Below are positions 1 to 64,000 of a DNA stretch of 64,000 nucleotides, piece by piece. How positions within the stretch are numbered: position 1 is the stretch's first letter; every line of letters starts with the position of its first letter. A program made the translations under genes and the position numbers. The notes under the pieces were generated by a model. That model saw nothing but the letters and a program-made list of their open reading frames with translations. It was not told the DNA's origin and did no database searches. This DNA comes from a virus: the IMG/VR virus record IMGVR_UViG_3300009149_000020, positions 18,827 to 82,826 of that record, one strand, 5' to 3'.

Positions 1-285
1 TCGTACATTTGCAATATGTCTTCAGTTGATATATACCCTAAAACAATATACAGGTTTATGGCTGACGTGCTGTTGTATAGTTTAGCTAGTTACGTGAAAG
101 GACGTTTGTTTACTGTAGACTATACTAAATTAGGTGAAGAGTTATACACTAAAGATAACAAAGATTTTTATAAGGACGTAGCACACTCTCTTTACAAGTT
201 TGTGCAAAATATGTTTACTCTGCTAGATATAAATGATAAAGAACTCTTGCATGACATCCATTGTAAATTTCAAAGGAGGGATTGA
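1..285 (+). CDS. 3' part of a hypothetical protein (frame open from window start)
   Basis: Frame 1 has no stop from position 1 to 285; its stop overlaps the next start. Confidence 0.6.
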   Translation, partial: SYICNMSSVDIYPKTIYRFMADVLLYSLASYVKGRLFTVDYTKLGEELYTKDNKDFYKDVAHSLYKFVQNMFTLLDINDKELLHDIHCKFQRRD

Positions 286-1328
286 TGATTAAACTTAGTA
301 ATGGTAAAACGATAAAAATCGGAAGATTTAAAGAAGGTAAACATAACTCAATTATAGATGTCAAAGATGTACAAGTTGGCATGCACACAAACAATGAAAA
401 AGGTAACATTAGTGGCATTACGATAATTGATTCTAAGGAAGATATGTGGTATAGTGCAGGCTGTGCTGTAATTAATGGTATTGGAGAAATGACAGGTTTA
501 CATGAGCTGAAAGAAACAGGTTCCCTTTCTTCTCCTATTGTTCTTACTAATACTTTATCTGTAGGCATAGTATATAATGAAATGTTTGATAATCTTTTAA
601 GACAGGAAGACAGTATTGATGACTTTATTGACTCTAATGGATTGCCTATGCCTGTTGTAGCAGAAACCGATAATTCTTATTTATCTTTAACTAAAGCTAC
701 TCCAGAGGATGTTCAAGCAGCTCTTGATAACTTAAGTGATAAACCTTTCCAGCAAGGCAGTGTAGGTTCTGGTATTGGCATGATGTCTTTTGACTTTTCA
801 GCAGGAATTGGTACATCTTCTAGAGTCCACAACAACTATGGAGCCCTAGGTGTACTTGTCCAAGCTAACTTTGGGCTTAGGCACAATCTTACTGTAGGAG
901 GGAAAGTGCTTGGGCCGTTCTTAGGTAAAAAACCTAATAAAAGAAAGTCAGGTGGATCTATAATTGTTATTATTGCTGTCGAGCAATTTCTGCAGTCTTC
1001 TACCCTTAGTAGGATAGCTTCCAGGGCTGCTATGGGTATAGGAAGAGTTGGAGGATTTGCATCTACAGACAGTGGTGAGTTTTCTCTTGCTTTTACAACA
1101 AGCCAGGATGACAGATTTGGAAGAGATTGGGATGATGATGCACTTAATTGGTACTTTGAAGCAACAGTAGAATGTGTAGAGGAAGCTATACTACAATCAA
1201 TGTTTAATGCTTCTGAGATTAAAGGGCGCAAGAAAAGGAAAGCACCGAAACTTAGTCATACAAAAGTGTCGTCTTTACTTGCACCCAACGTTAAGTATAT
1301 TTATAGAGATACTAATGAATGTGATTGA
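282..1328 (+). CDS. dmpA: P1/S58 family aminopeptidase (DmpA-like)
   Basis: Motifs NSIIDVKDVQVG, GSVGSGIGM, GIGTSSR, LVQANFG, GGSIIV (Gly-Ser autocleavage site), SGEFSLAF, EEAILQSMF. Confidence 0.85.
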   Translation: MMIKLSNGKTIKIGRFKEGKHNSIIDVKDVQVGMHTNNEKGNISGITIIDSKEDMWYSAGCAVINGIGEMTGLHELKETGSLSSPIVLTNTLSVGIVYNEMFDNLLRQEDSIDDFIDSNGLPMPVVAETDNSYLSLTKATPEDVQAALDNLSDKPFQQGSVGSGIGMMSFDFSAGIGTSSRVHNNYGALGVLVQANFGLRHNLTVGGKVLGPFLGKKPNKRKSGGSIIVIIAVEQFLQSSTLSRIASRAAMGIGRVGGFASTDSGEFSLAFTTSQDDRFGRDWDDDALNWYFEATVECVEEAILQSMFNASEIKGRKKRKAPKLSHTKVSSLLAPNVKYIYRDTNECD

Positions 1329-1441
1329 ACTATTCTTTTGGGAACTGTTTGTATGGTTGCCTTATCCTACAGGTGAGTATGTTCTTATGAAGTACTACAA
1401 AGTTGAAGAAGTTTGTGTTAATTTTACTAATAGGAGGAAGC

Positions 1442-2428
1442 ATGAAAAAAGATCTCGCAAGGGAAATAGCGAAACTTGTTGTAGCAGCAAAACCAGATAC
1501 CCCTCCAAAGGTGAAGCACAAACCCAGTTTAGCGAATATTAATCTAGAGATAGTACATGGTCAGTTACAAAATGAGATAGTAATACACCTTGCTTTACAA
1601 GGAAAGTCAAGCCATGTTAAACAAATGATTAGGCAAAACCTTAATCTTGTTAAAGCAACGTCTACTTTCCTATCGTATGGCACAGATAGTGCTAAGGTTG
1701 TTGTAAGTACAGATTATGTTTCTCATTTTGAATGGCATAGCCCTGTAAAGCGAGGACCCTTAACTCTTTTTATAGCAGCGGTCGTAATAAACGATTTAGA
1801 GCTTACTGAATACATTTTAAAGAAGTTAAGACGCTGCGGGACTTCTTTTGGCTTTCAAACGGAACTGTCTATAGCACTCGCAGTTTCTGCAAGCGAAGGT
1901 TTTCATGACATATGTCTTTTTTTACTTAAGTATATGGAAGAGTGCACGAATTTTAGCCCTAAGCAAAAACCTTTGCAATACTCAAACGGGATTACTATCC
2001 TTACAGCTGCTTCAATGACTGTAGGATCAAAGAAAAATACAGTTTTGATTAAACCTCTCCTTGAAGCTGGAGCAGATATAAATCAGATTTTACATGGAGC
2101 ATTAGTGGAAGCAAAAAAGGAGCTTAATCACCGTAATAACAAAGAGAAGAATGTATCCTATAGAGATTTTATTAAGCAACTTTTTGAGTATGAAGGAAGC
2201 AGCATTGCTATAGCGAGACAGCAGGTTCTCACTAATGAGGACGTTATGAATGTTATGCAAAGATGCAAATTTTCTACTGCTCAGCTAGGTATAATGCTTT
2301 TTAAAATTAAGGATAAAAGAACCAGGTATTTTTTTGAGCAGCTACTTTTAGCAAGAAAAAAGGAGGAAAAGGCTAAAGGTAAAGCTGAAAAAAGAGAGTA
2401 TACAAATAATCATGTTATAAGGAGATAG
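1442..2428 (+). CDS. Ankyrin-repeat protein with shared C-terminal motif
   Basis: AGGAGG before ATG 1442; ANK-like TILTAA...LLEAGADIN; tail STAQLGIMLFKIKDKRTRYFFEQLL. Confidence 0.75.
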   Translation: MKKDLAREIAKLVVAAKPDTPPKVKHKPSLANINLEIVHGQLQNEIVIHLALQGKSSHVKQMIRQNLNLVKATSTFLSYGTDSAKVVVSTDYVSHFEWHSPVKRGPLTLFIAAVVINDLELTEYILKKLRRCGTSFGFQTELSIALAVSASEGFHDICLFLLKYMEECTNFSPKQKPLQYSNGITILTAASMTVGSKKNTVLIKPLLEAGADINQILHGALVEAKKELNHRNNKEKNVSYRDFIKQLFEYEGSSIAIARQQVLTNEDVMNVMQRCKFSTAQLGIMLFKIKDKRTRYFFEQLLLARKKEEKAKGKAEKREYTNNHVIRR

Positions 2429-2429
2429 T

Positions 2430-3932
2430 ATGCCGTTAATAAATAATAAACATTTTGTTACTGTTAAAGAAGCTACTGCACTAGGGAAGTGGAAAAGCAG
2501 TTATTCTATTTATAGACTTATTAGATTAGGCAAAGTTGATAGTATACGTATTGAGTCTAAGTTATTTATAGAAAAGGACTCTCTTTTAGATTATCTGGAT
2601 ACGGGGATTGCTTTTGTTTATAAAGGCTTTGATAAAAGTGGTGAAAGAACTTCAGTTTTATCAGAAAAGGCACTTGCAACTATTGAAGCTAAAAGCAAAC
2701 AGCAAAAAGAACGGGTTAACAAAGTCAAAAAGAATATGGCACTTTCAGGTTATGTCATGAGTAGTGACCTTAGAGAGAAATACAAGATAAGTAAATCACG
2801 TTTTAGTAGATTAATCAAGTTATATAATATAAAGGCAATGTGTTCTTCTTTAGGCAGTAGATTTCCTTTTTATAAACAAGAGGATATAAGAAACATGGTA
2901 GAAACAGAAGAACACCTTAAAGGAGACACTATGCAAACTGTAGATGCTTTTGTAGAAGAAACTTGTCTCCCTGAAGAGGATACTGTTGCTAAAAATATAG
3001 TAAAGTTTGACGGCAGTAATACTGAATGGGTGCCTTTAAGCACTGTTGCAAAAAAACTAAAGTTGACAAACGGTCAGATTAGTCGAGTAGCAAAAAAGAA
3101 GTTACACCTAGACTTAACTAGAAAATATCCTGAAGGTGACACAGATGTAAGACAAAAAGCGAAAAAAGTAAAACATGTACGTAATAAAGACATAGGAAAG
3201 TTGCTTGACTACTTTAAGGAAGACTCGACAGCTGAAGGAAGAGCAGCTATAGAAGAGTTAGTAGTAGTAAGAGAAAAAGGTTATGTAACTGTAAGTGAAG
3301 CCTCCACACTTACAGGTTGTCCTAAAACAAAAATCTATGATATGAAAAATAGAAAAGTTATAGATGCAATATCGACTGCTATTGGATGGTTTGTGCATTT
3401 GGAAGAAGTACAACAGCAGTTTGATGCAGCGAATAAAGTTGAAGTACCTATTGTAAATGAAGAGACTATACCTAAGGAGGTTACAGTTGAAAATCATGAA
3501 ATTGAAGAGGACTCTAGACAAGTTCAGGAACCTCCTAAAACTCAAAGAAAATCTTTTGAGCAACTCAAGCAGGACCTCCCCCTTGCCGCCTCTTCTAGTA
3601 ACACCTCCAAAACAGAAGGAACATTAAAAGTACAGTTACTTGGATCACTTGTTACTATTAAGAAAGGCTATTATGATGATCCAGCTGATTGCCACAAAGG
3701 TATATCTGATGTAGGTAAAAAAGAAATTAAAATAAATTGTAAAGACAAAACCATTATGTTTGACGTTGCTCTTGCGGAACTTACTAGGCAATTTTGCTGG
3801 TTGTCGGGTTATAGAAGCCATCAGATGTTGAAAAGAAATGATATTTGTCATTTAACTTCTGCATTTGTTACAGCTTTATTGAGAGAGAATGGTGATGATA
3901 TCCTCTCAACGCTTAGAGCGTGGTGTAGTTAA
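2430..3932 (+). CDS. Multi-HTH (excisionase/HTH_17-like) DNA-binding protein with degenerate C-terminal zincin-like domain
   Basis: Repeated VTVKEA..IYRLIR and VTVSEA..IYDMK winged-HTH units; C-terminal ALAELTRQF..SG in place of HExxH. Confidence 0.65.
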   Translation: MPLINNKHFVTVKEATALGKWKSSYSIYRLIRLGKVDSIRIESKLFIEKDSLLDYLDTGIAFVYKGFDKSGERTSVLSEKALATIEAKSKQQKERVNKVKKNMALSGYVMSSDLREKYKISKSRFSRLIKLYNIKAMCSSLGSRFPFYKQEDIRNMVETEEHLKGDTMQTVDAFVEETCLPEEDTVAKNIVKFDGSNTEWVPLSTVAKKLKLTNGQISRVAKKKLHLDLTRKYPEGDTDVRQKAKKVKHVRNKDIGKLLDYFKEDSTAEGRAAIEELVVVREKGYVTVSEASTLTGCPKTKIYDMKNRKVIDAISTAIGWFVHLEEVQQQFDAANKVEVPIVNEETIPKEVTVENHEIEEDSRQVQEPPKTQRKSFEQLKQDLPLAASSSNTSKTEGTLKVQLLGSLVTIKKGYYDDPADCHKGISDVGKKEIKINCKDKTIMFDVALAELTRQFCWLSGYRSHQMLKRNDICHLTSAFVTALLRENGDDILSTLRAWCS

Positions 3933-3964
3933 CACTAAGTTTTTATTTGCTACGTTTTTGTGTG

Positions 3965-4008
3965 AACCTTGTGGAAAGACTAAGAAATCTTCACAAGGTT
4001 TATTTTTT
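3965..4008 (+). terminator. Intrinsic terminator
   Basis: AACCTTGTG...CACAAGGTT stem followed by TATTTTTT just after the stop of 2430-3932. Confidence 0.7.
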
Positions 4009-4026
4009 ATTATTGGAGGTGTTCAA

Positions 4027-4275
4027 GTGGAACATAATGTAAAAGATGATGTATGTGACCAGCTTTGTGAACAGGTGGTAGAACTACTTAGCTTGAGCAC
4101 TAAAGTAATCGAACTACATCAAAGGTATGATACTTCAAGAGAATTGCGTGATGACCAATCTCGCAAGTTACACAAGGACCTAAGCGGTTATATTGGACTA
4201 TTTATTTGTATAGTTTCAGTAACCGCAATATATATAGCCTCTCTTGTATGGAGAGTGAGGAGGTATAATGGATAG
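4027..4275 (+). CDS. Hypothetical membrane protein
   Basis: GGAGG then GTG start; C-terminal hydrophobic helix. Confidence 0.55.
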   Translation: MEHNVKDDVCDQLCEQVVELLSLSTKVIELHQRYDTSRELRDDQSRKLHKDLSGYIGLFICIVSVTAIYIASLVWRVRRYNG

Positions 4276-4519
4276 AAAACTGTTATGGTTTTATCATATT
4301 TCATCTCGAAAAAATTGGGGAAGGCTTGAATTAAAACAGGGAAATCTTATTATGTTTTATATTGAAAGAGTACCATCAAACGACAACAAACACTTCAGAT
4401 TAGTACATGAGCTAGATTGTCTTAAAAGAGGAGAAGTTTTCCATAAAACTGTTGAAGAGGCTAAAGAAGAAGCACAAAGAATTTGTGACGTTTTTATAAC
4501 AGAAATGAAGGAGGAATAA
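4268..4519 (+). CDS. Hypothetical protein
   Basis: SD and overlap with neighbouring genes. Confidence 0.65.
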   Translation: MDRKLLWFYHISSRKNWGRLELKQGNLIMFYIERVPSNDNKHFRLVHELDCLKRGEVFHKTVEEAKEEAQRICDVFITEMKEE

Positions 4520-5461
4520 ATGAAAAGACTACTTAGGATTCCTTCAGCTAAGGCAGTACATGAAACAGATAGGTTACAGTTTTATAGAGAAACTAACTGG
4601 TCAGGTTTATCGTGGCTTTCAGATACTTCTGAAATAGTACTAAAAGAAGGCATAGAATCAGTTAAATTTAAAAAAGCACCTAACAGAAAAGGAGTAGAGA
4701 TAACTACTCATGTAGTAGACATGTTATTTAAGGATGATTATTCTTACTATGGTGACGCAACTATTTATAGTAATTTATTAGTACCTTTAATAAATAACCC
4801 CTCTGCTACATATGATGTAATAGGGCAGCCTTTTCTTGAAAATGTTGCTTCTAGGATGTCTTTAGCAAGTCTTCAAGCTATAGCTACTCTTACCTTTACA
4901 AGAAAAGCTGAACTAGAGGCATTCTTTGGACAAGCAGTGAAGGATAGAGAGTATGAGAGAGAAGTTAACAAATGTATCTGTTTAAGAACGGACCCTGAGT
5001 TATATGCTAAGCTTGTTGAAATGGGAGTATTTTTTGAGATTAACCTGGCGATAATAAAACACCATTATACAAGTAGAGAGTATGTAGTAGTTGCAGCTGA
5101 ATTACTCAAAGCATTGGTTCCAGAGAAGTATGCAGAATTTTCTAAAATAATATTTAGTGAAATAGTAAAAACTGTAGACGAAGAATGTATAGAAAGGCTA
5201 CAACAGCCGCCTTCTCCTTGGAGGTATAAAGAGGATATTCGAGCTGATTCCAAAGCTACAAAGGAAGGATGGATGGCTGTTAATAAACACGGCGAGGTCA
5301 GTAGTCTGGCTAGTGAGGGACTTAAGAATGTGAGAAGTGCTGTTCGAAGTACAGATGAAGTTTTGCCTAATTGTTATGGAGAAGCTTTTTCTCCTAAAAA
5401 CAAGCAATGTAAACAGTGTGTAATGAGGAATGATTGTCGTACTAAATTTTTGGAGTTTTAA
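4520..5461 (+). CDS. Hypothetical protein with C-terminal 4-Cys motif shared with the SSB
   Basis: 313 aa ORF; tail PNCYGEAFSPKNKQCKQCVMRNDCRTKFL. Confidence 0.75.
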   Translation: MKRLLRIPSAKAVHETDRLQFYRETNWSGLSWLSDTSEIVLKEGIESVKFKKAPNRKGVEITTHVVDMLFKDDYSYYGDATIYSNLLVPLINNPSATYDVIGQPFLENVASRMSLASLQAIATLTFTRKAELEAFFGQAVKDREYEREVNKCICLRTDPELYAKLVEMGVFFEINLAIIKHHYTSREYVVVAAELLKALVPEKYAEFSKIIFSEIVKTVDEECIERLQQPPSPWRYKEDIRADSKATKEGWMAVNKHGEVSSLASEGLKNVRSAVRSTDEVLPNCYGEAFSPKNKQCKQCVMRNDCRTKFLEF

Positions 5462-6183
5462 TGAAAAAAAAGCAAACAAACTCGACGAGCCTTTCACGAG
5501 CTAAGTTACAATTTATTGTTGATAGTTTTGTTATGAATCCTAAATTCATTCTTCAGTTTCTTTATCATTCTATCGACATTCAAGCACATGACAGTTTTGA
5601 TTATGTTTATAGCAGAATAAAAACAGACCCTGAGTTGGAAACGTCGAAGGACTCAATAGACTGGGCGTTATGTATTAAGATAGCCTGTGCTAGAAACGAC
5701 GACAAGCTTATTAAAATTATGTTAACGCATGCAGAGAAATTACTCAATTCAGTTGATTTAAAAGCAGCACTTAATCCTTGTTTAGCCTCTTGCGCTTGCA
5801 ACAACAATCTTAAGATGTATAAGCTTTTAGTTAAAGCAGGCGCAGACATTTCTTACAACCCAGCCTGGTTATTTAGGACATTGACTGCAACAGACAATCT
5901 TGAGTTCATGAAATACTTAGTGGAGACGCTTAAGTATTCCTTATCGGAGGGAGGGAATGCACTAGGAATAGCTATAGAGTCTGAAGCATACGAATGTGCA
6001 AAATACTTGTTTATTGAAAAGCACTCATACCTTCCTACACCTTTTCCTCATGATTTCTTAGACATAGTAGGAGATGCAACTCTAAAGCATATGTTGTTTA
6101 AAAAGACATTGCCCGAACAATACAAAGAATTAATTGGCGAAAGATTTAGTGAGAACAAGAAACAGAGAGGAGGAGTAAAATGA
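5461..6183 (+). CDS. Ankyrin-repeat protein with shared C-terminal motif
   Basis: NNLKMYKLLVKAGADI, DNLEFMKYLVE, NALGIAIESEAYECAKYL; tail GDATLKHMLFKK. Confidence 0.75.
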   Translation: MKKKQTNSTSLSRAKLQFIVDSFVMNPKFILQFLYHSIDIQAHDSFDYVYSRIKTDPELETSKDSIDWALCIKIACARNDDKLIKIMLTHAEKLLNSVDLKAALNPCLASCACNNNLKMYKLLVKAGADISYNPAWLFRTLTATDNLEFMKYLVETLKYSLSEGGNALGIAIESEAYECAKYLFIEKHSYLPTPFPHDFLDIVGDATLKHMLFKKTLPEQYKELIGERFSENKKQRGGVK

Positions 6184-7055
6184 GTCATTTCTTACTTTAT
6201 GTTATCGGTGATAATCCAGGAGAGCAGTTAGAGCCATTTTATGAGTGTAGCGAAGATAACCGCTATAGGGAATTTGTGAGTACGGAGGAAGAATATAGAG
6301 AGGAGTGGGAGAAAGATAAGGATAAGTCTGTTGCGGATTATGCGTCATTTGAAGAATACATGGAAGGTATAGGTTACGATAAAGATGAAGCTACAGGACA
6401 GTATGGTTATTGGACTAATCCTAATGGTAAGTGGGATTGGTATTCAGTAGGAGGACGCTGGACAGGCTTTTTCAGATTAAAACCTGATTGTGATCCTGAA
6501 AACATTATGTTAGGACAAAGCGGCGCTTTCAGAAATACACCAGAACAGTCGGGCGAAGGTTTGCGCTCTGATCAAGCACGAAAAGAGGCAATAGACATTG
6601 AGGGTATGCGAGAGGAATGCAGAAAAGTGGCAATTGAGAAATATGATAAATTTGAGAAGATTGTTGAAGGTATTGACCCTCCTACAAAAACATGGGAGCA
6701 GACAATAGACGAATTTGGTGAAGATAACATTAACCAAGCACAAAAAGCATATAACCAACATCCGTGGATACTGGCTTTTCGTACTTCGGAAATGCGCAGT
6801 ATTTGGGGAGATCCCGTTGAAAAGTTTTTTGTGTATAATGGAGGAAGAGCAGCTTATGTACAGCATGCAGTAAATCAAGCATTTGCGCCTTTTGCTATTT
6901 TAAAAGATGGTCAATGGTATGAGAAAGGCAAAATGTGCTCGTTTGGTATGGTAGCCGATGAAAAAGAAGCGGAAGAGTGGGAAAGTCAAGTTAATACGTT
7001 AATTGATGGATTACCTGGTGATACTTTAATTACAGTTGTTGACTGTCACAGTTAA
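6180..7055 (+). CDS. Conserved phage hypothetical protein
   Basis: MSHF..., NPNGKWDWYSVGGRW and terminal VVDCHS pattern of a widespread uncharacterised phage family. Confidence 0.8.
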   Translation: MSHFLLYVIGDNPGEQLEPFYECSEDNRYREFVSTEEEYREEWEKDKDKSVADYASFEEYMEGIGYDKDEATGQYGYWTNPNGKWDWYSVGGRWTGFFRLKPDCDPENIMLGQSGAFRNTPEQSGEGLRSDQARKEAIDIEGMREECRKVAIEKYDKFEKIVEGIDPPTKTWEQTIDEFGEDNINQAQKAYNQHPWILAFRTSEMRSIWGDPVEKFFVYNGGRAAYVQHAVNQAFAPFAILKDGQWYEKGKMCSFGMVADEKEAEEWESQVNTLIDGLPGDTLITVVDCHS

Positions 7056-7072
7056 GGAAAAAGGAAAGAACA

Positions 7073-7612
7073 ATGAACACACTTGATAATCAATTAATTG
7101 ATGCTGCCAAAGCAGGAAATGTAAAGCTCACTAAATTCCTTTTAATGTCAGGTGCGGCGCCTAATGCCTGCGATCTTAATGGAGTAACGGCACTAATGCG
7201 TACTTGTCATAACCCTATAAGTCTTTTACAGAACAGTGCGATAGAAATAGCTGAATTACTTCTTGAAGCAGGTGCGAATCCAAATATCAACGATACCTTA
7301 GGAGGTACCCCTCTTGCTTATTCTATAAGGAATCGATATGACACTAGTCAAGTTTTGATATCTTTGCTCATCGAAGCGGGCGCAGACGTTAATCAGGCAC
7401 AGGAAGGAGGATACCCTGCTTTGCTTCTTTTAGGTTATCATCCTAACTACTCTAAAGCGGAGATGTTAGTGAATGCAGGTGCTGATGTAAACGCTGTAGT
7501 TAATGGCATACGCTTATTACAAAGATTACTGTCATTACATTTTCTTTATGGGAGTTCTACAATAGATCGTATTATACAATTACTTGTAGCTAATGGTGCT
7601 ACGCTAACTTAA
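7073..7612 (+). CDS. Ankyrin-repeat protein
   Basis: GVTALM, LLEAGANPN, GGTPLAY, LIEAGADVN. Confidence 0.9.
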   Translation: MNTLDNQLIDAAKAGNVKLTKFLLMSGAAPNACDLNGVTALMRTCHNPISLLQNSAIEIAELLLEAGANPNINDTLGGTPLAYSIRNRYDTSQVLISLLIEAGADVNQAQEGGYPALLLLGYHPNYSKAEMLVNAGADVNAVVNGIRLLQRLLSLHFLYGSSTIDRIIQLLVANGATLT

Positions 7613-7624
7613 GGAGGATTTACA

Positions 7625-7927
7625 ATGGCGGTTACTATTACAAAGATTAGCCCTAAGTGGTGCTTTTTTGGATTTGAGCTTACCTTCGACGTGAAAGGAA
7701 TGCATATTATGCAGCTTATACTCCATGGCTGTATTCAACTAGGACTCTACGTTGGTCAATGGTTTTGTCTAATCATGTCTGTTAATTATCTTATGAAAGA
7801 AGGCTTTCCTCTTAAGGAAGATTTGTACACAGTCCTGGCTTTGTATATAATTTTTTGGTTTATTGTTATTATGCCTGTTTCTTGTCTCACTAAGCAGCTG
7901 AAAGAGTTGAGGAGGAAAGATGCCTGA
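7625..7927 (+). CDS. Hypothetical membrane protein
   Basis: SD; two hydrophobic segments. Confidence 0.6.
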   Translation: MAVTITKISPKWCFFGFELTFDVKGMHIMQLILHGCIQLGLYVGQWFCLIMSVNYLMKEGFPLKEDLYTVLALYIIFWFIVIMPVSCLTKQLKELRRKDA

Positions 7928-9149
7928 GTATGACGTAAGTATTCATTTTGATGGACAATTTACTATAAAAATTACAGCGGATTGTGCGCGTGACGCATTA
8001 GTTAAAGTTCAACAATTAGACAAAACTTTATTGACTAGTAAGGAAGTTATAAAAGAGCATTTAGTGATTGACGAGGTTGATGCATATCTAAGTACTGCTA
8101 GCTTACAAAATACCGTACGTACTGAGATAAATCAATTAGAAAACTTAGTTAGGAACCCTGATGTTTCGGTACAGACTATCTTGGACTTTATGGCAGAAAG
8201 AAAGATTCTACTATCAGAAACAGATTTCCGCTGTAACAACCGTTGGAGTTGTACATTTGAAAACTTAGTTGCTTGGCACGGTCGACTAGATATTATTAAG
8301 TATTTGAAGGAGCACAACCTCCGCCCCAACTTAGCCTATTTCGAAGCATGGAAAGGATGTGTATACAATAACAATCTTTCTTTCTTAAAAGAGTTACTAG
8401 CACTTGATGATTTTCGTGATAAATGGGAGAAGATTAAAGAAGATACAGCTGAGGGGGTATATCGTGCGTTAGTGGCTAGGTTTTCTTTTGACATGCTAAC
8501 CAATGATACTGTAAGAAAGAAAGGATGGTTTGAAATCTTTAAAGTAGTATACGAGTTTGGCGAAAAGTTTGTTGCAGAGAATCAAAGGAAAAATTTCGCC
8601 ACACTCGTATTGGAGCAGGTATGTCACGGTGCTTCAAGATTCAATAATGCTGTATATTTACCTACTCTCGACTACTTACTACAGAAAAAGAATGCTTCTT
8701 GTAAAAGACAAACTATAATTACAAAAGTATTATTTAGCGAAGATAAAGAGCTCATCAACTACTTCTTTGATAGAGGTGCTACGGATTGTGTTTACAGCAG
8801 AGGTGCGGTTCATATAAATTCAGATGATACTACTGGTATCTTAGACTATATGATAAGTTTCGTTGACATGAAAGCATTTAAGGAATTCTTTAAAGATGTT
8901 GATAAAGAGAAACTGTCGTCCTTAGTCAAACAGAATACGATCAAGAAGTGCATCACATGTTGTAAAGATGAGCAGTTACGCTACTTTATGCATTGGGCGG
9001 GCTATTCACCTTCAGCACAAAAAACGATTCTTTCCTCCTGCTTACTTGATAAACAGCTCGCTACTTGTAAAGATTATATAGTTAAGGTACTTATTCCTAG
9101 TATAGGTACAATACCTATTGAGGAGGTAATAAATGGCAAAGAAAAGTAA
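7920..9149 (+). CDS. Degenerate ankyrin-like helical repeat protein
   Basis: AWHGRLDIIKYL, YNNNLSFLKEL, ELINYFFDRGA; weak tail motif TILSSCLLDKQL. Confidence 0.65.
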   Translation: MPEYDVSIHFDGQFTIKITADCARDALVKVQQLDKTLLTSKEVIKEHLVIDEVDAYLSTASLQNTVRTEINQLENLVRNPDVSVQTILDFMAERKILLSETDFRCNNRWSCTFENLVAWHGRLDIIKYLKEHNLRPNLAYFEAWKGCVYNNNLSFLKELLALDDFRDKWEKIKEDTAEGVYRALVARFSFDMLTNDTVRKKGWFEIFKVVYEFGEKFVAENQRKNFATLVLEQVCHGASRFNNAVYLPTLDYLLQKKNASCKRQTIITKVLFSEDKELINYFFDRGATDCVYSRGAVHINSDDTTGILDYMISFVDMKAFKEFFKDVDKEKLSSLVKQNTIKKCITCCKDEQLRYFMHWAGYSPSAQKTILSSCLLDKQLATCKDYIVKVLIPSIGTIPIEEVINGKEK

Positions 9150-9645
9150 GAAAGATAAAAAGCAAGAAGCGTTAGTTGACAAAATGATGGATGCTATTGA
9201 CAAAAAGTATAATCAAGCATTTTTTAGTATAGTCAAGGATCTATACAAATCCTATAGGGATATTGACCCCATTCCCGGCACAGAGGGAACAGTAGCTATT
9301 TTAATTGCTGACATAAACAGATGGTTTGAGGAAGCGTTTGATATGGAGTATCACAAAAAGAATAAGAAACCTCGTGATGACATGCAAAAGAAAATTGAAG
9401 CTTTAAAGACTGTTGAAGGCATCATCGAGTTTTTTGAAACAGAGCACGAGCTTTCTGCAAAGAAGATTTTAGACTGGATAGAGGATTTGTTATATCCAAA
9501 TGCTTGTAAAGCTTTAATGCTTGCTAGTCCAGCTAATCTTCCTCATGAGCAATTTTATACACTGTACGCTCTTAAAGAAGAAGAGCTCATAGGAGAAGAA
9601 ACATACAATAAATTTAAGAAAGCAATTAACGCCCGCTTTATGTAG
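9133..9645 (+). CDS. Hypothetical protein
   Basis: GAGGAGG SD, 170 aa ORF. Confidence 0.7.
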   Translation: MAKKSKKDKKQEALVDKMMDAIDKKYNQAFFSIVKDLYKSYRDIDPIPGTEGTVAILIADINRWFEEAFDMEYHKKNKKPRDDMQKKIEALKTVEGIIEFFETEHELSAKKILDWIEDLLYPNACKALMLASPANLPHEQFYTLYALKEEELIGEETYNKFKKAINARFM

Positions 9646-9655
9646 GAGGTATGAA

Positions 9656-9964
9656 ATGAAAGCATACATACTTATTAAAGATGCTGTGCCTCTTGGGAAA
9701 GCTATTACAGCTGCAGCTCATGCGTCATTAGCAATGTATTTGAAGTTTCAGAATACATCAGAAGTGAAACAATGGCTTGATCCTGGTCCATTCAAGAAAG
9801 TTATCTGTAAAGTAGATGCTGCTAAGTTTGAAGAGATGAAGGGTTCATTTATACCACATGTAATACTAACTGAGTCTTCGATGGATAATCAGGAAGTTGC
9901 TATTGCTTATTTGCCGCAAATTGACTATCCTAAGATATTCAAATTTTTACCACTTTACAAGTAA
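9656..9964 (+). CDS. pth2: Peptidyl-tRNA hydrolase, Pth2 family
   Basis: YILIKD..LGKAITAAAHASL, WL...FKKVICKV, terminal LPLY; typical Pth2 length. Confidence 0.8.
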   Translation: MKAYILIKDAVPLGKAITAAAHASLAMYLKFQNTSEVKQWLDPGPFKKVICKVDAAKFEEMKGSFIPHVILTESSMDNQEVAIAYLPQIDYPKIFKFLPLYK

Positions 9965-9970
9965 GGAGGA

Positions 9971-10282
9971 ATGATGGAAGATAACAACTTTTCAGGTTTG
10001 TGTGAAAACTGTGGGGAATGTCTTACCGCAACACTGACTCATATCACGGAAACGGATGATCTGAGTGCGTTCAACATTATGATGAGTCGTAAGAAAAATT
10101 GGTCGTCTGGGTTTGATATTATAAGTAGGCGGTTGTCCATTACTTGTGCTTGCGGTCATCCTGATGTAAATGAAGATGACATTGAGATGTTATTTAATCC
10201 TGGTAAAAAAGGTTGTAGCATAAATGTAATTGTAGTAATTGACAAAACAGGCGCTGTTGATTCATTTTATAAGAATGAATGA
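9971..10282 (+). CDS. Hypothetical Cys-motif protein
   Basis: SD; CENC and CAC motifs. Confidence 0.6.
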   Translation: MMEDNNFSGLCENCGECLTATLTHITETDDLSAFNIMMSRKKNWSSGFDIISRRLSITCACGHPDVNEDDIEMLFNPGKKGCSINVIVVIDKTGAVDSFYKNE

Positions 10283-10554
10283 GGAGGTATGAAATGAATA
10301 CTGATTATCATGGAAAACCTGTACCGGATAATGAAAGTCCTGACAAGATAATAGATGTATGGGAAATTGAACCGTCTCTAGATACGAGCTATGATTATGT
10401 TACTATCCGCAGTTATCAAGATGCTGTAGAATATGCTAAGCAAGTAGTTGAAGAATTGATGGATAACCTGGAACAGGAATTCCCGATTAAGATTGAAATA
10501 AGAAAAGGAGAAATGACTGTCGGTGCATACCTTGAATTGCAGGAGGAGGAATGA
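10279..10554 (+). CDS. Hypothetical protein
   Basis: SD, overlapping stop/start. Confidence 0.6.
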   Translation: MRRYEMNTDYHGKPVPDNESPDKIIDVWEIEPSLDTSYDYVTIRSYQDAVEYAKQVVEELMDNLEQEFPIKIEIRKGEMTVGAYLELQEEE

Positions 10555-10727
10555 TGGACCAACAAACTAAGGAAAGAATTGTGGAGAAAGTTTATGATTG
10601 GTTGATGTCTCAATCTTTTGAAGATTGGCAAGAAACAATTTTTATGGATCATGTGTGTGCGGAAGAAGGCTGTCAGTCACGCGAAGAGATTAAAGAAACA
10701 ATTTCTCGCAAGTTATTCAAAGATTGA
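10554..10727 (+). CDS. Small hypothetical protein (not in ORF track)
   Basis: AGGAGGAGG SD, ATG 10554, 57 aa, fills the gap between genes. Confidence 0.55.
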   Translation: MDQQTKERIVEKVYDWLMSQSFEDWQETIFMDHVCAEEGCQSREEIKETISRKLFKD

Positions 10728-10742
10728 GGTGAGGAGGAATAA

Positions 10743-12017
10743 ATGAAAAGATCTTATAATGATGTACCTTATGACGAGACCCTTGTAACGACAGCCCTTC
10801 ATGTTATTTTTAAAAAGCTATATGATCTCCCAGATAAGAGATTATTTAGAGTAGTATATGCTCGATTCATAGATAAACAAACTCTGAAAGCTATTGCAAA
10901 GAAGGAGAAGCTGTCACATGATAGAATACATCAGTTAGAGTGTAAAGGCTTAAAAAAGGTAGCACCTCTCTTAGCTTATTTCTTTGACGAGTTTACTAAC
11001 GCTGGTCGAAATAGTTACCCGTATGTTTTTAATGGCTCTCAGCCACTGAAGGTGCATGTAAAGTATGTCATACATACATTAGTTTCTAGTGATCCTGTAC
11101 AAGCAAAAGATATAGCTGATTGTATAGGAGCAGGTTGTAAGATACGTGATGACTATATGGAAATCATTGAACATCCTGAACCTATAACAGAGACAACTAC
11201 ATTATTTTCTGATATGTTCCGTGATGGTGTTAGTCATGTACGCGTATCAACTAGACTAATGAATTCTCTTAACGCAGCAGGTATCCAGACAGTTGGTGAC
11301 TTGGTTCAGAAAACAGTGAACGATTTAACGGATCTTAAAGACTTTGGGAGAACGAGTCTTGATGCTGTTCGCTATTTTTTACTAAAGAACAATATTGATT
11401 GCGACCTAACTAAAGCATGCAAAAAAGTAGGCGAGGATGTTGAGATAACACTTGACACCTCTTTAACGCAGGACATGTTAGATAGAAGAGCGATGGGTTG
11501 CTGTAAACTAGGAAATATCCGAACAGTTGGTGACTTAGTTGGAAAGACGCCTAGCGAATTGTACGGACTTAGAAACTTTGGAAGAAAGACTTATAGTATT
11601 ATACAACAGTTCCTTAAGAATAACAATCTTTCTTTAAAAGAAGAGCCTAAGAAAACATACGCACACAAGGAAGGCACGGCAAAAAGAACGCAAAGCATTG
11701 AAGTTGAATCAGAAGCAGGCATGACAAAAATGCTCGATATGGTTCCAAAATGTGAAGAGCGCACTCACTTACACATAGTGCGGGAGGGTGCGAAAGGGGC
11801 AACTGTTACCTGTTCCTGCGAAAGAAACACTTGTAAATTTGATAAAGCTGAGGATAAGCATGGCTCAGGTGATTTAGAAGATTTCTATCGCCAAAGACTT
11901 TCGGAGCTTCGAAAAAAGCAAGACAAAATGATTGAGGACTTAGCAGCGGTAAACACAGAAATAAAAGAAACACAGAAGTCTATCTTAAGCATAGACAACA
12001 GATATGAGGAGGAATAA
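10743..12017 (+). CDS. Sigma70 region-4 HTH fused to two RNA polymerase alpha-CTD domains
   Basis: TLKAIAKKEKLSHDRIHQLECKGLKK (sigma4); STRLMNSLNAAGIQTVGDLV..DFGRTSL and RRAMGCCKLGNIRTVGDLV..RNFGRKT (alpha-CTD). Confidence 0.8.
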   Translation: MKRSYNDVPYDETLVTTALHVIFKKLYDLPDKRLFRVVYARFIDKQTLKAIAKKEKLSHDRIHQLECKGLKKVAPLLAYFFDEFTNAGRNSYPYVFNGSQPLKVHVKYVIHTLVSSDPVQAKDIADCIGAGCKIRDDYMEIIEHPEPITETTTLFSDMFRDGVSHVRVSTRLMNSLNAAGIQTVGDLVQKTVNDLTDLKDFGRTSLDAVRYFLLKNNIDCDLTKACKKVGEDVEITLDTSLTQDMLDRRAMGCCKLGNIRTVGDLVGKTPSELYGLRNFGRKTYSIIQQFLKNNNLSLKEEPKKTYAHKEGTAKRTQSIEVESEAGMTKMLDMVPKCEERTHLHIVREGAKGATVTCSCERNTCKFDKAEDKHGSGDLEDFYRQRLSELRKKQDKMIEDLAAVNTEIKETQKSILSIDNRYEEE

Positions 12018-12280
12018 TGAAATTATTACTTTTTCACAAGATGGCTATTTTGATTATTATTGCTTTTATTGTGCTAATGTTAGGAGCTTATTCTGCTAGA
12101 ACTATTGAGTACATTCAGCAATATGAAATGGAGCAGAAAGTTACAGTAGGTTTTGGCGGCGTAGCCATACTTATCTTGATAGGAGTATTTTTTATGTCTG
12201 CAGACCCTCATGTTAAGAAGTGGACTACAGTATTTATGATTGTTGCAGCAATTATAACGTTTGGCCTTTTATACATGTGA
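12017..12280 (+). CDS. Hypothetical membrane protein
   Basis: Three hydrophobic segments, SD. Confidence 0.65.
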   Translation: MKLLLFHKMAILIIIAFIVLMLGAYSARTIEYIQQYEMEQKVTVGFGGVAILILIGVFFMSADPHVKKWTTVFMIVAAIITFGLLYM

Positions 12281-12291
12281 AGGAGGAATAA

Positions 12292-12480
12292 ATGAAAAAA
12301 CCTAAATGTCAGGTTATAGGAGAGAACGGTAATGTGTTTAACATTATCGCTATAGTGAAAAAAGCGTTGAATGATTCTGGGCAACGTGATAAAGGGCTGG
12401 AGTGGCAGAAACGTGCTATTCAGTCTAAGAGTTATGATGATGTTTTGAACTTGATGCATGAATATGTAGATGTTATTTGA
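12292..12480 (+). CDS. Small conserved phage hypothetical protein
   Basis: KPKCQVIGENGNVFNII...SYDDVL pattern. Confidence 0.7.
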   Translation: MKKPKCQVIGENGNVFNIIAIVKKALNDSGQRDKGLEWQKRAIQSKSYDDVLNLMHEYVDVI

Positions 12481-12489
12481 GGAGGAATA

Positions 12490-12753
12490 ATGTCGAAATT
12501 ATGTACGATTTGTTATTGGAAGAATCTTAGACATGAAATTCTCATACGGAATGAGATTGTAGAGGTGTGTGATATTGATCAGGATGAGCATGATCCTGAC
12601 CACATAGTTTTATTAAAGGTAAAGGATCACTGTAATCAGTTTCTCGATGAGAATGATCCTCTGATACAAGAAACAATTGATGATCGTAAGTATTACTTGG
12701 AAACTGGAAACTTACCCAGTAAGAGGAGGAATAATGGAATACGAAATTATTAG
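12490..12753 (+). CDS. Hypothetical protein
   Basis: SD; Cys-containing ORF. Confidence 0.6.
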   Translation: MSKLCTICYWKNLRHEILIRNEIVEVCDIDQDEHDPDHIVLLKVKDHCNQFLDENDPLIQETIDDRKYYLETGNLPSKRRNNGIRNY

Positions 12754-13057
12754 TGGATATGACTCTGCTGATGTGACACGAAGAGTTACAGAAAAATTAA
12801 ATAAGGGATATTGGACAGTAGGCAATCTGGTTGTAACAGTATCGCCTCATTCTTGCAATCAAAACTTCAAGGGATGTAACATATTATATAGTCAGGCATT
12901 AAAAAGGAAGGTAAGGCGAAGAGTCTTATATCAGGTTGATGCGAAGCCTGCGGCCAAAAAACCTAGGAAGACTCTCCAAGAGCTAGTCGAAGATCGTCAA
13001 GCAGCTAGACAAACGACTGAAACGTTTGTTGAGAAGGTAATAAGGTTTTTTGCTTAA
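12734..13057 (+). CDS. DUF1737-like protein
   Basis: MEYEII...VTEKLNKGY..VG....YSQAL pattern. Confidence 0.6.
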   Translation: MEYEIISGYDSADVTRRVTEKLNKGYWTVGNLVVTVSPHSCNQNFKGCNILYSQALKRKVRRRVLYQVDAKPAAKKPRKTLQELVEDRQAARQTTETFVEKVIRFFA

Positions 13058-13081
13058 ACCAAAAAGAGTAAAGGAGTCGAA

Positions 13082-13300
13082 ATGAAACTTAAAATGCGTT
13101 GCAAGATCTGCGGATGGGTGGGCGCACCTTGTGCTGATGAACACGAAGCCGAACTTGCTTATCAGCGCCACATTGATTCTGGTGATTGCACAGATGTTGA
13201 GAAGCTTACTAATGAGGAGCTTGTTCAGAAGCTTGTTGAAACAGGAGCGGTTGCTAATACGCCAGAAGCGATTGCTAGGGCTTTACGTAGTTTAAACTAA
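13082..13300 (+). CDS. Hypothetical zinc-finger-like protein
   Basis: CKICG...H..C; SD. Confidence 0.6.
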   Translation: MKLKMRCKICGWVGAPCADEHEAELAYQRHIDSGDCTDVEKLTNEELVQKLVETGAVANTPEAIARALRSLN

Positions 13301-13309
13301 GGAGGAACA

Positions 13310-13534
13310 ATGAAAGAAGTTTTAGTAGATATTTTTGATCCCGAAAAGGTTTATGTTTGTATTAGTACTCACGGCACTATCTTCCTGCAAGTATTAACAC
13401 TTACTGAAAATGGCTTGTATATGTGGCGCCCCCTCGTTCTTGACTGTTCCAGTGATGCATGGGCAGAACATCATACTACATTATTGGGTGCTATGGGTGA
13501 TAAACTTGCTTCAGATTATAATCACATATATTAG
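13310..13534 (+). CDS. Hypothetical protein (possibly truncated by a premature TAG)
   Basis: SD; frame continues briefly after TAG. Confidence 0.5.
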   Translation: MKEVLVDIFDPEKVYVCISTHGTIFLQVLTLTENGLYMWRPLVLDCSSDAWAEHHTTLLGAMGDKLASDYNHIY

Positions 13535-13681
13535 TTTATGAATTATTTTATTCAAGGAGAAAATAATGTATAAAGGATGGATAGAAGTTAGTCTTAAAAA
13601 TGAAAATTTTGAGAATAACTTTGATGAGTGGTTGGAGTTATTTTTAAAAGCAAGATACAAATTATTATATTCTGAGGGGGA

Positions 13682-14116
13682 ATGATGGATGAATCAAAAG
13701 AAATATGGATTGCATCAACATTACAAAAATATGACCATATTGGCCCTGACGATCCTGCTACAACATGGTCTGCGACTCTAAGAACTCCCGAATCAAAAAC
13801 ATCTAAAGAAGTGATGTTAACTAATCTAAAAAACTATGAATATGCTTTTATGGCTAAAGAAGCAATCAACTTACTTGAAGAAATTGATGACTTTGAGGAG
13901 TTTATTAATTACATGGATAAAACTTCTGATAGTAATGAGGCAATCGAATATAACGAGGTCTATTGTAACATTCTTATGCCTCATGTAATTACAATTACTT
14001 TATTTATGGGAAATCATTTTGAAGTTCCCTTAGGTGTAGCAATAACTCAGCTAGTTAGGGCTAATGTTTTTGATCTTGATAAAGATGAAAATGTAATTAT
14101 GAGTGATTGTGGATAA
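13682..14116 (+). CDS. Hypothetical protein
   Basis: SD, 144 aa ORF. Confidence 0.65.
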   Translation: MMDESKEIWIASTLQKYDHIGPDDPATTWSATLRTPESKTSKEVMLTNLKNYEYAFMAKEAINLLEEIDDFEEFINYMDKTSDSNEAIEYNEVYCNILMPHVITITLFMGNHFEVPLGVAITQLVRANVFDLDKDENVIMSDCG

Positions 14117-14140
14117 CTAAATAATGTGGAGGAATGATGC

Positions 14141-14353
14141 ATGGGTAGATACGCAGAAACATATATTGAGCATTGTGGTGAATGTGGTGAATGTAGAATA
14201 GGACCTCGCTATATAAAAGATGGGTGGCATGTTAACCCTATTATATGTGGTATAAATGGAAAAGAGATAGCCACCCCAAAAGATGGTGATATTGACCCAG
14301 GAACATACGCTATGGAATTAGCTCATGTGCCCGACTGGTGCCCACTACAATAA
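14141..14353 (+). CDS. Small Cys-rich phage protein
   Basis: CGEC..C...PDWCPL, a common phage small-protein pattern. Confidence 0.65.
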   Translation: MGRYAETYIEHCGECGECRIGPRYIKDGWHVNPIICGINGKEIATPKDGDIDPGTYAMELAHVPDWCPLQ

Positions 14354-14363
14354 GGGAGGAATT

Positions 14364-14618
14364 ATGGAACTGTTAGAAGTTAACGTTGAGGTTATTGCAG
14401 GCGGTCTTTCTTGTGAGCATAACTACCCGTGTCCAGTATATAGTGATAAGCCTGCTGTGTACACTAGCTATGGCTATTTCCAGCCATCATGGGAAGCACA
14501 GAAGGAAGGCTGGAAATTAATCCGAACTACTAACAGGTTTCAGCGATTTATACTGAAATGGTTTTTTAATGATCGACCCATACCTGCTGTAAACAAGGAG
14601 AATAAAACACATGATTAA
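14364..14618 (+). CDS. Hypothetical protein
   Basis: GGGAGG SD before ATG 14364. Confidence 0.6.
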   Translation: MELLEVNVEVIAGGLSCEHNYPCPVYSDKPAVYTSYGYFQPSWEAQKEGWKLIRTTNRFQRFILKWFFNDRPIPAVNKENKTHD

Positions 14619-14883
14619 GGCAAAGGTGTACGATAGTTACGTAGAGTTCGACGAAGATGAAATATATGAGTTCCTCGCAGAAAAGTATGATATAGAGGAT
14701 GAAGATGAGATAGAACGGAAATGGGTGGCTGGAGAAATTACTAAAGAAGATGTATTTGCCGCGGCTAAAAACAGAATAGGCAATATCTATTCTATGCGTG
14801 GTGACTGTCCAGAGGATGATGCTATTCATATCATCGACGTAGAGGACTGGATGAAGATGAAGGAGAATAATGATGGAAAATGA
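14611..14883 (+). CDS. Hypothetical protein (paralogue of 15334-15603)
   Basis: MIKAKV...LA...I.EDE..R N-terminus shared. Confidence 0.65.
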   Translation: MIKAKVYDSYVEFDEDEIYEFLAEKYDIEDEDEIERKWVAGEITKEDVFAAAKNRIGNIYSMRGDCPEDDAIHIIDVEDWMKMKENNDGK

Positions 14884-15118
14884 AATTGAACGGCTGAAGG
14901 TGGAGATTGAAGCAAAAGACAAGCAGATCAAAACATTGAGGAAGTTTGTGGAGGGTCTATCAAAACCTGAGCAATGCCACGAACATAGCAAATGCGAAAG
15001 CTACAACGGTGATGCTGCAACAAATGAAACGATATTGCACGAACAAAGATCAGCATGCCTTGATTGTATATCATTGGCAGCCGAGCAACTACTAGCCGAA
15101 CTCGGCAAGGAGGAATGA
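14870..15118 (+). CDS. Hypothetical coiled-coil/Cys protein
   Basis: SD, overlap with previous gene. Confidence 0.6.
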   Translation: MMENEIERLKVEIEAKDKQIKTLRKFVEGLSKPEQCHEHSKCESYNGDAATNETILHEQRSACLDCISLAAEQLLAELGKEE

Positions 15119-15333
15119 AGAATGAACATGGGATACACTGCGATAAGAGTTGGGGTGCTTAAAATCATAGGCTGTATTTTATTTTTCTCAGGGTGTGCTT
15201 TGGGTTTTTCAGTTTATTGGATTTTAGATAACTAGGAGGGAAAATGGTATCACCAGAATGAACAAATTAAGGTTTCAACGAAAACTCTTAAACAATTAAT
15301 TAATGATATGAAGAGGTTGGTGAAGGAGGAAAA

Positions 15334-15603
15334 ATGATTAAAGCAAAGGTAACCATTTTACTAGAGGAAGACAATGAGAAGCTTGTAAGTAAACTTGCAA
15401 AGGCAAACAACATTTCAGAAGATGAAGTTAAACGAAGATTTAAAACAAAAGAATTTCCCATTAATCATTTAATAGAAGTGGCCAAAACGGTTATCGCAGA
15501 TACCTGCTTCGATACTACCGATGGAACAATACGCCCACTTCATAATGATATAAACATACGTGAAATTACTGGAGTATACAAAGCTCCAGAAAATAATTGT
15601 TAA
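15334..15603 (+). CDS. Hypothetical protein (paralogue of 14611-14883)
   Basis: Shared MIKAKV N-terminus and spacing. Confidence 0.65.
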   Translation: MIKAKVTILLEEDNEKLVSKLAKANNISEDEVKRRFKTKEFPINHLIEVAKTVIADTCFDTTDGTIRPLHNDINIREITGVYKAPENNC

Positions 15604-15612
15604 GGAGACCGA

Positions 15613-16005
15613 ATGAATTGGGAAACTATTGTATGTGTTGCCAAGAGACAAATAGATATGATTCCTTCAATTCTATTTATAATAGGTAATCTTTACTTTG
15701 TTTGGTGTATATGGTCTCTTTCTTTTCCATGTAAAGTACAACCTGACAACGTAAGCGAGCCAGAAGATATAGTAACAGAACCCAAGAAAGAATCAAAAAG
15801 TATAATACCAGAACCCAAGAAAGTATACAAGATAGAAATGCCAGAACTTTCTAAGGCTCCTGAAAAGGTGATCCCTCATCGTTCTTATAATGATCGCAAA
15901 ACTGTCGAAAAAAAGGATGAGAGACTGGATCGGTGGAGAGATGAAGCGGCAGAACGAAGATTACGTAAACGACGAGAACGAGATCGCCAATACTGGGGAT
16001 ATTAA
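15613..16005 (+). CDS. Hypothetical membrane-anchored protein
   Basis: N-terminal hydrophobic helix then charged tail. Confidence 0.6.
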   Translation: MNWETIVCVAKRQIDMIPSILFIIGNLYFVWCIWSLSFPCKVQPDNVSEPEDIVTEPKKESKSIIPEPKKVYKIEMPELSKAPEKVIPHRSYNDRKTVEKKDERLDRWRDEAAERRLRKRRERDRQYWGY

Positions 16006-16017
16006 TAGGAGGAATGA

Positions 16018-16554
16018 ATGGATAACCATCAAGAAGTATGTACTTTAATTGAGAGGAGACTTAATCTATTTGACGAGCTTATGACGGAGAATATTAGCAA
16101 ATTTGTTGAGTTTACTGATACTGTAGAAGTACTTAATAATCTTAGTAAAAAATCAATAAAAGAGTACACTACAAGGATCACTAATGCTACTGATAGAATC
16201 AGTAGCAGATGTTCTAAGGATCCTGTAGTATCAGAAATCGTTAGTATAGCTCTAGGAAATGATGACTTAGGTAAGTCAATGAGAAACGTTTTGATGTGCA
16301 TTATTAATCAAGGATTTAGAAATGATAGTTCTTTAGGGATTTTGGAACTTATAGATAGAGCTTTAAACCATTTGACAGATGAGTACTGTAAATTGATAAT
16401 CAAACAAGTAGAGTTATGTGGTGCAAGAATTTGTACGATATATAGACTTGTGGATCATAAGGATTATGAGCAGTATGAAGGTATTGCGACAAGCGACTTA
16501 ACAATACTGATAAAAGTAGCTAGGATTAATGCACTGGTACCTAAAGTTGAATAG
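16018..16554 (+). CDS. Hypothetical protein
   Basis: SD, 178 aa helical ORF. Confidence 0.65.
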   Translation: MDNHQEVCTLIERRLNLFDELMTENISKFVEFTDTVEVLNNLSKKSIKEYTTRITNATDRISSRCSKDPVVSEIVSIALGNDDLGKSMRNVLMCIINQGFRNDSSLGILELIDRALNHLTDEYCKLIIKQVELCGARICTIYRLVDHKDYEQYEGIATSDLTILIKVARINALVPKVE

Positions 16555-16705
16555 GAGATAAAAATTATGTATTGTAAGAAGAAGTGTCCTCATTTGAAAA
16601 TATCCTTAACTGGTTTTCCTTATTGTATGAAATATGATAATGCAGTTTTACGTCATGATGGAGTTAGAAGCGGAGTCACTTTTATTTAATACAAAGGAGA
16701 ACATT

Positions 16706-19477
16706 ATGAAAAGATTTGCTATTTTATTTCTGTGTTTAGTTCTTGCATTTCCCGTATTTGCAGATAATGGTATTACATGGCTAGGCGTACCGGAAGATTT
16801 TTTAGTAGCTGCCGATTCAGCTGGACAGTCTTCTACAGTTTCTGTTGGTTATCAATTTGACCCGCCATTCTATTCTTCTACAGGCTGGCATATTTCAGTA
16901 TTTACTAATGGTGTACTCAGAACAGGTTTAGAAAAATCAAGTGATTATGGTCATAGTCGAGTGCTTAGTATCAGCGTGACTTATCCTGCTGCAGGGAAAT
17001 CCATTGATAACAGTGTTACTCTCTCAACCTACCCTGAAGGAAGTTTCCCTACCAGCACTTCCACTAAAACATATGATTACACTATCACTACGTTACCCGA
17101 AGAGGAAAATGACACTGATGGCGATGTTGATGCCGATACTGTAAGCACACATCTATATACTGAGGCTAATACTGTATATACATTTGACTGGGATGTAGTT
17201 ATTAATCATGGTACAGATAACTACGATTGGTTTTGTGTATATGTGGATGATACAGACGTTGAAACATTTCGAGAAGCAGGAAGCAACGGAGACGAGGATA
17301 CGCATTCCGGTACTTGGGATTTATTTTTACCTGCGGCGGGTCAGTCGGAAACTCATGTCATTAAGCTTTACGGAGGGAAGTCGGAAGACAGCATTAATGA
17401 CTTACTAGACGACGATGCGTTTACTTTCTCCACTGAAGCTGCTCCTGTAGTTATAACACCTACAACTGTATCTTCTTTCATATTTACTGATGCTATCTAT
17501 CCTTATACATCTGCAGGTAACAGTGTTACAGTATCCTGCACTTTTTCTTATACAAAAGGTAATGATGGTGCTACAAGTTTATTCATTGATGCAAATGGAC
17601 AATCCTATCCATTAGATGCGTCAACGGGTAGCATAACAGTTGACTTAAGTTATCTAGCATCAGATCCTGGAGTAGTAGCGTCATACACAGTGTCATTGAA
17701 TGTAATGGCAGCTACTTCAGTTTTAAAAACATACTCAAGTTCTTTTACACTTACAACAGAAGCAGCTCCTTTGTATAAGACAGTTGAAGAGATTAAAAGC
17801 TATTTATTGTCCATACAAGTAAGCGGCTTTGGTATTTTTGTAGAAGCTCGTCCTCAGTATGACGATGTTGTTTATTTAGCTCCTAAAGCAGTTCCGGGTT
17901 CTTTGTCCACTGTTACATTGTATAATGTAAAAGAAGACGATTTTATTGAAGCATACAAACAACTAGACGCTGAAGGCTTTGATTGCAATATGATGCTAAC
18001 GGATTTAGGTACAGATATTTATATGTATACTGATGCTTACATTCAAGGGCAAAAGGAGATTTTTTACAAAGAACTGCAAAAAACTGCAATTGACTTAGAG
18101 GAAGGGTTAAAAGCATTTTCATTAATTGCTACACTTAGGTGTGGAAATGACGCTCTTGATGCAGCACAGGAGGATACATGTAATGCTTGGTTTGACTCTT
18201 GCTTCTATGTATGGGTTGTGACAAGTACAGCAGCCGGTGTATCTATGACGCCTGTAGTAGGCCTAATGGTAGCTTTTGCAGAATTGCAGGCTTTTGAATT
18301 ACTTGTAGAACGGCCCTTTAATCTTGTAGTTCTTCTTATAGATTCAAGACGTGCTGATGTTTTTATATATGAAACACTTTCTAGTTATATCAAAGGAACA
18401 GATGTTGTATTTGATGCTGATGATAAAGAAGAAGCATTGTACCATCTTAAAACGTTATCAGGTGACGCACTTATGGTCTTGTTAACAGAGTCAGGTATAA
18501 AAGTGCTTCGTTCTATTCCTTTTGTTAGTAAGCTTGAGAATTTTACAGGAAGGATATTTAGCAATGTTGTTAAAAGTAATGCTGCTAAAACAACTTTAAC
18601 AAAACTTGATGACATTGTAAGATGGGTAGGACGAAAGAGTATTTATGCATGGGAAGCAGGACCTAAGCCTTATAGAGATTTTCTTGATTGGATGCTTACA
18701 TGGCAGACTACGAAAACAAAGACATCGTACATGACAAAATATCAAAATATATTTCTAGCTTCTCCTAAAATAAATTCAGCACCTAATATGATATCTTTTG
18801 CTAATCCTGATGATTTTGTTCGTTATATGGATGATATAGTTAAAGCAGGCAATATGGAATTTACAGTTTTTAATGACAAAGTAGCGAAGGGCAGTTTTCT
18901 GGACTCCTTTTTTGGCTCTCTTGCAGAAAAAACTAAAACAGTTTTGCGTGCTACTATTTCAAATAACCCAACTAAAGGATTACATACTACAGCTGATATG
19001 ATGGCTATAATAGATACGCCTACTGGGAAAAGACTTCTTATAATAGAAAATAAGCTTCAACAGAGATTAAGGCAGGCTCTAAATGATGCTATTGTTCAGG
19101 CTACTAGTTACTATAATATAGTAAAGAAAGGCGCACTATCAGGAGATGTTGATGATTTTGCTCCTCTTGTTTTTAAAGACGCCGTAACTAAACAAGTTGA
19201 AGTAACAGCAGAAGAGATTGCTGAATTTGCAGCTAGGGATGCAATTGACTATGTTATTAATGTTGTGGATGACTATGGTAACTTTGTACTTGAGATAATT
19301 CCTACATCTAACCTTGAGGCATTTAGTTCGGGTTTAAGTACATTAGCAGACTTAGCAAACGATTTAAAACTTCGTGCTCCTAAAAGAGTGCCTTCAGTTG
19401 AAGATGTTAAAGCACTTAAAACGCAGTACAATGTTTGTATCGAGCAGCTTAGTTTACTTGCAGAAGATTTGTTATAA
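16706..19477 (+). CDS. Secreted multidomain protein with C-terminal PD-(D/E)XK nuclease-like domain (polymorphic-toxin-like)
   Basis: AAGGAG before ATG 16706; signal peptide MKRFAILFLCLVLAFPVFA; Thr/Ser-rich beta repeats; hydrophobic middle; ADMMAI..LLIIENK..AIVQATSY. Confidence 0.65.
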   Translation: MKRFAILFLCLVLAFPVFADNGITWLGVPEDFLVAADSAGQSSTVSVGYQFDPPFYSSTGWHISVFTNGVLRTGLEKSSDYGHSRVLSISVTYPAAGKSIDNSVTLSTYPEGSFPTSTSTKTYDYTITTLPEEENDTDGDVDADTVSTHLYTEANTVYTFDWDVVINHGTDNYDWFCVYVDDTDVETFREAGSNGDEDTHSGTWDLFLPAAGQSETHVIKLYGGKSEDSINDLLDDDAFTFSTEAAPVVITPTTVSSFIFTDAIYPYTSAGNSVTVSCTFSYTKGNDGATSLFIDANGQSYPLDASTGSITVDLSYLASDPGVVASYTVSLNVMAATSVLKTYSSSFTLTTEAAPLYKTVEEIKSYLLSIQVSGFGIFVEARPQYDDVVYLAPKAVPGSLSTVTLYNVKEDDFIEAYKQLDAEGFDCNMMLTDLGTDIYMYTDAYIQGQKEIFYKELQKTAIDLEEGLKAFSLIATLRCGNDALDAAQEDTCNAWFDSCFYVWVVTSTAAGVSMTPVVGLMVAFAELQAFELLVERPFNLVVLLIDSRRADVFIYETLSSYIKGTDVVFDADDKEEALYHLKTLSGDALMVLLTESGIKVLRSIPFVSKLENFTGRIFSNVVKSNAAKTTLTKLDDIVRWVGRKSIYAWEAGPKPYRDFLDWMLTWQTTKTKTSYMTKYQNIFLASPKINSAPNMISFANPDDFVRYMDDIVKAGNMEFTVFNDKVAKGSFLDSFFGSLAEKTKTVLRATISNNPTKGLHTTADMMAIIDTPTGKRLLIIENKLQQRLRQALNDAIVQATSYYNIVKKGALSGDVDDFAPLVFKDAVTKQVEVTAEEIAEFAARDAIDYVINVVDDYGNFVLEIIPTSNLEAFSSGLSTLADLANDLKLRAPKRVPSVEDVKALKTQYNVCIEQLSLLAEDLL

Positions 19478-19486
19478 GGAGGTGTT

Positions 19487-19783
19487 ATGATGATTAGAAT
19501 ATGCATGACAATAATGCTGGTAGTATTTGCTTGTTGTTTATTTTATGGTTGTGGTGGTGGAGGTGGAGGTAGTGGTAGTGGTAGTGGAACTGGTGTAGTT
19601 ACTACACTTTCACTTTCAAAAAAGAATCCTGAAAAGAATTATATGGCTACACGACTTTCACCAAATGATAATGTTTTTATCATCACAGCACTAGATGCTT
19701 CTATTCCTATGGATTTAGGAGATGACATTCCGTTGCCTATAGGGAATGGAGAATACATTGTAGTAAGTGATAAGCTAGAATGA
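19487..19783 (+). CDS. Putative lipoprotein
   Basis: Hydrophobic signal ending in FYG-C followed by a Gly/Ser linker. Confidence 0.65.
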   Translation: MMIRICMTIMLVVFACCLFYGCGGGGGGSGSGSGTGVVTTLSLSKKNPEKNYMATRLSPNDNVFIITALDASIPMDLGDDIPLPIGNGEYIVVSDKLE

Positions 19784-19867
19784 ACGAAATTAGTTTAGCA
19801 TCTTTGTTAAATAACTTAGAAAAGACGCGTAGAGGAAGTAGAAAAACCAAAAGAAAGGAGAATACAC

Positions 19868-20206
19868 ATGAAGAATCGAACTAATTCCTTAACACCTGCA
19901 CCTTGTCCTGAAGCAACCAAATGTCCCTTCTGTGCTGGAACACATATGCTTATTGATACTATTACTTATACGGATGAAGAGTATGGGGATTCTATACAAT
20001 ATGCTGTATGGTGTGGTAGTTGTGGAACATCCACTTGTGAAACGGAAAACAAAAGCACAGCCATTAGAAATTGGAATATGCGCCTTGAGGATGAATCTGT
20101 GATCAGAAAAATGTTAGAATGGGAAGCTAGTATAGAGAATAAAGATGTAATTGAAAACTATGATAAACTAAAGGAAATCTTAGCGCCCTACAGGGAGAAG
20201 AAATGA
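19868..20206 (+). CDS. Lar-family restriction alleviation protein
   Basis: CPFC...CGSCG...AIRNWNMR. Confidence 0.75.
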   Translation: MKNRTNSLTPAPCPEATKCPFCAGTHMLIDTITYTDEEYGDSIQYAVWCGSCGTSTCETENKSTAIRNWNMRLEDESVIRKMLEWEASIENKDVIENYDKLKEILAPYREKK

Positions 20207-20643
20207 TTTTTACAAGTCAGCCAGATGACATTATGGTAGCAAGAGAAAAAGAGATTAATGCTTTTTTAGACAGTTACAATGTAGGCGCAAGGATATTTAT
20301 GAGGTATGATTCCAAAGCTAAATTCCCCTACACAGTCATTATCCATATTAAAAGAGAACGGCTTAGTACAATAATGAGCACACACCCTACTTTTAGAGCA
20401 TTATCATCATATCTTAAAGGATGGGCAAATGCATTAACATGGTGTTATAGAGTTAGACCTGATCTTTGTAGAAGATGTTTGGATCAAACCGCTAATGCTA
20501 AAGTTGATTGCGTAACGCACATACTTGGTACAACAGAAAAGTATATTTCTGAGAATCCTGAATTCAGCCTTGTTGAAAAAGATGTTACAAGAGCGCAAGC
20601 TTATGATTCTATTAGGACTATTTTTAAATTTAAGAAGGCTTAG
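20203..20643 (+). CDS. Hypothetical protein
   Basis: Overlapping start/stop, 146 aa. Confidence 0.6.
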   Translation: MIFTSQPDDIMVAREKEINAFLDSYNVGARIFMRYDSKAKFPYTVIIHIKRERLSTIMSTHPTFRALSSYLKGWANALTWCYRVRPDLCRRCLDQTANAKVDCVTHILGTTEKYISENPEFSLVEKDVTRAQAYDSIRTIFKFKKA

Positions 20644-20654
20644 GGCGGAGACAT

Positions 20655-21224
20655 ATGGAAGAAAAGGGGGCATGGATGAAGGAGCTAAACGAAAGGTTAA
20701 TGACTGCTATTTATGAAGGATCGTCTAAAGCTGTTAAATTTCTTTTAATGTCAGGAGCTGATCCAAATTGTATACTATGGACTGGTTTTGTTACAGATAA
20801 ATTTGTAGTAACATCTGAAAAAGATGGAAAGGCTACTAATTTGAATTTGACTAAAACGTCTGCTTTAATTCTAGCGTGCGAGACTCCTAGTATGTATAAT
20901 GCTAACCAGGATGCTAATTTAAAAATAATAAGATTACTACTTGATGCAGGCGCTGACGTGAACGCTGCGATTATGTATACTGCTTGGGAGGCTCTGCGTA
21001 AGGATACACCGTTATTTGCAGCTATTGATATGGAAGACGTTCCTGCAATAAAGTTATTATTAACTTATAACGCTGATCCTTCTTTAAAAGATGCTGACGA
21101 ACGCGATGCACTTTCTTGTGCCGTTTATTCATGTTCGTCGAACGACGAGCGCAGGTGTGAAATAATTAGAGTTATTGTAAAGGCAGAACTTGCTTGGAAT
21201 GCAGGCAAGGAGAAGGAGAACTAA
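20655..21224 (+). CDS. Ankyrin-repeat protein
   Basis: KFLLMSGADPN, LLLDAGADVN, DTPLFAAI, LLLTYNADP. Confidence 0.9.
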   Translation: MEEKGAWMKELNERLMTAIYEGSSKAVKFLLMSGADPNCILWTGFVTDKFVVTSEKDGKATNLNLTKTSALILACETPSMYNANQDANLKIIRLLLDAGADVNAAIMYTAWEALRKDTPLFAAIDMEDVPAIKLLLTYNADPSLKDADERDALSCAVYSCSSNDERRCEIIRVIVKAELAWNAGKEKEN

Positions 21225-21571
21225 TGACTGAACATGCAGTTAAATGGCTAAGACCTGCCGACTTGGCACCTCTCGATTTTGAATGTTTAAACGCTGTTTT
21301 CAAAAAAGATATTAAGAAAGTTAAGTTCTGCATTATGGCGGGAGCTAACGTTAACGTTGCTGTGTATGGTTGCATATCAGGGTTATTCAGAGCTGTTATC
21401 TGCGGAAACTTTGAGATGGCAAAGCTTTTAGTTGAGGCAGGAGCTGATGTTAACTTCAACCCTACAGGAAAGGAATCTATACTGGATGCTTTAAAGAGTC
21501 GCTCTTTTAGAACAAGAGGGTTGAAAGTTAAACTCAAACATCTTTTAGTGAAAGGAGGTGCTCATGAATGA
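21224..21571 (+). CDS. Ankyrin-repeat protein
   Basis: KFCIMAGANVN, GNFEMAKLLVEAGADVN. Confidence 0.85.
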   Translation: MTEHAVKWLRPADLAPLDFECLNAVFKKDIKKVKFCIMAGANVNVAVYGCISGLFRAVICGNFEMAKLLVEAGADVNFNPTGKESILDALKSRSFRTRGLKVKLKHLLVKGGAHE

Positions 21572-22457
21572 TATAATAGTGGTCAAAGAAAATCAAGTAC
21601 TTTTTGAGATATTAGCAGGACTTGACTCTACAGAACAATCCCAACTGCTTGGTCATTTGTTTGCCGCTGCTATTACTCCCGGAGCTAGCGGAGATCTACT
21701 TAAACAGTTGAATAAGATAGCATGCTATTTAGATGTGCCTATACTTTTACAGCATGAAGGCTGTGTTGATACTATGTGCAATATAGGAAAGTGGTGTGAT
21801 GCGGAAACAATTGACTGGATTATAAATTTAATACAAGATGATGCATCCCCAGGAGTAGTTCTGCAGCCTAATACGAACTTCAAGAGAAATTCAGCTATAC
21901 ATGTCATATTAAAAGGGATTGCTTCTTATGAAGGGTTTCAAAAACTTAAGAAGTTTTTTAAAGAGCCCAACCATCCGCTTATGTTAGCATTTCTTAAGTT
22001 AGGAGAGGAACTGCTTACACAGCCTCCGTATCGTCGTTATTTTTATCAATTGCTAGTAGAAGAGCCTGAGTTTGCATATGAGTTATGGCAGCTGGTAGGT
22101 TGTGACAAAAAGAAGATTCTTACTGACTACATTATATTTGGTTTTGCAAGAAACAATAAAAAAGCAAAAAAAGGCTTACCGGGTCTACTTAAAACATTCA
22201 AAGTCAACTTTTTAGATCTTCCTATTGCTAAATCTCTTACTGAAATAGAGTGGTATAACATAGGGTATAGAAGTAGCCCTGAAAAGATACGTCAAGTATA
22301 TGTAGCTGCTAAATGCTTTTTAACGCAAGAACAATTTACACACTTTTATTTACAGAAAGGAGGTTTGTGGAAAGAAATAGCAACGCATCATTTTAAAGAA
22401 ACTGCACGAATAGAAAAGATACGTCAACGAGCAAAAGAGCGAAAGAAAGGAGCGTGA
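21564..22457 (+). CDS. Helical protein, paralogue of 33354 and 35494
   Basis: IG....ETI.W..., ILKG, P.HP motifs shared; weak tail motif. Confidence 0.7.
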   Translation: MNDIIVVKENQVLFEILAGLDSTEQSQLLGHLFAAAITPGASGDLLKQLNKIACYLDVPILLQHEGCVDTMCNIGKWCDAETIDWIINLIQDDASPGVVLQPNTNFKRNSAIHVILKGIASYEGFQKLKKFFKEPNHPLMLAFLKLGEELLTQPPYRRYFYQLLVEEPEFAYELWQLVGCDKKKILTDYIIFGFARNNKKAKKGLPGLLKTFKVNFLDLPIAKSLTEIEWYNIGYRSSPEKIRQVYVAAKCFLTQEQFTHFYLQKGGLWKEIATHHFKETARIEKIRQRAKERKKGA

Positions 22458-22461
22458 CATT

Positions 22462-22917
22462 ATGGAAAATACAAGACATATATTTAGAGTATGGAATACA
22501 AGCACAAATACATGGGAAACAGGTACAATAATGGCAACTAAAAATGGAGAATTAGTATCTTTCTCAGCTAAGGAGCAAAAGATATTAGATCGTAAAATAT
22601 ATATTAGACAGGAGTGTACAGGTCTAAAAGACAAAAATGGTGTATTGATTTTTGAAGGAGACATACTTAGCAAAGATTGTTACATGTGGATGGATGAAGG
22701 CAAACAGAATTATGTTGCAGTAGTTGAGTGGATATATTCATGTTGGCAAGTTGTAGCTGAATGTGTTAATCCAAACAGAAGCGGAATCTCAAGCGGCATT
22801 AATCAACTTTTAAACGAAGATGGATTTGAAGAAGATGAGCATTCAGATTGGGAAGTCATTGGTAACACTTTTGACAATAGTGATTTGCTATTACTAAGAG
22901 AAAAGGAACAGTTATGA
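22462..22917 (+). CDS. YopX family protein
   Basis: FRVWN, QECTGLKDKNGVLIFEGDIL, EVIGNTFDN. Confidence 0.9.
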   Translation: MENTRHIFRVWNTSTNTWETGTIMATKNGELVSFSAKEQKILDRKIYIRQECTGLKDKNGVLIFEGDILSKDCYMWMDEGKQNYVAVVEWIYSCWQVVAECVNPNRSGISSGINQLLNEDGFEEDEHSDWEVIGNTFDNSDLLLLREKEQL

Positions 22918-22931
22918 AATAGGAGGAAAGA

Positions 22932-23399
22932 ATGAAGAAGTTTAAAGTATGCGCTGCTAATTCGTCTGCTTGGTGTCTTGTTGACGCAGAGAATGAGACT
23001 AGAGCACAGGAAGTAGCGATGGAGCTAATTGACTGGGAAGGCATTCCTCCAATAGTAGTAGGTTCTGCAGAAGAACTTGACTTATCTTTAACAGTTACTA
23101 TGATTAGTCAGAAGATTGCTTTAGGCAACTTCCCTGCTATAATTAATAAAATGATGAAGGATACAGAATATCGGGATGAGGGTATTGGAGAGTGGTTAGC
23201 GGAGCCAGTAAGGATAAAAATTAAAGAGGTGCTTAAAGAATACTCTCTGCCTTGTTCATTAACCGCGCTTGAAGGTTTGTTATATGACGATGAAGACTTT
23301 CGTGAGGTTGTTGACGAAATTGATACTTCCGCAAGAGAGAGGGTATTGTTTCGTGTAATTCAAGCTGTTATACTCGCAATAGTACAGGACTGCTTATAG
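22932..23399 (+). CDS. Hypothetical protein
   Basis: SD, 155 aa. Confidence 0.65.
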   Translation: MKKFKVCAANSSAWCLVDAENETRAQEVAMELIDWEGIPPIVVGSAEELDLSLTVTMISQKIALGNFPAIINKMMKDTEYRDEGIGEWLAEPVRIKIKEVLKEYSLPCSLTALEGLLYDDEDFREVVDEIDTSARERVLFRVIQAVILAIVQDCL

Positions 23400-23413
23400 A
23401 ATAAGGAGGAAGA

Positions 23414-23433
23414 TAATGATTGAGATTAAAGGA
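23414..23433 (+). repeat. 20-bp direct repeat, copy of the rtcB start region (other copy 25248-25267)
   Basis: TAATGATTGAGATTAAAGGA identical at both positions. Confidence 0.8.
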
Positions 23434-23441
23434 GAAATAAA

Positions 23442-23882
23442 ATGAAAATAATTAATGTTAAGGAAACACCTGTTCACATTAAGTGCTCTGATTTTAACGA
23501 AGGTATTAATATCATTCCCTTCACTTATACATGTCCTGCTACCCCGGGTCTTGCTTTTCATGAACAGCCTACGCAGGAGCACGGAGTTGTAATCATAATA
23601 CCTAGCAACGGTGGCTATATGATCATAGCGCGTTGTGTAGACGGAGCTTATGTAAAGTTTGAGGTGATTGGCTACTATACTAGTTTTGGTTATGTCAAGC
23701 AAGAAGCTGATATGACTTATGAGTCGACATCAGGTCCTCAGCTACAAGCTCGACGAGGCACAGACATTGAGCAGGACGGTCATGCACAATTTCTTGAGCA
23801 GATTCCTGAAATGGCTCGTGAAGAAGTTGATCACGTTCTCAAGAATTACAAACTTGGTTATTATAGTATTAAGGAGGACTGA
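23442..23882 (+). CDS. Hypothetical protein
   Basis: SD, 146 aa. Confidence 0.65.
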   Translation: MKIINVKETPVHIKCSDFNEGINIIPFTYTCPATPGLAFHEQPTQEHGVVIIIPSNGGYMIIARCVDGAYVKFEVIGYYTSFGYVKQEADMTYESTSGPQLQARRGTDIEQDGHAQFLEQIPEMAREEVDHVLKNYKLGYYSIKED

Positions 23883-24049
23883 TGGATAGTAATAGCATAA
23901 GATTCTACGTACTAGCTGCTCAATCTATATTTGGTATTAAGAAAGCTGAGAAATGGTTAGATGAAACTTCTGACAAGTTAATTAGATCAGTTAAGGATGA
24001 GGAGGAAGCAAAGTCTGCGATATATCGATTATTAGAAGGGTCCGAATAG
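23882..24049 (+). CDS. Small hypothetical protein (not in ORF track)
   Basis: AAGGAGG SD, TGATG overlap, 55 aa. Confidence 0.55.
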   Translation: MDSNSIRFYVLAAQSIFGIKKAEKWLDETSDKLIRSVKDEEEAKSAIYRLLEGSE

Positions 24050-24060
24050 GAGGACTAGTT

Positions 24061-24684
24061 ATGAGCTTTAACAAAGAAGGATTTGGGAAGATTCTTCAGG
24101 AAAGATTAACTGCTTTACACCTAACGCAGGCGCAATTAGCATACTTAGTAGGTTGTGGTAAAGACTCAATTTCTAATTATGTAAATGGCAAAGGGTTTCC
24201 AAGACTTGATAGATTGATTAGGATAACTGAGGCGTTAGGGATAACTCTTCCTGACTTTATAGGAAAAGTAAAAGAGCATCCTGAAAACATTGTAACTGTA
24301 CCAATTCTTACAGGCATCCCGAGAGACTTATCTATTGCTAAAGATTGTGTAGAAGCTACTGAAAACCTGTATTTTGCTAGAGGATTTTTTGAAGAGGATA
24401 ATCTTTATGCCTTCACTGTTTCGACAAGTCACATGCACGATCGTCTTTGTGTTGGGTCTTTAGCGGTTGTTGCTGTAAATACTAAACCCCGAACAGGCCA
24501 AATTGCTGCTATAAGATACAAAGGACTATTGATGGTGAGTAGGATAGTATGGAAGGATAAAAAAGATTATGTTTTAGTTCCAACAAACCCTGTTCACGAT
24601 GTGATAGAGGTAGACAGTTCACTAAGAAAGACTTACCCCATAGTTGGAACCGTACTTTTTTCGTATGTTGATTATAGAACATGA
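24061..24684 (+). CDS. XRE/cI-LexA-like repressor with apparently inactive S24 domain
   Basis: LTQAQLAYLVGCGKDSISNYVNGKGFP HTH; C-terminal S24 fold with STSHM and MVSRI in place of GDSM and VKR. Confidence 0.8.
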   Translation: MSFNKEGFGKILQERLTALHLTQAQLAYLVGCGKDSISNYVNGKGFPRLDRLIRITEALGITLPDFIGKVKEHPENIVTVPILTGIPRDLSIAKDCVEATENLYFARGFFEEDNLYAFTVSTSHMHDRLCVGSLAVVAVNTKPRTGQIAAIRYKGLLMVSRIVWKDKKDYVLVPTNPVHDVIEVDSSLRKTYPIVGTVLFSYVDYRT

Positions 24685-24873
24685 AAGGTATGCTTTGGTG
24701 AAGATAAGAAGATGAAGGAGAAAAAATGATTGAAGAACTATTACTCACGAAAGAGGGCGGTGTCTTGCTGTATGAAGGTTTGAAATTAATTGCAGAGTCA
24801 TTAGGATCAATTAGCACATCAATAATAGTAGCTGCTTTAATTAGGGCATTTTTTAATAAATAAGGAGGACTAG

Positions 24874-25257
24874 GTGCTTAGTGAAGAGAAGATGAAAGAG
24901 TATCAAAAAGAATGGTATCAGAAAAACAAAGAAAAGATAAAAGAAAAGCATAAAGAATACCGTCAGAAAAACAAAGAAAAGATAAAAGAAAAGCATAAAG
25001 AATACCGTCAGGAAAACAAAGAAAAGATAAAAGAATACTATCAGGAAAATAAAGAGAAGCTACAAGAGTATCAAAAAGAGTACTATCAGGAAAATAAAGA
25101 GAAGCGGAAAGCATATTTACAGGAAAATAAAGAGAAGATACAAGAGTATCAAAAAGAGTATCAAAAAGAGTATCAAAAAGAGTATCAAAAAGAGTATCGT
25201 ATCAAAAATAAACAGAGAGCAAACGCACAGAAGATGAAGGAGAAAAGTAATGATTGA
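24874..25257 (+). CDS. Low-complexity (Y-Q-E-N-K-E-K) repeat protein
   Basis: AAGGAGG SD plus GTG; protein built from tandem repeats. Confidence 0.65.
   Translation: MLSEEKMKEYQKEWYQKNKEKIKEKHKEYRQKNKEKIKEKHKEYRQENKEKIKEYYQENKEKLQEYQKEYYQENKEKRKAYLQENKEKIQEYQKEYQKEYQKEYQKEYRIKNKQRANAQKMKEKSND
24918..25198 (+). repeat. Coding tandem repeats (45-bp x2+ and 12-bp AAGAGTATCAAA x4+)
   Basis: 24918-24962 equals 24963-25007; 12-mer array at 25142-25198. Confidence 0.85.
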
Positions 25258-26728
25258 GATTAAAGGAAAGTACACTGAAGCAATTGTACATATTGATGAG
25301 GTAGAAGAAAGCTGCATTGCGCAAATTCAGTCAATGTGCAATCATTCTGCATTTACAAACCCTATTAAAATCATGCCTGATTGTCATGCAGGTAAAGGTT
25401 CTGTGATAGGCTTTACTATGCCGTTAGGAGACATGCTAATTGCTAATGTGGTCGGAGTTGACATAAACTGCGGAATGCTGTCTATAAATGTAGGCCCTGA
25501 CGCATTTACAAAGTTAACTTTTGTTGAAGTTGAGAAAAAGATAAGAGAAGCTATTCCATTCGGAATGTCAACACATACTCCAGAAGACGCTATTAATATG
25601 GAGAAAGAGTTTCCGTGGAAGAACGTTAATGAAGAAGTAAGAGAATTTCTAAGGGCATTTGAAAAGAAATTTGGCTTTACAGTGGCTCCTCCTGTTATTA
25701 ATTATGAATGGTTCAGGGCTAAGTGTAAACAAATAAGCTGTGACCCTTCAAGAGCTATAAGAAGTCTCGGAACACTTGGCTCGGGCAATCATTTCGTCGA
25801 AGTTGGAAAGGCTGAAACCACTAGAGACTACTGGGTTACAATCCATTCAGGTTCTAGAAACTTTGGTAAATGTATTTGTGATTATTGGCAAGGAGTTGCT
25901 AAGAAAATGCTCGATGATAAAAGAAACGGTGCATATCAAGAGAGAGTGTTAACGCTTAGAAGTAACCACGAAGCTGCCGGTACACCTGAGTTAATTCCTC
26001 AAGGCATAAAGCAACTTCGAGAAGAGTTAGGCTTTCTTGGTATAACCAAAGGAATGGAAGCATTAGAAGGAACTGATATGCTTAGTTATTTGATAGACAT
26101 GGTCTTTACACAGAAGTATGCTGATGTGAACAGACAAGTCATGGCTTTCAAAATTAAAGGTATCTTTAAGTGTGAAGAAAAAGACTCTATTCACACTAAA
26201 CATAACTTTATAGACTTCAAGGATTTCATAATTCGTAAAGGAGCTATCAGAAGTTATGTAGATGAAAGAATGATTATTCCTTTTAACATGCGTGATGGTA
26301 TTTTAATCTGTGAAGGCAAATCTAATACTGACTGGAACTTTTCAGCTCCTCATGGTGCAGGAAGAGTAATGAGCAGAGGAGATGCAAAAAGGAAACTTAA
26401 CATGGAGCAGTTTACACATCAGATGAAAGGCATCTATACTACGTCTGTTTGTGAAAGCACATTAGACGAAGCTCCTAATGCTTATAAAAAGTCAGAGTTA
26501 ATTGAAAGTTTGATAGGAGACACAGTTACAATTCTTGATAGGGTTAAACCAGTAATTTCTATGAAAGACAGAGGCTCTGCTCAAACTGCTATTGATAGAA
26601 AGAAAGCAAAAAGATCGTGGAAGAAAGAAAGAAGAGAAGCTGCAAGATACAAAATGCAGGAAGCAAACGCAACTGCAAACCTTCAGAATAACAGACATGG
26701 AGTAGATGAAGAAGGGAGGTTATTTTGA
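25250..26728 (+). CDS. rtcB: RtcB family RNA ligase
   Basis: MPDCHAGKG, GVDINCGM, GTLGSGNHFVE, HSGSR, HNF, RKGA, SAPHGAGR, DEAPNAYK. Confidence 0.95.
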   Translation: MIEIKGKYTEAIVHIDEVEESCIAQIQSMCNHSAFTNPIKIMPDCHAGKGSVIGFTMPLGDMLIANVVGVDINCGMLSINVGPDAFTKLTFVEVEKKIREAIPFGMSTHTPEDAINMEKEFPWKNVNEEVREFLRAFEKKFGFTVAPPVINYEWFRAKCKQISCDPSRAIRSLGTLGSGNHFVEVGKAETTRDYWVTIHSGSRNFGKCICDYWQGVAKKMLDDKRNGAYQERVLTLRSNHEAAGTPELIPQGIKQLREELGFLGITKGMEALEGTDMLSYLIDMVFTQKYADVNRQVMAFKIKGIFKCEEKDSIHTKHNFIDFKDFIIRKGAIRSYVDERMIIPFNMRDGILICEGKSNTDWNFSAPHGAGRVMSRGDAKRKLNMEQFTHQMKGIYTTSVCESTLDEAPNAYKKSELIESLIGDTVTILDRVKPVISMKDRGSAQTAIDRKKAKRSWKKERREAARYKMQEANATANLQNNRHGVDEEGRLF

Positions 26729-27798
26729 GTTATCGTGATAGAGAGGAGTATGCAGGACGTATATTCGTAAACTTAGGAAGTCCTAAAGGTGAACGTAGTT
26801 TAGATGAGGTTTTGGTAGACTCTTCTTTTACAGAAAAGACAATGCCGGCTGTTTATGCACAGATTAAAAAGCAGGTACCCGATATGTTAGCAGTTTTGTA
26901 TAACGGGACTCCTTACACAGGTCGTTTCACTAATGTTCTTAGCTTAGCTTTTCAGAATAATAACCCTTCAATATTTCTTTTTCTATTAAAAATCTTTTTA
27001 AGGAAAAGGGTGAAGAAAAAGCTGCGTTTGTATAATACATACGGTGATGTCATGTCCGCACAACAGATACTATATCAGGCCTGCAAGAAAGACTGTAAAG
27101 TATATGATCTTTTAAAAGCGTTAATAGACGATGCAGGGTTGCCTTACAAGACAGCATTTGGTAAGAATTACTTTATCCACTACATTGCAAAGGTGTTATC
27201 GCCCGACATTTGTATTAAGGAATGCACCAAGCTTGTAGAGTTTTTAATTAGTAAAGGTTATACGCTCAATGATAAAAAGCAAGTTCCTGCTATCTTTTCT
27301 GCATGCGTGCAGGGAAAGCTTAAGATGCTTCCTGTGTTGCTTAAACATTCTACTGTTAAAAGTTTAAATGTCTCTTATAAAAAATGTACCCCGTTAACAC
27401 TACTGCCAATACATTCTAAAAAATTAGGAAATGCTACTATTATGAAGGCTGTAAAATCTCTTATTGCTGCCGGAGCTGATCCTACTTTTTGTCCAGAGGA
27501 AGGCGTAACACTTTGGGAAGCTGCTGTAAAGTATAAAAATTGGGAGCTAGCACAGTTTCTTGTAAAAAAGAAATATAATGGACCTAGCGATTTATTGGAA
27601 AGAGATCTTGCTATTTTTTCAAAGATTTTTCAAAAAGAAGAAATCTACACACTGCAGGATGTAATTGAGCTTCTTAACGTAATTACAATGTTCCCTAAAG
27701 GCGTCTTTTCTGCATTATGTTTTTCAAAAGATCCATTAACTAAGGAGTTCGCTATAACGCTTCTTAAGCTTCAAGATTATTTTAAGGAGAATAAATAA
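26725..27798 (+). CDS. Ankyrin-repeat protein with shared C-terminal motif
   Basis: LIAAGADP, GVTLWEAAV; tail FPKGVFSALCFSKDPLTKEFA. Confidence 0.8.
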   Translation: MSYRDREEYAGRIFVNLGSPKGERSLDEVLVDSSFTEKTMPAVYAQIKKQVPDMLAVLYNGTPYTGRFTNVLSLAFQNNNPSIFLFLLKIFLRKRVKKKLRLYNTYGDVMSAQQILYQACKKDCKVYDLLKALIDDAGLPYKTAFGKNYFIHYIAKVLSPDICIKECTKLVEFLISKGYTLNDKKQVPAIFSACVQGKLKMLPVLLKHSTVKSLNVSYKKCTPLTLLPIHSKKLGNATIMKAVKSLIAAGADPTFCPEEGVTLWEAAVKYKNWELAQFLVKKKYNGPSDLLERDLAIFSKIFQKEEIYTLQDVIELLNVITMFPKGVFSALCFSKDPLTKEFAITLLKLQDYFKENK

Positions 27799-28202
27799 TG
27801 ACTAATGAATTAAACCGCTCTATTGTTGCTATAAAAGCAAGAGACGGAATTCTTTTTGGGGAGGCCGGCCCTACTTACTCAGGAGGAACTTGTCCTTTTG
27901 CAGGGATTGATTTCTATGCGTTAGATATGTTGATACAGATGGGTGTTATTGCTTTAGATGAATGTCAGAACAATTCGCCAACGGTGCAAGAATTTAAAGC
28001 TTTCTTATCAGAGCACCCTGAATTTCAGGCACATGGTTATGCTGTATCTGCTGAAAGGAAAGATTACAGAGTAACCCTTGAGGGCTTAGCAGGTACAGCT
28101 TCCAATATGCAAGCAGCTTTAGCTTTTTCACAATTTTTTAATAATGCAGATGTTTGTAGAGTTGATCAGCAGACATTAGAATGTCGCAGCTGGTATGACT
28201 AA
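27798..28202 (+). CDS. Conserved phage hypothetical protein
   Basis: QNNSPT..EF, HGY.VS..R.DYRV..EG, terminal WYD. Confidence 0.7.
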   Translation: MTNELNRSIVAIKARDGILFGEAGPTYSGGTCPFAGIDFYALDMLIQMGVIALDECQNNSPTVQEFKAFLSEHPEFQAHGYAVSAERKDYRVTLEGLAGTASNMQAALAFSQFFNNADVCRVDQQTLECRSWYD

Positions 28203-28215
28203 CTAGAGGTTTTAT

Positions 28216-28491
28216 ATGAATAATTTTGAAAAAGCACAGGAAATGAAGAAAAAATATCCAGGTACTTTTGATGCACCCACTCCTGCAGAATTAGATTCTA
28301 TAGAATTTAATGATTATGTTAAGGTATGCGCAGGCAGTGAAAGATTTTGGATAACTGTGAAAGGTGTTGAGGATGACGTGATTTATGGAATGGTTAACAA
28401 TGATTTAGTATGTACATTTGATCATGGACTACACTGCGGAGATTCTGTAAAGTTTAAAAAATGTCATGTATACAATATCATGAAAGGATAG
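28216..28491 (+). CDS. Small hypothetical protein (DUF2314-like)
   Basis: VKV..ERFW..V....G.VNND pattern. Confidence 0.55.
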   Translation: MNNFEKAQEMKKKYPGTFDAPTPAELDSIEFNDYVKVCAGSERFWITVKGVEDDVIYGMVNNDLVCTFDHGLHCGDSVKFKKCHVYNIMKG

Positions 28492-28497
28492 GTACTT

Positions 28498-29325
28498 ATG
28501 CCTAAATTAACATTTTCAACAGATATGCAAAATCGCTTGCCTGAACTAATACGACGTTTAGACATCACACAGTTTCAACAGCATGCGGTTTATATTAGAG
28601 AGCGTTGTAATATTGCGTTTAAACGCCATGGCACCTTATGGCCTAATCTTTTATTTTATGCAGTGGAGCATCACGTAGCCTATGGGTCCCGTTATGGACG
28701 TAATGTTATGGAGGGGGTGGAATTAATCACGCTTTTAGTTGAGTGGGGCCATAACGTCAACTTAGCAAACAAGCGTGAAGGCGATAACTTAGCACATCGT
28801 ATATGCTACAATTCTGAGCATCCTGCAGCGGTACAAATATTAAAACTTTTAGCAAGGCATGGATTGGATCTTCATTTAAAAAATAAGATTGGTGCTACCC
28901 CTTTATCGAAAACCCTTACTTTTCAGCGCCCTAATCCAGATGTGCTTAGATTTTTATTAGACAAAGGCGCAGATGTAACAGTTATGATTAAACCGTATAA
29001 TAGGAATTTGCTTTATTATTTAATTAGGCATCATCAATATTCCTTTATTGATGAGTTTATTGAAAAAGGCTGTGACCTACTACACCAGGATAATAAAAAA
29101 CAGTTAGCAATTGAGGCATTACTAACTACAAATTACACTTTAGATAAATTGACCGTATTATTTACTATATTTCAACGAGTACCTGAAGCTGTGTTGAGAC
29201 GGTTCTGTTTTTCTGAGAACAAAAAACTTAGGGCTTTTTGTAGTCTTTTAATCCAACTTAGACAGCAAGTTAGGAACAGTGACGCAAGGGAGGAAAATCA
29301 AAATGAGAAAAGTGCTACATATTAA
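28498..29325 (+). CDS. Ankyrin-repeat protein with shared C-terminal motif
   Basis: GATPLS, FLLDKGADV; tail VPEAVLRRFCFSENKKLRAFC. Confidence 0.85.
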   Translation: MPKLTFSTDMQNRLPELIRRLDITQFQQHAVYIRERCNIAFKRHGTLWPNLLFYAVEHHVAYGSRYGRNVMEGVELITLLVEWGHNVNLANKREGDNLAHRICYNSEHPAAVQILKLLARHGLDLHLKNKIGATPLSKTLTFQRPNPDVLRFLLDKGADVTVMIKPYNRNLLYYLIRHHQYSFIDEFIEKGCDLLHQDNKKQLAIEALLTTNYTLDKLTVLFTIFQRVPEAVLRRFCFSENKKLRAFCSLLIQLRQQVRNSDAREENQNEKSATY

Positions 29326-29752
29326 AAACAAGCATGAAAGGAATGTAGATTTTGAAATAGAAAAGAAAGTTTTAATAGGTGTTAAAACTTTTAACTATTC
29401 AATTGCATTATTGTTTGAGGACAACGAAGCAATGGTTTTTTCTTATGGAGAGGTTCCTCCAGAAGATTCAGTATCTGGTCATGAAGAGTATTATTGGGAA
29501 TGTGAGGGTCCAAGAAGGCTTTTACATTTGGACGATATACAACATCATGGCCCACTTACACATGACATCGTGCGATGTAAAAAATTAGGGATAATTGTAG
29601 ATGATGATGAAATATTTGAAAAAATTAATAAACTAGAAGAAGCTTACAGAAAGAAAAAAGCAGTGGAGTGCAAACAAGCTAGGTACAAGCATTATCTAAC
29701 ACTAAAAAAGGAATTTGAGAATGAGGAAGTTTCGGAGGACACAAATGGGTAA
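29303..29752 (+). CDS. Hypothetical protein
   Basis: SD; C-terminal YLTLKKEFE common in phage proteins. Confidence 0.65.
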   Translation: MRKVLHIKNKHERNVDFEIEKKVLIGVKTFNYSIALLFEDNEAMVFSYGEVPPEDSVSGHEEYYWECEGPRRLLHLDDIQHHGPLTHDIVRCKKLGIIVDDDEIFEKINKLEEAYRKKKAVECKQARYKHYLTLKKEFENEEVSEDTNG

Positions 29753-29924
29753 ACTTAAATTTAGTGATGGTATTGAATTTGAGACTAGTGGTGCCTTTAG
29801 AGTAGAAACAAGACATGATGGTCATTATGTAGTTGGACGAGGTTTTTTAATACCTGTCATGTCAGAGGACGAAGGAAGAGAAAAGATTAAAGACTTAGTG
29901 AGGAAGGAGGTTAATAATGAGTAA
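29745..29924 (+). CDS. Small hypothetical protein
   Basis: GGAGG SD; LKFSDG..F.TSG..R..R.DG.YVVG. Confidence 0.6.
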   Translation: MGKLKFSDGIEFETSGAFRVETRHDGHYVVGRGFLIPVMSEDEGREKIKDLVRKEVNNE

Positions 29925-31032
29925 ATCTGCAGAAGTTCCAGCATTGGCTACATGCCCTCTTGTCCGGTTAGGCAGATTTACTGTAATGGAAACCGTTCAT
30001 ACGTTACGCACCGAAACGCAGTTTACAAGTATTGTTGCTAATCTGGCTAAGCTTAACATCTCTATTGATGACCCGTTTGTATGGACGTCATCACTTTATA
30101 CTTTCTTCCATGAAGGGCCTCGTCCCGTGACAAATCTATTAACAGAAGCTGTATCGTCAGGAAATGCTAGTTTTACACTATGGTTATTGAATCAAGGTAT
30201 TAAGCCTAGCATTTATAATACCAAAGGAATTGCCGAGCCATCGCATCTCCTATACAAATTGTTACGTGTTGCTGGCAGAAGAAGGACTTCCTTAGCCGCA
30301 CTTATACAAACGTATAAGTTTCTCCTTTCCAAATACAACTTTGATTTTCAAGCACTGGATGCTCCTTACGGTAACAAAAAGACATTGCTTCACACAGTAT
30401 GTGAAATCTCCACAACTCGAGAAAGAGAGCTTGAGGCTTTGATGCAGTTTTTAATTGAAGCAGGGGTTAACATTAATCAACAAGACTCCGGAGGAAATAC
30501 CTCATTGCACATAGCAGTAAATACGTCATTGTCTGCTACACGCACTCTATTAAAGTTTTCCCCTGAATTAAACATTTTTAATAACTCAGGACAAACACCT
30601 TTGTTAAAAGCATGTCAGCTCGGAAGTGACTTAATAGTACCTATACTGTTAGAGGCGGGTGCTGATGTTAATGCTAAACATAAAAAATCAGGAGCAACAC
30701 CTTTATCTATCGCCATAGGTAAAAGAAATTGGGAGATGTTTAATTGTTGTATGAAGGCGGGTGCTAATAGTGCGCAAGCCTTCGAAGGACCGGAAAGTCC
30801 TTTAAAAGAAATGTTTAGAAAGACACATAAGAACACGCCTTATGGAGCGACATGTGCTTTTCTTGATTTGATTGCTGCCCTCCCTGTTGAAATGTTATCA
30901 GTAATGTGTTTTGCTAAAGATACTAAAACGAGTACATTAGCAAAAAAGATGCTTGTGTTAAAACAACGTTTTACAGAGCACGACGCAGCAAAAGCTACAA
31001 AGGAGGATGTCGATGGATTGGCAACCACGTGA
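29917..31032 (+). CDS. Ankyrin-repeat protein with shared C-terminal motif
   Basis: GNTSLHIA, GQTPLLKA, LLEAGADVN, GATPLSIA; tail LPVEMLSVMCFAKDTKTSTLA. Confidence 0.9.
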   Translation: MSKSAEVPALATCPLVRLGRFTVMETVHTLRTETQFTSIVANLAKLNISIDDPFVWTSSLYTFFHEGPRPVTNLLTEAVSSGNASFTLWLLNQGIKPSIYNTKGIAEPSHLLYKLLRVAGRRRTSLAALIQTYKFLLSKYNFDFQALDAPYGNKKTLLHTVCEISTTRERELEALMQFLIEAGVNINQQDSGGNTSLHIAVNTSLSATRTLLKFSPELNIFNNSGQTPLLKACQLGSDLIVPILLEAGADVNAKHKKSGATPLSIAIGKRNWEMFNCCMKAGANSAQAFEGPESPLKEMFRKTHKNTPYGATCAFLDLIAALPVEMLSVMCFAKDTKTSTLAKKMLVLKQRFTEHDAAKATKEDVDGLATT

Positions 31033-32137
31033 GAAGGACATAAAACTTGCATGTAAAGTAGAGTATACACATGGTGATGGAACAGTACAAACCAAGGATC
31101 TTGCTACCTTTATAAGTTGTGGAATACGTTCGTGCTTAGCACCTCAAGGACTTGAGAAGCTCCTCACTGTATTAAAAGCGCTTGATGTTACAGATGATAC
31201 ACTTAGTTTATGCTATGTTCAACACTATGGTTACATGCCGCTCTTTCAAGTTCTTATAAGGTCAAATGATCCTTTCACTATTGACTTTTTTGTAAGAAAG
31301 GAAACAATTAACCTTGATGATTATCCTGACCTTATTGAGGATATAGGTCGGAATTACACTAACTGGTATCATGAGCATACTCCTACTGCGCCTGTGCCTA
31401 CGCTACTGTCCATATTTAAGTATGTAATAGATGAAAGAAAGCATATTAGCTTTGCTACTAAGAAAAGCAAACCAAAGAAGCTACTTGAGCGGTTGTTAAA
31501 CTGTACTTATCGTTTACGATTAACGCGTGATGAATGGGTTGAATTATTTGACTATTTTGAAACAAAAGGTTATCCTTTTGATAAAAAGAATTCATCGGGA
31601 ACAACACCACTCATGGTTGCATGCGAGGCTAGCAATATAGAGGCAGTCGCAGCACTTATCACAAAAGGAGCTAATGTTAACAATGTTAATAGTTCAGGAT
31701 TGACACCGTTGTTAAAAGCTGTAAAAGTAGATAATCTTACTACAGTTGGGATGCTTCTTGAAGCAGGCGCTGACATAGATAAGACACAAAAAAATTCAGG
31801 AAAGTCTGCTCTTGAACTAGCAGTGACTTCAGGCAATACTGAAATGGTTAAGTTGCTTAAACGTTCCGGTGCTAACATGCTTGTAGCTTGTGAAGGAAAA
31901 AATAATCCGTTTTTTATTAAATCTGATACTTATGGAAAGATTGATTTTGATAAAATACTCAGTTTACTTGAACTTGCAGCAGACTCCCCTGAAGGGTTGT
32001 TAACCGCAATGCTTTTTGCTATTCCTGCTAAAAATAAGGAAGCACGCGATCTTCTTGAAAAGATTTTAAAGATTAAAAATAGCAACAAGCAAGCTAAGGA
32101 GGATACTAATGAGGAAGGCAGTGAGGTGGATGTGTGA
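31013..32137 (+). CDS. Ankyrin-repeat protein with shared C-terminal motif
   Basis: GTTPLMVA, GLTPLLKA, GKSALELA; tail SPEGLLTAMLFAIPAKNKEARDLL. Confidence 0.9.
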   Translation: MDWQPREKDIKLACKVEYTHGDGTVQTKDLATFISCGIRSCLAPQGLEKLLTVLKALDVTDDTLSLCYVQHYGYMPLFQVLIRSNDPFTIDFFVRKETINLDDYPDLIEDIGRNYTNWYHEHTPTAPVPTLLSIFKYVIDERKHISFATKKSKPKKLLERLLNCTYRLRLTRDEWVELFDYFETKGYPFDKKNSSGTTPLMVACEASNIEAVAALITKGANVNNVNSSGLTPLLKAVKVDNLTTVGMLLEAGADIDKTQKNSGKSALELAVTSGNTEMVKLLKRSGANMLVACEGKNNPFFIKSDTYGKIDFDKILSLLELAADSPEGLLTAMLFAIPAKNKEARDLLEKILKIKNSNKQAKEDTNEEGSEVDV

Positions 32138-32717
32138 AAAATGTAAGCAGGAGTTTAGGACTGCCTGTGAGTGTAATACACATGAACTAACATGTGAGGA
32201 GACTCCTGTTGAGTCAGTCCTCGCATCAAAACTTTTGGACATAGAGGATGCTAGAGGTTCGGGAATCATAGGAAGTGTTATTCCTTATGATCTGATTTTA
32301 ACCGTAATTGCAACAAGATCTAACGCTCTATATTTTTGTGCGCGGGTAGATGAAATAGCCACATCTTGTGATAAAAAGCCTATGCGAGCATATCAAGAAG
32401 TTTATGTTGAAACAACCGTAGAGGAAATTAGGCAGCTTAACAAAGGTGAAATCTCCTTTTCGTCTATTGTTATGCATCCTAGGAATTCAATAATAATTAT
32501 GGAGGAGTCTACAGCACACGATGTAGCAAGCATACATGCTCCTGAAAAGTCAGAACAGCTTCCATTTATTACAACTATTTTAAGTTTTCCTAGAGAGTAT
32601 TTTGGGAGTGAGTTTGATCTTGATAATTATGTTGATAAAGATGACATAGGTTTTATAAACGAGACGTTTGAGGATAAGCTTGCGAATATTGAAAGGAGGA
32701 TCAATGCCGACAGCTAA
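32109..32717 (+). CDS. Hypothetical protein with N-terminal zinc finger
   Basis: CEKC..F....C..HE..C. Confidence 0.65.
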   Translation: MRKAVRWMCEKCKQEFRTACECNTHELTCEETPVESVLASKLLDIEDARGSGIIGSVIPYDLILTVIATRSNALYFCARVDEIATSCDKKPMRAYQEVYVETTVEEIRQLNKGEISFSSIVMHPRNSIIIMEESTAHDVASIHAPEKSEQLPFITTILSFPREYFGSEFDLDNYVDKDDIGFINETFEDKLANIERRINADS

Positions 32718-33357
32718 AAAAGATTTAAAAGAAGGATACATTTATAGAGTGAGAACAAGAAGCATGGGAATGGCGGCTGTATGGACAGGTGTATCCTTTT
32801 TAGGTGTTAGGGAGAAATTTGGAGCTATTTTCTTGTTCGAGGAATTTTGTTACGAGGACGGGCCTCCTTTTGGAACAGTTACCTGTCATGAAGAAATCAG
32901 AAAATGTGAAGCTCCTTTACGTGTGGATGATAAATGGAACAAGGCTTTAATTAAAATTATTGAGGATGTACACGATAGTCTTAAATCCAGAGATTATGTT
33001 AGAACACAGAATATGTTATATAGATGGACAGAAGATGCAATAGGATATGTTATGGATTCTAACGAAGCTTTGTGGGCTTATGGAGGTAGAGTTTTATCAA
33101 ACCTTTTAGATACTGGTCCTGTTTGTATAGAAGATTATCCTGGCAAGGTAGCAGAGACTATTAAACAAACACGAGTATTTTATAACATGTCTGTTCAAGA
33201 GTTAGCAGAAAAAACTGGGTTAGCAGAAGCTGTTATCTCTGACATTGAAAACCCTAAAAAGGTTAATGATATCCATGATATAGCTAAAGTCTGCGCAGAA
33301 CTAAATCTCAATGTTCTTACAATAGGTATAGCGACTACAAAAGGAGAGGTAACATGA
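32704..33357 (+). CDS. Protein with C-terminal XRE HTH
   Basis: MSVQELAEKTGLAEAVISDIEN. Confidence 0.75.
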   Translation: MPTAKKDLKEGYIYRVRTRSMGMAAVWTGVSFLGVREKFGAIFLFEEFCYEDGPPFGTVTCHEEIRKCEAPLRVDDKWNKALIKIIEDVHDSLKSRDYVRTQNMLYRWTEDAIGYVMDSNEALWAYGGRVLSNLLDTGPVCIEDYPGKVAETIKQTRVFYNMSVQELAEKTGLAEAVISDIENPKKVNDIHDIAKVCAELNLNVLTIGIATTKGEVT

Positions 33358-34223
33358 GTAAAAAAGAAAAGCAACCACAAGTAAAAGAATTAACAAAGGA
33401 ACAGCAAGCATTGTTCTTTGATTTGCCTGCAAGTACAAAAAGTGCGTTTCTTAGAAGGATGATTTATAGTGCACTTGGTAGAAAGGATATCATAGCACTT
33501 AAAGAACTTGCATCGTTAGCTGATACATTAGGGTCTAATGTTTTTACACACGCTTCCACTTTAAAAGAAATAGGACTCAGAGCCTCTTATGAAACTATAC
33601 GTTTTTTAATGGAGCATCCTTTTATACAAAAAAATATTAAGAAGGGTAACGCTTTTCCTTTATTAAAAGGAGTGTGTATTTCAAAGGATACTGAATCACT
33701 ACATTATTTTGTTGATCACCCTGAACATCCTGTGACACAATTAATTAAGGAAGCAGGTGTAGGTAATCGTATGTTTGCAAGCTATAATGACGAGCACAGT
33801 CCTATAATTGTGGCAGCTAGAGAAAAAGATCTGCATCTTATCAAAAAAATTATTGCAATGTATCCTCCAAATTCTAGATTCTCTCTTGAAGAAAAAAGTA
33901 CAATTGTTTTAGACTACTTACGTAGTGCACTCAGTCCTTTGTCAACTGGTCTCACTTCTAAAAAAAAGCAGCAAGTGAAATCGGAGTGTCTTCGTATTGT
34001 TGACGAGATACTTTCTACAATGCATATAGAATTTGAAGAAATTGTAGCCCCTAAATATCATCCACTTACACACTGGATGCTTCCTTTTGTAGGCGAATTT
34101 ATTTTTAAAGAAAAGCATTTAGGTATGTTAGCAATGCGTAAAGATTGGCAAGGTGAGGTTGCTAGAGAGCTATTAGCTAAAAAAGAGGAGAAGACTAATG
34201 AAAATCAGAACAGGCTTTATTAG
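33354..34223 (+). CDS. Helical (degenerate ankyrin-like) protein with shared C-terminal motif
   Basis: Paralogue of 21564/35494; tail KEKHLGMLAMRKDWQGEVARELL. Confidence 0.7.
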   Translation: MSKKEKQPQVKELTKEQQALFFDLPASTKSAFLRRMIYSALGRKDIIALKELASLADTLGSNVFTHASTLKEIGLRASYETIRFLMEHPFIQKNIKKGNAFPLLKGVCISKDTESLHYFVDHPEHPVTQLIKEAGVGNRMFASYNDEHSPIIVAAREKDLHLIKKIIAMYPPNSRFSLEEKSTIVLDYLRSALSPLSTGLTSKKKQQVKSECLRIVDEILSTMHIEFEEIVAPKYHPLTHWMLPFVGEFIFKEKHLGMLAMRKDWQGEVARELLAKKEEKTNENQNRLY

Positions 34224-34713
34224 TAACAGTTCGAGCAGTTCTTTCATTGTAGGAATAGGTATGCATCTATTAGATGACATAAAAGATATGGAAAAATTAA
34301 AGTACATGCTTTGTGTAGAAGACTGGACAGAAGTTAATCCTTATAACGAGCCTGGAGAAGGTTTACCTATAGACGAAGCTATTTCTATTTTACAAAATGA
34401 CTTAGCGGAGGCTAAAGACGCAACTGAAGAAGAAATAATTGAATTATTATCGCGCAGTTACACATTGCAGTTGTATGTTGCTGACAGTAATAACCTAGGT
34501 TTAGAGGATACACGAGAACAGCATGCTGCGCGCATTGCTAAAATACGCAAGGATTCTTTAGAGCTTGCTAAAAACTATTGGAATAACTACAAGAAAGATA
34601 ACACAAAGTATTTTATTCTTGACTATGCTGACGACGAAGATGCATGTATGGAACACGGCGGGTTACTTGAGCAAGGTGCAGGTGTTAGCTGTATTAGAAT
34701 TTCGAATCATTAA
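34198..34713 (+). CDS. Large-phage family protein with MKIRxGFxSNSSSSSF N-terminus
   Basis: Starts MKIRTGFISNSSSSSFIV. Confidence 0.8.
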   Translation: MKIRTGFISNSSSSSFIVGIGMHLLDDIKDMEKLKYMLCVEDWTEVNPYNEPGEGLPIDEAISILQNDLAEAKDATEEEIIELLSRSYTLQLYVADSNNLGLEDTREQHAARIAKIRKDSLELAKNYWNNYKKDNTKYFILDYADDEDACMEHGGLLEQGAGVSCIRISNH

Positions 34714-34727
34714 GTGAGGAGAAGATA

Positions 34728-35069
34728 ATGAGCAAGGATGATGTATGTACCCCACTAGCTGATTTAGATAGAGTTGAATTCGTAGATAAATTTAAAAAAG
34801 AACTATGCCATAAATGTAGAAGTAACGCAGTTGTTTATTTATTACGTGAAAGAGATAAGGGCTTTATTGCTGGTAAAGGAAAAGGAAAGCGAGAGGGTAA
34901 GCAAAAAATCCTCAATGCTATAGCGATCCCTCTAGCTGAGTTAATTCTTAAGCACGAAGGATTACTTGGACAGTTATTGCTTGATCCTGATATGACTGAT
35001 GAAGTTAAATATTTTCTACTCGAACAAAAAAAGTTTTATGACAAGTATCTAAAAAATGTTGTCAAATAG
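34728..35069 (+). CDS. Small protein with shared C-terminal motif
   Basis: Tail HEGLLGQLLLDPDMTDEVKYFLL. Confidence 0.6.
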   Translation: MSKDDVCTPLADLDRVEFVDKFKKELCHKCRSNAVVYLLRERDKGFIAGKGKGKREGKQKILNAIAIPLAELILKHEGLLGQLLLDPDMTDEVKYFLLEQKKFYDKYLKNVVK

Positions 35070-35077
35070 GAGTTAGT

Positions 35078-35485
35078 ATGATTACAAAAAGTATTGATTC
35101 TTGCTTTGAGTTTGAATGGACTCCTTTGTATGTTCAAGACGTTTCCACTATTGAAGTAGACCAGAATGAATTAACAGACATGTTAAATTTATGGAATAAT
35201 CATAATAAACATTCTATACCTTACGACCAACATCCTACAGTCTTAGTTACTTGTGATATATTTGCACCAGTAGTGTCAGATAGTGATTTGGACGACATTT
35301 TAGAAGTTATGTGTACATGTGAAAGTTTTATGTTTTTTGTAATAACAGCTGCGAAAGACATAAAAGAAGTTGACAACAAAATAATGAAGTCTGATGTTAC
35401 CAGCAGGTACTTAGGTGGCGGAGATTATTTAGTGAATTTAAATGTATTGTTTATAGCACGACACCGAGATATAGTAGTTGCATAG
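35078..35485 (+). CDS. Hypothetical protein, distant resemblance to part of Gp37/Gp68 (DUF5131)
   Basis: DIFAPVVSDSDLDDILEVM...FFVIT resembles DLFH..V.D..I..VF.VM...FQILT. Confidence 0.4.
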   Translation: MITKSIDSCFEFEWTPLYVQDVSTIEVDQNELTDMLNLWNNHNKHSIPYDQHPTVLVTCDIFAPVVSDSDLDDILEVMCTCESFMFFVITAAKDIKEVDNKIMKSDVTSRYLGGGDYLVNLNVLFIARHRDIVVA

Positions 35486-35493
35486 GAGAGTTT

Positions 35494-36366
35494 ATGGCAT
35501 ATATTAGTTTCAAAAAACCTAGCACAAAAAAGCATCGACCTAATCTTAAAAGTAAAGATTTAAAAGTGCTTAATCACGATACAATTAAACCTTGGATACA
35601 AAAGCATTTATATGCGTCTGCGTTAGGGTATGTTAAGAGTCGCTCGAGGGTGAAGGAAGAGTATCCTTCTAAAGCTACAGATTTGTTTATGCTTTTAAGA
35701 ACGCTAAAGATTCCTATTAGAGGAAGACTTCTTTTTGCCATTGGAGAAAGAGGCACAGTACAGTTTATAAGCTGGTTTATTGATGAGATGCAAAACGGGA
35801 AACTTTCACACTCGTCAGCCTATCGTATATTAATGGGAATGGTTTACAGTGGAAGGCGTGATGAAATCGCATACTTACTTAAAAAATATATACATCTTTT
35901 TAAACCTGTATTACACAAACCTTGGAATCAGCACGCTGATGGAGCTATGGGTAACTCCATTTTTTCAGCCCTAACTAATGTAAATGGAGGATATCACCCT
36001 GATATTAGGGACATCCTAAAAGAAGCGTTTAAAGGTGAAAATATTCCCGAACTATTTCCTAAAAACACTTTCCTAGAGTTACTAACGTATCGGAAGGTTA
36101 AGTGTGCTTTAGTAATACTTGATGTATTAAGCATTAACCCCTTTGTAGACATACCCTCTAAATACTTTGAATTAGAAGGAAGAGGGAGTAACAACTTTGT
36201 AGGTTATGAAAAAGAACTAACTAATGTACTATGCCAGTATATAGTTAACAATTGTGATGAATCTGAAGCAAGTATGTTATGTTTTCATAAAAATACAATA
36301 ATAAAACAGGCTGCTTCTAACGCTCTACTACTTATCAGTAAAGGAGAAAATAATGGAGACGTTTAA
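35494..36366 (+). CDS. Helical protein with shared C-terminal motif
   Basis: Paralogue of 21564/33354; tail DESEASMLCFHKNTIIKQAA. Confidence 0.7.
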   Translation: MAYISFKKPSTKKHRPNLKSKDLKVLNHDTIKPWIQKHLYASALGYVKSRSRVKEEYPSKATDLFMLLRTLKIPIRGRLLFAIGERGTVQFISWFIDEMQNGKLSHSSAYRILMGMVYSGRRDEIAYLLKKYIHLFKPVLHKPWNQHADGAMGNSIFSALTNVNGGYHPDIRDILKEAFKGENIPELFPKNTFLELLTYRKVKCALVILDVLSINPFVDIPSKYFELEGRGSNNFVGYEKELTNVLCQYIVNNCDESEASMLCFHKNTIIKQAASNALLLISKGENNGDV

Positions 36367-37021
36367 AGTTCATACTAGCTCTTATAAACTTGCTAAACTT
36401 GGAAATTTTTTATCATACTTCGATTGTCCTTTTCCTCCAAGAATAAGTGATGGCGCAACATTGTTAGGGGCCATCCTCGAATTAATGAAAAGAGGGGCAA
36501 CTGTTGAATTACCTGAAACATTTAAAACTTCTAAGGATTGGTGGGATAGAGCGGCTTATTGTTTAACAACAGGAAAGGAGCTTCCAAATGACACATCTAA
36601 GTTAGTGAGGTGCGCTTACTTAATGACTTGTCCTGAAGTAGAAGAAGCCAAGCATAATTCTTACGAAGTAATTAGAGCATTATACTATACAGCAAATAAT
36701 TGGACAGACCCTGATTGGTTGTTGGATGACTCTGCTAAGATACGTAGACAAGGTGCTGTATTGAGCCCAAGCGTTGACTTTACCCAAGAGAGTGTAACAA
36801 CAGCATATATCGCTTTACTTAATGATATTCTTCAAACTACACATGCTAAACGTTTAACTAGTAAAAATGACTTTAACATTTTACGAACATTACAAAAGCT
36901 GGAGAAAGCTATACTTTCGCGTTTACTACTTGAGAATGACAAAATTATACACCCACGTTTTAAAAAAGTTATTAAAGACATTCTTGACGAAGTACCAGTT
37001 GAAAAGATTTTTGGAGGGTAA
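36353..37021 (+). CDS. Hypothetical protein with shared C-terminal motif
   Basis: Tail LEKAILSRLLLENDKIIHPRFKKVI. Confidence 0.65.
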   Translation: METFKVHTSSYKLAKLGNFLSYFDCPFPPRISDGATLLGAILELMKRGATVELPETFKTSKDWWDRAAYCLTTGKELPNDTSKLVRCAYLMTCPEVEEAKHNSYEVIRALYYTANNWTDPDWLLDDSAKIRRQGAVLSPSVDFTQESVTTAYIALLNDILQTTHAKRLTSKNDFNILRTLQKLEKAILSRLLLENDKIIHPRFKKVIKDILDEVPVEKIFGG

Positions 37022-37025
37022 GCGT

Positions 37026-37850
37026 ATGGGATGGTTAACCGGAAAGGGTACCGAAGTAGAGAAAAAGGAAAAAACAGAAGATGTGTTTGACTATAAGATT
37101 AAAAGAGATTCAGACAATTATGTTAACGTTAAACACTATAGGCAAAAGTATTCGCTTAATTATCGAGATAGGTTTGAGTATTATGCTAATGTAACGGACT
37201 GGAAGGACGAAGACGCAAGAGACGATCCTGCAGAAACAGTCAGACGTACTTACTATGATACGTGTGCTTGGAAGGATGCTTATGCAAAAAAAGATGAGTC
37301 TGTAACTATTAGATATACTTATTACAAAAATAATAAATGGAAGGACGCTGATGCAAAAAAAGATGAAAATGCAGATATACGTATTTCCTACTATGATGCT
37401 CATAACTGGTCTGACTTTGATTGGTATACGGAGACAAACTTATCTGTTATAAACAAAGGTTTTAGCTCCTGCCAGTCATTCTTAATAAACGACGACTTTA
37501 TACAATGCTTAGAACTAGTTCTTGTACAGCCACCACCTTATTCTCAGATCGCAGTATGGTTAGGCCCCTTTGACCTATATTCTTTATTTAAACTAGTATC
37601 TAGGTTATCTGAAGCACTATGTTCTAGATTATTATTTGCTCAGTTGCAAGACGCAACTCGAGAGCTTATTGGATTTTTTATGACAATTAAGAATGATGAT
37701 AAAAAATTTGTACAGTTCTGGCAGATCATTATAGAAGCTAATGATGATCATCCATCTTTAAAGTGTACCTCACTAGCTACAGCTGTAGCAGAATGTACTG
37801 TCGCAGATTTAGAAGAGACGGAGGAAGTGATTGAAGAAACCGAAATATAG
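37026..37850 (+). CDS. 23-aa repeat (WxDxxAxxD...IRxxYY) protein with shared C-terminal motif
   Basis: WKDEDARDD..VRRTYY, WKDAYAKKD..IRYTYY, WKDADAKKD..IRISYY; LSEALCSRLLFAQLQDATRELI. Confidence 0.75.
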   Translation: MGWLTGKGTEVEKKEKTEDVFDYKIKRDSDNYVNVKHYRQKYSLNYRDRFEYYANVTDWKDEDARDDPAETVRRTYYDTCAWKDAYAKKDESVTIRYTYYKNNKWKDADAKKDENADIRISYYDAHNWSDFDWYTETNLSVINKGFSSCQSFLINDDFIQCLELVLVQPPPYSQIAVWLGPFDLYSLFKLVSRLSEALCSRLLFAQLQDATRELIGFFMTIKNDDKKFVQFWQIIIEANDDHPSLKCTSLATAVAECTVADLEETEEVIEETEI

Positions 37851-38088
37851 AGTCAAACATATTCTTAAGATAACCAAAACTTTGAAGTATGAAAAAGTTG
37901 TTACACTGGATGAAGGTATTGCTAGAGTATTAACATTAGTCGGAAAAGATTATGGAACGGCTTCTGTAGTTAGAGCCAACATTGATTTAGAATTATTAAA
38001 TGAGCAAGGTAAATGGCAATCGTGGGTTGATGACAATGGTCATGATATTATCGATATATTAAATGTTGAGGTATTTGAGAATGTATAA
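37831..38088 (+). CDS. Hypothetical protein
   Basis: TTG start, 85 aa. Confidence 0.55.
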   Translation: MKKPKYRVKHILKITKTLKYEKVVTLDEGIARVLTLVGKDYGTASVVRANIDLELLNEQGKWQSWVDDNGHDIIDILNVEVFENV

Positions 38089-38097
38089 GGAGGTTAA

Positions 38098-38949
38098 ATG
38101 ACCACTGAAGAAAACGCAAAGTTTTTGAAAACATTTATAGAGAAAATAGATTATACTGTCATAAATGGCGCCACTTTACGCATAATGACATCTGGCTTAC
38201 TAGCACTAAAAGCAGCAAGAAACCTTACGAAGGTTACGGTAAGATCTAATTGCCTAGTTTCACGTAACTGGCAGTACTCTACCATATTTATAAATATGTT
38301 TGATGCTATTACATGTGATTGTACTAAAGAGGATGAGCAAAAGTATTTAAAGAATTTAGACATAAGCGTAAGACTTTGCTATTATGCAAATGCACAAAAT
38401 ATTAAATTGATGTTTGAGGATCATTGTGTAGATGTTAGGAGAATAGGGTATGAGTTAGCAATGTATCCAGAGGAGATGAAAAAAGATAGAGCGACTAGTA
38501 TTCGCCGTGGGTATTATAAGTATCATCATATGGGATATCATTTAGATATGAAACATGATACGCATTATGAGGTAAAGAGACAATATTACAAACATAACGC
38601 TTATCAAGATATAGATTGGATCATCGATCCTCACAGTCAAATTTTTTGCAATGGTTTTAATAATGCGTTGGATGGTAATCGTTTGTCCGATGACCAAGTA
38701 GCAGCGCTTAAAGCATCATTAACTAAGCGGCATATAAAAAGATTTTTTGAAAGAATCATAAACCTTAATTATTATAGTCAACGATTCACTAGTAATAATG
38801 TGGGTAAACAGCAACTTCTTAGTATCATGTATGATTTAGCGCCAACACTATTTGTGCGTACTGTATTTTCATTAAAGGACGCAGAAGCACGAAAGGCCTG
38901 GCAATCAATAGTTCATGAGAAAGAAAGGAGGAACGTATGCAAGAAGTAG
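38098..38949 (+). CDS. D...VRxxYY repeat protein with shared C-terminal motif
   Basis: Repeats DISVRLCYY, DRATSIRRGYY, DTHYEVKRQYY; tail APTLFVRTVFSLKDAEARKAW. Confidence 0.7.
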   Translation: MTTEENAKFLKTFIEKIDYTVINGATLRIMTSGLLALKAARNLTKVTVRSNCLVSRNWQYSTIFINMFDAITCDCTKEDEQKYLKNLDISVRLCYYANAQNIKLMFEDHCVDVRRIGYELAMYPEEMKKDRATSIRRGYYKYHHMGYHLDMKHDTHYEVKRQYYKHNAYQDIDWIIDPHSQIFCNGFNNALDGNRLSDDQVAALKASLTKRHIKRFFERIINLNYYSQRFTSNNVGKQQLLSIMYDLAPTLFVRTVFSLKDAEARKAWQSIVHEKERRNVCKK

Positions 38950-39185
38950 ACGACAAACACTATACTCTTTATGTATTCGAATGTGTGATTGCTAGATATA
39001 AATTAATGTTTAATAGGATTGTTAATGATGACGGTGACGTCAGTTTTGAGGAAGAGGTTATCATTAATGGTTTTATGGATTGTCCTCTTTGTACATTAGC
39101 TGAAAATGAAGCTGAGGCAAGAAAGATACTTATAGATGCAGGTGACGACTATACTGATATTGGAAGATTACTTGCGACAATGTGA
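38937..39185 (+). CDS. Hypothetical protein
   Basis: SD. Confidence 0.55.
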   Translation: MQEVDDKHYTLYVFECVIARYKLMFNRIVNDDGDVSFEEEVIINGFMDCPLCTLAENEAEARKILIDAGDDYTDIGRLLATM

Positions 39186-39195
39186 GGAGGCAATA

Positions 39196-39462
39196 ATGAA
39201 GTATTACCAAGTAGTAAAAACACTGGAGTATAAAAATATTTCAAAAATTTGCAATGAGTTTTTATGCATGCCATGTGCAATAGGAAACATCAACGATCGT
39301 AGGAAATATTATCCTGAAGGTGCATACATCACAGATAAGGGGCACGAGCAAGCCATCCGTAAAAATGCATTTGAATTAAGAGCATCTAACCACCATGCGT
39401 TTGATTATTATGATTTTGCTATTACATTCTTTCGAGAGGTTACAGCAGAGGAGGCACAATGA
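39196..39462 (+). CDS. Hypothetical protein
   Basis: GAGGAGG SD before ATG 39196. Confidence 0.6.
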   Translation: MKYYQVVKTLEYKNISKICNEFLCMPCAIGNINDRRKYYPEGAYITDKGHEQAIRKNAFELRASNHHAFDYYDFAITFFREVTAEEAQ

Positions 39463-39830
39463 CTAATTTTGTAGCAATGTATCATGTTATATCATCTGAA
39501 GGACCGGACAACCTATATGTTAACATTCCTTTTGTTGCTGAAAATGGTTTATATATAGCTGTGTTTGAGGATGAGGACGACCCTAATCAATCGTATATTG
39601 AAATTGCTGACAATAAGTATGAGCACAACACGAAAGTATACTATTCCTTTTGTGGGTTCGCTGATGAAGAAGAAGCACTCAAAGTTTGCAAAGAAATATG
39701 TGCTCTTGTAAATCAATACTGGCAGATAAAGCTTGACAACATACAGCAACAAGCTGTTACAATGAAAAAACTTTCAAGACGTTTAGTCTTTGAGGAGAGA
39801 AAGCAAGATGAAAAATCAATCCCCTCCTGA
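39459..39830 (+). CDS. Hypothetical protein
   Basis: SD, ATGA overlap. Confidence 0.6.
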   Translation: MTNFVAMYHVISSEGPDNLYVNIPFVAENGLYIAVFEDEDDPNQSYIEIADNKYEHNTKVYYSFCGFADEEEALKVCKEICALVNQYWQIKLDNIQQQAVTMKKLSRRLVFEERKQDEKSIPS

Positions 39831-39910
39831 GTTAAAAGAACAAAAATAATTGAACAATGAGAAGAGTTCACGTATTATTGATAAGGTAATCTATAAGGAG
39901 CACATTGCTC

Positions 39911-40126
39911 ATGAACAGTATTTCGTTTGTTGACTTAATTCTTTTTCTTTTGAAACATAAAACTTCAGTTAAAAAATCGCTTACTACAGTATTTAGTTAC
40001 TATACGGCTAGACTACTCAAAGGGGAGTCAGTTATTATCCAAACAGAACACATTTACGATACTAACTGGGATCACGTCGCAACCACCGAATGTTTAATGT
40101 ATGTAAAGGAGATGAAAGGGGCTTGA
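39911..40126 (+). CDS. Small hypothetical protein
   Basis: AAGGAG upstream; stop overlaps the sbcD start. Confidence 0.45.
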   Translation: MNSISFVDLILFLLKHKTSVKKSLTTVFSYYTARLLKGESVIIQTEHIYDTNWDHVATTECLMYVKEMKGA

Positions 40127-41121
40127 TGAAGATTTTACACCTGGCAGATATTCACTATAGTAAACTTGCAGAACGCACCATCGACGATTTTTTTACAAAG
40201 TTACAGGCATTAACTAAACCTGATGTCTGTGTAATAGCAGGGGACTTATTCGACTCCTCGGTTTTCTTCGATGATGCTGCCAGCTCAGGTGTATTAGATT
40301 TTATTACTAAGTTATATGAAATCGTTGATACAGACATACTTATAGTAAGAGGAACTCCTAGTCATGACAGAGACAACTTAAATACATTAAAAACAGTATT
40401 TAAAAAAAATACAAAAATCCGTATCTTTACTGCACCAGTAGAGTGGAAGGACTTTTGTTGTGTACCTGAACCTAACATATCCAATTCAAAACAATCTATA
40501 CAGCTTTTATCACAGACTCAGTTACCTTATGTAGTATTTCATGGAAGTATTGAATCATCTGTACTTCCTATGGGTTTAACTATTGAAAGTGTTTCAAAGG
40601 TGTTCTTAAAGAAAGCTTTATTTAAGAAATTTAAACTGGGCTGTTGCGGACATATTCATATTGCACAGCAATTAAAAAATACTACGTGTTATTACTCAGG
40701 GTCCTTAGGTCGTTTTGCTTTTGGAGAAGAACATCCGAAAGGGTTTTACTATCACAATCTTGCTGATAAGACGCATGATTTTATACAAGTAGACTCGCCT
40801 CCTTATGAAACGTATGAGTTTGATAACGAAGATGGTGTAAAAGATTTTCTTGAAACATGTAATAAAGAAGATCCTGTCAGAGTTATTTTAACTAAGCCTC
40901 GACAACAACAATTAGAAATTCCGTCGAATATTAAAATCGAAGTAAGGGTAGATAAAAAATCTGTAACCGAGGATACGGAACTTCAACGACTTGCAGGTAT
41001 TGAAGGAATGCCTTTAGCTGATAAGACATTAGCTTATATGCGGGACAAAATGAAGTTAACGGTTACCGATGAATTAGAAGCAGAGTTAAGATTGTTGTTC
41101 GAGGAAGCGGGCGTTTCGTAA
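40126..41121 (+). CDS. sbcD: SbcD/Mre11-like metallophosphoesterase nuclease
   Basis: LHLADIH, IAGDLFD, RGTPSHD, FHG, GHIH, YSGSL. Confidence 0.9.
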   Translation: MKILHLADIHYSKLAERTIDDFFTKLQALTKPDVCVIAGDLFDSSVFFDDAASSGVLDFITKLYEIVDTDILIVRGTPSHDRDNLNTLKTVFKKNTKIRIFTAPVEWKDFCCVPEPNISNSKQSIQLLSQTQLPYVVFHGSIESSVLPMGLTIESVSKVFLKKALFKKFKLGCCGHIHIAQQLKNTTCYYSGSLGRFAFGEEHPKGFYYHNLADKTHDFIQVDSPPYETYEFDNEDGVKDFLETCNKEDPVRVILTKPRQQQLEIPSNIKIEVRVDKKSVTEDTELQRLAGIEGMPLADKTLAYMRDKMKLTVTDELEAELRLLFEEAGVS

Positions 41122-41138
41122 GGAGGCAAAAGTAACCT

Positions 41139-43583
41139 ATGAAGTTTTCTGACTTAGTTGAAAATACTCTTAAGTTTAAAAAAAGCGCAAGTTGTGTAGA
41201 TTGTCCTATTGCAAATTCAATTTTCGTTCCACCACATGTTAACCAAGACTGCGAAGTTTTACTTATAGGAGAAGCTCCAGGAAAGACTGAGGTAGCACAG
41301 CGTGTTCCTTTTGTAGGTACTGCTGGTAAATTATTAAAAAAGTCTTTAGAAGATGCAGGGTTTGATATCTCCACTATGTCGGTAACAAATATTGTTAAAT
41401 GTAGACCCTATGATGAGAAAGGTGCTACTAGAACTCCTACAAAGAAAGAGTTTATGAAGTGTGGGTCAACTTTCATTGATGCAGAAGTATCTAGTTTTGG
41501 TAAGTTAAAAGTAGTAATTCTTTTAGGCAAATCTCCTTTTGACTATTTTTTTCCAAAAGGGAGCTATGCAAAGAGTAGAGGTCATTTCTTAAAGGAAGGC
41601 GGAAAAGTATTTTTTGTTTCAATGCATCCCTCTCATGCGCTATACAATCCTAATAAAGAAACAGAGCTTGCAAATGATATGCTGAAGGTTAAAGAGTATC
41701 TTGATAACAAATTATTTTCAGGCAGAAGTTACCACTTTGTAGATAATATAGCGTCACTGGAAGCATGCAAGGCTGACTTACTTGCTGCAAGGAAAGTAGC
41801 TATTGACATTGAAACGCCTCCTATACCCGATGAGAGATTAGTTGATGCGTTACCGATTAAGTGTTTTACAATTTGTACACAAAAAGATCACGTGTATGGT
41901 TTTTACTTTGAATGTAAAAAGACGATTTCCCTTGAGTATAGAAAGGCAGTTTGGGCTTTATTAAAAGAGATACTTGAAGATGAGAAGACCATTAAGATTT
42001 TTCATAATGCTAAATTTGAATACTTGAACTTTTTAAAAAGAGATTGTAAGGTTGTTAACTATCGAGACACTATGTTAGAGGCTTTCCTCTTAGATGAGAA
42101 TAGGGAAGTAGGCTTGAAACCTTTAGCAGCTATTTACACAAAGGGTTATAGAAATGTTGTTACGGATTTTAAGAATGTTGATATAACTGAATTAATTGGT
42201 TACTGTGCTGAAGACGCTGATTTAACTATGCAACTTCACGAAACCTTTTATCCTAATGTAAAAGGAGATACCGGCTTAAACTATGTGTACAAGGAGATTT
42301 TATTACCTGCCGTCCATGTCCTGGCCACTATAGAAAAGAATGGCGTAAGCTTTGACGTAGACTATGCTCAGACGTTAGAAAGAGACATATTAGCAAAGAT
42401 ACAAGTAATAGAAGATCAACTATATGCAGCACACAGGAATCTAAAGTTTATAAATTTGGATTCTACTAAACAGTTAAGCGACTTTCTGTTTAATAATCTG
42501 AAGGTTATTCCTGTATCAAAAACAAAAGGAGGTCAGCCCGCTCTAGGAAAGAATGATTTAATTGTCTTTAGTGAAAGAGGTTTAACAATAGCTGACCCTT
42601 TACTCGATAGAAGGAAGTATAAAAAACAGCTGACTACTTATGTAAAAGCTCTTCCAAAGCTAATCGGGATGGACCGTCGAATAAATTCTTCTTACAAGCT
42701 CACAGGTACTGTTACTGGAAGGCTTGCAAGTGCTAACCCCAACCTGCAGAATATACCTCGAGATAAATCAATTAAGAATCTTATTATAGCAGAGATGATT
42801 GATTCTTATTTTGAGCAACACGGCTTAAACAAATATTGTTTACTCCAAGGAGATTTCTCTCAAGCAGAATTAAGGATAGCAGCATCTATTGCTAACGATG
42901 CAGAAATGATAAGAGTTTATAATACACCTGGTGGTGATATTCATAATACTACAGGTGCGACGGTAGCCGGAGTATCTCTGGAAGAGGTTACAAAAGAAAT
43001 GAGACAAGGCGCCAAAGCTGTTAACTTTGGTTTCATTTATGGAATGGAGTGGGAAGGTTTTAAAAGCTACGCAAAGTTTCAGTATAAAGTTGAATTTTCA
43101 GATAAGGATGCAAAACTAGCAAGGACTAAGTTCTTTGCTAAGTATTGTTCATTGCTTCCTTGGCATGAAAAAGCTAAAGCATTCGCAACTAAGAATGGAT
43201 TTATTCTATCCCCTCTGGGTAGGAAAAGGAGGTTACCACAAGTATGGTCTAAAGAGCAGGGAAAAAGGAATGCTGCTCTTAGGCAAGCTATCAATTCTCC
43301 TGTGCAGGGAACTGCGTCTGACTTAACTGTTTACACTATGATTCAAGCTCAAAAATTTCTTGAAAAGAAGAACATGCAAAGCAAGATTGTTCTTACTGTG
43401 CATGACTCTATTATCTTTTCAGCACACGAAAAAGAAGTCGATGGAATCATTTTCTTTCTTATGAATACTGTTGCAGGTCTCCAAGACAAATTTAACTTCC
43501 TCAGAGTGCCAATGGTTATGGACTTTGAGAAGGGTGATAGATGGGGTAATCTCGAGAAAATAAATACCGCAGACTATCTGTAA
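41139..43583 (+). CDS. polA: Family A DNA polymerase with N-terminal family-4 uracil-DNA glycosylase domain and 3'-5' exonuclease
   Basis: UDG: GEAPG, PFVG.AG, KCRP, HPS; exo: DIET, HNAKFE, YCAEDA; pol: TGRLAS.NPNLQNIP, DFSQAELR, AKAVNFGFIYG, VHDS. Confidence 0.95.
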   Translation: MKFSDLVENTLKFKKSASCVDCPIANSIFVPPHVNQDCEVLLIGEAPGKTEVAQRVPFVGTAGKLLKKSLEDAGFDISTMSVTNIVKCRPYDEKGATRTPTKKEFMKCGSTFIDAEVSSFGKLKVVILLGKSPFDYFFPKGSYAKSRGHFLKEGGKVFFVSMHPSHALYNPNKETELANDMLKVKEYLDNKLFSGRSYHFVDNIASLEACKADLLAARKVAIDIETPPIPDERLVDALPIKCFTICTQKDHVYGFYFECKKTISLEYRKAVWALLKEILEDEKTIKIFHNAKFEYLNFLKRDCKVVNYRDTMLEAFLLDENREVGLKPLAAIYTKGYRNVVTDFKNVDITELIGYCAEDADLTMQLHETFYPNVKGDTGLNYVYKEILLPAVHVLATIEKNGVSFDVDYAQTLERDILAKIQVIEDQLYAAHRNLKFINLDSTKQLSDFLFNNLKVIPVSKTKGGQPALGKNDLIVFSERGLTIADPLLDRRKYKKQLTTYVKALPKLIGMDRRINSSYKLTGTVTGRLASANPNLQNIPRDKSIKNLIIAEMIDSYFEQHGLNKYCLLQGDFSQAELRIAASIANDAEMIRVYNTPGGDIHNTTGATVAGVSLEEVTKEMRQGAKAVNFGFIYGMEWEGFKSYAKFQYKVEFSDKDAKLARTKFFAKYCSLLPWHEKAKAFATKNGFILSPLGRKRRLPQVWSKEQGKRNAALRQAINSPVQGTASDLTVYTMIQAQKFLEKKNMQSKIVLTVHDSIIFSAHEKEVDGIIFFLMNTVAGLQDKFNFLRVPMVMDFEKGDRWGNLEKINTADYL

Positions 43584-43612
43584 AAAACCGAGTTAAAAGT
43601 TGTCGTTCTCGC

Positions 43613-43634
43613 GTTTTTACATATATGTAAAAAC
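43613..43634. promoter_or_regulatory. Perfect 22-bp palindrome, candidate operator
   Basis: GTTTTTACATATATGTAAAAAC in the intergenic gap before the recombination genes. Confidence 0.55.
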
Positions 43635-43648
43635 AGTGAATAGGAGGC

Positions 43649-44149
43649 ATGTTAATGAGTGTCGTTAAAGAAAATCTTCCCATCAGTTTTACACTTTCAA
43701 TCAGTGGAAAGACTCAAGAGATTTCTGTAGACTTGAATGAGCTGATGGATATCGATGAAGACAATATCAGGGATGTTTTATCAAAGCATCCTGGGAATGT
43801 TGCTTGGTTCGGTGCCTTGCTTGCTACTTACCAAAAACAACTCAATAGTGAAAAAGACTCTCTAAAGCTTTTAGAGGCAGAGTTGTATGAATCTAAGCGG
43901 CAAGAACTAGAAGATGAAGGAGCTAAGGCTACGGAAGCTTCCATCAAATCAAGGCAACTCCAAGATCCCTCGTATGTGCTACAACTTAAGCGTTTAAGAG
44001 AAGCTGAAATGTCCTACAATATGTTAGTAGGCATTAAAGTTGCCCTGGATCATAAACGCGACTGCTTGGTTCAAATTTCAGGTTTTTGTAAACGTGAAAT
44101 GGATCTTAATACTTATGCTGAGCAGGTAGGTGGAGCAAACGAGGAATAA
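43649..44149 (+). CDS. UvsY-like recombination mediator (putative)
   Basis: Helical ~165 aa protein with KATEASIKS..DP.Y pattern; lies next to SSB and RecA. Confidence 0.5.
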   Translation: MLMSVVKENLPISFTLSISGKTQEISVDLNELMDIDEDNIRDVLSKHPGNVAWFGALLATYQKQLNSEKDSLKLLEAELYESKRQELEDEGAKATEASIKSRQLQDPSYVLQLKRLREAEMSYNMLVGIKVALDHKRDCLVQISGFCKREMDLNTYAEQVGGANEE

Positions 44150-44225
44150 AAAGTTCTTCAAAACATCAGTAAGGTGAGTAAATTTTAAAACAGGACAAGT
44201 CAACTTAACAGGAGGATCGGCACAC

Positions 44226-45152
44226 ATGGGTTTAAACATTGATAACCTAAGAAAAAATTGGAAAGGCCAAAACAAGGGATTTTGGACTCCAGATGATGGC
44301 GAAAATAACATCCGTATTTTGCCAAGGTCACTAGCGTACTTTAGTGAAGAAGAGGATTCTGATTTCGCTTTTATGTTTTATCAGCATTACAAAATAAGCG
44401 ATTCAGCTCCAGTACTTGTATGTCCTACATCTGCGCATATTGGAAAAAAATGCCCGATATGTGAAAAGGTAAGGGGACTGTATAAGTCGAATTCAGAGGA
44501 AGATAAAGAACTTGCTAAGTCATTATCCAGATCAAAAAGATTTCATTTTAACATCATTGATCTTGATAACATCGAAGCAGGCGTCCAGGTTATGGAAACA
44601 GGACCATTCATTTATAAAGAGATTATGAAGTTTGTTCTTGATCCTGACTGGGGTGACTTATTTGACATTAAGACAGGCAGAAATATTGTTATCTGCAAGA
44701 ATCCTCCAAGTGGTGGTAACCAGTGGGCTTCTTATGAAGTAAAACCAAAACCAGCTGCAACTAATGCAAAAGACAATTTGCCTACTACTTGGAAACAGGA
44801 CATTGCAGCGTTGATGAAGAAGCTTCCTACTGCTAAAGAGTATGATGAAATAAACACGCTTCTTGATCCAACACTTCCTTTGCAGAAAGCTGTAGCTCCT
44901 ATACAGAACACATCTACTAATTTTGATGATGATGACGACGATGATACTAACGTCCATGAAGTAACTGATGATGACGTAGCTGAAGTTGCAGCAGAATTAG
45001 AAGTAGAAGTAGCAGCAAAGCCAAAAGCAACCACTGGTGGAAAGCCTGAATGTTTTGGTAATGAATATTCTCCAAAAGATGAAAAATGTAAAGCATGTGC
45101 AACCGATATTAAAGGTGCATGTCGCGCAGCCTTCCTTGACGTAGAAGATTGA
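44226..45152 (+). CDS. gp32-like single-stranded DNA-binding protein
   Basis: G.N.IRILP, H..C..CPIC zinc site, D..TGRNI.I, acidic tract near C-terminus, context. Confidence 0.75.
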   Translation: MGLNIDNLRKNWKGQNKGFWTPDDGENNIRILPRSLAYFSEEEDSDFAFMFYQHYKISDSAPVLVCPTSAHIGKKCPICEKVRGLYKSNSEEDKELAKSLSRSKRFHFNIIDLDNIEAGVQVMETGPFIYKEIMKFVLDPDWGDLFDIKTGRNIVICKNPPSGGNQWASYEVKPKPAATNAKDNLPTTWKQDIAALMKKLPTAKEYDEINTLLDPTLPLQKAVAPIQNTSTNFDDDDDDDTNVHEVTDDDVAEVAAELEVEVAAKPKATTGGKPECFGNEYSPKDEKCKACATDIKGACRAAFLDVED

Positions 45153-45187
45153 CAAACATTTTCATTATATAAGTTCAAGGAGAATAT

Positions 45188-46309
45188 ATGGCAAAAAAGA
45201 TGAGCAGTTTAGTTGCTTCCATAAAGAAAAAAGTTACGCAGATACAAGAAGAAGATAAAATAGAAGTTCCTTTTTTCGTAGACTCCGGAAACTACGCACT
45301 TAACTACGTATTATCCGGTTCGTTCGTACGCGGCTATCCTGGTGGGAGGGTCATCGAAGTTTACGGTGACCCCTCCACAGGGAAAACATTATTGATTACC
45401 CACGCTGTTGTTGATGTTCAACAAAAGGGCGGAGTAGCTGTAATTGATGATATCGAAAGTTCTTACAATATGCATTTTGCTAGAATGTTAGGAGCAAATA
45501 CAGAAGACATCATTATTCTGAATTCAATCATGCTCGAAGACTTCAAAGACCCTAAAACAAAAGAAGTTGTTAAAGGTCATTATGCTTCATTGATTGATAT
45601 TGTAAATTTAATTCGCAAGCAGGAGAAAGATGTACCTGTACTTATATGCCTCGACTCTATAGCAAATCTTACAACCGAGCATGAAGCAACTACAGAGCTT
45701 GCGAAACAGGATATGAGCAAAGCAAAGGTTATTAAAAAGTTCATGCGTCTTGTAGGTAAATACATTAAGGATCAGAAGATTTGTTACTTAGCAAGTAATC
45801 ATACTATTGCAACTATGAGTATGTATGGTGACTCTGCTACAAGCCCCGGAGGCGGTGGATTCAAATTCCAAGCTACTACAAGGCTTGAGCTTACTTACAG
45901 AAGAAAAATCTTTGATGCTAATGGTAAGAAGTGCATAGGGGTTACTACTGCAGCTTACGGCAAGAAGAGCAAAGTAACTATTCCTTTTAGAAGATGTGAG
46001 TTAGACATCTATTGGGATAAAGGTGTTGATAGAACTGCAGGACTGTGGCAATTGGCCTTAGACGAAAATGTAATTACTAAAGCTTCAGCCAATACATATA
46101 ACCTGCCTGGATATGAAAAGCCTATGTATAGAAAAGTTATCGAAGAAATGATTGCAACCAATCCAGAAGATGTCGTAAAGAAGATGGAAGCTTATGTCCA
46201 GTCTCCGGAGTTTAAAGCCGCAGCTACGGTTAGACCCACAACTAAAACAGAAGACGACGATGATAGTGTTGATACTACATCCTCTAACACTGAAGCAGAC
46301 AAAGAATGA
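45188..46309 (+). CDS. recA: RecA/UvsX recombinase
   Basis: G.P.GR.IEVYGDPSTGKT (Walker A), DSIA, SPGG..KF. Confidence 0.9.
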   Translation: MAKKMSSLVASIKKKVTQIQEEDKIEVPFFVDSGNYALNYVLSGSFVRGYPGGRVIEVYGDPSTGKTLLITHAVVDVQQKGGVAVIDDIESSYNMHFARMLGANTEDIIILNSIMLEDFKDPKTKEVVKGHYASLIDIVNLIRKQEKDVPVLICLDSIANLTTEHEATTELAKQDMSKAKVIKKFMRLVGKYIKDQKICYLASNHTIATMSMYGDSATSPGGGGFKFQATTRLELTYRRKIFDANGKKCIGVTTAAYGKKSKVTIPFRRCELDIYWDKGVDRTAGLWQLALDENVITKASANTYNLPGYEKPMYRKVIEEMIATNPEDVVKKMEAYVQSPEFKAAATVRPTTKTEDDDDSVDTTSSNTEADKE

Positions 46310-46842
46310 GGCCAGGCGGAGGAAAGGAAAAAGGTAACCAATACGAGAGAGATGTTTGTCGTGATCTAACAAAATGGATTCATGGTAAAGATAAACCTCT
46401 TTTATTTTGGAGGTCTACAACATCAGGAGGGCATTGGACTACTACTAAAAGTGCAAAGAGCCAGGCAGGCGATATAGCTGTAATAGCAGATCCTGATGAT
46501 GAAGGCTTTGATGAGGCTATTTGGTTTCTCAGACATTTTACATTCGAATGTAAAAGAACAAAGCCTGTTAAAATGCAACTCGGGCATACAAAAGAGTTTG
46601 AGAAATTATGGCAACAAGCAGTAGAACAGGCAAGGGGACTCAACCGAGAACCCTTGCTTTTCGTTAAGTTTGATCATAGGAAAGAACTTATTGGATGTAG
46701 TGTTAAAGTAGCCAACGCTCTAATGCCTTCTATTGATGTATACGCTGTATATGCCTTTGGTAAGGGCCTTGAGACCGTTGTACTTTTTCTCAAAGATAGT
46801 TTACTTTCTTTAAGCTTTTCAGAGTTTCAAAAAATAATTTAA
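46306..46842 (+). CDS. Holliday junction resolvase (Hjc-like PD-(D/E)XK)
   Basis: KGNQYERDV, SGG, GDI, ECKR, W.QA. Confidence 0.8.
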   Translation: MRPGGGKEKGNQYERDVCRDLTKWIHGKDKPLLFWRSTTSGGHWTTTKSAKSQAGDIAVIADPDDEGFDEAIWFLRHFTFECKRTKPVKMQLGHTKEFEKLWQQAVEQARGLNREPLLFVKFDHRKELIGCSVKVANALMPSIDVYAVYAFGKGLETVVLFLKDSLLSLSFSEFQKII

Positions 46843-46859
46843 AAAAAGCTAAAAAAAGG

Positions 46860-46889
46860 TTGACATTTGAGTATTATATACAATATACT
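46860..46889 (+). promoter_or_regulatory. Sigma70-type promoter with A-tract UP element
   Basis: AAAAAGG-TTGACA-18nt-TATACT; same pattern as 61320. Confidence 0.75.
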
Positions 46890-46919
46890 TGTATCACTTG
46901 TAAGGAGGTATACTTAATT

Positions 46920-47117
46920 ATGGCTCACGTGCGGGAAATCACTATTAGTTTCGGAAGAGGGGTTTCAAGAAACTACCAGACCTTTCGAATCGACAAATCA
47001 CAAGTTATTGTAATGGAAGAGGGCGACGACGCTGCAACTGTTAGACGTGAAGGTTTACGTATGTTAGTAAACGAAGTCAACAATGAGGCTGCGGAAATCG
47101 CAAAAGATTCACTTTAA
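46920..47117 (+). CDS. Small hypothetical protein
   Basis: TAAGGAGG SD; first gene after the promoter. Confidence 0.7.
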   Translation: MAHVREITISFGRGVSRNYQTFRIDKSQVIVMEEGDDAATVRREGLRMLVNEVNNEAAEIAKDSL

Positions 47118-47217
47118 CACTTTTGCAGGAGAACTACATTTTTTTGTTGAGGATTCGTTTTTCGATTAAGGAGATTAATATATCTCGTTGTTCGGCTACC
47201 TAGGAGGGTAAAACAAA

Positions 47218-47883
47218 ATGCTTTGTGCAGCTCAAAAAACTATTTGTGAGAATCTCATCAAGGCTTTCGACAAAAAACTAAAAAAGATCAGCTACAATTT
47301 TTGGTCCAAGTTTCGACATGTAGATAGAGATGACATTTATCAATACCTATGCTGTGTAATAGTACAACTGGTTGATCGAGTGTCACCACGTTATCCTAAT
47401 TATGATTTACCAGTCGGTATAGTAAATCAAGAACTTAAATTCTTGATGTCTGACTTCGCTAGAGAATTTCTAAAAGTTCAGTATAGCGAGCAGTGTTACG
47501 ATTTTGCCTCATATGAATACAGCGAAGAGTATCCTGAAAATAATAGGATACTTCATAAGTTGGACGCTCCTGGCTTTGTTGCGCAGCAAGCACGAATTTA
47601 TGAAGCTGAACTTTGTTCTATGATGGGACAGACTGAATCTGAGATATTAAAACTACGCATCGAGGGTCATTCCTTTGCTAGCATAAAGAGACAAAAGTTT
47701 ATAGGAATGTCTGACGATTGCTTTTACGATAAGGTAAAGACAGTGAAGTTGAGCGTGATAGAGTTCTTTTACGGAAAGGAACAAGTCGATGATCTCTTTC
47801 CTAAATTCTCACGTAGCCCGAGAACAACAAAGGAGGCAGACAAACCAGAATCAATCGAAGCTGAAATTGAAGCGGCAGCTTAG
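47218..47883 (+). CDS. Phage sigma-factor-like protein
   Basis: Region-2-like DRDDIYQ and region-4-like ESEILKLRIEGHSFASI. Confidence 0.6.
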   Translation: MLCAAQKTICENLIKAFDKKLKKISYNFWSKFRHVDRDDIYQYLCCVIVQLVDRVSPRYPNYDLPVGIVNQELKFLMSDFAREFLKVQYSEQCYDFASYEYSEEYPENNRILHKLDAPGFVAQQARIYEAELCSMMGQTESEILKLRIEGHSFASIKRQKFIGMSDDCFYDKVKTVKLSVIEFFYGKEQVDDLFPKFSRSPRTTKEADKPESIEAEIEAAA

Positions 47884-47992
47884 ATTGAGGGGCACGGGCT
47901 CCTTACTGTGAGAAAATTATCCTTCCGCAAAAACACTATGTAATGACAGAATGTTCGTTATTAACGTTTGAACCTTAAAGGAGGAACAAACT

Positions 47993-48430
47993 ATGTTGAA
48001 CTTTATCAAAACCTTGGTGATCAAGGTTAAAACTTACACACGCTCCTGCAAGACAGAACGCACTACACTACTTTTAAAGAAAGTTGCAGAGGTAGCAGAA
48101 AAGGTTATGATTGCTGCCATAAACTTCTTTAAACTGTTGAAGAAGGCTAATGTCTTCTTTATTGCTATCGCTGACTTCATGAAAGCAGCTTCTACCTATG
48201 TGAAAACAAAAGGTAAAGAGGTGTTGGAGAAAGCAACTCTATCGGCAATAGAGAAAATGGAGACATGTGTAGATTATCTCAGAAAGACCATTCTTCCTCA
48301 GATAGCTGAGTTTACGAAGACCGCGAGTGAGTTTCTTTCTTCCGTGGAAGACCTTTGCCGCAGTCTGGCTGAATGGGCAGTAGTTGCTGACGAAGTTTAT
48401 GATCTGAGAACTACCGCAGCTACAGCGTAG
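47993..48430 (+). CDS. Hypothetical amphipathic helical protein
   Basis: AAGGAGG SD, 145 aa. Confidence 0.65.
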   Translation: MLNFIKTLVIKVKTYTRSCKTERTTLLLKKVAEVAEKVMIAAINFFKLLKKANVFFIAIADFMKAASTYVKTKGKEVLEKATLSAIEKMETCVDYLRKTILPQIAEFTKTASEFLSSVEDLCRSLAEWAVVADEVYDLRTTAATA

Positions 48431-48448
48431 ACTTAATCTGGAGGATGT

Positions 48449-50371
48449 GTGGTTAAACGATTTCTACTTAAAGGACTTACAATACTTCCTAGGACATTCG
48501 AATTTGAATTCGGCGAAGGTTGCTACCTTTTTAAAGGCAAAAATGGTAAGGGAAAAACTACTGTGTTAGATTCCCTTCATCCAGGCGATTCCTTTATATC
48601 AAGAGGTATTAGCATTCGTGACGTATTGAAAGACGGAGGTTGCAAGGAGATAGTCGTCACAAGGGACACTGAAGATATCCTTACGAGGATTAGAAAGAGA
48701 AAAGGATCTGATGAGTTCTTTATTAGTAGGAATGGTAAGAAACACATACTAACAACAAGCGTTACCGTTTTTAGGAAAGAGATCGACAAACTGTTTCGAC
48801 CCGGAGCGTATCCGTTTATTCAGATACACTCAAAGGACACTAACTTGAGCCAGGTTCAAAATTCTGTGCTCAAACAAAAGCTGCTGAAGTTAGCTGATGA
48901 TGAAATCTTTGAAAACATACGTGCTGTATTAAAGATTAAACTAGACACAGTCTCAAAAGAGATTATACAACTTCAGGGGCAGCTCTCGGGTCTCACTCAC
49001 ACTTACGAGACTATAGAGATTTCGGAAAGTTTAGAGCAGTTGGAAGACTCGTTTGGTAAATTGAAGAAAAAACAAAAACAGGTAAATGTGTTGATAGAGG
49101 AGATGGAAGAAGATAGGACAATTTATAATAGTCTCCTGTCCACACAGACATTGTTACAATCACATGCCAGTAGATTAACTTCTGATATTACACAACTAGA
49201 AAGAGCTCTACCTAGGTTTGATACTATTAAAGCTAAGGCTGAAAAACTTGAAGCTGCTGAGGAATTGCTTGATGAAGTAAACACAAGCTTAAACTCGCTT
49301 AGAGAGCAAGAGTATGCAGAACTGAATGAGGTAGAAAAGAAAGTAAGAGTTATTGACAAACAAATGATGCAAGTAAATCAGAAAGTTGAAACTGCACAGA
49401 AGTATAAGGATGTCCCTTGTACTAAAGATTTACAGAAAACATGTCCACTAATCCCTGACTTAGACTCCTTGGAAGACTTACGAACCCAGCAAGCAACACT
49501 TAGCAGGCAAATGAGTGCCTTAGCAACTGAAAAAGCTGGTGTTATTGTAAAGTATAAAGAGGAGAAGCAAACATTAACTCTTCAGAAGACAGGCCTGGAT
49601 AAACAGATTCCAGAGCTTAGAAAGTTAAAACGGGAGGTTATGCAATTAGAAGGAAGTCTTGATAAATTACCTGAACTGCAGCAGCAGTTAGAGGATTATC
49701 AGGCGAAGTTGAAAACAGCTGCTGAAGAGTTAGAAGCATGTTATTTTTCTTCAACGGACTTAATTGTTTATCAGAGAACGAGCAACGATTTGATTCAAAA
49801 GATTAGTGATTGTGAGCACAAGAAAAAACTTGCGGCACAGCTTGCTAATCTACAGGAGACTAAATCGGGTCTTGACGAATCCTTAGAATGTCTTACTAAG
49901 GTGCAAGATAATAGATTGACTCTTAGTAAGGTTTTCTCTGTAAACGAACTTCCAGCCTTAGTATTGGTGAGTGTACTAGAATCGATTAATGATTACACTA
50001 ATGAGTTACTCGCACAATACCAACCTGAATTCTCCGTTAGAATGTTTCTGAAACCAGATGCTAGACAAACATTAGATGCTGTAGTTATACGAAATGGAAA
50101 AGAGATTCCATTCCCTATGCTATCAGATGGTGAAAGTGTTTGGATAGATAAATTCCTGAGACTAGCTTTTGCACGTATTGCACGAGACAATTATTCTTAC
50201 TTAGACTACCTTTGCTGTGACGAAGGAGAAGGTGCAATAGATAACGAGACTCGTGAAAGCTTTATATTATCTCATCAGGACTTTATCACGCGTTATGGTT
50301 TTAGTCAATTGTTTCTCGTGAGTCACGATCCGAGGGCTGAAAAATTGTTTGAAAAGGTGATTAACTTTTGA
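48449..50371 (+). CDS. sbcC: SbcC/Rad50-like ATPase
   Basis: GKNGKGKTT, long coiled coil, LSDGE signature, CCDE Walker B, VSH. Confidence 0.9.
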   Translation: MVKRFLLKGLTILPRTFEFEFGEGCYLFKGKNGKGKTTVLDSLHPGDSFISRGISIRDVLKDGGCKEIVVTRDTEDILTRIRKRKGSDEFFISRNGKKHILTTSVTVFRKEIDKLFRPGAYPFIQIHSKDTNLSQVQNSVLKQKLLKLADDEIFENIRAVLKIKLDTVSKEIIQLQGQLSGLTHTYETIEISESLEQLEDSFGKLKKKQKQVNVLIEEMEEDRTIYNSLLSTQTLLQSHASRLTSDITQLERALPRFDTIKAKAEKLEAAEELLDEVNTSLNSLREQEYAELNEVEKKVRVIDKQMMQVNQKVETAQKYKDVPCTKDLQKTCPLIPDLDSLEDLRTQQATLSRQMSALATEKAGVIVKYKEEKQTLTLQKTGLDKQIPELRKLKREVMQLEGSLDKLPELQQQLEDYQAKLKTAAEELEACYFSSTDLIVYQRTSNDLIQKISDCEHKKKLAAQLANLQETKSGLDESLECLTKVQDNRLTLSKVFSVNELPALVLVSVLESINDYTNELLAQYQPEFSVRMFLKPDARQTLDAVVIRNGKEIPFPMLSDGESVWIDKFLRLAFARIARDNYSYLDYLCCDEGEGAIDNETRESFILSHQDFITRYGFSQLFLVSHDPRAEKLFEKVINF

Positions 50372-50432
50372 ACCTTTACTAGAAAACACAACAATTAATA
50401 GAACTGTAATTACGCTCAAGGAGTACATATAC

Positions 50433-50993
50433 ATGAAGCTACTAAACGAAATACTATTAACTAAGGATCCCGGCCTTGAAGAGGCCGGGATTTGGCATAT
50501 TACGAAGGTGATTCTTAACTGCGATCATTTCAAGCAAGAACCATCAGTCACGCCAGCAATGGGTATTGACTCTAGGAATTGTCAGTATTGCAAAAAGATG
50601 CAGGAACGCAGTGGTGGTACTAAAGTATTTTGTGGAAGACACTTAATGCTATATGAGCTACGAAAATTCCACGTAAGAGAAGAGACTCCCGTGTTTAAAT
50701 ATAAAGACATTTACTTGTTCTCGCAGAAGTATGCTATTAAATGGTTTGAAAATGTTATTGTTGGATCTTTCTCTGCAAGAAGTATTAATAAGAACGACGT
50801 ATACTATTTACTAAAGTTCTCTTTCTTGTTAAGAGATATACAACCAGTAAATTTTAAAGACGTAGTAGACTTAACATTTTTAGATAATGAAGATGAATTA
50901 CAAATAGATTTAGCAGAAGCATCCCTTGTTATAAAGAATGATAGAAAGGGTGGCTTCACGCTAAAGACTTTTACATCACATGTAGGGGAGTAA
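50433..50993 (+). CDS. Hypothetical protein
   Basis: SD; Cys cluster C..C..C..C. Confidence 0.65.
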   Translation: MKLLNEILLTKDPGLEEAGIWHITKVILNCDHFKQEPSVTPAMGIDSRNCQYCKKMQERSGGTKVFCGRHLMLYELRKFHVREETPVFKYKDIYLFSQKYAIKWFENVIVGSFSARSINKNDVYYLLKFSFLLRDIQPVNFKDVVDLTFLDNEDELQIDLAEASLVIKNDRKGGFTLKTFTSHVGE

Positions 50994-51000
50994 CCAATAC

Positions 51001-51555
51001 GTGCTAGTATACAAAGGAACATTACTTAACAAAACGTCTAAAGGTAATCTTGTGTTCGGAGATGAACACAAATTAATAGATCCGTTCTGTCCTAGTAAGA
51101 ATAGCATCCAAGCTTGTCCAGACCCATACCAATGTTTTCTATACGGTGTATGGGACGAGTTATGGTTAGCTGAAATGAATGTTATTTCTCAAAGTGGTTG
51201 TGTTCTGCATGGAGACCATATAAAATTTTTAAAACAGCTTGAATTTGCAGAAGGTTTGAACATGACTAAGAATATGCCTATGTTTGCATATTATTGGGCT
51301 GTTAATTTTCACGACATTTTAAGTGAAGAAGAACGGGAGCGTCTTATTCCGTATATAACTAAAGACGAGGAATGTGTAATTAGCTGGGCGGAGAATATGG
51401 GTACTTATTTAAACATATTAAAGACAGCTATCTATACTCCACGTTATAGTTACTTATGGAAATTAGAAGGATTTCCGACAACGCCTCACATAGAAGCGAT
51501 GTCTGACGAGTACACACGTGTGACAAAACAATCTTGGAGAAAAAGAAGGCTTTAA
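51001..51555 (+). CDS. Hypothetical protein
   Basis: GTG start, SD. Confidence 0.6.
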   Translation: MLVYKGTLLNKTSKGNLVFGDEHKLIDPFCPSKNSIQACPDPYQCFLYGVWDELWLAEMNVISQSGCVLHGDHIKFLKQLEFAEGLNMTKNMPMFAYYWAVNFHDILSEEERERLIPYITKDEECVISWAENMGTYLNILKTAIYTPRYSYLWKLEGFPTTPHIEAMSDEYTRVTKQSWRKRRL

Positions 51556-51578
51556 CTTTAAAGAGGAACTATACGTAA

Positions 51579-53129
51579 ATGGCAAGACTTGAAGATTACT
51601 TATCTAAGCGAAAGAAAACGATTGAGCCTACAGCTACTCAGGGACCGACGAGTTCTTTTGTTATACAGCAACATACTACTTTTATCAATAAGAAAAATGT
51701 AGGATTTATTGTCTGTTATCCTCATAAATCAAAAGAGGATTCATTTGCCTTTATCTTTGATAACAAACTTTATACTCATAAAGGCATCAAACCAATCACT
51801 GAAGAACTAAATCAAAGCAATGCTCTGCTTATCCCCGTTACCAAAGGTGTCGAATTTGATACAATGCACGATAGAGCAGATTCATCATTGCATTTAATTC
51901 AGAAAATTATACCGCCTTTACGTGCAGTAAATGGTATTGATAAACTTTTATTATTTTATTATGGAGAAAGTAATCTACGCTTACCAACAATTATTGAAGA
52001 AAAAAGCAGAAGAAAGCTTACTGCCTCCCGTAAGGGAGCAGCACTTATTCTTTTTAGAGGAACGGACAATCTACGAACTCATTACGATTTCAGATTACCT
52101 TACGAAGGTGTTTTAAAATCGTGGGCTGTCCCTAAGACATTACCTTCGTGGAGCAGACGAAATGCTCTAGCTATTGAGACAGAAGACCATCCACTCAGTT
52201 ATGGAACATTTAGCGGAACTATTCCCTTTGGTTATGGAATGGGTCAAGTAGAGATTTATGACACAGGTAACATAACTATAACACGTGCAGAAGAAACTGT
52301 GTATGCATTCGAGCTTTTCGGAAAGCATATAAAAGGGAACTACATTTTGAAGAAACAAAAGGATTCAGATGCTAATTGGTTCTTTTCTTTTGCTGCTCCT
52401 AAAAAGAAAGAAGAAGTAGAAAAGCCTACACAGGTTTCCAAAGAGCTTGCTCCTCCTGCGTTTATCCAGGATGAGTACAAAACTCCATCGAGACCTGATG
52501 TATCTTTACAATACAAATATACACCAACCATGTCACCAGTAAGAAGGACATATCAACAGTTTAACGATTCGGTGTTTAAGAAGAACTTTAACCTGCTATA
52601 TTCAGGTTCGTATGAGCTCTTATTATCAACAGAGTTTATACAAGGTAACAAAACCTTCTACCAAATCGACTTAGACTTTGATAGCCTTACAGCCGTTTCG
52701 GCTATTAAACAATTAGCAGGTATGCTTAGACAGCATGACTTAGATAATTTGTTTATTGTACAATGCTCTGGTGGCGGTTATCACGTACGTAGCCTTTTCG
52801 CTATTAGCGGAATTTCTTACCAGCAACTTAAAGACTCAGAGTTCTTTAAACAATTTTCTTACTTAGATATTGTTTCAAGCTTTAGAGTTACGCCCTCGAG
52901 AGTGCCTTATGCCTACTCACAAAAACGAAAGTTTACAAACTTCGCTGTGACGGTACCACAATTCCTCACACTGGATGTTAAGGAAACTATACAATACTTT
53001 TCAGCAACACCTAATAAGATTATGCAGCCAGCAGAGTTTAGAGGTTTGCTTGATTACTTTTATCTTCCTCATGCGTTTATCACAAAGGAGGATGATATCG
53101 CTAGACGATTTTTGAAGTTGATAAAATAA
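51579..53129 (+). CDS. LigD-type 3'-phosphoesterase domain (with large insertion) fused to AEP primase/polymerase-like domain
   Basis: FVIQQH...HYDFRL..GVLKSWAVPK..LAIETEDHPLSY..GYG.G.V.IYDTG; C-terminal IDLDFD and SGGGYHV. Confidence 0.8.
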   Translation: MARLEDYLSKRKKTIEPTATQGPTSSFVIQQHTTFINKKNVGFIVCYPHKSKEDSFAFIFDNKLYTHKGIKPITEELNQSNALLIPVTKGVEFDTMHDRADSSLHLIQKIIPPLRAVNGIDKLLLFYYGESNLRLPTIIEEKSRRKLTASRKGAALILFRGTDNLRTHYDFRLPYEGVLKSWAVPKTLPSWSRRNALAIETEDHPLSYGTFSGTIPFGYGMGQVEIYDTGNITITRAEETVYAFELFGKHIKGNYILKKQKDSDANWFFSFAAPKKKEEVEKPTQVSKELAPPAFIQDEYKTPSRPDVSLQYKYTPTMSPVRRTYQQFNDSVFKKNFNLLYSGSYELLLSTEFIQGNKTFYQIDLDFDSLTAVSAIKQLAGMLRQHDLDNLFIVQCSGGGYHVRSLFAISGISYQQLKDSEFFKQFSYLDIVSSFRVTPSRVPYAYSQKRKFTNFAVTVPQFLTLDVKETIQYFSATPNKIMQPAEFRGLLDYFYLPHAFITKEDDIARRFLKLIK

Positions 53130-53167
53130 GTTATTAATATTACTTAGTTAAGTAGGAGGCACTTTAC

Positions 53168-56074
53168 ATGTATGTAACTTTACTGCCGCAAAAAGATCTG
53201 GTTTCACTACCAGAGGTTACCGCGACGAAACCTTACAGTAAGAAAACTCTCTTTCATCCTGAAGGATTGTATTCTGAACAGATTTTCGGGCCTGTTAATG
53301 ATTATCAATGTCAGTGTAAGTTATACATTGGCAAACTACATGAGGGTAAAATTTGCCCTTTATGTCATGTTAAGATAACAAGCAGCTTAGCAAGATTTGT
53401 TAACTTCGGAAGAATCACACTCGCATATCGCGTAACACACCCTTATATTGTATCCTTTTTGTCGAAAGAGTTCGGACAACAGAAAGTTAAAGGTATTATA
53501 TATGGAAAGAAGTTTTACAAGGTAGCGAACAAACAGCTAGAGGAAGCAGATGAGTCAGATCCCGCTAGTGGTACTGGAGGAGATTTCTTATATAAGAATC
53601 TTTTTAAACTGAACATTAGTGATAAGAACTTCAAGAAGTTTGCAATGCAGTTTAAGGACGAAATGTTTCCTTTACACATTCCGGTCCTTCCTGTAGGTAC
53701 TAGAAATATGTTGAAGGTCGATAACATTATAGTAGTCGACGATCTTAATAATATATATGTACGTATGTTAAGAAAGAACGATGCAACAAAGCGTGTATCT
53801 GTTTTTGAAAAGACATTACTCGTAGAGTATTATGAGATACAAACATTTATAGATGAGTTTTTTCAAAAGGTAGAAGAAAAGTTAAGCAAGAAGAAAGGGC
53901 TAATCAGACAGAACCTTCTAGGCAAACGAGCAGACTTTAGTTCACGTGCAGTTATTGTACCTAACCCTAAGCTTGATTTAAATACAGTGGAACTTCCATT
54001 AGAGATGTGCAAAGAACTTTATAAGTTTCACGTATTATCATATCTGATAAACAACAAACAGCTTCCTCTTATTACAGCATTCGATAAACTAGATACTTTG
54101 TCTGATGATGAGTATGTTGTAATTCTTGACGAAATACTGTCAACGAGTTGCGTTATTTTAAATAGACAGCCAACGTTACACAGATTAGGCATGATATCTT
54201 TCTTCCCGAAAGTTAAAAAAGATACATCAGCCATTGCAATTCCTGTATTGGTATGTCCTCCGTTTAATGCAGACTTTGATGGAGATCAGATTGCTGTATA
54301 TTTGCCGTTGTCGGAAGCAGCATTGGAAGAAACAAGAACATCCTTGCTAGCTGAGAATCAAATTATATCTCCTTCGTCTAGAACTGTTACTTTCCTTCCA
54401 AGTCATGATATCATTCTTGGTTTATATAAACTAACAAAGAAGGGGCCCGACAAAGCAGTATCGGAACTTAGCCCAGCTAAGAAGTTACAGACATTGATGA
54501 CACTTGACCATAATCTATGTGTAACCTACAAAGGAAATGTAACGACTATAGGTAGAGTTATATTTAATAAGATTCTGCGAGAGAAGATTCCTTTCGTAAA
54601 TGAACCTGTAACTAAAACAGTACTATATAACGTTTTACAGGCAATGGGATTAAGACCTTATTTAAAAGACATTCTTGAAGATATAAAAACAATAGGGTTT
54701 ACTACAACCACGCAAATTGGGTCATCCTTTTCAGTTACAGATTTCATGCTTCGTGAAGCTGTTAAAGCAAAAGAAACTATAACGGATGTTCGCGATATGA
54801 AAACTATGGCTGACTTGAGTGATATTATGCAAAATGAGTTGGAGGAGAATCCAGTCTTTGATATGATTAAATCTGGTGCAAGAGGAAGCTGGAAACAGGT
54901 TTCACAGATTTCATTGTTTAAAGGATTAGTTACAGACGTTGTTGGAAATATCCAATCTGATCCTATAACGAATTGTTTGATAGATGGACTTACGCCACAA
55001 GAATTTTTTAGGTCCAGTTACGGTTCAAGAAAAGGTGTTGTCGATAGCAGTCTTAATACAGGCACCTCTGGTCATTTAACACGAAAGCTTATCTTTGCCT
55101 TGTCTCCTTGCATTATCAACAAAGAGTTAGAAGATTGCGGAACTGACAGATTCTTTGATTTAGTTGTTGATGATGGTACAGTAGACTTCTTAAAAGGTAG
55201 GTATATTAAAGAAGGTGTAAAGATAGTTGAAGTTACCAAACCAGAAAAGTATTTAGGTAAAGTGGTAAAGCTACGAAGTCCTATCTACTGTCAAGGAGAC
55301 AGAGGTTTCTGTAAAAAGTGTATTGGTGGTTTTTCATGGGGAGAGCAAGTAGGCATACTTGCCGCACAGGCAATGGGAGAAAGAGCTACCCAGATGACTT
55401 TAAGAACATTTCATATGGGTGGTGTAGCTGAATCAGCTCTTGGAGAATTACTTGATAAACTGAATCATAAATTCCTAGAAATAGAAGATAATAAAATCAT
55501 AGCTTCAAAAGACGGGGATCTGTACTTAGTTGATTCAGACGATGATGCAGAAGAAGATTATTATGCAATTAAGTTCACAGGGCAAAACCCAATAGTGTTT
55601 GAAAAGATCCCTGAGATAGATTTATACCACATAGGTCACTTTACTGAGGGTACGACACTAATGAAAATAGATTTACAGAATCAAGATATTGTTAGTGACT
55701 TACGACAGCTTAGATACTTGCTTGATAATAAGAAAATATGTGCAGAGTATAAAGGTCAAAGCTTTTATAGACTCTTTAACCACTTGCTAACTATTTTCAA
55801 GAATTACGGATTAATTGATATAATCTTTTTGGAAGTGTTGTTATCACAACTTGCTTACTCAGAAAATATTCCTCTGAGATTTACACAAGCAACATTACCA
55901 GATGAGATTAAAACATTATCATCATTGCCGCTGCATACATCCATTATGCAGGGCATGGCTTTTGAAAGGTTCAAGAGCGCAGTCGTAAGAAGTTTGGAGT
56001 GTATTAAAGATCATAAACTCAGTCCTAACAAAACACTTTCTATTCTAGAGAAAATTGTTATGCTAGAGTTTTAA
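53168..56074 (+). CDS. rpoC: Phage-encoded RNA polymerase beta' subunit
   Basis: GLYSEQIFGP, Zn finger, RQNLLGKR.DFS.R, NRQPTLH, NADFDGD, TQMTLRTFH. Confidence 0.95.
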   Translation: MYVTLLPQKDLVSLPEVTATKPYSKKTLFHPEGLYSEQIFGPVNDYQCQCKLYIGKLHEGKICPLCHVKITSSLARFVNFGRITLAYRVTHPYIVSFLSKEFGQQKVKGIIYGKKFYKVANKQLEEADESDPASGTGGDFLYKNLFKLNISDKNFKKFAMQFKDEMFPLHIPVLPVGTRNMLKVDNIIVVDDLNNIYVRMLRKNDATKRVSVFEKTLLVEYYEIQTFIDEFFQKVEEKLSKKKGLIRQNLLGKRADFSSRAVIVPNPKLDLNTVELPLEMCKELYKFHVLSYLINNKQLPLITAFDKLDTLSDDEYVVILDEILSTSCVILNRQPTLHRLGMISFFPKVKKDTSAIAIPVLVCPPFNADFDGDQIAVYLPLSEAALEETRTSLLAENQIISPSSRTVTFLPSHDIILGLYKLTKKGPDKAVSELSPAKKLQTLMTLDHNLCVTYKGNVTTIGRVIFNKILREKIPFVNEPVTKTVLYNVLQAMGLRPYLKDILEDIKTIGFTTTTQIGSSFSVTDFMLREAVKAKETITDVRDMKTMADLSDIMQNELEENPVFDMIKSGARGSWKQVSQISLFKGLVTDVVGNIQSDPITNCLIDGLTPQEFFRSSYGSRKGVVDSSLNTGTSGHLTRKLIFALSPCIINKELEDCGTDRFFDLVVDDGTVDFLKGRYIKEGVKIVEVTKPEKYLGKVVKLRSPIYCQGDRGFCKKCIGGFSWGEQVGILAAQAMGERATQMTLRTFHMGGVAESALGELLDKLNHKFLEIEDNKIIASKDGDLYLVDSDDDAEEDYYAIKFTGQNPIVFEKIPEIDLYHIGHFTEGTTLMKIDLQNQDIVSDLRQLRYLLDNKKICAEYKGQSFYRLFNHLLTIFKNYGLIDIIFLEVLLSQLAYSENIPLRFTQATLPDEIKTLSSLPLHTSIMQGMAFERFKSAVVRSLECIKDHKLSPNKTLSILEKIVMLEF

Positions 56075-56090
56075 AAAGGAGAATACGTAA

Positions 56091-59000
56091 ATGAACCAAA
56101 TGCAAATCTATCCTTTTGAGAGGAAGTCAGACCTGTTAGAATTTTTCGAGTTCGATCAAGATAGGCTTAAGAATAAGATTTTTAAGATTTTTAAGTACCT
56201 GGAATACACAGGTCATGTTGAAGTAAAAGATGTTGAATTCAGCTTTAAACCTAGAGGTCTTAAGTATTATCGTCTATACAAAACTGATACATTTACAGCA
56301 AAGGTTACTTGTCAGGTAACCGATAGAGAAAATGTTATGGAGAAGATATTTTCACTACATTTGCCACTAATGCTAAACAGAAAGTTTATGATCAATGGTT
56401 ATGAGAACACTCCAGTGTTTCAGTTAGTAGACCCCTCCATAGTGTCAAGGCCTGGATTAATTTTTGTAAGATCTGCTTTTAATGATCTATCGATTGTGTA
56501 TGATAAGCTTGGAGAGAAGTGTAAGGCATACATATTCAAGAAGAAGATCCCTCTATCAACAATTCTATTTGCTGTTAATGGTTTTAGAAAAACATGTAAG
56601 CAGTTTGGAGTAGTTGCAAGAAAGAAGAAATATGATCCTGCGGTTGATTCAAAAGAACATAAAATGATCTTCAAGGATAAAAAGAATTCTCAGTGCATTG
56701 AAATTAAGAATATGGATCAACTTGACCCGCTTGGTAAAATGATTTTTATGACAGCTTGCAACGAAACGTATAGAGATGTGCTGGAAGAGTTTGCAACCGA
56801 TTCATACTTTGTAGGGATGCTAGGTTATTACTTCTTTGATAAAAGGAACTTCAAAAAGAAAGGACAAGAGATTTTAGAGAGTCTGGAAAATTCCTTCTTT
56901 GATCCGATTACAAGAGACCAGTTAAATTATGATGGAAACTTTGCAAACTTCTTAATCAAGACTATAACAGATTATAAGTCTGAGCAAGAGTTTGATTTCT
57001 TGGACCTTTCAAGACGTGTACTACGTTTAGAAGACTACTTGCTAACACCTTTATTTAAGAAAGTATTCTCTATTGTTAGAGTTAGCATGAAGTACCCACA
57101 AAGAGTTCATCACATCAAAATTAAACCTGATGAAATAATGAACTCTTTGCCGAAAGCAGAACTCCAACCTCTTGTGCAATATGATTCATCAACAAACCCA
57201 ATAGCGGAAGTAGCTAACTTTTATAAATGTTCTGTTTTCGGAATAGATGGTTTACAAAAAGATCAAGTATCCTTAGCAATGAGAAATCTACATCCTTCCT
57301 ACTATGGGGCGATATGCCCCATAGATACTCCAGATGGTCCTAACTGCGGAGTAGTAACAAACTTAACAGCTACAGCGCAACTTGATCTTGAGACGGGAAA
57401 AGTAGTGCTTGATAAAGAAATGAAAACAAAAGATGTTGTTTCTATTTCAGTAGCAACCATTCCTTTCTTAGAAAAGAATGACGGTGTTAGGTTACAGATG
57501 GGAGCTAATCAAAGTGAACAATCACTTATTCTAGAGAATGCAGACATTCCTATGATACAGACAGGTGTAGAACATATGACTGCAAAAATGAGTACGTTTA
57601 CACGTCGCAGTCCTGTTGATGGCTCAATCCTTTTTGTAAATAAGGACTTCATTATTGTAAAGTCAGATCTTACACAAAAGAATTTCTTAGTTGATACGAG
57701 AGACGAATTTACAAGAAAGAAAGTTTTCAAACAATTTAAAACTTCTGTGAAGGTTGGAGATAAGGTTACCAAGAATCAGATAGTTGCCTACGACAAGTTT
57801 TCAATCAAGGATGAGAAAACCTGCATTGGTAAAAATATGAAAACATGTTTTTATTGCTACGAAGGTTATACATACGAAGATGCTATTGTTATTTCAGAAG
57901 CTGCTTCTGAGAAATTAACACATTGGTCATACAATGTTGCTGACATTCATCTTGAACCACACGAGACATTAAAGAAGCTTAGCACTGGCTATTTACCCAC
58001 ACAAGGTGATGTAATAGTCGATGGATTGGTTGCTCGAAAGTATTCTGTTAAGCCAGAAACCCAAGTCTTATTTGATTTTGATAAAGAGACAAGAGACATA
58101 ACTATTCCTGAAGGATCTGAGATTATGCGTGTAGAGGTTTTTATTAATGATGTGCATGTACTTGATGATGATCTTGCGCAGGTTTTAGATACTATAATGA
58201 AAAAACAGATTGCAGAAGAACAGGCTCAGCTAAATGTAGTAAAAAGATTTATTGATGATCCTTTAACAGCAGAACAGTATAAGACGGAGCTTGTAAGAAG
58301 TAGCAAGATTGGTAAGTTTTATACTAACAAACATTTTGAAGGTGTACTGATTAAAGTTTATTCAAGGAAGAAGCATAAAGTACATGTAGGTGATAAGCTT
58401 GCTAACAGAGCAGGAAATAAAGGTGTTATATCTTTGATACTTCCAGAGTCAGCTATGCCTAGAGATGAGAATGATCAGCCATTCGAGGTTTGCTTAAATC
58501 CTATGGGTGTCATTACTCGAATGAATGTTGGACAGTTATTTGAGTTAACCTTAACTACTGCTTGTAAAAAGATTACAGAGATGATGTCAATCGAAAGCTC
58601 AGGAGCTGCATTACAGTTGATGACAGAGTTTATTGAGCTAATAGACAATACAGAAAAACAATGGTATTCAAAACAAGTAAAAGATAAGATAAAAGGAATG
58701 ACAAAAGCTGAGAAGGACGCTTTGTATAATGACGTTATTCTAAAGGGCCTAACTGTTTATCAGCCACCTTTCTGCTCAATCACTAAGGACAACTATCTAC
58801 AGATGTTAAAAAGGCTAGATATACAAGAAAAGCAGCATTTGTTTATTCCTGCTTATAAAAAGCGAACTACTGAACCAGTAGCATGTGGTTACATGTACAT
58901 GTTAAAGTTATTGCATACGTCAGAGTCAAAAATACATAGTAGAGCAACAGGACCTTATTCACAACTTACAGGGCAGCCTTTGCAAGGAAAAAGGAATCAA

Positions 59001-59249
59001 GGAGCACAGAGGTTAGGAGAAATGGAAATCTGGGCATTAGCAGCACATGACGCATCAGCTGTAATAAAAGAAATCCTAACAATTAAGAGTGATGATGTAA
59101 AGGGTCGTAAGATTATGATTAGAAACTTTCTAGATGCTACACCTATTACTTTACCTAACTCTGAATCTTCTTTGTCGAAGAATATATTCCTGGCTTACCT
59201 TAAAGGGTTGATGCTTGATTTGAAAAGATTCGATACTGAGGAGGATTGA
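56091..59249 (+). CDS. rpoB: Phage-encoded RNA polymerase beta subunit
   Basis: HPSYYG.ICPIDTPDG.NCG, IPFLE.ND..R..MGAN, YEDA, GDKL..R.GNKG, R.GEME.WAL. Confidence 0.95.
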   Translation: MNQMQIYPFERKSDLLEFFEFDQDRLKNKIFKIFKYLEYTGHVEVKDVEFSFKPRGLKYYRLYKTDTFTAKVTCQVTDRENVMEKIFSLHLPLMLNRKFMINGYENTPVFQLVDPSIVSRPGLIFVRSAFNDLSIVYDKLGEKCKAYIFKKKIPLSTILFAVNGFRKTCKQFGVVARKKKYDPAVDSKEHKMIFKDKKNSQCIEIKNMDQLDPLGKMIFMTACNETYRDVLEEFATDSYFVGMLGYYFFDKRNFKKKGQEILESLENSFFDPITRDQLNYDGNFANFLIKTITDYKSEQEFDFLDLSRRVLRLEDYLLTPLFKKVFSIVRVSMKYPQRVHHIKIKPDEIMNSLPKAELQPLVQYDSSTNPIAEVANFYKCSVFGIDGLQKDQVSLAMRNLHPSYYGAICPIDTPDGPNCGVVTNLTATAQLDLETGKVVLDKEMKTKDVVSISVATIPFLEKNDGVRLQMGANQSEQSLILENADIPMIQTGVEHMTAKMSTFTRRSPVDGSILFVNKDFIIVKSDLTQKNFLVDTRDEFTRKKVFKQFKTSVKVGDKVTKNQIVAYDKFSIKDEKTCIGKNMKTCFYCYEGYTYEDAIVISEAASEKLTHWSYNVADIHLEPHETLKKLSTGYLPTQGDVIVDGLVARKYSVKPETQVLFDFDKETRDITIPEGSEIMRVEVFINDVHVLDDDLAQVLDTIMKKQIAEEQAQLNVVKRFIDDPLTAEQYKTELVRSSKIGKFYTNKHFEGVLIKVYSRKKHKVHVGDKLANRAGNKGVISLILPESAMPRDENDQPFEVCLNPMGVITRMNVGQLFELTLTTACKKITEMMSIESSGAALQLMTEFIELIDNTEKQWYSKQVKDKIKGMTKAEKDALYNDVILKGLTVYQPPFCSITKDNYLQMLKRLDIQEKQHLFIPAYKKRTTEPVACGYMYMLKLLHTSESKIHSRATGPYSQLTGQPLQGKRNQGAQRLGEMEIWALAAHDASAVIKEILTIKSDDVKGRKIMIRNFLDATPITLPNSESSLSKNIFLAYLKGLMLDLKRFDTEED

Positions 59250-59250
59250 C

Positions 59251-59373
59251 ATGTATGTGTGTAGTGATTGTGGTTATAGATTCAGCAGACTTTCTGCAGA
59301 ATTTATTGATGGTGAAGAATTGTGTCCTGAATGTAAAAGTAACTTCATAAGATGGAAGGAGAAGCAAAGATGA
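59251..59373 (+). CDS. 40-aa zinc-ribbon protein (not in ORF track)
   Basis: GAGGAGG SD; MYVCSDCGYRF...ELCPECKS; stop overlaps next ATG. Confidence 0.75.
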   Translation: MYVCSDCGYRFSRLSAEFIDGEELCPECKSNFIRWKEKQR

Positions 59374-59795
59374 TTAAAAAGAGTTTCACACTTGGCTTAA
59401 ATGTTGCATTGAATACGTCCGATAATGTTATGACTTTCTGTATACCTAAAACAAGGCTATCCTTCACTTTAAAGACTGAAGGAGAGAAGGAAGTTGCTAA
59501 GGCTTTCAATACTCTCGATTTTGCACAATCTGATACTTTTAGACCGGGCGCTATGAATGCTGGTTTAGATGGAACTAAGAAAGGGCTAATGTTTCATAAC
59601 ATGGAATGCACTGTTCTTTTACAGTCCTCTACTATCTTATTAAAAGATCAGAGGAGAGTATTTGTGCATTCGATTAACATAGCTACGGAGTATAAACATA
59701 CTATGAACATTCTTTATGTAAATCCTATAGACATGTTAATTAAATTTTCAGAGTTTTTTGAAGAAGGAGAAGTATTATATACTAAGATGGCTTAA
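59370..59795 (+). CDS. Hypothetical protein
   Basis: ATGA overlap, AAGGAG SD. Confidence 0.65.
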   Translation: MIKKSFTLGLNVALNTSDNVMTFCIPKTRLSFTLKTEGEKEVAKAFNTLDFAQSDTFRPGAMNAGLDGTKKGLMFHNMECTVLLQSSTILLKDQRRVFVHSINIATEYKHTMNILYVNPIDMLIKFSEFFEEGEVLYTKMA

Positions 59796-59809
59796 AGGAA
59801 GTATACGTA

Positions 59810-60565
59810 ATGGCATTTGATTGCACCGATGATGACAACAGGATGATGGCTATCCTAACTAAGCTTAGAGAAAAATATCCTATTCCTCTTGAGGATATAG
59901 AATTTGCTAGAAATCGACCAAATCCTGAACATAGGCAAGGTTATTATGAAGCTGTTAACTGGGATGACGATAACGCAAAACTAGACGCTGCTCCTAAGAT
60001 AAGGTATATTTACTATGCTAAATGGTCTTGGGAGGACGAAGCTGCTATAAAAGATATTGATCTTTCGATAAGAGCTGCTTACTTTACAAATAATCCTAAA
60101 GATGAGAGAGCTAAAGAAGCTCCAGAATTTTCTATACAGATGCAATACTTTGCCAACAACCCACTTGACCCAGTTGCAGCTGTTCATTCAAATGAATTTA
60201 TAAGACTTCAATATCATCAAGCTTCCTCGTGGAAAGACTATTCATGGTATAACGATGAAAGCATAATGATTATCAGAATGGGCTTTCTAAATTGTACTGA
60301 CTTTACTATCACAGAATCATTCTATCAAGCTCTTGAGAAACTATTCACAACGCAATTCTGCACAAGCACCGTAAACTTAAAAATTGTACTTAGAAGACTT
60401 GATGCTATAGTGCTGGCTGCTCTTGCTTTTAGAAAGATTATTGATCCAAATGTTAAAAATATTATACAACAAGTATTAAAGGAGAAACAAAATGTCGCCG
60501 AAATATCAAGATCCACGGATAGCTTACATACCGATGACTCGGACAGCCCTGAAGAGGGCTATTAG
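59810..60565 (+). CDS. WxD..A..D...IR..YY repeat protein with shared C-terminal motif
   Basis: Paralogue of 37026; tail LDAIVLAALAFRKIIDPNVKNII. Confidence 0.75.
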   Translation: MAFDCTDDDNRMMAILTKLREKYPIPLEDIEFARNRPNPEHRQGYYEAVNWDDDNAKLDAAPKIRYIYYAKWSWEDEAAIKDIDLSIRAAYFTNNPKDERAKEAPEFSIQMQYFANNPLDPVAAVHSNEFIRLQYHQASSWKDYSWYNDESIMIIRMGFLNCTDFTITESFYQALEKLFTTQFCTSTVNLKIVLRRLDAIVLAALAFRKIIDPNVKNIIQQVLKEKQNVAEISRSTDSLHTDDSDSPEEGY

Positions 60566-61145
60566 AAAACAATGTCAATTTGTTTATGCCAGGGTACTAT
60601 CTCAGAGTCCCTTAGGTAATGTGCTGTGCAATCCTTTAGTTAGTGCATGGGCTAGAGGTTTTCAATATAGATGGTACGAAAGAACAGAAGAGTTAAACTT
60701 AGTAATTCATTGGCATGCGTTAATGTTCTGTCCTAATGTTTGCAGGTTGATTAAAATGCAGCCTCAAATAGCGTGGGACGTATTTGAAAACTTATACAAG
60801 AACACAGATATAGCAATGCTTGACAATTCAACTAAGTTATTGATAGAAAACATAAACGATACTCGTACTGTATTACAAAAACTGGAACCCGGAATAAATG
60901 AGTTAGAATTAAATAGAAGAGCTAATGTATTAGGTCATCAGGTCATTCCACAGTTAGTACTTGATTTCTTCTTTAACGAGCAGTTCATAATAGCACAAAC
61001 AAAAAAGTTTTTAAGAAATTTAAATATGTTAACCGAAGTTAAACACTTACTGTTCTCTGGTGTTACACAAGCACCGTTTATGCGTGAAGGTATTACTGCT
61101 TATTTAGAAGAGAGTGAAAATAATAATAAAGAGAGTATTACTTAA
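60492..61145 (+). CDS. Hypothetical protein with shared C-terminal motif
   Basis: AAGGAG SD; tail LTEVKHLLFSGVTQAPFMREGI. Confidence 0.65.
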   Translation: MSPKYQDPRIAYIPMTRTALKRAIRKQCQFVYARVLSQSPLGNVLCNPLVSAWARGFQYRWYERTEELNLVIHWHALMFCPNVCRLIKMQPQIAWDVFENLYKNTDIAMLDNSTKLLIENINDTRTVLQKLEPGINELELNRRANVLGHQVIPQLVLDFFFNEQFIIAQTKKFLRNLNMLTEVKHLLFSGVTQAPFMREGITAYLEESENNNKESIT

Positions 61146-61146
61146 C

Positions 61147-61314
61147 ATGAGGACTTTAAATACCGGAGCATTTTTATTCGTTGATACTGATGGCGAGCTT
61201 TCAGTCAGGATAAGAACAGACGTCTCTGGTATAGGTGAGTTCGACGAAGTAGTAAAGATACCGAAGGATGATGCAGAGCAGTTGCTCGAGTGGTTAACTA
61301 AAAATAAAAAATAA
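61147..61314 (+). CDS. Small hypothetical protein
   Basis: ATG 61147 directly after previous stop. Confidence 0.55.
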   Translation: MRTLNTGAFLFVDTDGELSVRIRTDVSGIGEFDEVVKIPKDDAEQLLEWLTKNKK

Positions 61315-61319
61315 AAAGG

Positions 61320-61348
61320 TTGACAAGTACGTTTTTCGGGTCTATACT
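61320..61348 (+). promoter_or_regulatory. Sigma70-type promoter of the tRNA operon
   Basis: A-tract, then TTGACA-17nt-TATACT. Confidence 0.85.
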
Positions 61349-61373
61349 CATATTAAGAAGGAAACTAAAACAA

Positions 61374-61484
61374 ATGTTATCACGAATGAGAAATTATTTT
61401 AGCACAGTATCAGGAACCGTACAGGGTTGTTCCATTAATATAAAATGGAATAATGATGCGGAACATTCGGAGTTATATATGTAG
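61374..61484 (+). CDS. Attenuator leader peptide (36 aa, MLSRMRNYFSTVSGTVQGCSINIKWNNDAEHSELYM)
   Basis: AAGAAGGA SD; 19 of 20 amino acids and 27 distinct codons; stop lies in the antiterminator arm. Confidence 0.75.
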   Translation: MLSRMRNYFSTVSGTVQGCSINIKWNNDAEHSELYM

Positions 61485-61535
61485 TTGCCTTTTTACACAT
61501 AAAGATAGAAACCCAAAGCTGGGGAGGCAACTACA
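61480..61535 (+). promoter_or_regulatory. Antiterminator helix
   Basis: TGTAGTTGCCT (61480-90) is the exact reverse complement of AGGCAACTACA (61525-35), extendable by 4 G-U pairs. Confidence 0.8.
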
Positions 61536-61551
61536 CCTCCTCAGCTTTTTT
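61515..61551 (+). terminator. Intrinsic terminator (attenuator) immediately before the first tRNA
   Basis: AAAGCTGGGGAGG-caactaca-CCTCCTCAGCTTT then T-tract. Confidence 0.88.
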
Positions 61552-61560
61552 GTTATTAAC

Positions 61561-61647
61561 GGAGAGATAGTCTAATTGGCAAGACAGCAGGCTGTAACCC
61601 TGTCGCTAAAACTAGCATTGGAGGTTCGAGTCCTTCTCTCTCCACCA
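61561..61647 (+). tRNA. tRNA-Tyr(GTA)
   Basis: Cloverleaf, long variable arm, encoded CCA. Confidence 0.9.
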
Positions 61648-61654
61648 GACATTG

Positions 61655-61727
61655 GGTGGTATGTAGATTAGATCCCTGGCTTAGGGGAAGACGTCTTAAC
61701 CTAAGTGAAGACTAATAGAACGCCACC
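61655..61727 (+). ncRNA. Candidate rod-like structured RNA inside the tRNA array
   Basis: Nested stems GGTGG/CCACC, ATTAG/CTAAT, CTTAGG/CCTAAG, AAGA/TCTT. Confidence 0.4.
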
Positions 61728-61758
61728 GCTATTAAGCCAAGGTAAAACTTGGTAGAAC

Positions 61759-61835
61759 GTGGCCGTTGGCAAAATGGATAAGCCACCAGATTGTGGTTCT
61801 GGTCATTGGGGGTTCAAGTCCCCTCGGTCACCCCA
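61759..61835 (+). tRNA. tRNA-His(GTG)
   Basis: Cloverleaf, C73, CCA; position -1 is C, not G. Confidence 0.9.
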
Positions 61836-61911
61836 GCGGGTGTAGCTCAGTTGGTAGAGTTCCTGCCTTCCAAGCAGACTGTCGCGAGTTCGAGCCTCGC
61901 TACCCGCTCCA
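61836..61911 (+). tRNA. tRNA-Gly(TCC)
   Basis: Cloverleaf, CCA. Confidence 0.92.
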
Positions 61912-61949
61912 GAAAATTATACTCAGGAGGGTATAAAAATATAACAAGT

Positions 61950-61976
61950 AGGGGTATGGTGTAGTCTGGTAACATG
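61950..61976 (+). pseudogene. 5' fragment of a tRNA (Pro-like acceptor strand plus D-arm)
   Basis: AGGGGTATGGTGTAGTCTGGTAACATG stops at the anticodon stem, abutting tRNA-Trp. Confidence 0.5.
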
Positions 61977-61977
61977 T

Positions 61978-62052
61978 AGACCCGTGGTGTAATGGCTAGC
62001 ATTACTGTCTCCAAAACAGTTGATGAGGGTTCGAGTCCTTCCGGGTCTGCCA
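61978..62052 (+). tRNA. tRNA-Trp(CCA)
   Basis: Cloverleaf, G73, CCA. Confidence 0.9.
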
Positions 62053-62061
62053 AACAAATGA

Positions 62062-62138
62062 AGCCGAGTGTCCGAGTGTGGCTCAGGTGGAAGACTGCAA
62101 ATCTTTCTACGTCGGTTCAAGTCCGACCTCGGCTTCCA
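62062..62138 (+). tRNA. tRNA-Cys(GCA)
   Basis: Cloverleaf, U73, CCA. Confidence 0.9.
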
Positions 62139-62139
62139 A

Positions 62140-62216
62140 GGACCAGTAGCTCAAATGCGTAGAGCTCCCGGCTCATAACCGGATGGTTGAAGGTTCGAGT
62201 CCTTTCTGGTCCACCA
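62140..62216 (+). tRNA. tRNA(CAT), most likely Ile2 (lysidine type)
   Basis: GGACC acceptor and CGG-CTCATAA-CCG arm resemble bacterial tRNA-Ile2; elongator Met not excluded. Confidence 0.75.
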
Positions 62217-62255
62217 AAAGATTAAGGAGAAGATAAATATAGAAGTAAGTTAAAT

Positions 62256-62332
62256 GGGTCCGTAACTCTAATTGGGAGAGTGTCTGCCCTGCAAGCAGAA
62301 AGTTGAGAGTTCGAGTCTCTCCGGATCCACCA
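62256..62332 (+). tRNA. tRNA-Ala(TGC)
   Basis: G3-U70 pair, CCA; C at position 33. Confidence 0.88.
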
Positions 62333-62340
62333 GAAAGTAA

Positions 62341-62417
62341 GCCCTGGTATATCAATTGGCTAGATAGTCGGTTTTGTAATCCGAAGGCTGTAGGTTCGAG
62401 TCCTACCCAGGGCCCCA
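62341..62417 (+). tRNA. tRNA-Thr(TGT)
   Basis: Cloverleaf, CCA. Confidence 0.9.
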
Positions 62418-62427
62418 AATATTACGT

Positions 62428-62515
62428 TGAGCGATGACCGAGTGGTCGAAGGTGGATGGCTGTTAACCATTTAGGAGAAATCCTCACGTAGGTTCAAATC
62501 CTACTCGCTCAGCCA
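62428..62515 (+). tRNA. tRNA-Asn(GTT) with long variable arm
   Basis: U1-A72, G73, CCA; AGGA-GAAA-TCCT variable stem. Confidence 0.85.
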
Positions 62516-62525
62516 AACTTTACGT

Positions 62526-62601
62526 GGTCCCATCGTCTAATGGCTTAGGACGGCAGACTTTCTATCTGCAAATGTCGGTTCGATTCCGACTGGGACTACC
62601 A
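62526..62601 (+). tRNA. tRNA-Glu(TTC)
   Basis: Glu-type body GGTCCCATCGTCTA; loop CTTTCTA (U37). Confidence 0.85.
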
Positions 62602-62611
62602 AACATTACGT

Positions 62612-62686
62612 CGGTGTGTAGCCAAACGGTAAGGCATCGCCCTTTTAAGGCGAGGATTGGAGATTCGACTTCTCCCACACCGACCA
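62612..62686 (+). tRNA. tRNA-Lys(TTT)
   Basis: Cloverleaf, CCA. Confidence 0.88.
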
Positions 62687-62758
62687 GCTAGTAAGTATTA
62701 ACATATATAACAATAGTTTTTAATGGAGGTACGGTAGTAATAACAGTTTAAGAAACGT

Positions 62759-62836
62759 TGCGGGATGACGCAGTCTGGTCAGCGTGCAAGCCTCATAAGC
62801 TTGAAGTCGAGGGTTCAAATCCCTCTCCCGCTACCA
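62759..62836 (+). tRNA. tRNA-Met(CAT), initiator-like
   Basis: 1:72 mismatch (U:U), TTCAAAT T-loop; lacks the three consecutive G-C anticodon pairs. Confidence 0.8.
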
Positions 62837-62837
62837 A

Positions 62838-62913
62838 GGGTGATTAGCTCAGCTGGGAGAGCACCTCTTTTACACGGAGGGGGCCGGCAGTTCAATCCTG
62901 TCATCACCCACCA
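62838..62913 (+). tRNA. tRNA-Val(TAC)
   Basis: Cloverleaf, CCA. Confidence 0.92.
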
Positions 62914-62914
62914 G

Positions 62915-62990
62915 GCGGTTATAGTTCAGTTGGAAGAACATCTGCTTGCCATGCAGAAGGTCGTGAGTTCGAACCTCACTAACCGCTCCA
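62915..62990 (+). tRNA. tRNA-Gly(GCC)
   Basis: Cloverleaf, CCA. Confidence 0.92.
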
Positions 62991-62991
62991 C

Positions 62992-63073
62992 GGTGGTATG
63001 GTCTAGTTAGGTCTAGGACGCCTGGTTGTCAGCCAGGAAACTTTCGGGGGTTCAAATCCCCCTACCACCGCCA
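62992..63073 (+). tRNA. tRNA-Asp(GTC)
   Basis: Cloverleaf, G73, CCA; slightly enlarged variable loop. Confidence 0.88.
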
Positions 63074-63075
63074 AA

Positions 63076-63162
63076 GGAAGGCTCGCCTAATTGCGCAGGG
63101 CAGCAGACTTGAAATCTGCCGGGGTAAAACCTGTGGGGGTTCGAATCCCTCGCCTTCCGCCA
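63076..63162 (+). tRNA. tRNA-Ser(TGA)
   Basis: Long variable arm, G73, CCA. Confidence 0.9.
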
Positions 63163-63169
63163 AAAGTAA

Positions 63170-63244
63170 AGCCGAGTGGTGTAATCGGCAACACGAAAGA
63201 CTCTGACTCTTTCGTTCAAGGTTCAAATCCTTGCTCGGCTTCCA
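63170..63244 (+). tRNA. tRNA-Gln(CTG)
   Basis: Cloverleaf, CCA. Confidence 0.88.
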
Positions 63245-63251
63245 GATATGT

Positions 63252-63327
63252 GCCGCTTTCGTATAGTTGGTCTGTACGCTGGATTGAAGCTCCAGAGGTC
63301 TCCGTTCGATCCGGAGGGGCGGCACCA
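63252..63327 (+). tRNA. tRNA-Phe(GAA)
   Basis: Cloverleaf, CCA; G37. Confidence 0.88.
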
Positions 63328-63335
63328 AATATTGT

Positions 63336-63411
63336 GCTCCTGTGCGCCAACTGGATGGCAAACGGCCTTCTAAGCCGTAACATGCAGGTTCGAGTCCTGC
63401 CAGGAGTACCA
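63336..63411 (+). tRNA. tRNA-Arg(TCT)
   Basis: Cloverleaf, CCA. Confidence 0.9.
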
Positions 63412-63419
63412 GTAAGTGA

Positions 63420-63496
63420 GGGGATGTGGCGCAACTGGACAGCGCTACTGACTTCGGATCAGAAGGTTGAGGGTTCGAATCCTTCCATCCCCGCCA
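63420..63496 (+). tRNA. tRNA-Arg(TCG)
   Basis: Cloverleaf, CCA. Confidence 0.9.
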
Positions 63497-63567
63497 AACC
63501 CTTCGCACCAAGTGCGACAGTGAAACACCTGTGGGTTAAGATGTTTGACATTATATAGTTATTGCGT

Positions 63568-63643
63568 GGCCCTATAGTTTAGGGGTTTAGAATACTGGCC
63601 TCTCAAGCCAGAGACAGCAGTTCGATTCTGCTTAGGGCTACCA
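63568..63643 (+). tRNA. tRNA-Glu(CTC)
   Basis: Cloverleaf, CCA. Confidence 0.88.
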
Positions 63644-63744
63644 AACTTCTTCAGTGAAAAATTAAGAAAAAATAGGTAGTTTTTCTTACAATTTTTTTTA
63701 AGGTTACTGATCTTTTTCTATGAAAACAATAAGGAGGAAATGTT

Positions 63745-64000
63745 ATGAAATGTCAAAAGTTTGAAGTCAACTTCGTTTCTTATGATGGCAAGTACCCTTG
63801 TCTATGTTTCGGCACACTTGTGCTCTCATTAAATGGTAAGAATATAACTTTTCCTTCATCTTGTTTGTCTTCCGGAGGAAGTACGTACTTCACCAATGAT
63901 TATGCAGAGAGTCATGTAGAACGAGGGTCTTGGTCTATAAGCGACTGGCCTGAAGGTTGGCCTGAATGTGCAAAGAGACAAGCGGAAGATGTTGTTAACA
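63745..64000 (+). CDS. Conserved phage hypothetical protein, 5' part (runs off window)
   Basis: TAAGGAGG SD; MKCQKFEVNFVSYDGKYPCLCFG..LSSGGS. Confidence 0.7.
   Translation, partial: MKCQKFEVNFVSYDGKYPCLCFGTLVLSLNGKNITFPSSCLSSGGSTYFTNDYAESHVERGSWSISDWPEGWPECAKRQAEDVVN

What the first reader, a model, noticed from the sequence alone, without database searches (positions are those of the whole stretch)
1442..61145. About 15 proteins with unrelated repeat scaffolds share one C-terminal helical tag: a candidate modular adaptor system
Seen: a motif about [PSDE]-x-x-[hydrophobic]-x-x-[LM]-[LCA]-[FL]-x(2-5)-[DN]-x(3)-[KR]-x-[hydrophobic], near the C-terminus and preceded by an amphipathic helix. In ankyrin proteins: 1442 STAQLGIMLFKIKDKRTRYFF, 5461 GDATLKHMLFKK, 26725 PKGVFSALCFSKDPLTKEFA, 28498 PEAVLRRFCFSENKKLRAFC, 29917 PVEMLSVMCFAKDTKTSTLA, 31013 PEGLLTAMLFAIPAKNKEARDLL. 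In a second family: 33354 KEKHLGMLAMRKD, 35494 DESEASMLCFHKNTIIKQAA. In WxD/YY-repeat proteins: 37026 SEALCSRLLFAQLQDATRELI, 38098 APTLFVRTVFSLKDAEARKAW, 59810 DAIVLAALAFRKIIDPNVKNII. In repeat-less proteins: 34728, 36353, 60492. Weaker copies in 7920 and 21564. Known: a variable substrate-binding repeat plus a constant docking box is the logic of poxvirus ANK-PRANC and SOCS/F-box adaptors in eukaryotes. Inference: a phage arsenal that binds diverse host targets and docks them on one common partner (protease/unfoldase, phage hub protein or packaging machinery). I know of no described bacteriophage equivalent.
Basis: partly seen in the sequence, partly recalled or inferred. Interest (0 to 1): 0.82.

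Follow-up and report, generated by a model that had tools for sequence, protein, structure and literature searches.

The report
Shared C-terminal helical tag, phage binders
An uncultured large subsurface phage puts the same roughly 45-residue three-helix tail on at least 17 proteins built from two unrelated repeat scaffolds; the tail behaves like a portable handle for a common partner, but that partner and the function are unknown.

Summary
The core observation is real, but the membership list needed correcting. A module of about 45 residues lies 0-49 residues from the C-terminus of 17 proteins on this 82.8-kb contig. It consists of helix 1, a short hydrophobic helix 2 capped by P/S/D and usually ending in F, a loop, and a basic amphipathic helix 3.

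Ten tagged genes lie in the window and seven lie upstream. Six are ankyrin proteins. Eleven belong to a new 23-residue alpha-solenoid family.

Profiles trained on one scaffold family find the other family's tails in register and above all decoys. The module sits 12-89 residues after the last repeat, so it is not a simple cap. Protein 36353 is a solenoid member, not repeat-less.

The tag has no match in Pfam, PHROGs, PDB sequences or 1.84 billion representative proteins outside this phage. A sister phage contig (RNA polymerase beta' 62% identical) has a variant of it, with genome-wide residue shifts. PRANC and F-box membership was tested and not met.

The best reading is a lineage-specific docking handle for one co-evolving partner. 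That reading is inferred, not shown. Earlier notes of this scan report analogous lineage-specific C-terminal tags in other huge phages; I did not check them.

The parts
1403..2428 (+). Ankyrin protein with C-terminal tag (probable true start ATG 1442); tag core at 2240-2365
   Evidence: Pfam Ank_2. Tag 42.1 bits in the combined HMM, 23.6 bits with the HMM of the other family only, 21.7 bits leave-one-out.
5461..6183 (+). Ankyrin protein with a weak, partial tag; tag core at 6052-6141
   Evidence: Pfam Ank_2. Cross-family HMM 9.1 bits in register, but only 1.6 bits leave-one-out and no BLAST support through the tag. A probable member only.
26725..27798 (+). Ankyrin protein with tag; tag core at 27667-27783
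   Evidence: Pfam Ank_2. 22.2 bits leave-one-out and 10.3 bits cross-family.
28498..29325 (+). Ankyrin protein with tag; tag core at 29155-29271
   Evidence: Pfam Ank_2 1.9e-12. 10.3 bits leave-one-out. Cross-family PSSM z = 4.9 in register.
29917..31032 (+). Ankyrin protein with tag; tag core at 30853-30972
   Evidence: Pfam Ank_2 4e-26. 9.0 bits leave-one-out. This tail was the first sequence of the folded tail model: three helices, pLDDT 80.5.
31007..32137 (+). Ankyrin protein with tag; tag core at 31961-32083
   Evidence: Pfam Ank 1.3e-17. 16.9 bits cross-family and 20.4 bits leave-one-out.
36353..37021 (+). Short member of the 23-residue alpha-solenoid family with tag; tag core at 36872-37000
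   Evidence: BLAST to 59810 at E 6.6e-8, with the alignment running through the tag. 35.7 bits in the combined HMM.
36867..37850 (+). Alpha-solenoid family protein with tag (probable start 37026); tag core at 37581-37697, followed by 45-49 further residues
   Evidence: BLAST to family members at E down to 3.7e-22. 18.2 bits leave-one-out.
38098..38949 (+). Alpha-solenoid family protein with tag; tag core at 38806-38928
   Evidence: BLAST at E 2e-7 to g4077 through the tag. 40.0 bits in the combined HMM. No hit in leave-one-out.
59810..60565 (+). Alpha-solenoid family protein with tag, just downstream of the RNA polymerase genes; tag core at 60371-60496
   Evidence: AF2 model, pLDDT 85.4: a solenoid of short-plus-long helix pairs, then the tail helices at 187-196, 199-206 and 213-237. 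21.9 bits leave-one-out. Its counterpart by position in the sister phage keeps the tag (BLAST 6e-17 through the tail).
7073..7612 (+). Ankyrin-only paralog without the tag. The same holds for 20655-21224 and 21194-21571, and for three more upstream of the window.
   Evidence: Pfam Ank_2 9e-20. No tag hit with the HMM. Shows that the tag is separable from the scaffold.

Best explanation
WHAT IT IS. The tag is an autonomous, lineage-specific protein module of about 45 residues.
- Helix 1 has the hydrophobic pattern h-h-x-x-h-h.
- A P/S/D cap precedes a short, almost wholly hydrophobic helix 2, which in this phage usually ends in F.
- A loop of variable length, often K-D, follows.
- Helix 3 is amphipathic and opens with a near-invariant K/R.

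HOW IT AROSE. During the evolution of this phage lineage the module was shuffled onto at least two structurally unrelated binder scaffolds: ankyrin repeats and a new 23-residue alpha-solenoid.

HOW IT MOST LIKELY WORKS. The variable repeat domains bind diverse targets. The constant tail is a handle that tethers all of them to one common partner, and that partner co-evolves with the tag. This points to a phage-encoded partner or a fast-evolving host partner.

My leading concrete guess is loading into the virion for co-injection. In that case the tail would act like the helix-loop-helix coat-binding end of a scaffolding protein. Absolute odds are about 0.2. Next comes an adaptor for a host machine such as an AAA+ protease, at about 0.12.

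SHOWN: the module, its cross-scaffold homology, its modularity, and its restriction to this lineage.
INFERRED: docking, and the identity of any partner.
For: - Cross-family profile hits are in register and above all decoys.
- Exactly 17 members are found in six frames.
- The tail alone is predicted confidently as three helices, with core pLDDT 90-96. The same helices appear inside a full-length solenoid model, after a dip in pLDDT.
- The distance from the last repeat is variable: 27-89 residues in solenoid proteins and about 12-52 in ankyrin proteins (envelopes).
- Six ankyrin-only paralogs lack the tag.
- Tail similarity is as high between scaffolds as within them. The nearest tails of w1403 and w5461 are on solenoid proteins.
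- The tag is kept in sister phage contig G001 on the gene in the same position and on other family members. There it probably also sits on small proteins and other scaffolds.
- Three tag positions differ genome-wide between the two phages: F 13/17 against 0/10, K 2/17 against 7/10, D 0/17 against 6/10, with p from 1.5e-4 to 4e-3. A shared co-evolving reader would produce this.
- Tagged genes take up 15% of the genes and 18% of the DNA on the contig.
Against: - No partner has been identified, and no interaction was tested.
- What is conserved is mainly hydrophobic core positions, so the conservation could reflect fold alone.
- Structural neighbours of the tail are generic HEAT-like helical hairpins. 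In the solenoid family the tail could simply continue the helical array.
- The genome-wide residue shifts could also come from lineage-specific expansion of the families after the two phages split.
- The extra G001 members score only 9-12 bits against a natural-sequence background of up to 9.3 bits.
- Both contigs cover only about a third of their genomes, so the structural genes, and any hub protein, were not seen.
- There is no conserved protease-cleavage motif next to the tag, unlike the T4 capsid-targeting sequences (alignment).
Confidence: 0.45

Rival explanations
1. There is no common partner. The tail is a small structural subdomain (a terminal helical hairpin or stabiliser) inherited within each family and exchanged once or twice by recombination. 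It is conserved only because it folds.
For: - The conserved positions are mostly hydrophobic core positions.
- Fold neighbours are generic HEAT-like repeats at Z <= 4.5 or TM about 0.6.
- In the solenoid model the tail follows directly on further helices.
Against: - Linker lengths are variable: 12-89 residues.
- The tail occurs on a non-helical-hairpin scaffold (ankyrin) after P/G-rich linkers.
- Ankyrin-only paralogs do without it.
- Tails from the two scaffolds intermix in similarity.
- It persists in the sister phage, with residue changes in step across that genome.
Confidence: 0.25
2. The tails bind each other, so the tag is an oligomerisation module. It would assemble ankyrin and solenoid proteins into mixed multivalent complexes, and the 'common partner' would be other tagged proteins.
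For: - Helix 2 is hydrophobic on nearly all faces. A three-helix unit of 45 residues cannot bury that on its own.
- Residue changes in step across a genome also fit self-recognition.
Against: AF2 folds the tail confidently as a monomer. There is no heptad coiled-coil pattern. Nothing was tested directly.
Confidence: 0.1
3. The tail is a truncated F-box/PRANC-like box. In that case these would be effectors aimed at a eukaryote's SCF ubiquitin ligase, as in poxvirus ANK-PRANC proteins and the Wolbachia phage WO eukaryotic association module.
For: - The architecture is the same: ankyrin repeats followed by a short C-terminal helical box beginning h-P-x-x-h-h-x-x-h-h.
- PRANC is known in phage WO (PMC5062602).
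- A few giant-virus F-box proteins appear among non-significant fold hits, at E 1.5-2.4.
Against: - Pfam PRANC (PF09372) and F-box-like (PF12937) find no match at E <= 10 in either phage contig.
- Pfam hmmscan gives no F-box or PRANC hit at E <= 0.1.
- The tail profile finds no F-box among PDB sequences.
- The tag also sits on non-ankyrin proteins.
- The phage has bacterial features: an 87-nt class II tRNA-Tyr, Shine-Dalgarno sites at 86 of 114 genes and intrinsic terminators, and a bacterial-type beta'.
- It comes from a subsurface metagenome.
Confidence: 0.03
4. Chance or compositional artefact: amphipathic helices at protein ends that merely look alike.
For: Six listed proteins are not significant.
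Against: Cross-family HMM scores reach 23.6 bits, against a maximum of 8.5 in 2,280 decoys and 5.7 in the other natural proteins of the contig. The register is found in 16 of 17 tails. Minus-strand and reversed controls are silent.
Confidence: 0.02

Closest known systems
Poxvirus ankyrin-repeat proteins with a C-terminal PRANC (F-box-like) domain, and ANK/PRANC genes of the Wolbachia phage WO eukaryotic association module (PMC5062602)
   Same: A multigene family. N-terminal variable ankyrin repeats act as the target binder, and a short constant helical box at the C-terminus acts as the handle. The logic is many binders and one docking box.
   Different: There is no sequence membership: PF09372 and PF12937 find nothing at E <= 10. 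The tag here also sits on a non-ankyrin solenoid. The host is apparently bacterial and subsurface, so there is no SCF ligase to dock on.
C-terminal helix-loop-helix coat-binding domain of phage scaffolding proteins (P22 type), T4 capsid-targeting sequences, and encapsulin cargo-loading peptides (compared from my own knowledge, not tested here)
   Same: A short terminal helical element with key basic residues directs otherwise unrelated proteins into an HK97-fold shell. Large phages are known to package paralogous protein families.
   Different: No sequence or fold match was found. The T4 signal is N-terminal and is cleaved off, whereas no cleavage motif flanks this tag. The capsid genes of this phage are not on the contig, so nothing could be tested.
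Dockerin-cohesin system of cellulosomes, and adaptor tails such as the SspB XB peptide for ClpX (compared from my own knowledge)
   Same: Diverse functional domains carry one constant C-terminal docking element that is read by a single hub.
   Different: Dockerins are Ca-binding duplicated loop-helix units and act outside the cell. The XB tail is a short unstructured peptide at the free end. This tag is a folded three-helix unit, and it is often followed by 5-49 more residues.
Secreted phage ankyrin proteins of sponge-symbiont 'ankyphages' (bioRxiv 10.1101/608950)
   Same: Ankyrin-repeat proteins encoded by a phage.
   Different: Those are single secreted proteins aimed at a eukaryotic host's immune cells. 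Here 12 ankyrin genes lie on one contig, six of them with a shared tail, and I saw no signal peptides on reading the sequences.

Membership tests
F-box / PRANC (PF00646, PF12937, PF09372) | Sequence match to the family profile | tested here: not met
   PF09372 and PF12937 were searched in six frames of both phage contigs and gave no match at E <= 10. Pfam hmmscan of all candidates at E <= 0.1 listed only ankyrin families.
F-box / PRANC (PF00646, PF12937, PF09372) | Three-helix F-box fold | tested here: inconclusive
   The tail model has three helices. The best PDB matches are generic (Foldseek E >= 1.6, VIA Z <= 4.5), and F-box chains appear only among the noise.
F-box / PRANC (PF00646, PF12937, PF09372) | Binds Skp1 of an SCF ligase in a eukaryotic cell | not testable with these tools
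   The context argues against it: bacterial-type tRNA-Tyr, Shine-Dalgarno sites, terminators and beta', and a subsurface source.
Ankyrin repeat proteins (PF12796 / PF00023) | Match to the ankyrin profiles over the curated cut-off | tested here: met
   Genes 5461, 26725, 28498, 29917 and 31007 exceed the Ank_2 cut-off. Gene 1403 is below it (22.3 against 27.3 bits) but is linked to the family by phmmer.
HEAT / LRV-type alpha-solenoids | Match to a HEAT, HEAT_PBS or LRV profile, or a clear fold match | tested here: inconclusive
   No Pfam or PHROG hit. The AF2 model is an alpha-solenoid of short-plus-long helix pairs. The best Foldseek hits are TOG, importin and alphaRep at E >= 0.1.
T4-type capsid-targeting sequence | N-terminal leader removed at a conserved prohead-protease site | tested here: not met
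   The tag is C-terminal, and no conserved cleavage motif flanks it in the 17-sequence alignment.
Scaffolding-protein-like coat-binding helix-loop-helix | Binds the major capsid protein, and the tagged proteins are found in virions | not testable with these tools
   There are no capsid genes on either contig (both are about one third complete). There is no culture and no proteome.
Dockerin | Duplicated Ca-binding loop-helix segments | tested here: not met
   No Pfam dockerin hit. No D/N-rich Ca loops are visible in the alignment.

The most novel reading that the evidence does not exclude
A bacteriophage-encoded modular adaptor system. A library of natural binder scaffolds (ankyrin and a new alpha-solenoid, possibly others) would be coupled through one three-helix handle to a single hub. 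The hub could be the capsid interior, so that an arsenal of host-protein binders is injected with the DNA. Or it could be a proteolytic or other host machine, so that many host targets are processed by one effector. Functionally this would be a prokaryotic-virus counterpart of F-box/PRANC substrate receptors.
Probability: 0.15. Interest if true: 0.88.

Novelty: new variant of a known kind. Interest (0 to 1): 0.58.

Why it matters
If the tail is a docking handle, this phage shows how a large virus of bacteria can diversify target recognition cheaply. It would duplicate and vary repeat binders while keeping one constant connector to a shared machine. So far that design is known from eukaryotic viruses and cells (PRANC, F-box, SOCS) and from cellulosomes.

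Finding the reader of the tag would assign a role at once to about one gene in seven of this lineage. It would also give a natural, portable pair of tag and receptor.

Earlier notes of this scan report different short C-terminal tags in several other huge phages. If those hold, lineage-specific tagging of accessory proteins may be a general, undescribed feature of large phages.

Even on the modest reading, the tail and the 23-residue solenoid are new protein families with no relatives outside this clade.

Tried and rejected
- F-box/PRANC homology: rejected by profile searches and by the PDB sequence profile search.
- Fold searches with the tail model against PDB (Foldseek and VIA-wide) and BFVD: only generic helical matches, uninformative. 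The ESM Atlas gave HEAT-like neighbours only.
- Tail profile against 1.84 billion representative proteins: it returned only the 17 proteins of this contig.
- The search for homologous proteins with gene 59810: it found only itself.
- Megablast of 12 kb of the window against GenBank phages: no match.
- The search for related loci with the beta subunit alone found nothing.
- Eight more distant large phage records carrying RNA polymerase genes: no tag.
- The protein downstream of beta in metagenome contig L022 looked tag-like by eye, but no profile supports it.
- I first read the RNA polymerase as archaeal-like, from the ~900-residue metagenomic hits. I rejected this: the top 60 PDB matches are all bacterial beta'.
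- DNA-binding helix-turn-helix reading of the tail: considered and dropped. The helix 2-3 loop varies in length and no HTH family or fold came up.
- No RNA holder is listed among public runs, so nothing can be said on expression.

Full report
CONTEXT

The window is bases 18827-82826 of a single 82,826-bp virus record, which CheckV rates 36% complete. All genes run on the + strand and GC is about 36%.

The record carries these recognisable genes:
- a family A DNA polymerase, at most 30% identical to any GenBank phage polymerase;
- RecA, RtcB and a LigD-type phosphoesterase;
- compact RNA polymerase beta' and beta genes, and a protein with sigma region 4 plus two alpha-CTD domains;
- 21 tRNA genes.

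Several features point to a bacterial host:
- tRNA-Tyr is 87 nt long, the class II form typical of bacteria (the link to bacteria is my own knowledge).
- 86 of 114 genes have a Shine-Dalgarno site, and intrinsic terminators are visible.
- The beta' subunit matches bacterial beta' chains best.

The DNA is held almost completely by one subsurface metagenome run.

THE TWO SCAFFOLDS

All-against-all BLAST of 114 + strand genes gives two large paralog groups.

The first group is ankyrin, confirmed by Pfam. It has 12 genes. Six are long proteins with a tail, and six are short ankyrin-only proteins.

The second group has 11 members built from a 23-residue repeat (D..[VI]R..YY...W.D.DA..D). It closes with an invariant W-x-D-x-x-W...G cap. 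This group has no Pfam or PHROG hit. AlphaFold, run with the 11 paralogs as the alignment, gives a confident alpha-solenoid of short-plus-long helix pairs (pLDDT 85.4). That model resembles HEAT, TOG and alphaRep proteins only weakly (Foldseek E >= 0.1). The two scaffolds are therefore unrelated in sequence and in repeat architecture.

IS THE SHARED TAIL REAL?

Both families end in the same arrangement:
- helix 1, with the pattern h-h-x-x-h-h-x-x;
- a hydrophobic residue followed by a P/S/D cap;
- helix 2, x-x-h-h-x-x-h-h-F;
- a loop of 2-7 residues, often K-D;
- helix 3, opening with K/R in 16 of 17 members and continuing h-h-x-x-h-h-x-x-K/R.

I tested the link without circularity.
- An HMM built only from the solenoid family's tails finds ankyrin tails at the expected place: 23.6, 16.9, 10.3 and 9.1 bits. 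The maximum over 2,280 shuffled proteins is 8.5 bits, and the maximum among the other natural proteins of the contig is 5.7 bits.
- The ankyrin-only HMM finds a solenoid tail at 15.6 bits, against a decoy maximum of 10.4.
- A gapped block PSSM trained on the other family picks exactly the aligned register as the best site in 16 of 17 tails of 70 residues. In the one exception the tag lies mostly outside the 70 residues scored.
- With all 17 tails in the profile, members score 23-47 bits. Nothing else on either strand exceeds 4.9 bits.
- A six-frame search of the contig returns exactly these 17.
- In leave-one-out tests 11 tails are significant on their own. Five weaker solenoid tails are covered by full-length BLAST alignments (E <= 2e-7) that run through the tag. 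Only gene 5461 lacks both kinds of support, so it is a probable member only.

WHAT IS NOT SUPPORTED

This holds with the contig's own HMM (at most 1.9 bits), with the block PSSM, and with a profile widened by the sister phage (at most 4.7 bits).

Protein 36353 is a short solenoid-family member, not a repeat-less protein.

Seven members lie upstream of the window, at genome positions 4077-15927. In total, 17 of 114 genes and 18% of the DNA encode tagged proteins.

IS IT JUST A REPEAT CAP?

Several observations say no.
- The distance from the invariant cap glycine of the solenoid to the tag is 27-89 residues.
- In ankyrin proteins the gap after the last Pfam ankyrin envelope is about 12-52 residues.
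- Six ankyrin-only paralogs have no tail.
- The tag profile never hits inside the repeat regions.
- Tail similarity between scaffolds is as high as within them. The nearest tails of two ankyrin proteins are on solenoid proteins, and the reverse also occurs.
- AlphaFold folds the 59-residue tail alone as three helices (residues 11-24, 27-33 and 39-58 of the model), with pLDDT 90-96 in the core.
- In the full solenoid model the same helices follow a dip in confidence.

One caution remains. Structural neighbours of the tail are generic HEAT-like hairpins. In the solenoid family the tail may therefore stack on the array.

DISTRIBUTION

The tail profile finds only the 17 proteins of this contig among 1.84 billion representative proteins. 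It finds nothing among PDB sequences.

A sister phage was found through beta' at 62% identity: an IMG/VR contig of 84,002 bp, GC 42%, rated 33% complete. It shares a replication and transcription block in the same gene order.

The solenoid gene just downstream of beta in the sister phage, matching gene 59810 by position, ends in the same tail. The BLAST alignment (E 6e-17) runs through it. Two more family members there have the tail too.

Iterative profiles add seven probable carriers in that contig:
- three small proteins;
- a membrane protein;
- a 405-residue protein of another family;
- two proteins of the 'MKxRxGFVSNSSS' family, in which the module follows the N-terminal leader.

These additions score only 9-12 bits, against decoy maxima of 7.5-8.7 bits and a natural-sequence outlier of 9.3 bits. 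I treat them as probable only.

Eight more distant large phage records with RNA polymerase genes have no match. The same search did ring in both phages of the clade.

GENOME-SPECIFIC FLAVOUR OF THE TAG

Three tag columns differ between the two phages across all carriers:

| Column | This phage | Sister phage | p |
|---|---|---|---|
| F at the end of helix 2 | 13/17 | 0/10 | 1.5e-4 |
| K in mid helix 2 | 2/17 | 7/10 | 0.004 |
| D after the conserved K/R | 0/17 | 6/10 | 7e-4 |

The F preference spans ankyrin proteins and two solenoid subfamilies, and each subfamily has a counterpart in the sister phage. A reader that co-evolves with the tag would produce this pattern. Lineage-specific expansion after the split could also produce part of it.

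WHAT IT IS NOT

The tail is not a member of the PRANC or F-box families.
- The Pfam profiles find nothing at E <= 10 in either phage.
- hmmscan lists only ankyrin families.
- Fold searches put F-box chains only among noise.

With a bacterial host and a subsurface habitat there is no SCF ligase to use. The resemblance to ANK-PRANC is one of design, not descent.

The tail also lacks the features of dockerins and of T4 capsid-targeting leaders.

MECHANISM

Shown: a folded, portable C-terminal module that has been shuffled between unrelated binder scaffolds, expanded to one gene in seven, kept in a sister phage and confined to this clade.

Inferred: it is a handle for one common partner. The concerted residue shifts suggest that the partner evolves with the phage.

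My leading concrete candidate is virion loading. Three points favour it: the analogy with the basic helix-loop-helix coat-binding ends of scaffolding proteins, the fact that large phages package paralog families, and the value of an injected set of binders as immediate counter-defence. All three rest on my own knowledge, and I give this about 0.2.

An adaptor role toward a host machine is next, at about 0.12. Self-association of the tags, and a purely structural role, remain open. None of these could be tested here, because both contigs lack the structural region and no interaction tool was available.

LITERATURE

Four full-text searches found the following:
- phage WO ANK/PRANC genes (PMC5062602);
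- secreted ankyphage proteins (bioRxiv 10.1101/608950);
- no account of a shared C-terminal module on phage ankyrin or solenoid families.

Notes of this scan list different short C-terminal tags in other huge phages. I did not verify them.

VERDICT

The finding is a new, lineage-restricted example of the 'variable binder plus constant handle' design, with its reader unknown.

Noticed in passing
window 53168-59249 and 10743-12017: The phage encodes compact bacterial-type RNA polymerase beta' (968 aa) and beta (1052 aa). It also encodes a 424-aa protein that combines sigma-70 region 4 with two alpha-CTD domains. The top 60 PDB matches of beta' are all bacterial (E about 1e-85). Thousands of metagenomic proteins match beta' at E <= 1e-10, and apart from the phage's own copy and two closer relatives the best 120 listed are mostly 885-910 residues long and 33-38% identical. 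I do not know what those are.
   Followed up: partly
window 25250-26728, 51579-53129, 61561-63643: An RtcB RNA ligase and a LigD-type 3'-phosphoesterase are encoded together with the 21-tRNA array. This looks like a tRNA repair kit. tRNA-Asn (88 nt) and tRNA-Asp (82 nt) are unusually long.
   Followed up: no
L001 2709-4067, window 34198-34713; sister contig G001 74529-76713: A family of proteins opens with the near-identical leader MK[IV]RxGF[VI][SA]NSSS and lies next to a radical-SAM gene. In the sister phage at least two members (G001 74920-75357 and 75354-75689) seem to carry the tag-like module directly after this leader. A third (74529-74966) looks similar but scores only 3.6 bits.
   Followed up: partly
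sister contig G001 62271-62855: A 194-aa protein with several hydrophobic segments has a tag-like module (11.9 bits) in the stretch between them. If it is real, the module is not restricted to soluble repeat proteins.
   Followed up: no
L001 453-1593; window 7073-7612, 20655-21571: Six short ankyrin-only proteins (100-189 aa) have no tail. Three of them lie in tandem at the start of the contig.
   Followed up: partly
window 4520-5461 and 44226-45152: BLAST links the C-terminal ~55 residues of an accessory protein to the end of the putative SSB (E 2.6e-6).
   Followed up: no

Follow-up and report, generated by a model that had tools for sequence, protein, structure and literature searches.

Amino-acid operons of enterobacteria are controlled by leader-peptide attenuators, as in trpL, hisL, pheL, leuL and the multivalent thrL and ilvGMEDA. 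In these systems a short open reading frame (ORF) close to the promoter is followed by an intrinsic terminator, one strand of which is also part of the antiterminator. A ribosome terminating on the leader masks the antiterminator strand, which also has an upstream partner (the 1:2 pairing), and the terminator is favoured at equilibrium while the decision is kinetic; in trp, for example, the terminator wins at equilibrium, so the switch there is kinetic too. T-boxes are alike in that tRNA status sets the choice between terminator and antiterminator, but in their case uncharged tRNA is bound directly and translation plays no part, and the genes that they control are synthetase and amino-acid genes.

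Two explanations are current for phage tRNA genes: they assist codon usage, or they make good the host tRNAs that defence nucleases destroy. To our knowledge, hardly anything is known about the control of their expression. In Anabaena sp. PCC 7120, the trn operon, an accessory array of 26 tRNA genes, is silent under normal conditions and is induced when translation is impaired; however, a leader, attenuator or terminator is nowhere mentioned in that paper (PMC8421152), and a later paper reportedly places the operon under the transcriptional repressor TrcR (PMC10272220). Our full-text literature searches returned no account of tRNA genes under the control of an attenuator, whether in phages or in any other setting, in agreement with an earlier note on this DNA, which knew of none for phage tRNA genes.

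Here we analyse a locus in an uncultured large phage in which a short ORF and a terminator stand between a promoter and 21 tRNA genes. In its sequence and in-silico folds it resembles the amino-acid-operon attenuators in the respects listed above, with a candidate for the upstream partner, and we lean towards reading it as a leader-peptide transcription attenuator that senses the decoding served by its own downstream tRNAs. Amino-acid-operon attenuators control biosynthetic enzymes, whereas the regulated genes here are tRNAs; classical leaders (his, trp, phe) contain tandem runs of one to three amino acids, whereas this leader samples 20 anticodon types with one to four codons each; and the signal would be tRNA supply or integrity rather than the amino-acid supply alone. 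Relative to the literature that we found, a tRNA operon under leader-peptide attenuation, its leader holding at least one codon for each tRNA type, would be new.

Genomic setting

The window analysed is a 64-kb stretch (64,000 nucleotides) that forms the final 64 kb of an 82,826-bp virus contig with a GC content of 36.7%; positions are those of the window. In the ORF lists, every ORF of more than 150 aa lies on the + strand, so every plausible gene is on that strand. The phage encodes the β′ (53168-56074, +, 968 aa) and β (56091-59249, +, 1052 aa) subunits of an RNA polymerase (RNAP), both unsplit and very diverged and in the order β′-β, followed after β by a 40-aa Cys4 zinc-ribbon ORF (59251-59373). 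Its genome is probably about 250 kb, because a relative at 84 kb was rated 33% complete by CheckV. The contig most likely comes from a subsurface metagenome, which is the DNA run that matched it best, and identical fragments of the phage occur at low depth in aquatic and soil sequencing runs. Other DNA contigs matching the region proved to be unrelated tRNAs, and no RNA sequencing runs matching this DNA were listed. Pfam and PHROGs gave nothing useful for the small proteins neighbouring the cassette.

Anatomy of the cassette

A promoter, a leader ORF, a terminator and the tRNA array follow one another on the + strand in an order and at a spacing consistent with attenuation. The promoter is of the sigma-70 type with an A-rich upstream tract (AAAAAGG-TTGACA-17-TATACT, 61313-61348, +); its TTGACA-17-TATACT core at 61320-61348 matches 11 of 12 consensus positions and is the best promoter site across 58-64 kb. 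The extended motif, AAAAAGGTTGACA...TATACT, has two copies in the 82.8-kb contig, at 61313-61348 and at 46853, which look like one class of host-type promoters. The second copy precedes a 65-aa ORF (46920-47117) and then a gene at 47218-47883. Neither product had a Pfam match, and a 'sigma-like' label for 47218-47883 has no Pfam support.

Judging by the spacing after the -10 hexamer, transcription probably starts near 61355. The predicted 5′ end of the transcript and the Shine-Dalgarno region together make up what we call segment 1 (AAGAAGGAAAC, 61355-61366, +). The Shine-Dalgarno sequence itself, AAGGA, lies 11 nt 5′ of the leader ATG and is a moderate match, weaker than the GGAGG of the phage's genes. 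The leader ORF (61374-61484, +) runs from the ATG at 61374 to a TAG at 61482-61484 and has 36 sense codons for 19 amino acids, with no Pro. Inside it, an 11-bp A/U-rich hairpin (61426-61454, +; -9.4 kcal/mol) is present in the folds of all partial transcripts and is possibly an RNA polymerase pause or synchronising hairpin. The leader peptide has no homologues, the search giving one spurious match among 1.84 billion representatives, and its sequence is therefore unlikely to matter as protein.

An intrinsic terminator follows at 61515-61557 (+), consisting of a 13-bp stem (7 G-C pairs) with an 8-nt loop at 61515-61548 and then T6GTT, with a stability of -21.3 kcal/mol; it is the strongest in the contig, and a strict terminator scan of all 82.8 kb found only one other of comparable quality. 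The array begins 12 nt past the terminator stem with a tRNA-Tyr at 61561 and comprises 21 genes (61561-63643, +), identified with ARAGORN and all 21 scoring above the gathering score of Rfam RF00005. It has 20 distinct anticodons for 17 amino acids, with none for Leu, Ile(GAU) or Pro, and the CCA end is encoded in all 21 genes. An Rfam scan of 60500-64000 at E up to 1 returned the tRNAs and sub-threshold noise only, with no match to the T-box model. The earlier note had described this series of parts, from near-consensus promoter, 36-codon ORF and hairpin to strong terminator and first tRNA, and each was found where it had been placed. It had also named transcription from a promoter downstream of the terminator as an outcome that would count against attenuation; we found no credible one, the sole candidate being a 9/12 match at 62898 that lies within the tRNA genes and was rejected.

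Alternative structures in the leader RNA

A terminator between a promoter and its tRNA genes would be bypassed here by an alternative helix. Segment 2, the 5′ strand of the antiterminator (61480-61494, +), includes the last sense codon and the TAG stop of the leader, and segment 3, the 3′ strand (61521-61535, +), takes up most of the 5′ arm of the terminator and its entire loop. The two pair exactly as the earlier note had proposed, through 11 Watson-Crick and 4 G-U pairs, and the stop codon (61482-84) does lie inside the antiterminator arm. The core of the helix is a perfect 10 bp between 61480-89 and the top two G of the terminator plus its whole loop (duplex -19.6 kcal/mol). When the upstream RNA is paired with the 5′ arm and loop of the terminator, the best duplex has an energy of -21.4 kcal/mol. 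This value was reached in 1 of 3000 dinucleotide shuffles (P = 3e-4) and, elsewhere in the contig, in 4 of 845 windows (0.005). The leader RNA as a whole folds better than 200 of 200 shuffles (z = -4.6). The terminator and the antiterminator exclude each other, and their energies are close. A pseudoknot joining the antiterminator core to the lower terminator stem was rejected on the steric argument that a 10-bp helix would have to be bridged by the remaining 2 nt.

Transcripts were folded from the predicted start (about 61355) to successive 3′ ends. In early partial transcripts, the 5′ untranslated and Shine-Dalgarno region pairs first with 61484-94 (1:2); for RNA ending at 61535-61540, the minimum-energy fold is the antiterminator (2:3); and for ends from 61545 on it is the 1:2 pairing together with the terminator. 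We then masked a ribosome footprint in RNA ending at 61540. With the mask at the stop codon, the probability of the antiterminator was 0 and that of the terminator pairs 0.81, whereas a mask at codon 12, 25 or 30 gave 0.85-0.97 for the antiterminator and 0.00-0.10 for the terminator pairs. When both conformers were folded in this way the structure thus switched, in silico, as had been predicted: a ribosome at the stop masks the antiterminator and a ribosome stalled earlier frees it. Once the full terminator has been made, terminator plus 1:2 wins at equilibrium in every ribosome condition, so the switch can only be kinetic, and read-through would depend on a kinetic window.

Segment 1 pairs with 61484-94 within the minimum-energy fold of the full leader, although the 1:2 duplex on its own amounts to only -8 kcal/mol. 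In the folding model it is a candidate anti-antiterminator that would also sequester the ribosome binding site. It belongs to the 5′ untranslated and Shine-Dalgarno region, whereas segment 1 of the amino-acid-operon leaders is coding sequence; a ribosome stalled mid-ORF covers segment 1 in trp but leaves it uncovered here. This pairing, which the earlier note had overlooked, bears on a further claim made there, that failure to initiate translation would switch the array on just as an earlier stall would. The part on stalling is borne out in silico by the masked folds. The part on initiation is not established, because with 1:2 present in the minimum-energy fold an untranslated RNA may terminate, as in trp superattenuation.

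Codon content of the leader

If the leader were read as a sensor of the array, its codons should be those that the array decodes. Under standard wobble rules, by which G34 pairs with C or U, U34 with A or G, and C34 with G, the leader holds at least one readable codon for every one of the 20 different anticodons. Random ORFs drawn from the codon usage of the phage cover 13.0 ± 1.7 (s.d.) anticodons and reached 20 in only 76 of 10 million draws (P = 7.6e-6 against this null). Of 3642 real 36-codon windows taken from genes of the phage, none covers 20, and when 176 small ATG ORFs from the six frames were compared, the next best covered 17. The match can be split into two levels, as all 17 array amino acids are present in the leader (P = 0.0044) and, given the peptide, the choice of synonymous codons contributes again (P = 0.0051). 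It is also specific to the reading frame, with 20 anticodons covered in the frame of the ORF against 10-13 in the other five.

The position of the codons was compared with that of segment 2. For 18 of the 20 anticodon types, the leader has a codon 19 nt or more before segment 2, such that a ribosome stalled there would leave this segment free, while the His codon (16 nt) and the Glu-CUC codon (10 nt) are too close to work cleanly. Each tRNA type is sampled by one to four codons with no tandem runs, and it is doubtful that the leader is sensitive to a mild tRNA shortage. The commonest leader codon is AAT, which occurs four times.

Comparison with other phages

A similar arrangement occurs in phiCbK, a Caulobacter phage (NC_019405). 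There, gp335 (49540-49677), annotated as a 45-aa CDS, is followed by an annotated terminator (49745-49769) and then by a block of ten tRNAs; it covers 10 of the 10 block anticodons (P = 0.004), and tRNAs of the block decode 23 of its 45 codons (P = 1.4e-4). A 32-codon ORF covers 7 of 7 anticodons of a second block (P = 0.01), and for a third, tiny block the codon match was not significant. The first two ORFs (3041-3178 and 4842-4940 of locus L059, which is NC_019405 46500-53500) precede annotated terminators and are built from the amino acids of their blocks, the first from Pro/Lys/Leu/Ala/Ser and the second from Phe/Val/Ile/Gln. phiCbK thus shares with our phage the succession of small ORF, terminator and tRNA block and the coverage of all block anticodons, but the sequences are not similar, and the two phages belong to unrelated lineages with unrelated hosts. 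It also differs in that its tRNAs are split into blocks, each with a leader rich in few amino acids, whereas here one leader stands before a 21-gene array. The phiCbK ORFs are annotated only as hypothetical proteins, and we found no paper assigning them a function.

As controls, we used three phage arrays (L063, L065 and L071) that had been sampled arbitrarily through the anticodon arm of an unusual Asn tRNA (see below). In L063 and L065 the array is preceded by an ORF and a terminator, but the codon match is not significant; L071 has neither ORF nor terminator. These results show that the coverage test can fail and that a codon match is not universal.

Relatives that might carry the cassette were also sought. 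The searches yielded only two near ones (L001 and L002, the latter the same as L057), with about 60% identity in RNAP β, and the next matches are at or below 33% over the full length. The two β homologues at about 60% are P0004 and P0005, and L001 and L002 were recovered by an alignment-based scan; the synteny of these loci with the window ends two genes after β, and tRNAs are present neither at the corresponding site nor anywhere in the 84-kb record of L057. Among 57 RNAP-related loci, none had a phage tRNA array nearby. No close DNA relatives of the cassette were found in the phage collection and no close protein relatives of RNAP β or of a neighbouring 217-aa protein in IMG/VR, and that 217-aa protein matched only itself among 5.8 billion proteins. 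The downstream ORF had one match, at 42% (L073), in a locus without tRNAs. A search with the promoter motif, which is too generic, gave more than 120 matches, none before a tRNA array, and the anticodon arm of the Asn tRNA as a query returned only ordinary, unrelated phage arrays. No relative searched carries the cassette, hence there is neither covariation nor a conserved stop position to draw on.

Proposed mechanism and alternatives

The sequence anatomy, the pairing and codon-match statistics and the switching in silico are results; leader translation, the start site, pausing, kinetic competition and a physiological trigger are inferred, and the whole can be joined as follows. Transcription would start near 61355 at a host-type promoter, and a ribosome would load on the nascent RNA and translate a leader that needs every downstream tRNA type. 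With smooth decoding, the ribosome would reach the TAG at 61482 and cover segment 2 (61480-94), the terminator (61515-48) would form, and most transcripts would end before tRNA-Tyr. Slow reading of any sampled codon, with its tRNA scarce, cleaved or uncharged, would stall the ribosome upstream; segment 2 would then be free to pair with segment 3 (61521-35) before the 3′ arm of the terminator emerges, and with the antiterminator formed RNA polymerase would read through into the array. New phage tRNAs would restore decoding and shut the switch, a negative feedback. As the sampled codons are those that the array tRNAs read, tRNAs would be supplied on demand and the supply would then shut itself off. 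Candidate triggers are anticodon nucleases, tRNA decay during infection and a mismatch between the host tRNA pool and the codon usage of the phage. The phage would thus probably make its tRNAs mainly when leader codons are read slowly, though the RNA polymerase that it encodes may respond in another way to this promoter and terminator. We are evenly divided on a stronger form of this proposal, in which the leader acts as a pan-tRNA test strip, one frame polling 20 tRNA types so that the loss of any one stalls the ribosome, opens the terminator and has the set replaced by feedback.

The earlier note had recognised in this locus the logic of amino-acid-operon attenuation, and the exclusive helices, the placement of the stop and the masked folds uphold that logic in silico, with three points revised: the fate of untranslated RNA and the purely kinetic nature of the switch, both treated above, and the specificity of the sensor. 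It had further supposed that the array is on when translation generally fails. The attenuation logic behind this stands, but the sensor looks codon-specific (20 anticodons, P of about 8e-6) and less like a general gauge. Counted against an attenuator are the moderate Shine-Dalgarno sequence, the few codons per tRNA type and the fact that the case consists of one sequence.

Several other explanations start from the same parts. The region could be a self-contained cassette, in which the promoter serves a small gene or a small RNA of about 200 nt with its own terminator, and the array is reached by constitutive leakage through that terminator or by the phage polymerase reading in from the genes upstream. 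The phage encodes such a polymerase, the genes upstream all run along the same strand uninterrupted by terminators, the terminator of the cassette dominates thermodynamically and the leader RNA is highly structured (z = -4.6), all of which would suit a cassette of this kind. We nevertheless consider it unlikely, as it leaves unexplained both the stop codon inside a 15-bp complement of the terminator and the sampling of every downstream anticodon, and the peptide has no homologues and the RNA no Rfam match. Closer to our own proposal is a translation-coupled attenuator without codon specificity, which would report only whether ribosomes translate and would owe its coverage to the diversity of the peptide. 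Its structural logic is identical, single codons sense a mild shortage poorly, and L063 and L065 have an ORF and a terminator before their arrays with no significant codon match; coverage as a by-product, however, leaves the 20 of 20 unexplained, at a P of about 8e-6 and with significance at both the amino-acid and the synonymous level, which makes this reading quite unlikely.

The alternative helix might also serve an end other than ribosome sensing, namely the processing or stability of the 5′ leader of the pre-tRNA, the binding of an antitermination factor of phage or host, or a switch that binds tRNA. The terminator is just 12 nt from the 5′ end of tRNA-Tyr, and in E. coli terminator hairpins reportedly affect RNase P processing of tRNA transcripts (PMC2241853). 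Yet neither a T-box nor any other Rfam match was obtained at E <1, and the frame-specific codon match indicates translation, so that we hold such a role to be very unlikely. That an accidental ORF and an accidental complement came to lie beside an ordinary terminator would be easier to argue from a single sequence with statistics chosen after the fact. But pairing and coverage yield two separate small P values, the stop codon falls inside the antiterminator strand, and the locus had been flagged for its structure and not for its codon content; chance on this scale seems highly improbable.

If the attenuator reading is true, textbook attenuation would extend to a new gene class and the locus would provide the first case of feedback in which a ribosome directly gauges the supply of tRNA; phages would be predicted to sense attacks on tRNAs and to answer on demand. 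If the test-strip form is true, then together with phiCbK it would point to a widespread, undescribed attenuation control of tRNA genes. The leader would also be a compact natural decoding sensor of use to synthetic biology.

Features of the tRNA genes

Several genes of the array depart from the usual tRNA forms. The tRNA with the Asn anticodon GUU (62428-62515) measures 88 nt, has a 3-bp D stem and a long, base-paired variable arm of class II shape, and bears G73, G2:C71 and A3:U70. These three features presumably resemble seryl-tRNA identity elements, whereas GUU and G73 are what we take to be asparaginyl elements; the tRNA may be charged ambiguously or may be a Ser-type body recruited to Asn codons. 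The tRNA-Asp (62992-63073, 82 nt) has an unusually long variable loop of about 10 nt.

Near-universal rules of the anticodon loop are broken in tRNA-Ala(UGC), which has C33, and in tRNA-Glu(UUC), which has U37 (62256-62332 and 62526-62601, respectively). Deviations of this type are the kind of change proposed for nuclease evasion, and C33 and U37 may have to do with escape from anticodon nucleases.

Gaps of about 66-111 nt without a tRNA or Rfam match occur in the array at 61648-61758, 61912-61977, 62687-62758 and 63497-63567, and may be decayed tRNAs or unrecognised small RNAs. Within them, 61680-61709 is able to form a CTTAGG/CCTAAG hairpin, and 61953-61977, directly before tRNA-Trp, resembles the 5′ half of a tRNA.

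The two tRNAs with a CAU anticodon (62140-62216 and 62759-62836) differ from each other. The second has a U1-U72 mismatch, but its anticodon stem is without the three G-C pairs typical of initiators. In the first, the acceptor stem carries C4 and C5, which we take as a resemblance to tRNA-Ile2 of the lysidine type; an ATA codon occurs in the leader ORF.

Follow-up and report, generated by a model that had tools for sequence, protein, structure and literature searches.

Within the 64,000-nt stretch of phage DNA analyzed here (the window), a tandem array of 21 tRNA genes is preceded by a 36-codon leader ORF in which each of the 21 anticodon classes of the array (21/21, strict wobble) finds at least one codon, and this coverage is far beyond chance. 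Since the leader lists every tRNA of the array and ends inside a predicted terminator/antiterminator switch, the array is probably turned on when any one of them runs short. We consider it probable, based on this arrangement, that transcription of the phage tRNA operon is gated by a leader-peptide (ribosome-mediated) attenuator tuned to the array. The features of the locus are collected in Table 1.

Table 1. Features of the leader and tRNA array, with positions in the window
Feature	Position	Strand	Description
Sigma-70-type promoter	61320-61348	+	TTGACA-17-TATACT, AAAAAGG upstream; 11/12 matches
Shine-Dalgarno-like AGAAGG	61356-61361	+	5/6 match to AGGAGG; 12 nt before ATG
Leader ORF	61374-61484	+	ATG, 35 further sense codons, TAG; 21/21 array anticodon classes covered
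Hairpin inside leader ORF	61426-61454	+	11 bp (codons 18-27); -11.6 kcal/mol, z -3.9, 0/200 shuffles
Antiterminator 5' arm (predicted)	61479-61494	+	Pairs with 61520-61535; holds stop codon 61482-61484
Antiterminator 3' arm (predicted)	61520-61535	+	3' part of the terminator's left arm, and loop
Intrinsic terminator (predicted)	61515-61554	+	13-bp stem (7 G-C), 8-nt loop, T-run; -21.9 kcal/mol
Array of 21 tRNA genes	61561-63643	+	ARAGORN; Rfam tRNA, 21/21 above gathering score

Codon content of the leader ORF and its match to the array

ARAGORN and the Rfam tRNA model identified the same 21 tRNAs, in the order Tyr, His, Gly, Trp, Cys, CAT, Ala, Thr, Asn, Glu, Lys, CAT, Val, Gly, Asp, Ser, Gln, Phe, Arg, Arg and Glu, with the anticodons that had been listed in an initial annotation made from the sequence alone. 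That annotation also predicted further tRNAs downstream that would serve the remaining leader codons; this expectation was not borne out, as the remaining 357 nt of the window hold no tRNA, a protein gene begins at 63745, and no tRNA lies outside the array in the 82.8-kb record, which is about 36% complete, so that further tRNAs may exist elsewhere in the genome. No convincing terminator was found past the last tRNA (z -1.7).

Codons were assigned to tRNAs by strict wobble rules (G34 reading C/U, U34 reading A/G and C34 reading G), with one of the two CAT tRNAs taken as Met and the other as Ile2, reading ATA. The codon list and counts of the initial annotation proved correct on recounting (36 sense codons, 27 of them distinct, specifying 19 amino acids with Pro absent), as did its isoacceptor matches, namely CGA with AGA, GAA with GAG, GGA with GGT, and CAG as the sole Gln codon. 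The array can read 30 of the 36 leader codons against an expected 67%, and the six outside its reading are TTA (twice), AGC, ACC, TCC and ATT. For 15 of the 21 classes the leader offers just one cognate codon, AAT AAT is its sole tandem repeat, and the ORF is devoid of the runs or clusters of regulatory codons seen in leader-peptide attenuators. The rare codons CGA, GCG and TCG are present in the leader and served by the array, while the common codons GTT, GCT and CTT are missing from the leader and their tRNAs are missing from the array. The order of the leader codons bears no relation to the order of the tRNAs in the array (Spearman -0.26, P 0.26).

The exact probability that 36 independent draws from the codon usage of this phage would cover 21/21 classes is 2.0e-6. 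This value becomes 2.8e-6 with the ATG start fixed, 6.4e-6 with both CAT tRNAs counted as Met, and 9.1e-5 under relaxed wobble, in which U34 reads whole four-codon boxes. None of 20,831 in-frame 36-codon segments from 99 long ORFs reached 20 of the 21 classes (maximum 19, mean 13.3), and in all six frames of the 82.8-kb contig the only stop-free 36-codon segments with at least 20 classes were those at 61359-61374. Full coverage is thus not common in coding DNA (P about 2e-6), which answers the comparison with random stretches that the initial annotation had proposed. As a control, approximately 870 small ORFs near 15 other phage tRNA arrays were scored, and the lowest P among them was 0.001. 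At least 19 amino acids are found in 1.7% of 36-codon segments. Codon choice adds to the match beyond amino-acid diversity, based on the facts that synonymous resampling with the peptide fixed gave full coverage with a P of 0.003 and that all of the array's NNY/NNR classes (20/20) lie inside the 25 of 32 such classes present in the leader (Fisher 2.4e-4).

The promoter ahead of the leader is one of only two intergenic sites on the contig with at least 11/12 matches. The other, at 46860, has AAAAAGGTTGACA and TATACT in common with it and is followed by an ordinary small gene. From the terminator to the last tRNA, the only other promoter-like site lies at 62898, within the tRNA genes, and its match is weak (9/12). 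The leader ORF starts 26 nt past the -10 box, and the Shine-Dalgarno-like site is left unpaired in the nascent-RNA fold; its 12-nt spacing from the ATG lies in the tail of the genome's distribution (mode 4-6 nt). A TTG at 61320 was considered as an alternative start of the ORF and rejected because it falls in the -35 box.

A predicted terminator/antiterminator switch

The T-run of the predicted terminator ends at 61554, 7 nt from the first tRNA at 61561. In silico, the terminator is mutually exclusive with an antiterminator helix of 12-16 bp (-20.5 to -21.7 kcal/mol) that matches it in stability, and complementarity of this grade was seen in 2 of 2000 shuffles (P about 0.001) and in 3 of 581 genomic tiles. 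In folds in which the region occupied by a ribosome was masked, the antiterminator forms with the A site at codons 1-32, is reduced to 9 bp at codon 33, and is blocked with the A site at codons 34-36 or at the stop codon. All 21 classes have made their first occurrence by codon 33, and codons 34-36 add none. The initial annotation had guessed that the last codons may be too near the antiterminator to sense, and the folds agree, giving a predicted sensing range of codons 1-33 with codons 34-36 blocking.

The terminator always wins at equilibrium, so the attenuator model depends on kinetics. The fold of the nascent RNA free of ribosomes also yields the antiterminator, and the off state would therefore need efficient translation. 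The hairpin inside the leader ORF may possibly act as a pause or synchronizing site for RNA polymerase. A cmscan of 61000-64000 (E up to 1) returned the tRNAs and chance-level matches and nothing else, with no match to the Rfam His, Trp, Leu and Thr leaders or to the T-box.

Proposed operation of the attenuator and rival readings

In the attenuator model, host RNA polymerase would start at 61320-61348 and a ribosome would load onto the nascent leader, whose translation would require each of the 21 array tRNA species at least once. Prompt decoding would carry the ribosome to codons 34-36 or the stop codon, where it would cover 61479-61494, so that the terminator (61515-61548) would form and the array would stay off. 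If any one tRNA species were scarce, possibly because a host anticodon nuclease had cleaved it, because the phage had caused host tRNA to be lost or because it was not charged, the ribosome would stall at its codon within codons 1-33, the antiterminator would form ahead of synthesis of the terminator 3' arm, and transcription would enter the 21 tRNA genes. The newly made tRNAs would relieve the stall, which would amount to negative feedback.

Several points count against this model. The single codon available for most classes would be expected to stall ribosomes less strongly than the codon runs in classical leaders do. GAG, the sole codon for tRNA-Glu(CTC), is at the edge of the sensing range, and the array has no tRNA for six of the leader codons. 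The Shine-Dalgarno-like site is far from the ATG, and the evidence comes from one locus only. In addition, the phage carries its own multisubunit RNA polymerase, which may or may not respond to this terminator.

The uORF-terminator architecture would also suit a sensor of general translation stress, like those of whiB7 and bmrB, in which the switch would respond whenever ribosomes slow down, breadth was selected and the one-to-one fit to the array is partly coincidence. Diverse uORFs in such a role are known (PMC10274678), as is a tRNA array induced by general translation stress (the Anabaena trn operon, PMC8421152), and the six codons that fall outside the array would be accommodated. We nevertheless regard this reading as unlikely, based on the fact that the association between leader and array classes persists given the diversity of the leader (Fisher 2.4e-4) and given its peptide (0.003), and on the leader's avoidance of common codons that have no array tRNA and use of rare ones that have one.

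It is also conceivable, but in our view quite improbable, that the ORF simply encodes a small protein and that the promoter and terminator belong to this ordinary gene, with the array expressed through leaky termination or other promoters and the coverage a coincidence in a diverse peptide. Promoter, ORF and strong terminator do make up a self-contained unit, the ordinary small gene at 46860 has the same type of promoter, and homologues lend no support to a regulatory role. However, the coincidence would be one with a P of about 2e-6, the stop codon lies within a statistically unusual antiterminator arm, the first tRNA is 7 nt past the T-run, and the only other promoter-like site is the weak one at 62898. 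Little credence is likewise given to the possibility that the ORF is untranslated and that the region is a 5' leader or a processing signal, or a partial terminator that acts constitutively and sets the level of the array. The long Shine-Dalgarno spacing is in keeping with an untranslated region, and about 6% of frames would be expected to stay open over 36 codons, as estimated from base composition; what this reading leaves unexplained are the 21/21 coverage, the codon-choice signal and the fact that the stop codon falls inside the antiterminator arm.

Returning to the attenuator model, a wider interpretation, which we offer tentatively and hold to be possible although somewhat doubtful, is that the leader could be an anticodon-resolved sentinel for host tRNA-targeting immunity, forming a self-limiting counter-defence circuit with its inputs spelled out by the leader codons, and that it could belong to a class of tRNA-gene attenuators that is widespread in large phages but as yet undescribed. 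As such a sentinel, it would respond to the loss or cleavage of any of the 21 species with the full phage replacement set and would then switch off again, and its likely triggers would be anticodon nucleases of the PrrC, RloC, colicin-like, PARIS or VapC kinds.

Relatives and comparable systems

No orthologue of the leader and array was found in the phage, IMG/VR or JGI collections searched. Megablast and blastn searches against 50,697 phage records returned generic tRNA matches only, exact-pattern searches of IMG/VR with the terminator and with the His-Gly junction gave no match, and the upstream 217-aa neighbour had no homologue but itself among 5.8 billion proteins. The closest relatives, L001 and L054, which were identified by their RNA polymerase beta proteins (60% identity), lack the array and have no tRNA at the syntenic site nor elsewhere in 84 kb; L053, another RNA polymerase beta relative, is too short, and L123, a relative by the downstream gene, has no tRNA nearby. 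In distant jumbo-phage relatives the tRNAs are dispersed and no comparable ORF was found. An identical piece spanning 61380-61535 is present in contigs of four runs (a second study, one aquatic sample) and, being identical, offers no informative variation. An identical copy of a neighbour protein is carried on a 49.8-kb contig. Among the sequencing runs listed as containing the locus, none is an RNA run.

The initial annotation contrasted the leader with classical leaders, each taken to sense one tRNA. Leaders for a single amino acid do exist (trpL, hisL, leuL and pheL; pheM leads pheST), but the contrast was overstated, as the attenuators of ilvGMEDA (Ile/Leu/Val) and thr (Thr/Ile) are multivalent and whiB7 is as well. 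The locus shares with the enterobacterial attenuators a promoter, a short ORF and alternative antiterminator and terminator hairpins, with read-through that would be decided by ribosome position, and a correspondence between the regulatory codons and what the operon supplies. It differs from them in its phage setting, in that tRNAs rather than enzymes or synthetases would be regulated, and in that 21 tRNA species are mostly sampled once, where those leaders have codon runs for up to three amino acids. T-box riboswitches bind one uncharged tRNA directly and do not involve translation. The proposed switch would resemble them in sensing the state of tRNAs and in controlling a terminator and antiterminator upstream of translation-related genes, but here a translated ORF would take the place of the T-box, to which nothing at the locus has a match.

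The whiB7 uORF of M. smegmatis encodes 19 amino acids, all but Cys, and is followed by a terminator and antiterminator (PMC10274678). whiB7 is induced when any of many amino acids, tRNAs or synthetases is depleted, and changing the single Trp codon of the uORF weakens the response to Trp deprivation (PMC10274678), which provides a precedent that one codon can suffice. Both loci have a diverse uORF (19 amino acids in 36 codons in this phage) and then a rho-independent terminator with an antiterminator. The whiB7 uORF, however, is enriched in Ala, its output is a transcription factor, and its codons do not match anticodons of downstream genes, whereas the phage leader has one Ala codon and its output would be the tRNAs themselves, giving direct feedback. 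The trn operon of Anabaena sp. PCC 7120 and related L-arrays are horizontally mobile, comprise about 23-26 tRNA genes and are linked with rtcB (PMC8421152; PMC10272220). The trn operon is silent by default and induced on impaired translation (PMC8421152). The likeness to this phage is the large tRNA array together with rtcB; the difference is that control there is exerted at the promoter, through direct repeats and the repressor TrcR (PMC10272220; PMC8421152), and here would be exerted by a leader and terminator. The terms "leader", "attenuat-" and "terminator" do not occur in PMC8421152.

An independent parallel, partly verified here, may be provided by phiCbK-like Caulobacter phages, in which an ORF of 39-45 codons, a hairpin and a T-run precede a block of Pro/Lys/Leu/(His)/Ala/Ser tRNAs. 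The mini-ORF is built from the amino acids of the block in the four phages checked (Ccr34, RBC11, CcrColossus and CcrPW), and in Ccr34 the block can read 23 of 44 codons versus 26% expected (P 1.6e-4). Across genera the composition of these mini-ORFs is conserved while their sequence diverges, and they have no sequence homology to the leader described here. They consist of repeated codons for few amino acids and stand before one block, in contrast to the near-minimal list of one codon per tRNA before a 21-tRNA array.

To our knowledge, how the expression of phage tRNA genes is controlled is largely unknown. Our literature search found no account of tRNA genes being controlled by a leader peptide, and no publication on a codon-matched mini-ORF and terminator before phage tRNA blocks. 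Phage tRNA genes have been explained as codon compensation and, more recently, as a way of replacing host tRNAs that defence nucleases destroy (PMC10264068, PMC11464382). If the attenuator model is correct, phages would gauge, one codon at a time, how well the cell can decode and would make their tRNAs on demand, the attenuation logic of amino-acid and synthetase genes would reach the tRNA genes themselves, and swapping one codon should abolish the response to one tRNA. The leader element could also be a compact natural reporter for tRNA-targeting toxins. The same phage carries an RtcB RNA ligase gene (25250-26728), which fits a genome invested in tRNA conflicts.

Coverage of the array by the leader codons

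The leader ORF preceding the tRNA genes (table below) has 36 sense codons, 27 of them distinct, which specify 19 amino acids (Pro is absent) and include at least one codon readable by each of the 21 array tRNAs. Coverage was scored under wobble rules in which G34 reads C/U, U34 reads A/G and C34 reads G; six leader codons have no reader in the array (TTA twice, AGC, ACC, TCC and ATT). These counts reproduce in full those of the initial annotation, which had described the leader as a codon checklist matched to the array. Full coverage is also independent of how the two CAT tRNAs are assigned. The first (62140-62216) is closest to an Ile(GAT) tRNA of Pseudomonas phage PaP1 and the second to Met tRNAs, and assignment of the pair as Ile2-type and Met is plausible rather than proven.

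Features of the tRNA locus, its genomic surroundings and the phiCbK-like Caulobacter phage counterparts (bare coordinates are window positions; L112, L124, L125 and L126 are phiCbK-like phage stretches)
Feature	Position	Remarks
RtcB-type RNA ligase	25250-26728	PHROG tRNA splicing ligase, E 6e-117
Multisubunit RNA polymerase	53168-59249	two large beta/beta'-like proteins
Promoter	61320-61348	TTGACA-17-TATACT
Leader ORF	61374-61484	36 codons
Intrinsic terminator	61515-61554	13-bp stem and T-run
tRNA array	61561-63643	21 genes, closely packed
Protein gene	starts 63745	contig end at 64000
Ccr34 mini-ORF	L112:8593-8730	45 codons, annotated
Ccr34 hairpin with T-run	L112 about 8797-8835	
Mini-ORF, other phiCbK-like phages	L126:1533-1670	
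Mini-ORF, other phiCbK-like phages	L125 and L124 about 1270-1391	

Coverage of all 21 anticodon classes is not a product of chance. Among 20,831 in-frame 36-codon windows from the phage's own long ORFs, the mean was 13.3 classes and the maximum 19, so that the checklist proposal withstood comparison with random coding stretches, in which such coverage is uncommon. The probability of 21/21, obtained by inclusion-exclusion from the phage codon usage, is 2.0e-6 (2.8e-6 given an ATG start), 6.4e-6 with Met assigned to both CAT tRNAs, and 9.1e-5 when U34 may read whole four-codon boxes. Across all six frames of the whole contig, 20 or 21 classes were reached only by the stop-free windows at 61359-61374. 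Both amino-acid diversity and codon choice are unusual: at least 19 amino acids per 36 codons are found in 1.7% of windows, and with the peptide fixed, synonymous resampling by usage gave 21/21 in 0.3% of trials. The rare codons CGA, GCG and TCG are present, CAG is chosen over the commoner CAA, and GTT, GCT and CTT, which are common in the phage and have no array reader, are avoided. Of the 32 NNY/NNR decoding classes, 20 are represented in the array and 25 in the leader, and all 20 array classes fall within those of the leader (Fisher's exact P 2.4e-4). The same statistic was applied to about 870 small ORFs within or near 15 further tRNA arrays, drawn from cultured phages (eight) and from environmental jumbo-phage contigs (seven stretches); the lowest P was 0.001, as chance predicts.

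A predicted attenuator

We regard it as moderately probable that ribosome-mediated attenuation is applied here to tRNA genes, with the leader as a checklist of all array tRNAs; a ribosome stalled on the leader would favor an antiterminator over the terminator and permit read-through into the array. This reading is the best available, passes the tests run and draws its support from one locus and computation. In the predicted fold of nascent RNA to 61536, 61481-61492 pairs with 61524-61535 (-20.5 kcal/mol); the full antiterminator duplex (61479-61494/61520-61535) has 16 pairs and a predicted energy of -21.7 kcal/mol, and that predicted for the terminator is -21.9 kcal/mol. The antiterminator uses up the terminator loop and the 3' part of its left arm, and the leader stop codon (61482-61484) lies inside the antiterminator 5' arm. 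Equally strong complementarity between the leader and the left half of the terminator arose twice among 2000 dinucleotide shuffles and three times among 581 genomic tiles.

Folds were also predicted with the footprint of a ribosome (-15 to +12 relative to the A site) masked at every codon in turn. The antiterminator formed with the A site at codons 1-32, formed partially at codon 33 (9 pairs) and was absent at codons 34-36 or the stop, which fits the earlier suggestion that the last leader codons may be too near the antiterminator to sense. Each of the 21 classes has made its first appearance by codon 33, and the final three codons (TTA TAT ATG) bring no new class. Within the ORF, a stable hairpin (61426-61454, z -3.9) could be a pause site.

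One weak point of the model is that the predicted folds always favor the terminator at equilibrium, and therefore the decision of the switch must be kinetic. Others are that nascent RNA is predicted to favor the antiterminator without translation as well, that most classes have a single leader codon, and that the Shine-Dalgarno-like AGAAGG lies 12 nt from the ATG, compared with a genome mode of 4-6 nt.

Published systems and a parallel in Caulobacter phages

Classical leader peptides contain runs of one, two or three amino acids. In logic, the published system closest to the present leader is the whiB7 uORF of M. smegmatis, which encodes all amino acids except Cys; knocking down any of numerous genes (biosynthetic, tRNA or synthetase) induces it (PMC10274678). 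Changing its single Trp codon significantly weakened the response to Trp deprivation (PMC10274678), and therefore single codons within a diverse uORF can act as sensors. In Anabaena, translational stress induces the trn array, whose regulation is shared with rtcB; control acts via promoter repeats, and the paper makes no mention of a leader or attenuation (PMC8421152). The literature searched contained no account of tRNA genes under the control of a leader peptide; an attenuator here would extend a known mechanism to tRNA genes, with a checklist of all array tRNAs.

In the phiCbK-like phage Ccr34, the mini-ORF and hairpin sit 5' of a tRNA block (Pro Pro Lys Lys Leu Leu Leu Ala Ser Ser). This mini-ORF covers 10/10 classes of its block, with 23 of 44 codons block-readable versus 26% expected (P 1.6e-4). 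RBC11, CcrColossus and CcrPW have ORFs at the equivalent place that are divergent in sequence and confined to the amino acids that their blocks serve (Ser, Ala, Thr, Leu, Pro, Lys and His). The combination of codon-matched mini-ORF and terminator is therefore found again in cultured phages of an unrelated family. What sets the present leader apart is that its codon list is nearly minimal and serves an entire array of 21 tRNAs. Across the phiCbK-like phages the mini-ORF is conserved, is composed almost only of these residues and precedes a hairpin with T-run and a Pro/Lys/Leu/His/Ala/Ser block; its composition is retained between genera despite peptide divergence.

The array and its genomic setting

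The record is a linear virus of 82,826 bp (CheckV completeness 36%), of which the window is the final 64 kb, with 36.7% G+C and 99/99 long ORFs on the same strand. It is a fragment of a large phage, probably of the jumbo type, because it encodes a multisubunit RNA polymerase, a family-A DNA polymerase and RtcB. No DNA relatives of the leader or array were found in phage records or IMG/VR, and among 5.8 billion proteins the orphan gene immediately upstream had no homologue apart from itself. Lineage relatives are limited to two or three environmental contigs at about 60% identity (RNA polymerase beta 60% identical), whose synteny is kept through the gene before this orphan and then lost; those with the 60%-identical RNA polymerase beta have no tRNA in 84 kb. 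No tRNA genes beyond the 21 were found in the 82,826-bp record (36% complete).

The tRNA called Asn(GTT) (62428-62515, 88 nt) is of class II shape, its variable arm being long, and has G73 as discriminator, a build otherwise typical for bacterial tRNA-Ser; the matching AAT is the most frequent leader codon (four occurrences). In tRNA-Asp(GTC) (62992-63073, 82 nt), the variable region is enlarged and the anticodon falls at position 37, which is unusual for class I. Between tRNA-Tyr and tRNA-His, a 111-nt spacer (61648-61758) folds very stably (-35.5 kcal/mol, z -3.9) and matched no Rfam family; it may give rise to a small structured RNA that is transcribed along with the array. Directly 5' of tRNA-Trp, 61950-61977 resembles the 5' half of a tRNA (acceptor strand and D arm) and is probably a truncated remnant.

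The extended promoter motif AAAAAGGTTGACA-N18-TATACT has a second copy at 46852-46889, which drives an ordinary gene of about 65 aa with a strong Shine-Dalgarno sequence (46921-47118). The two copies suggest that the phage has a class of promoters recognized by host RNA polymerase. The DNA was found in a subsurface metagenome, a sample of which holds 91% of 59300-63999, and an aquatic metagenome of a separate study has low-depth contigs that match this region exactly or at about 99% identity.
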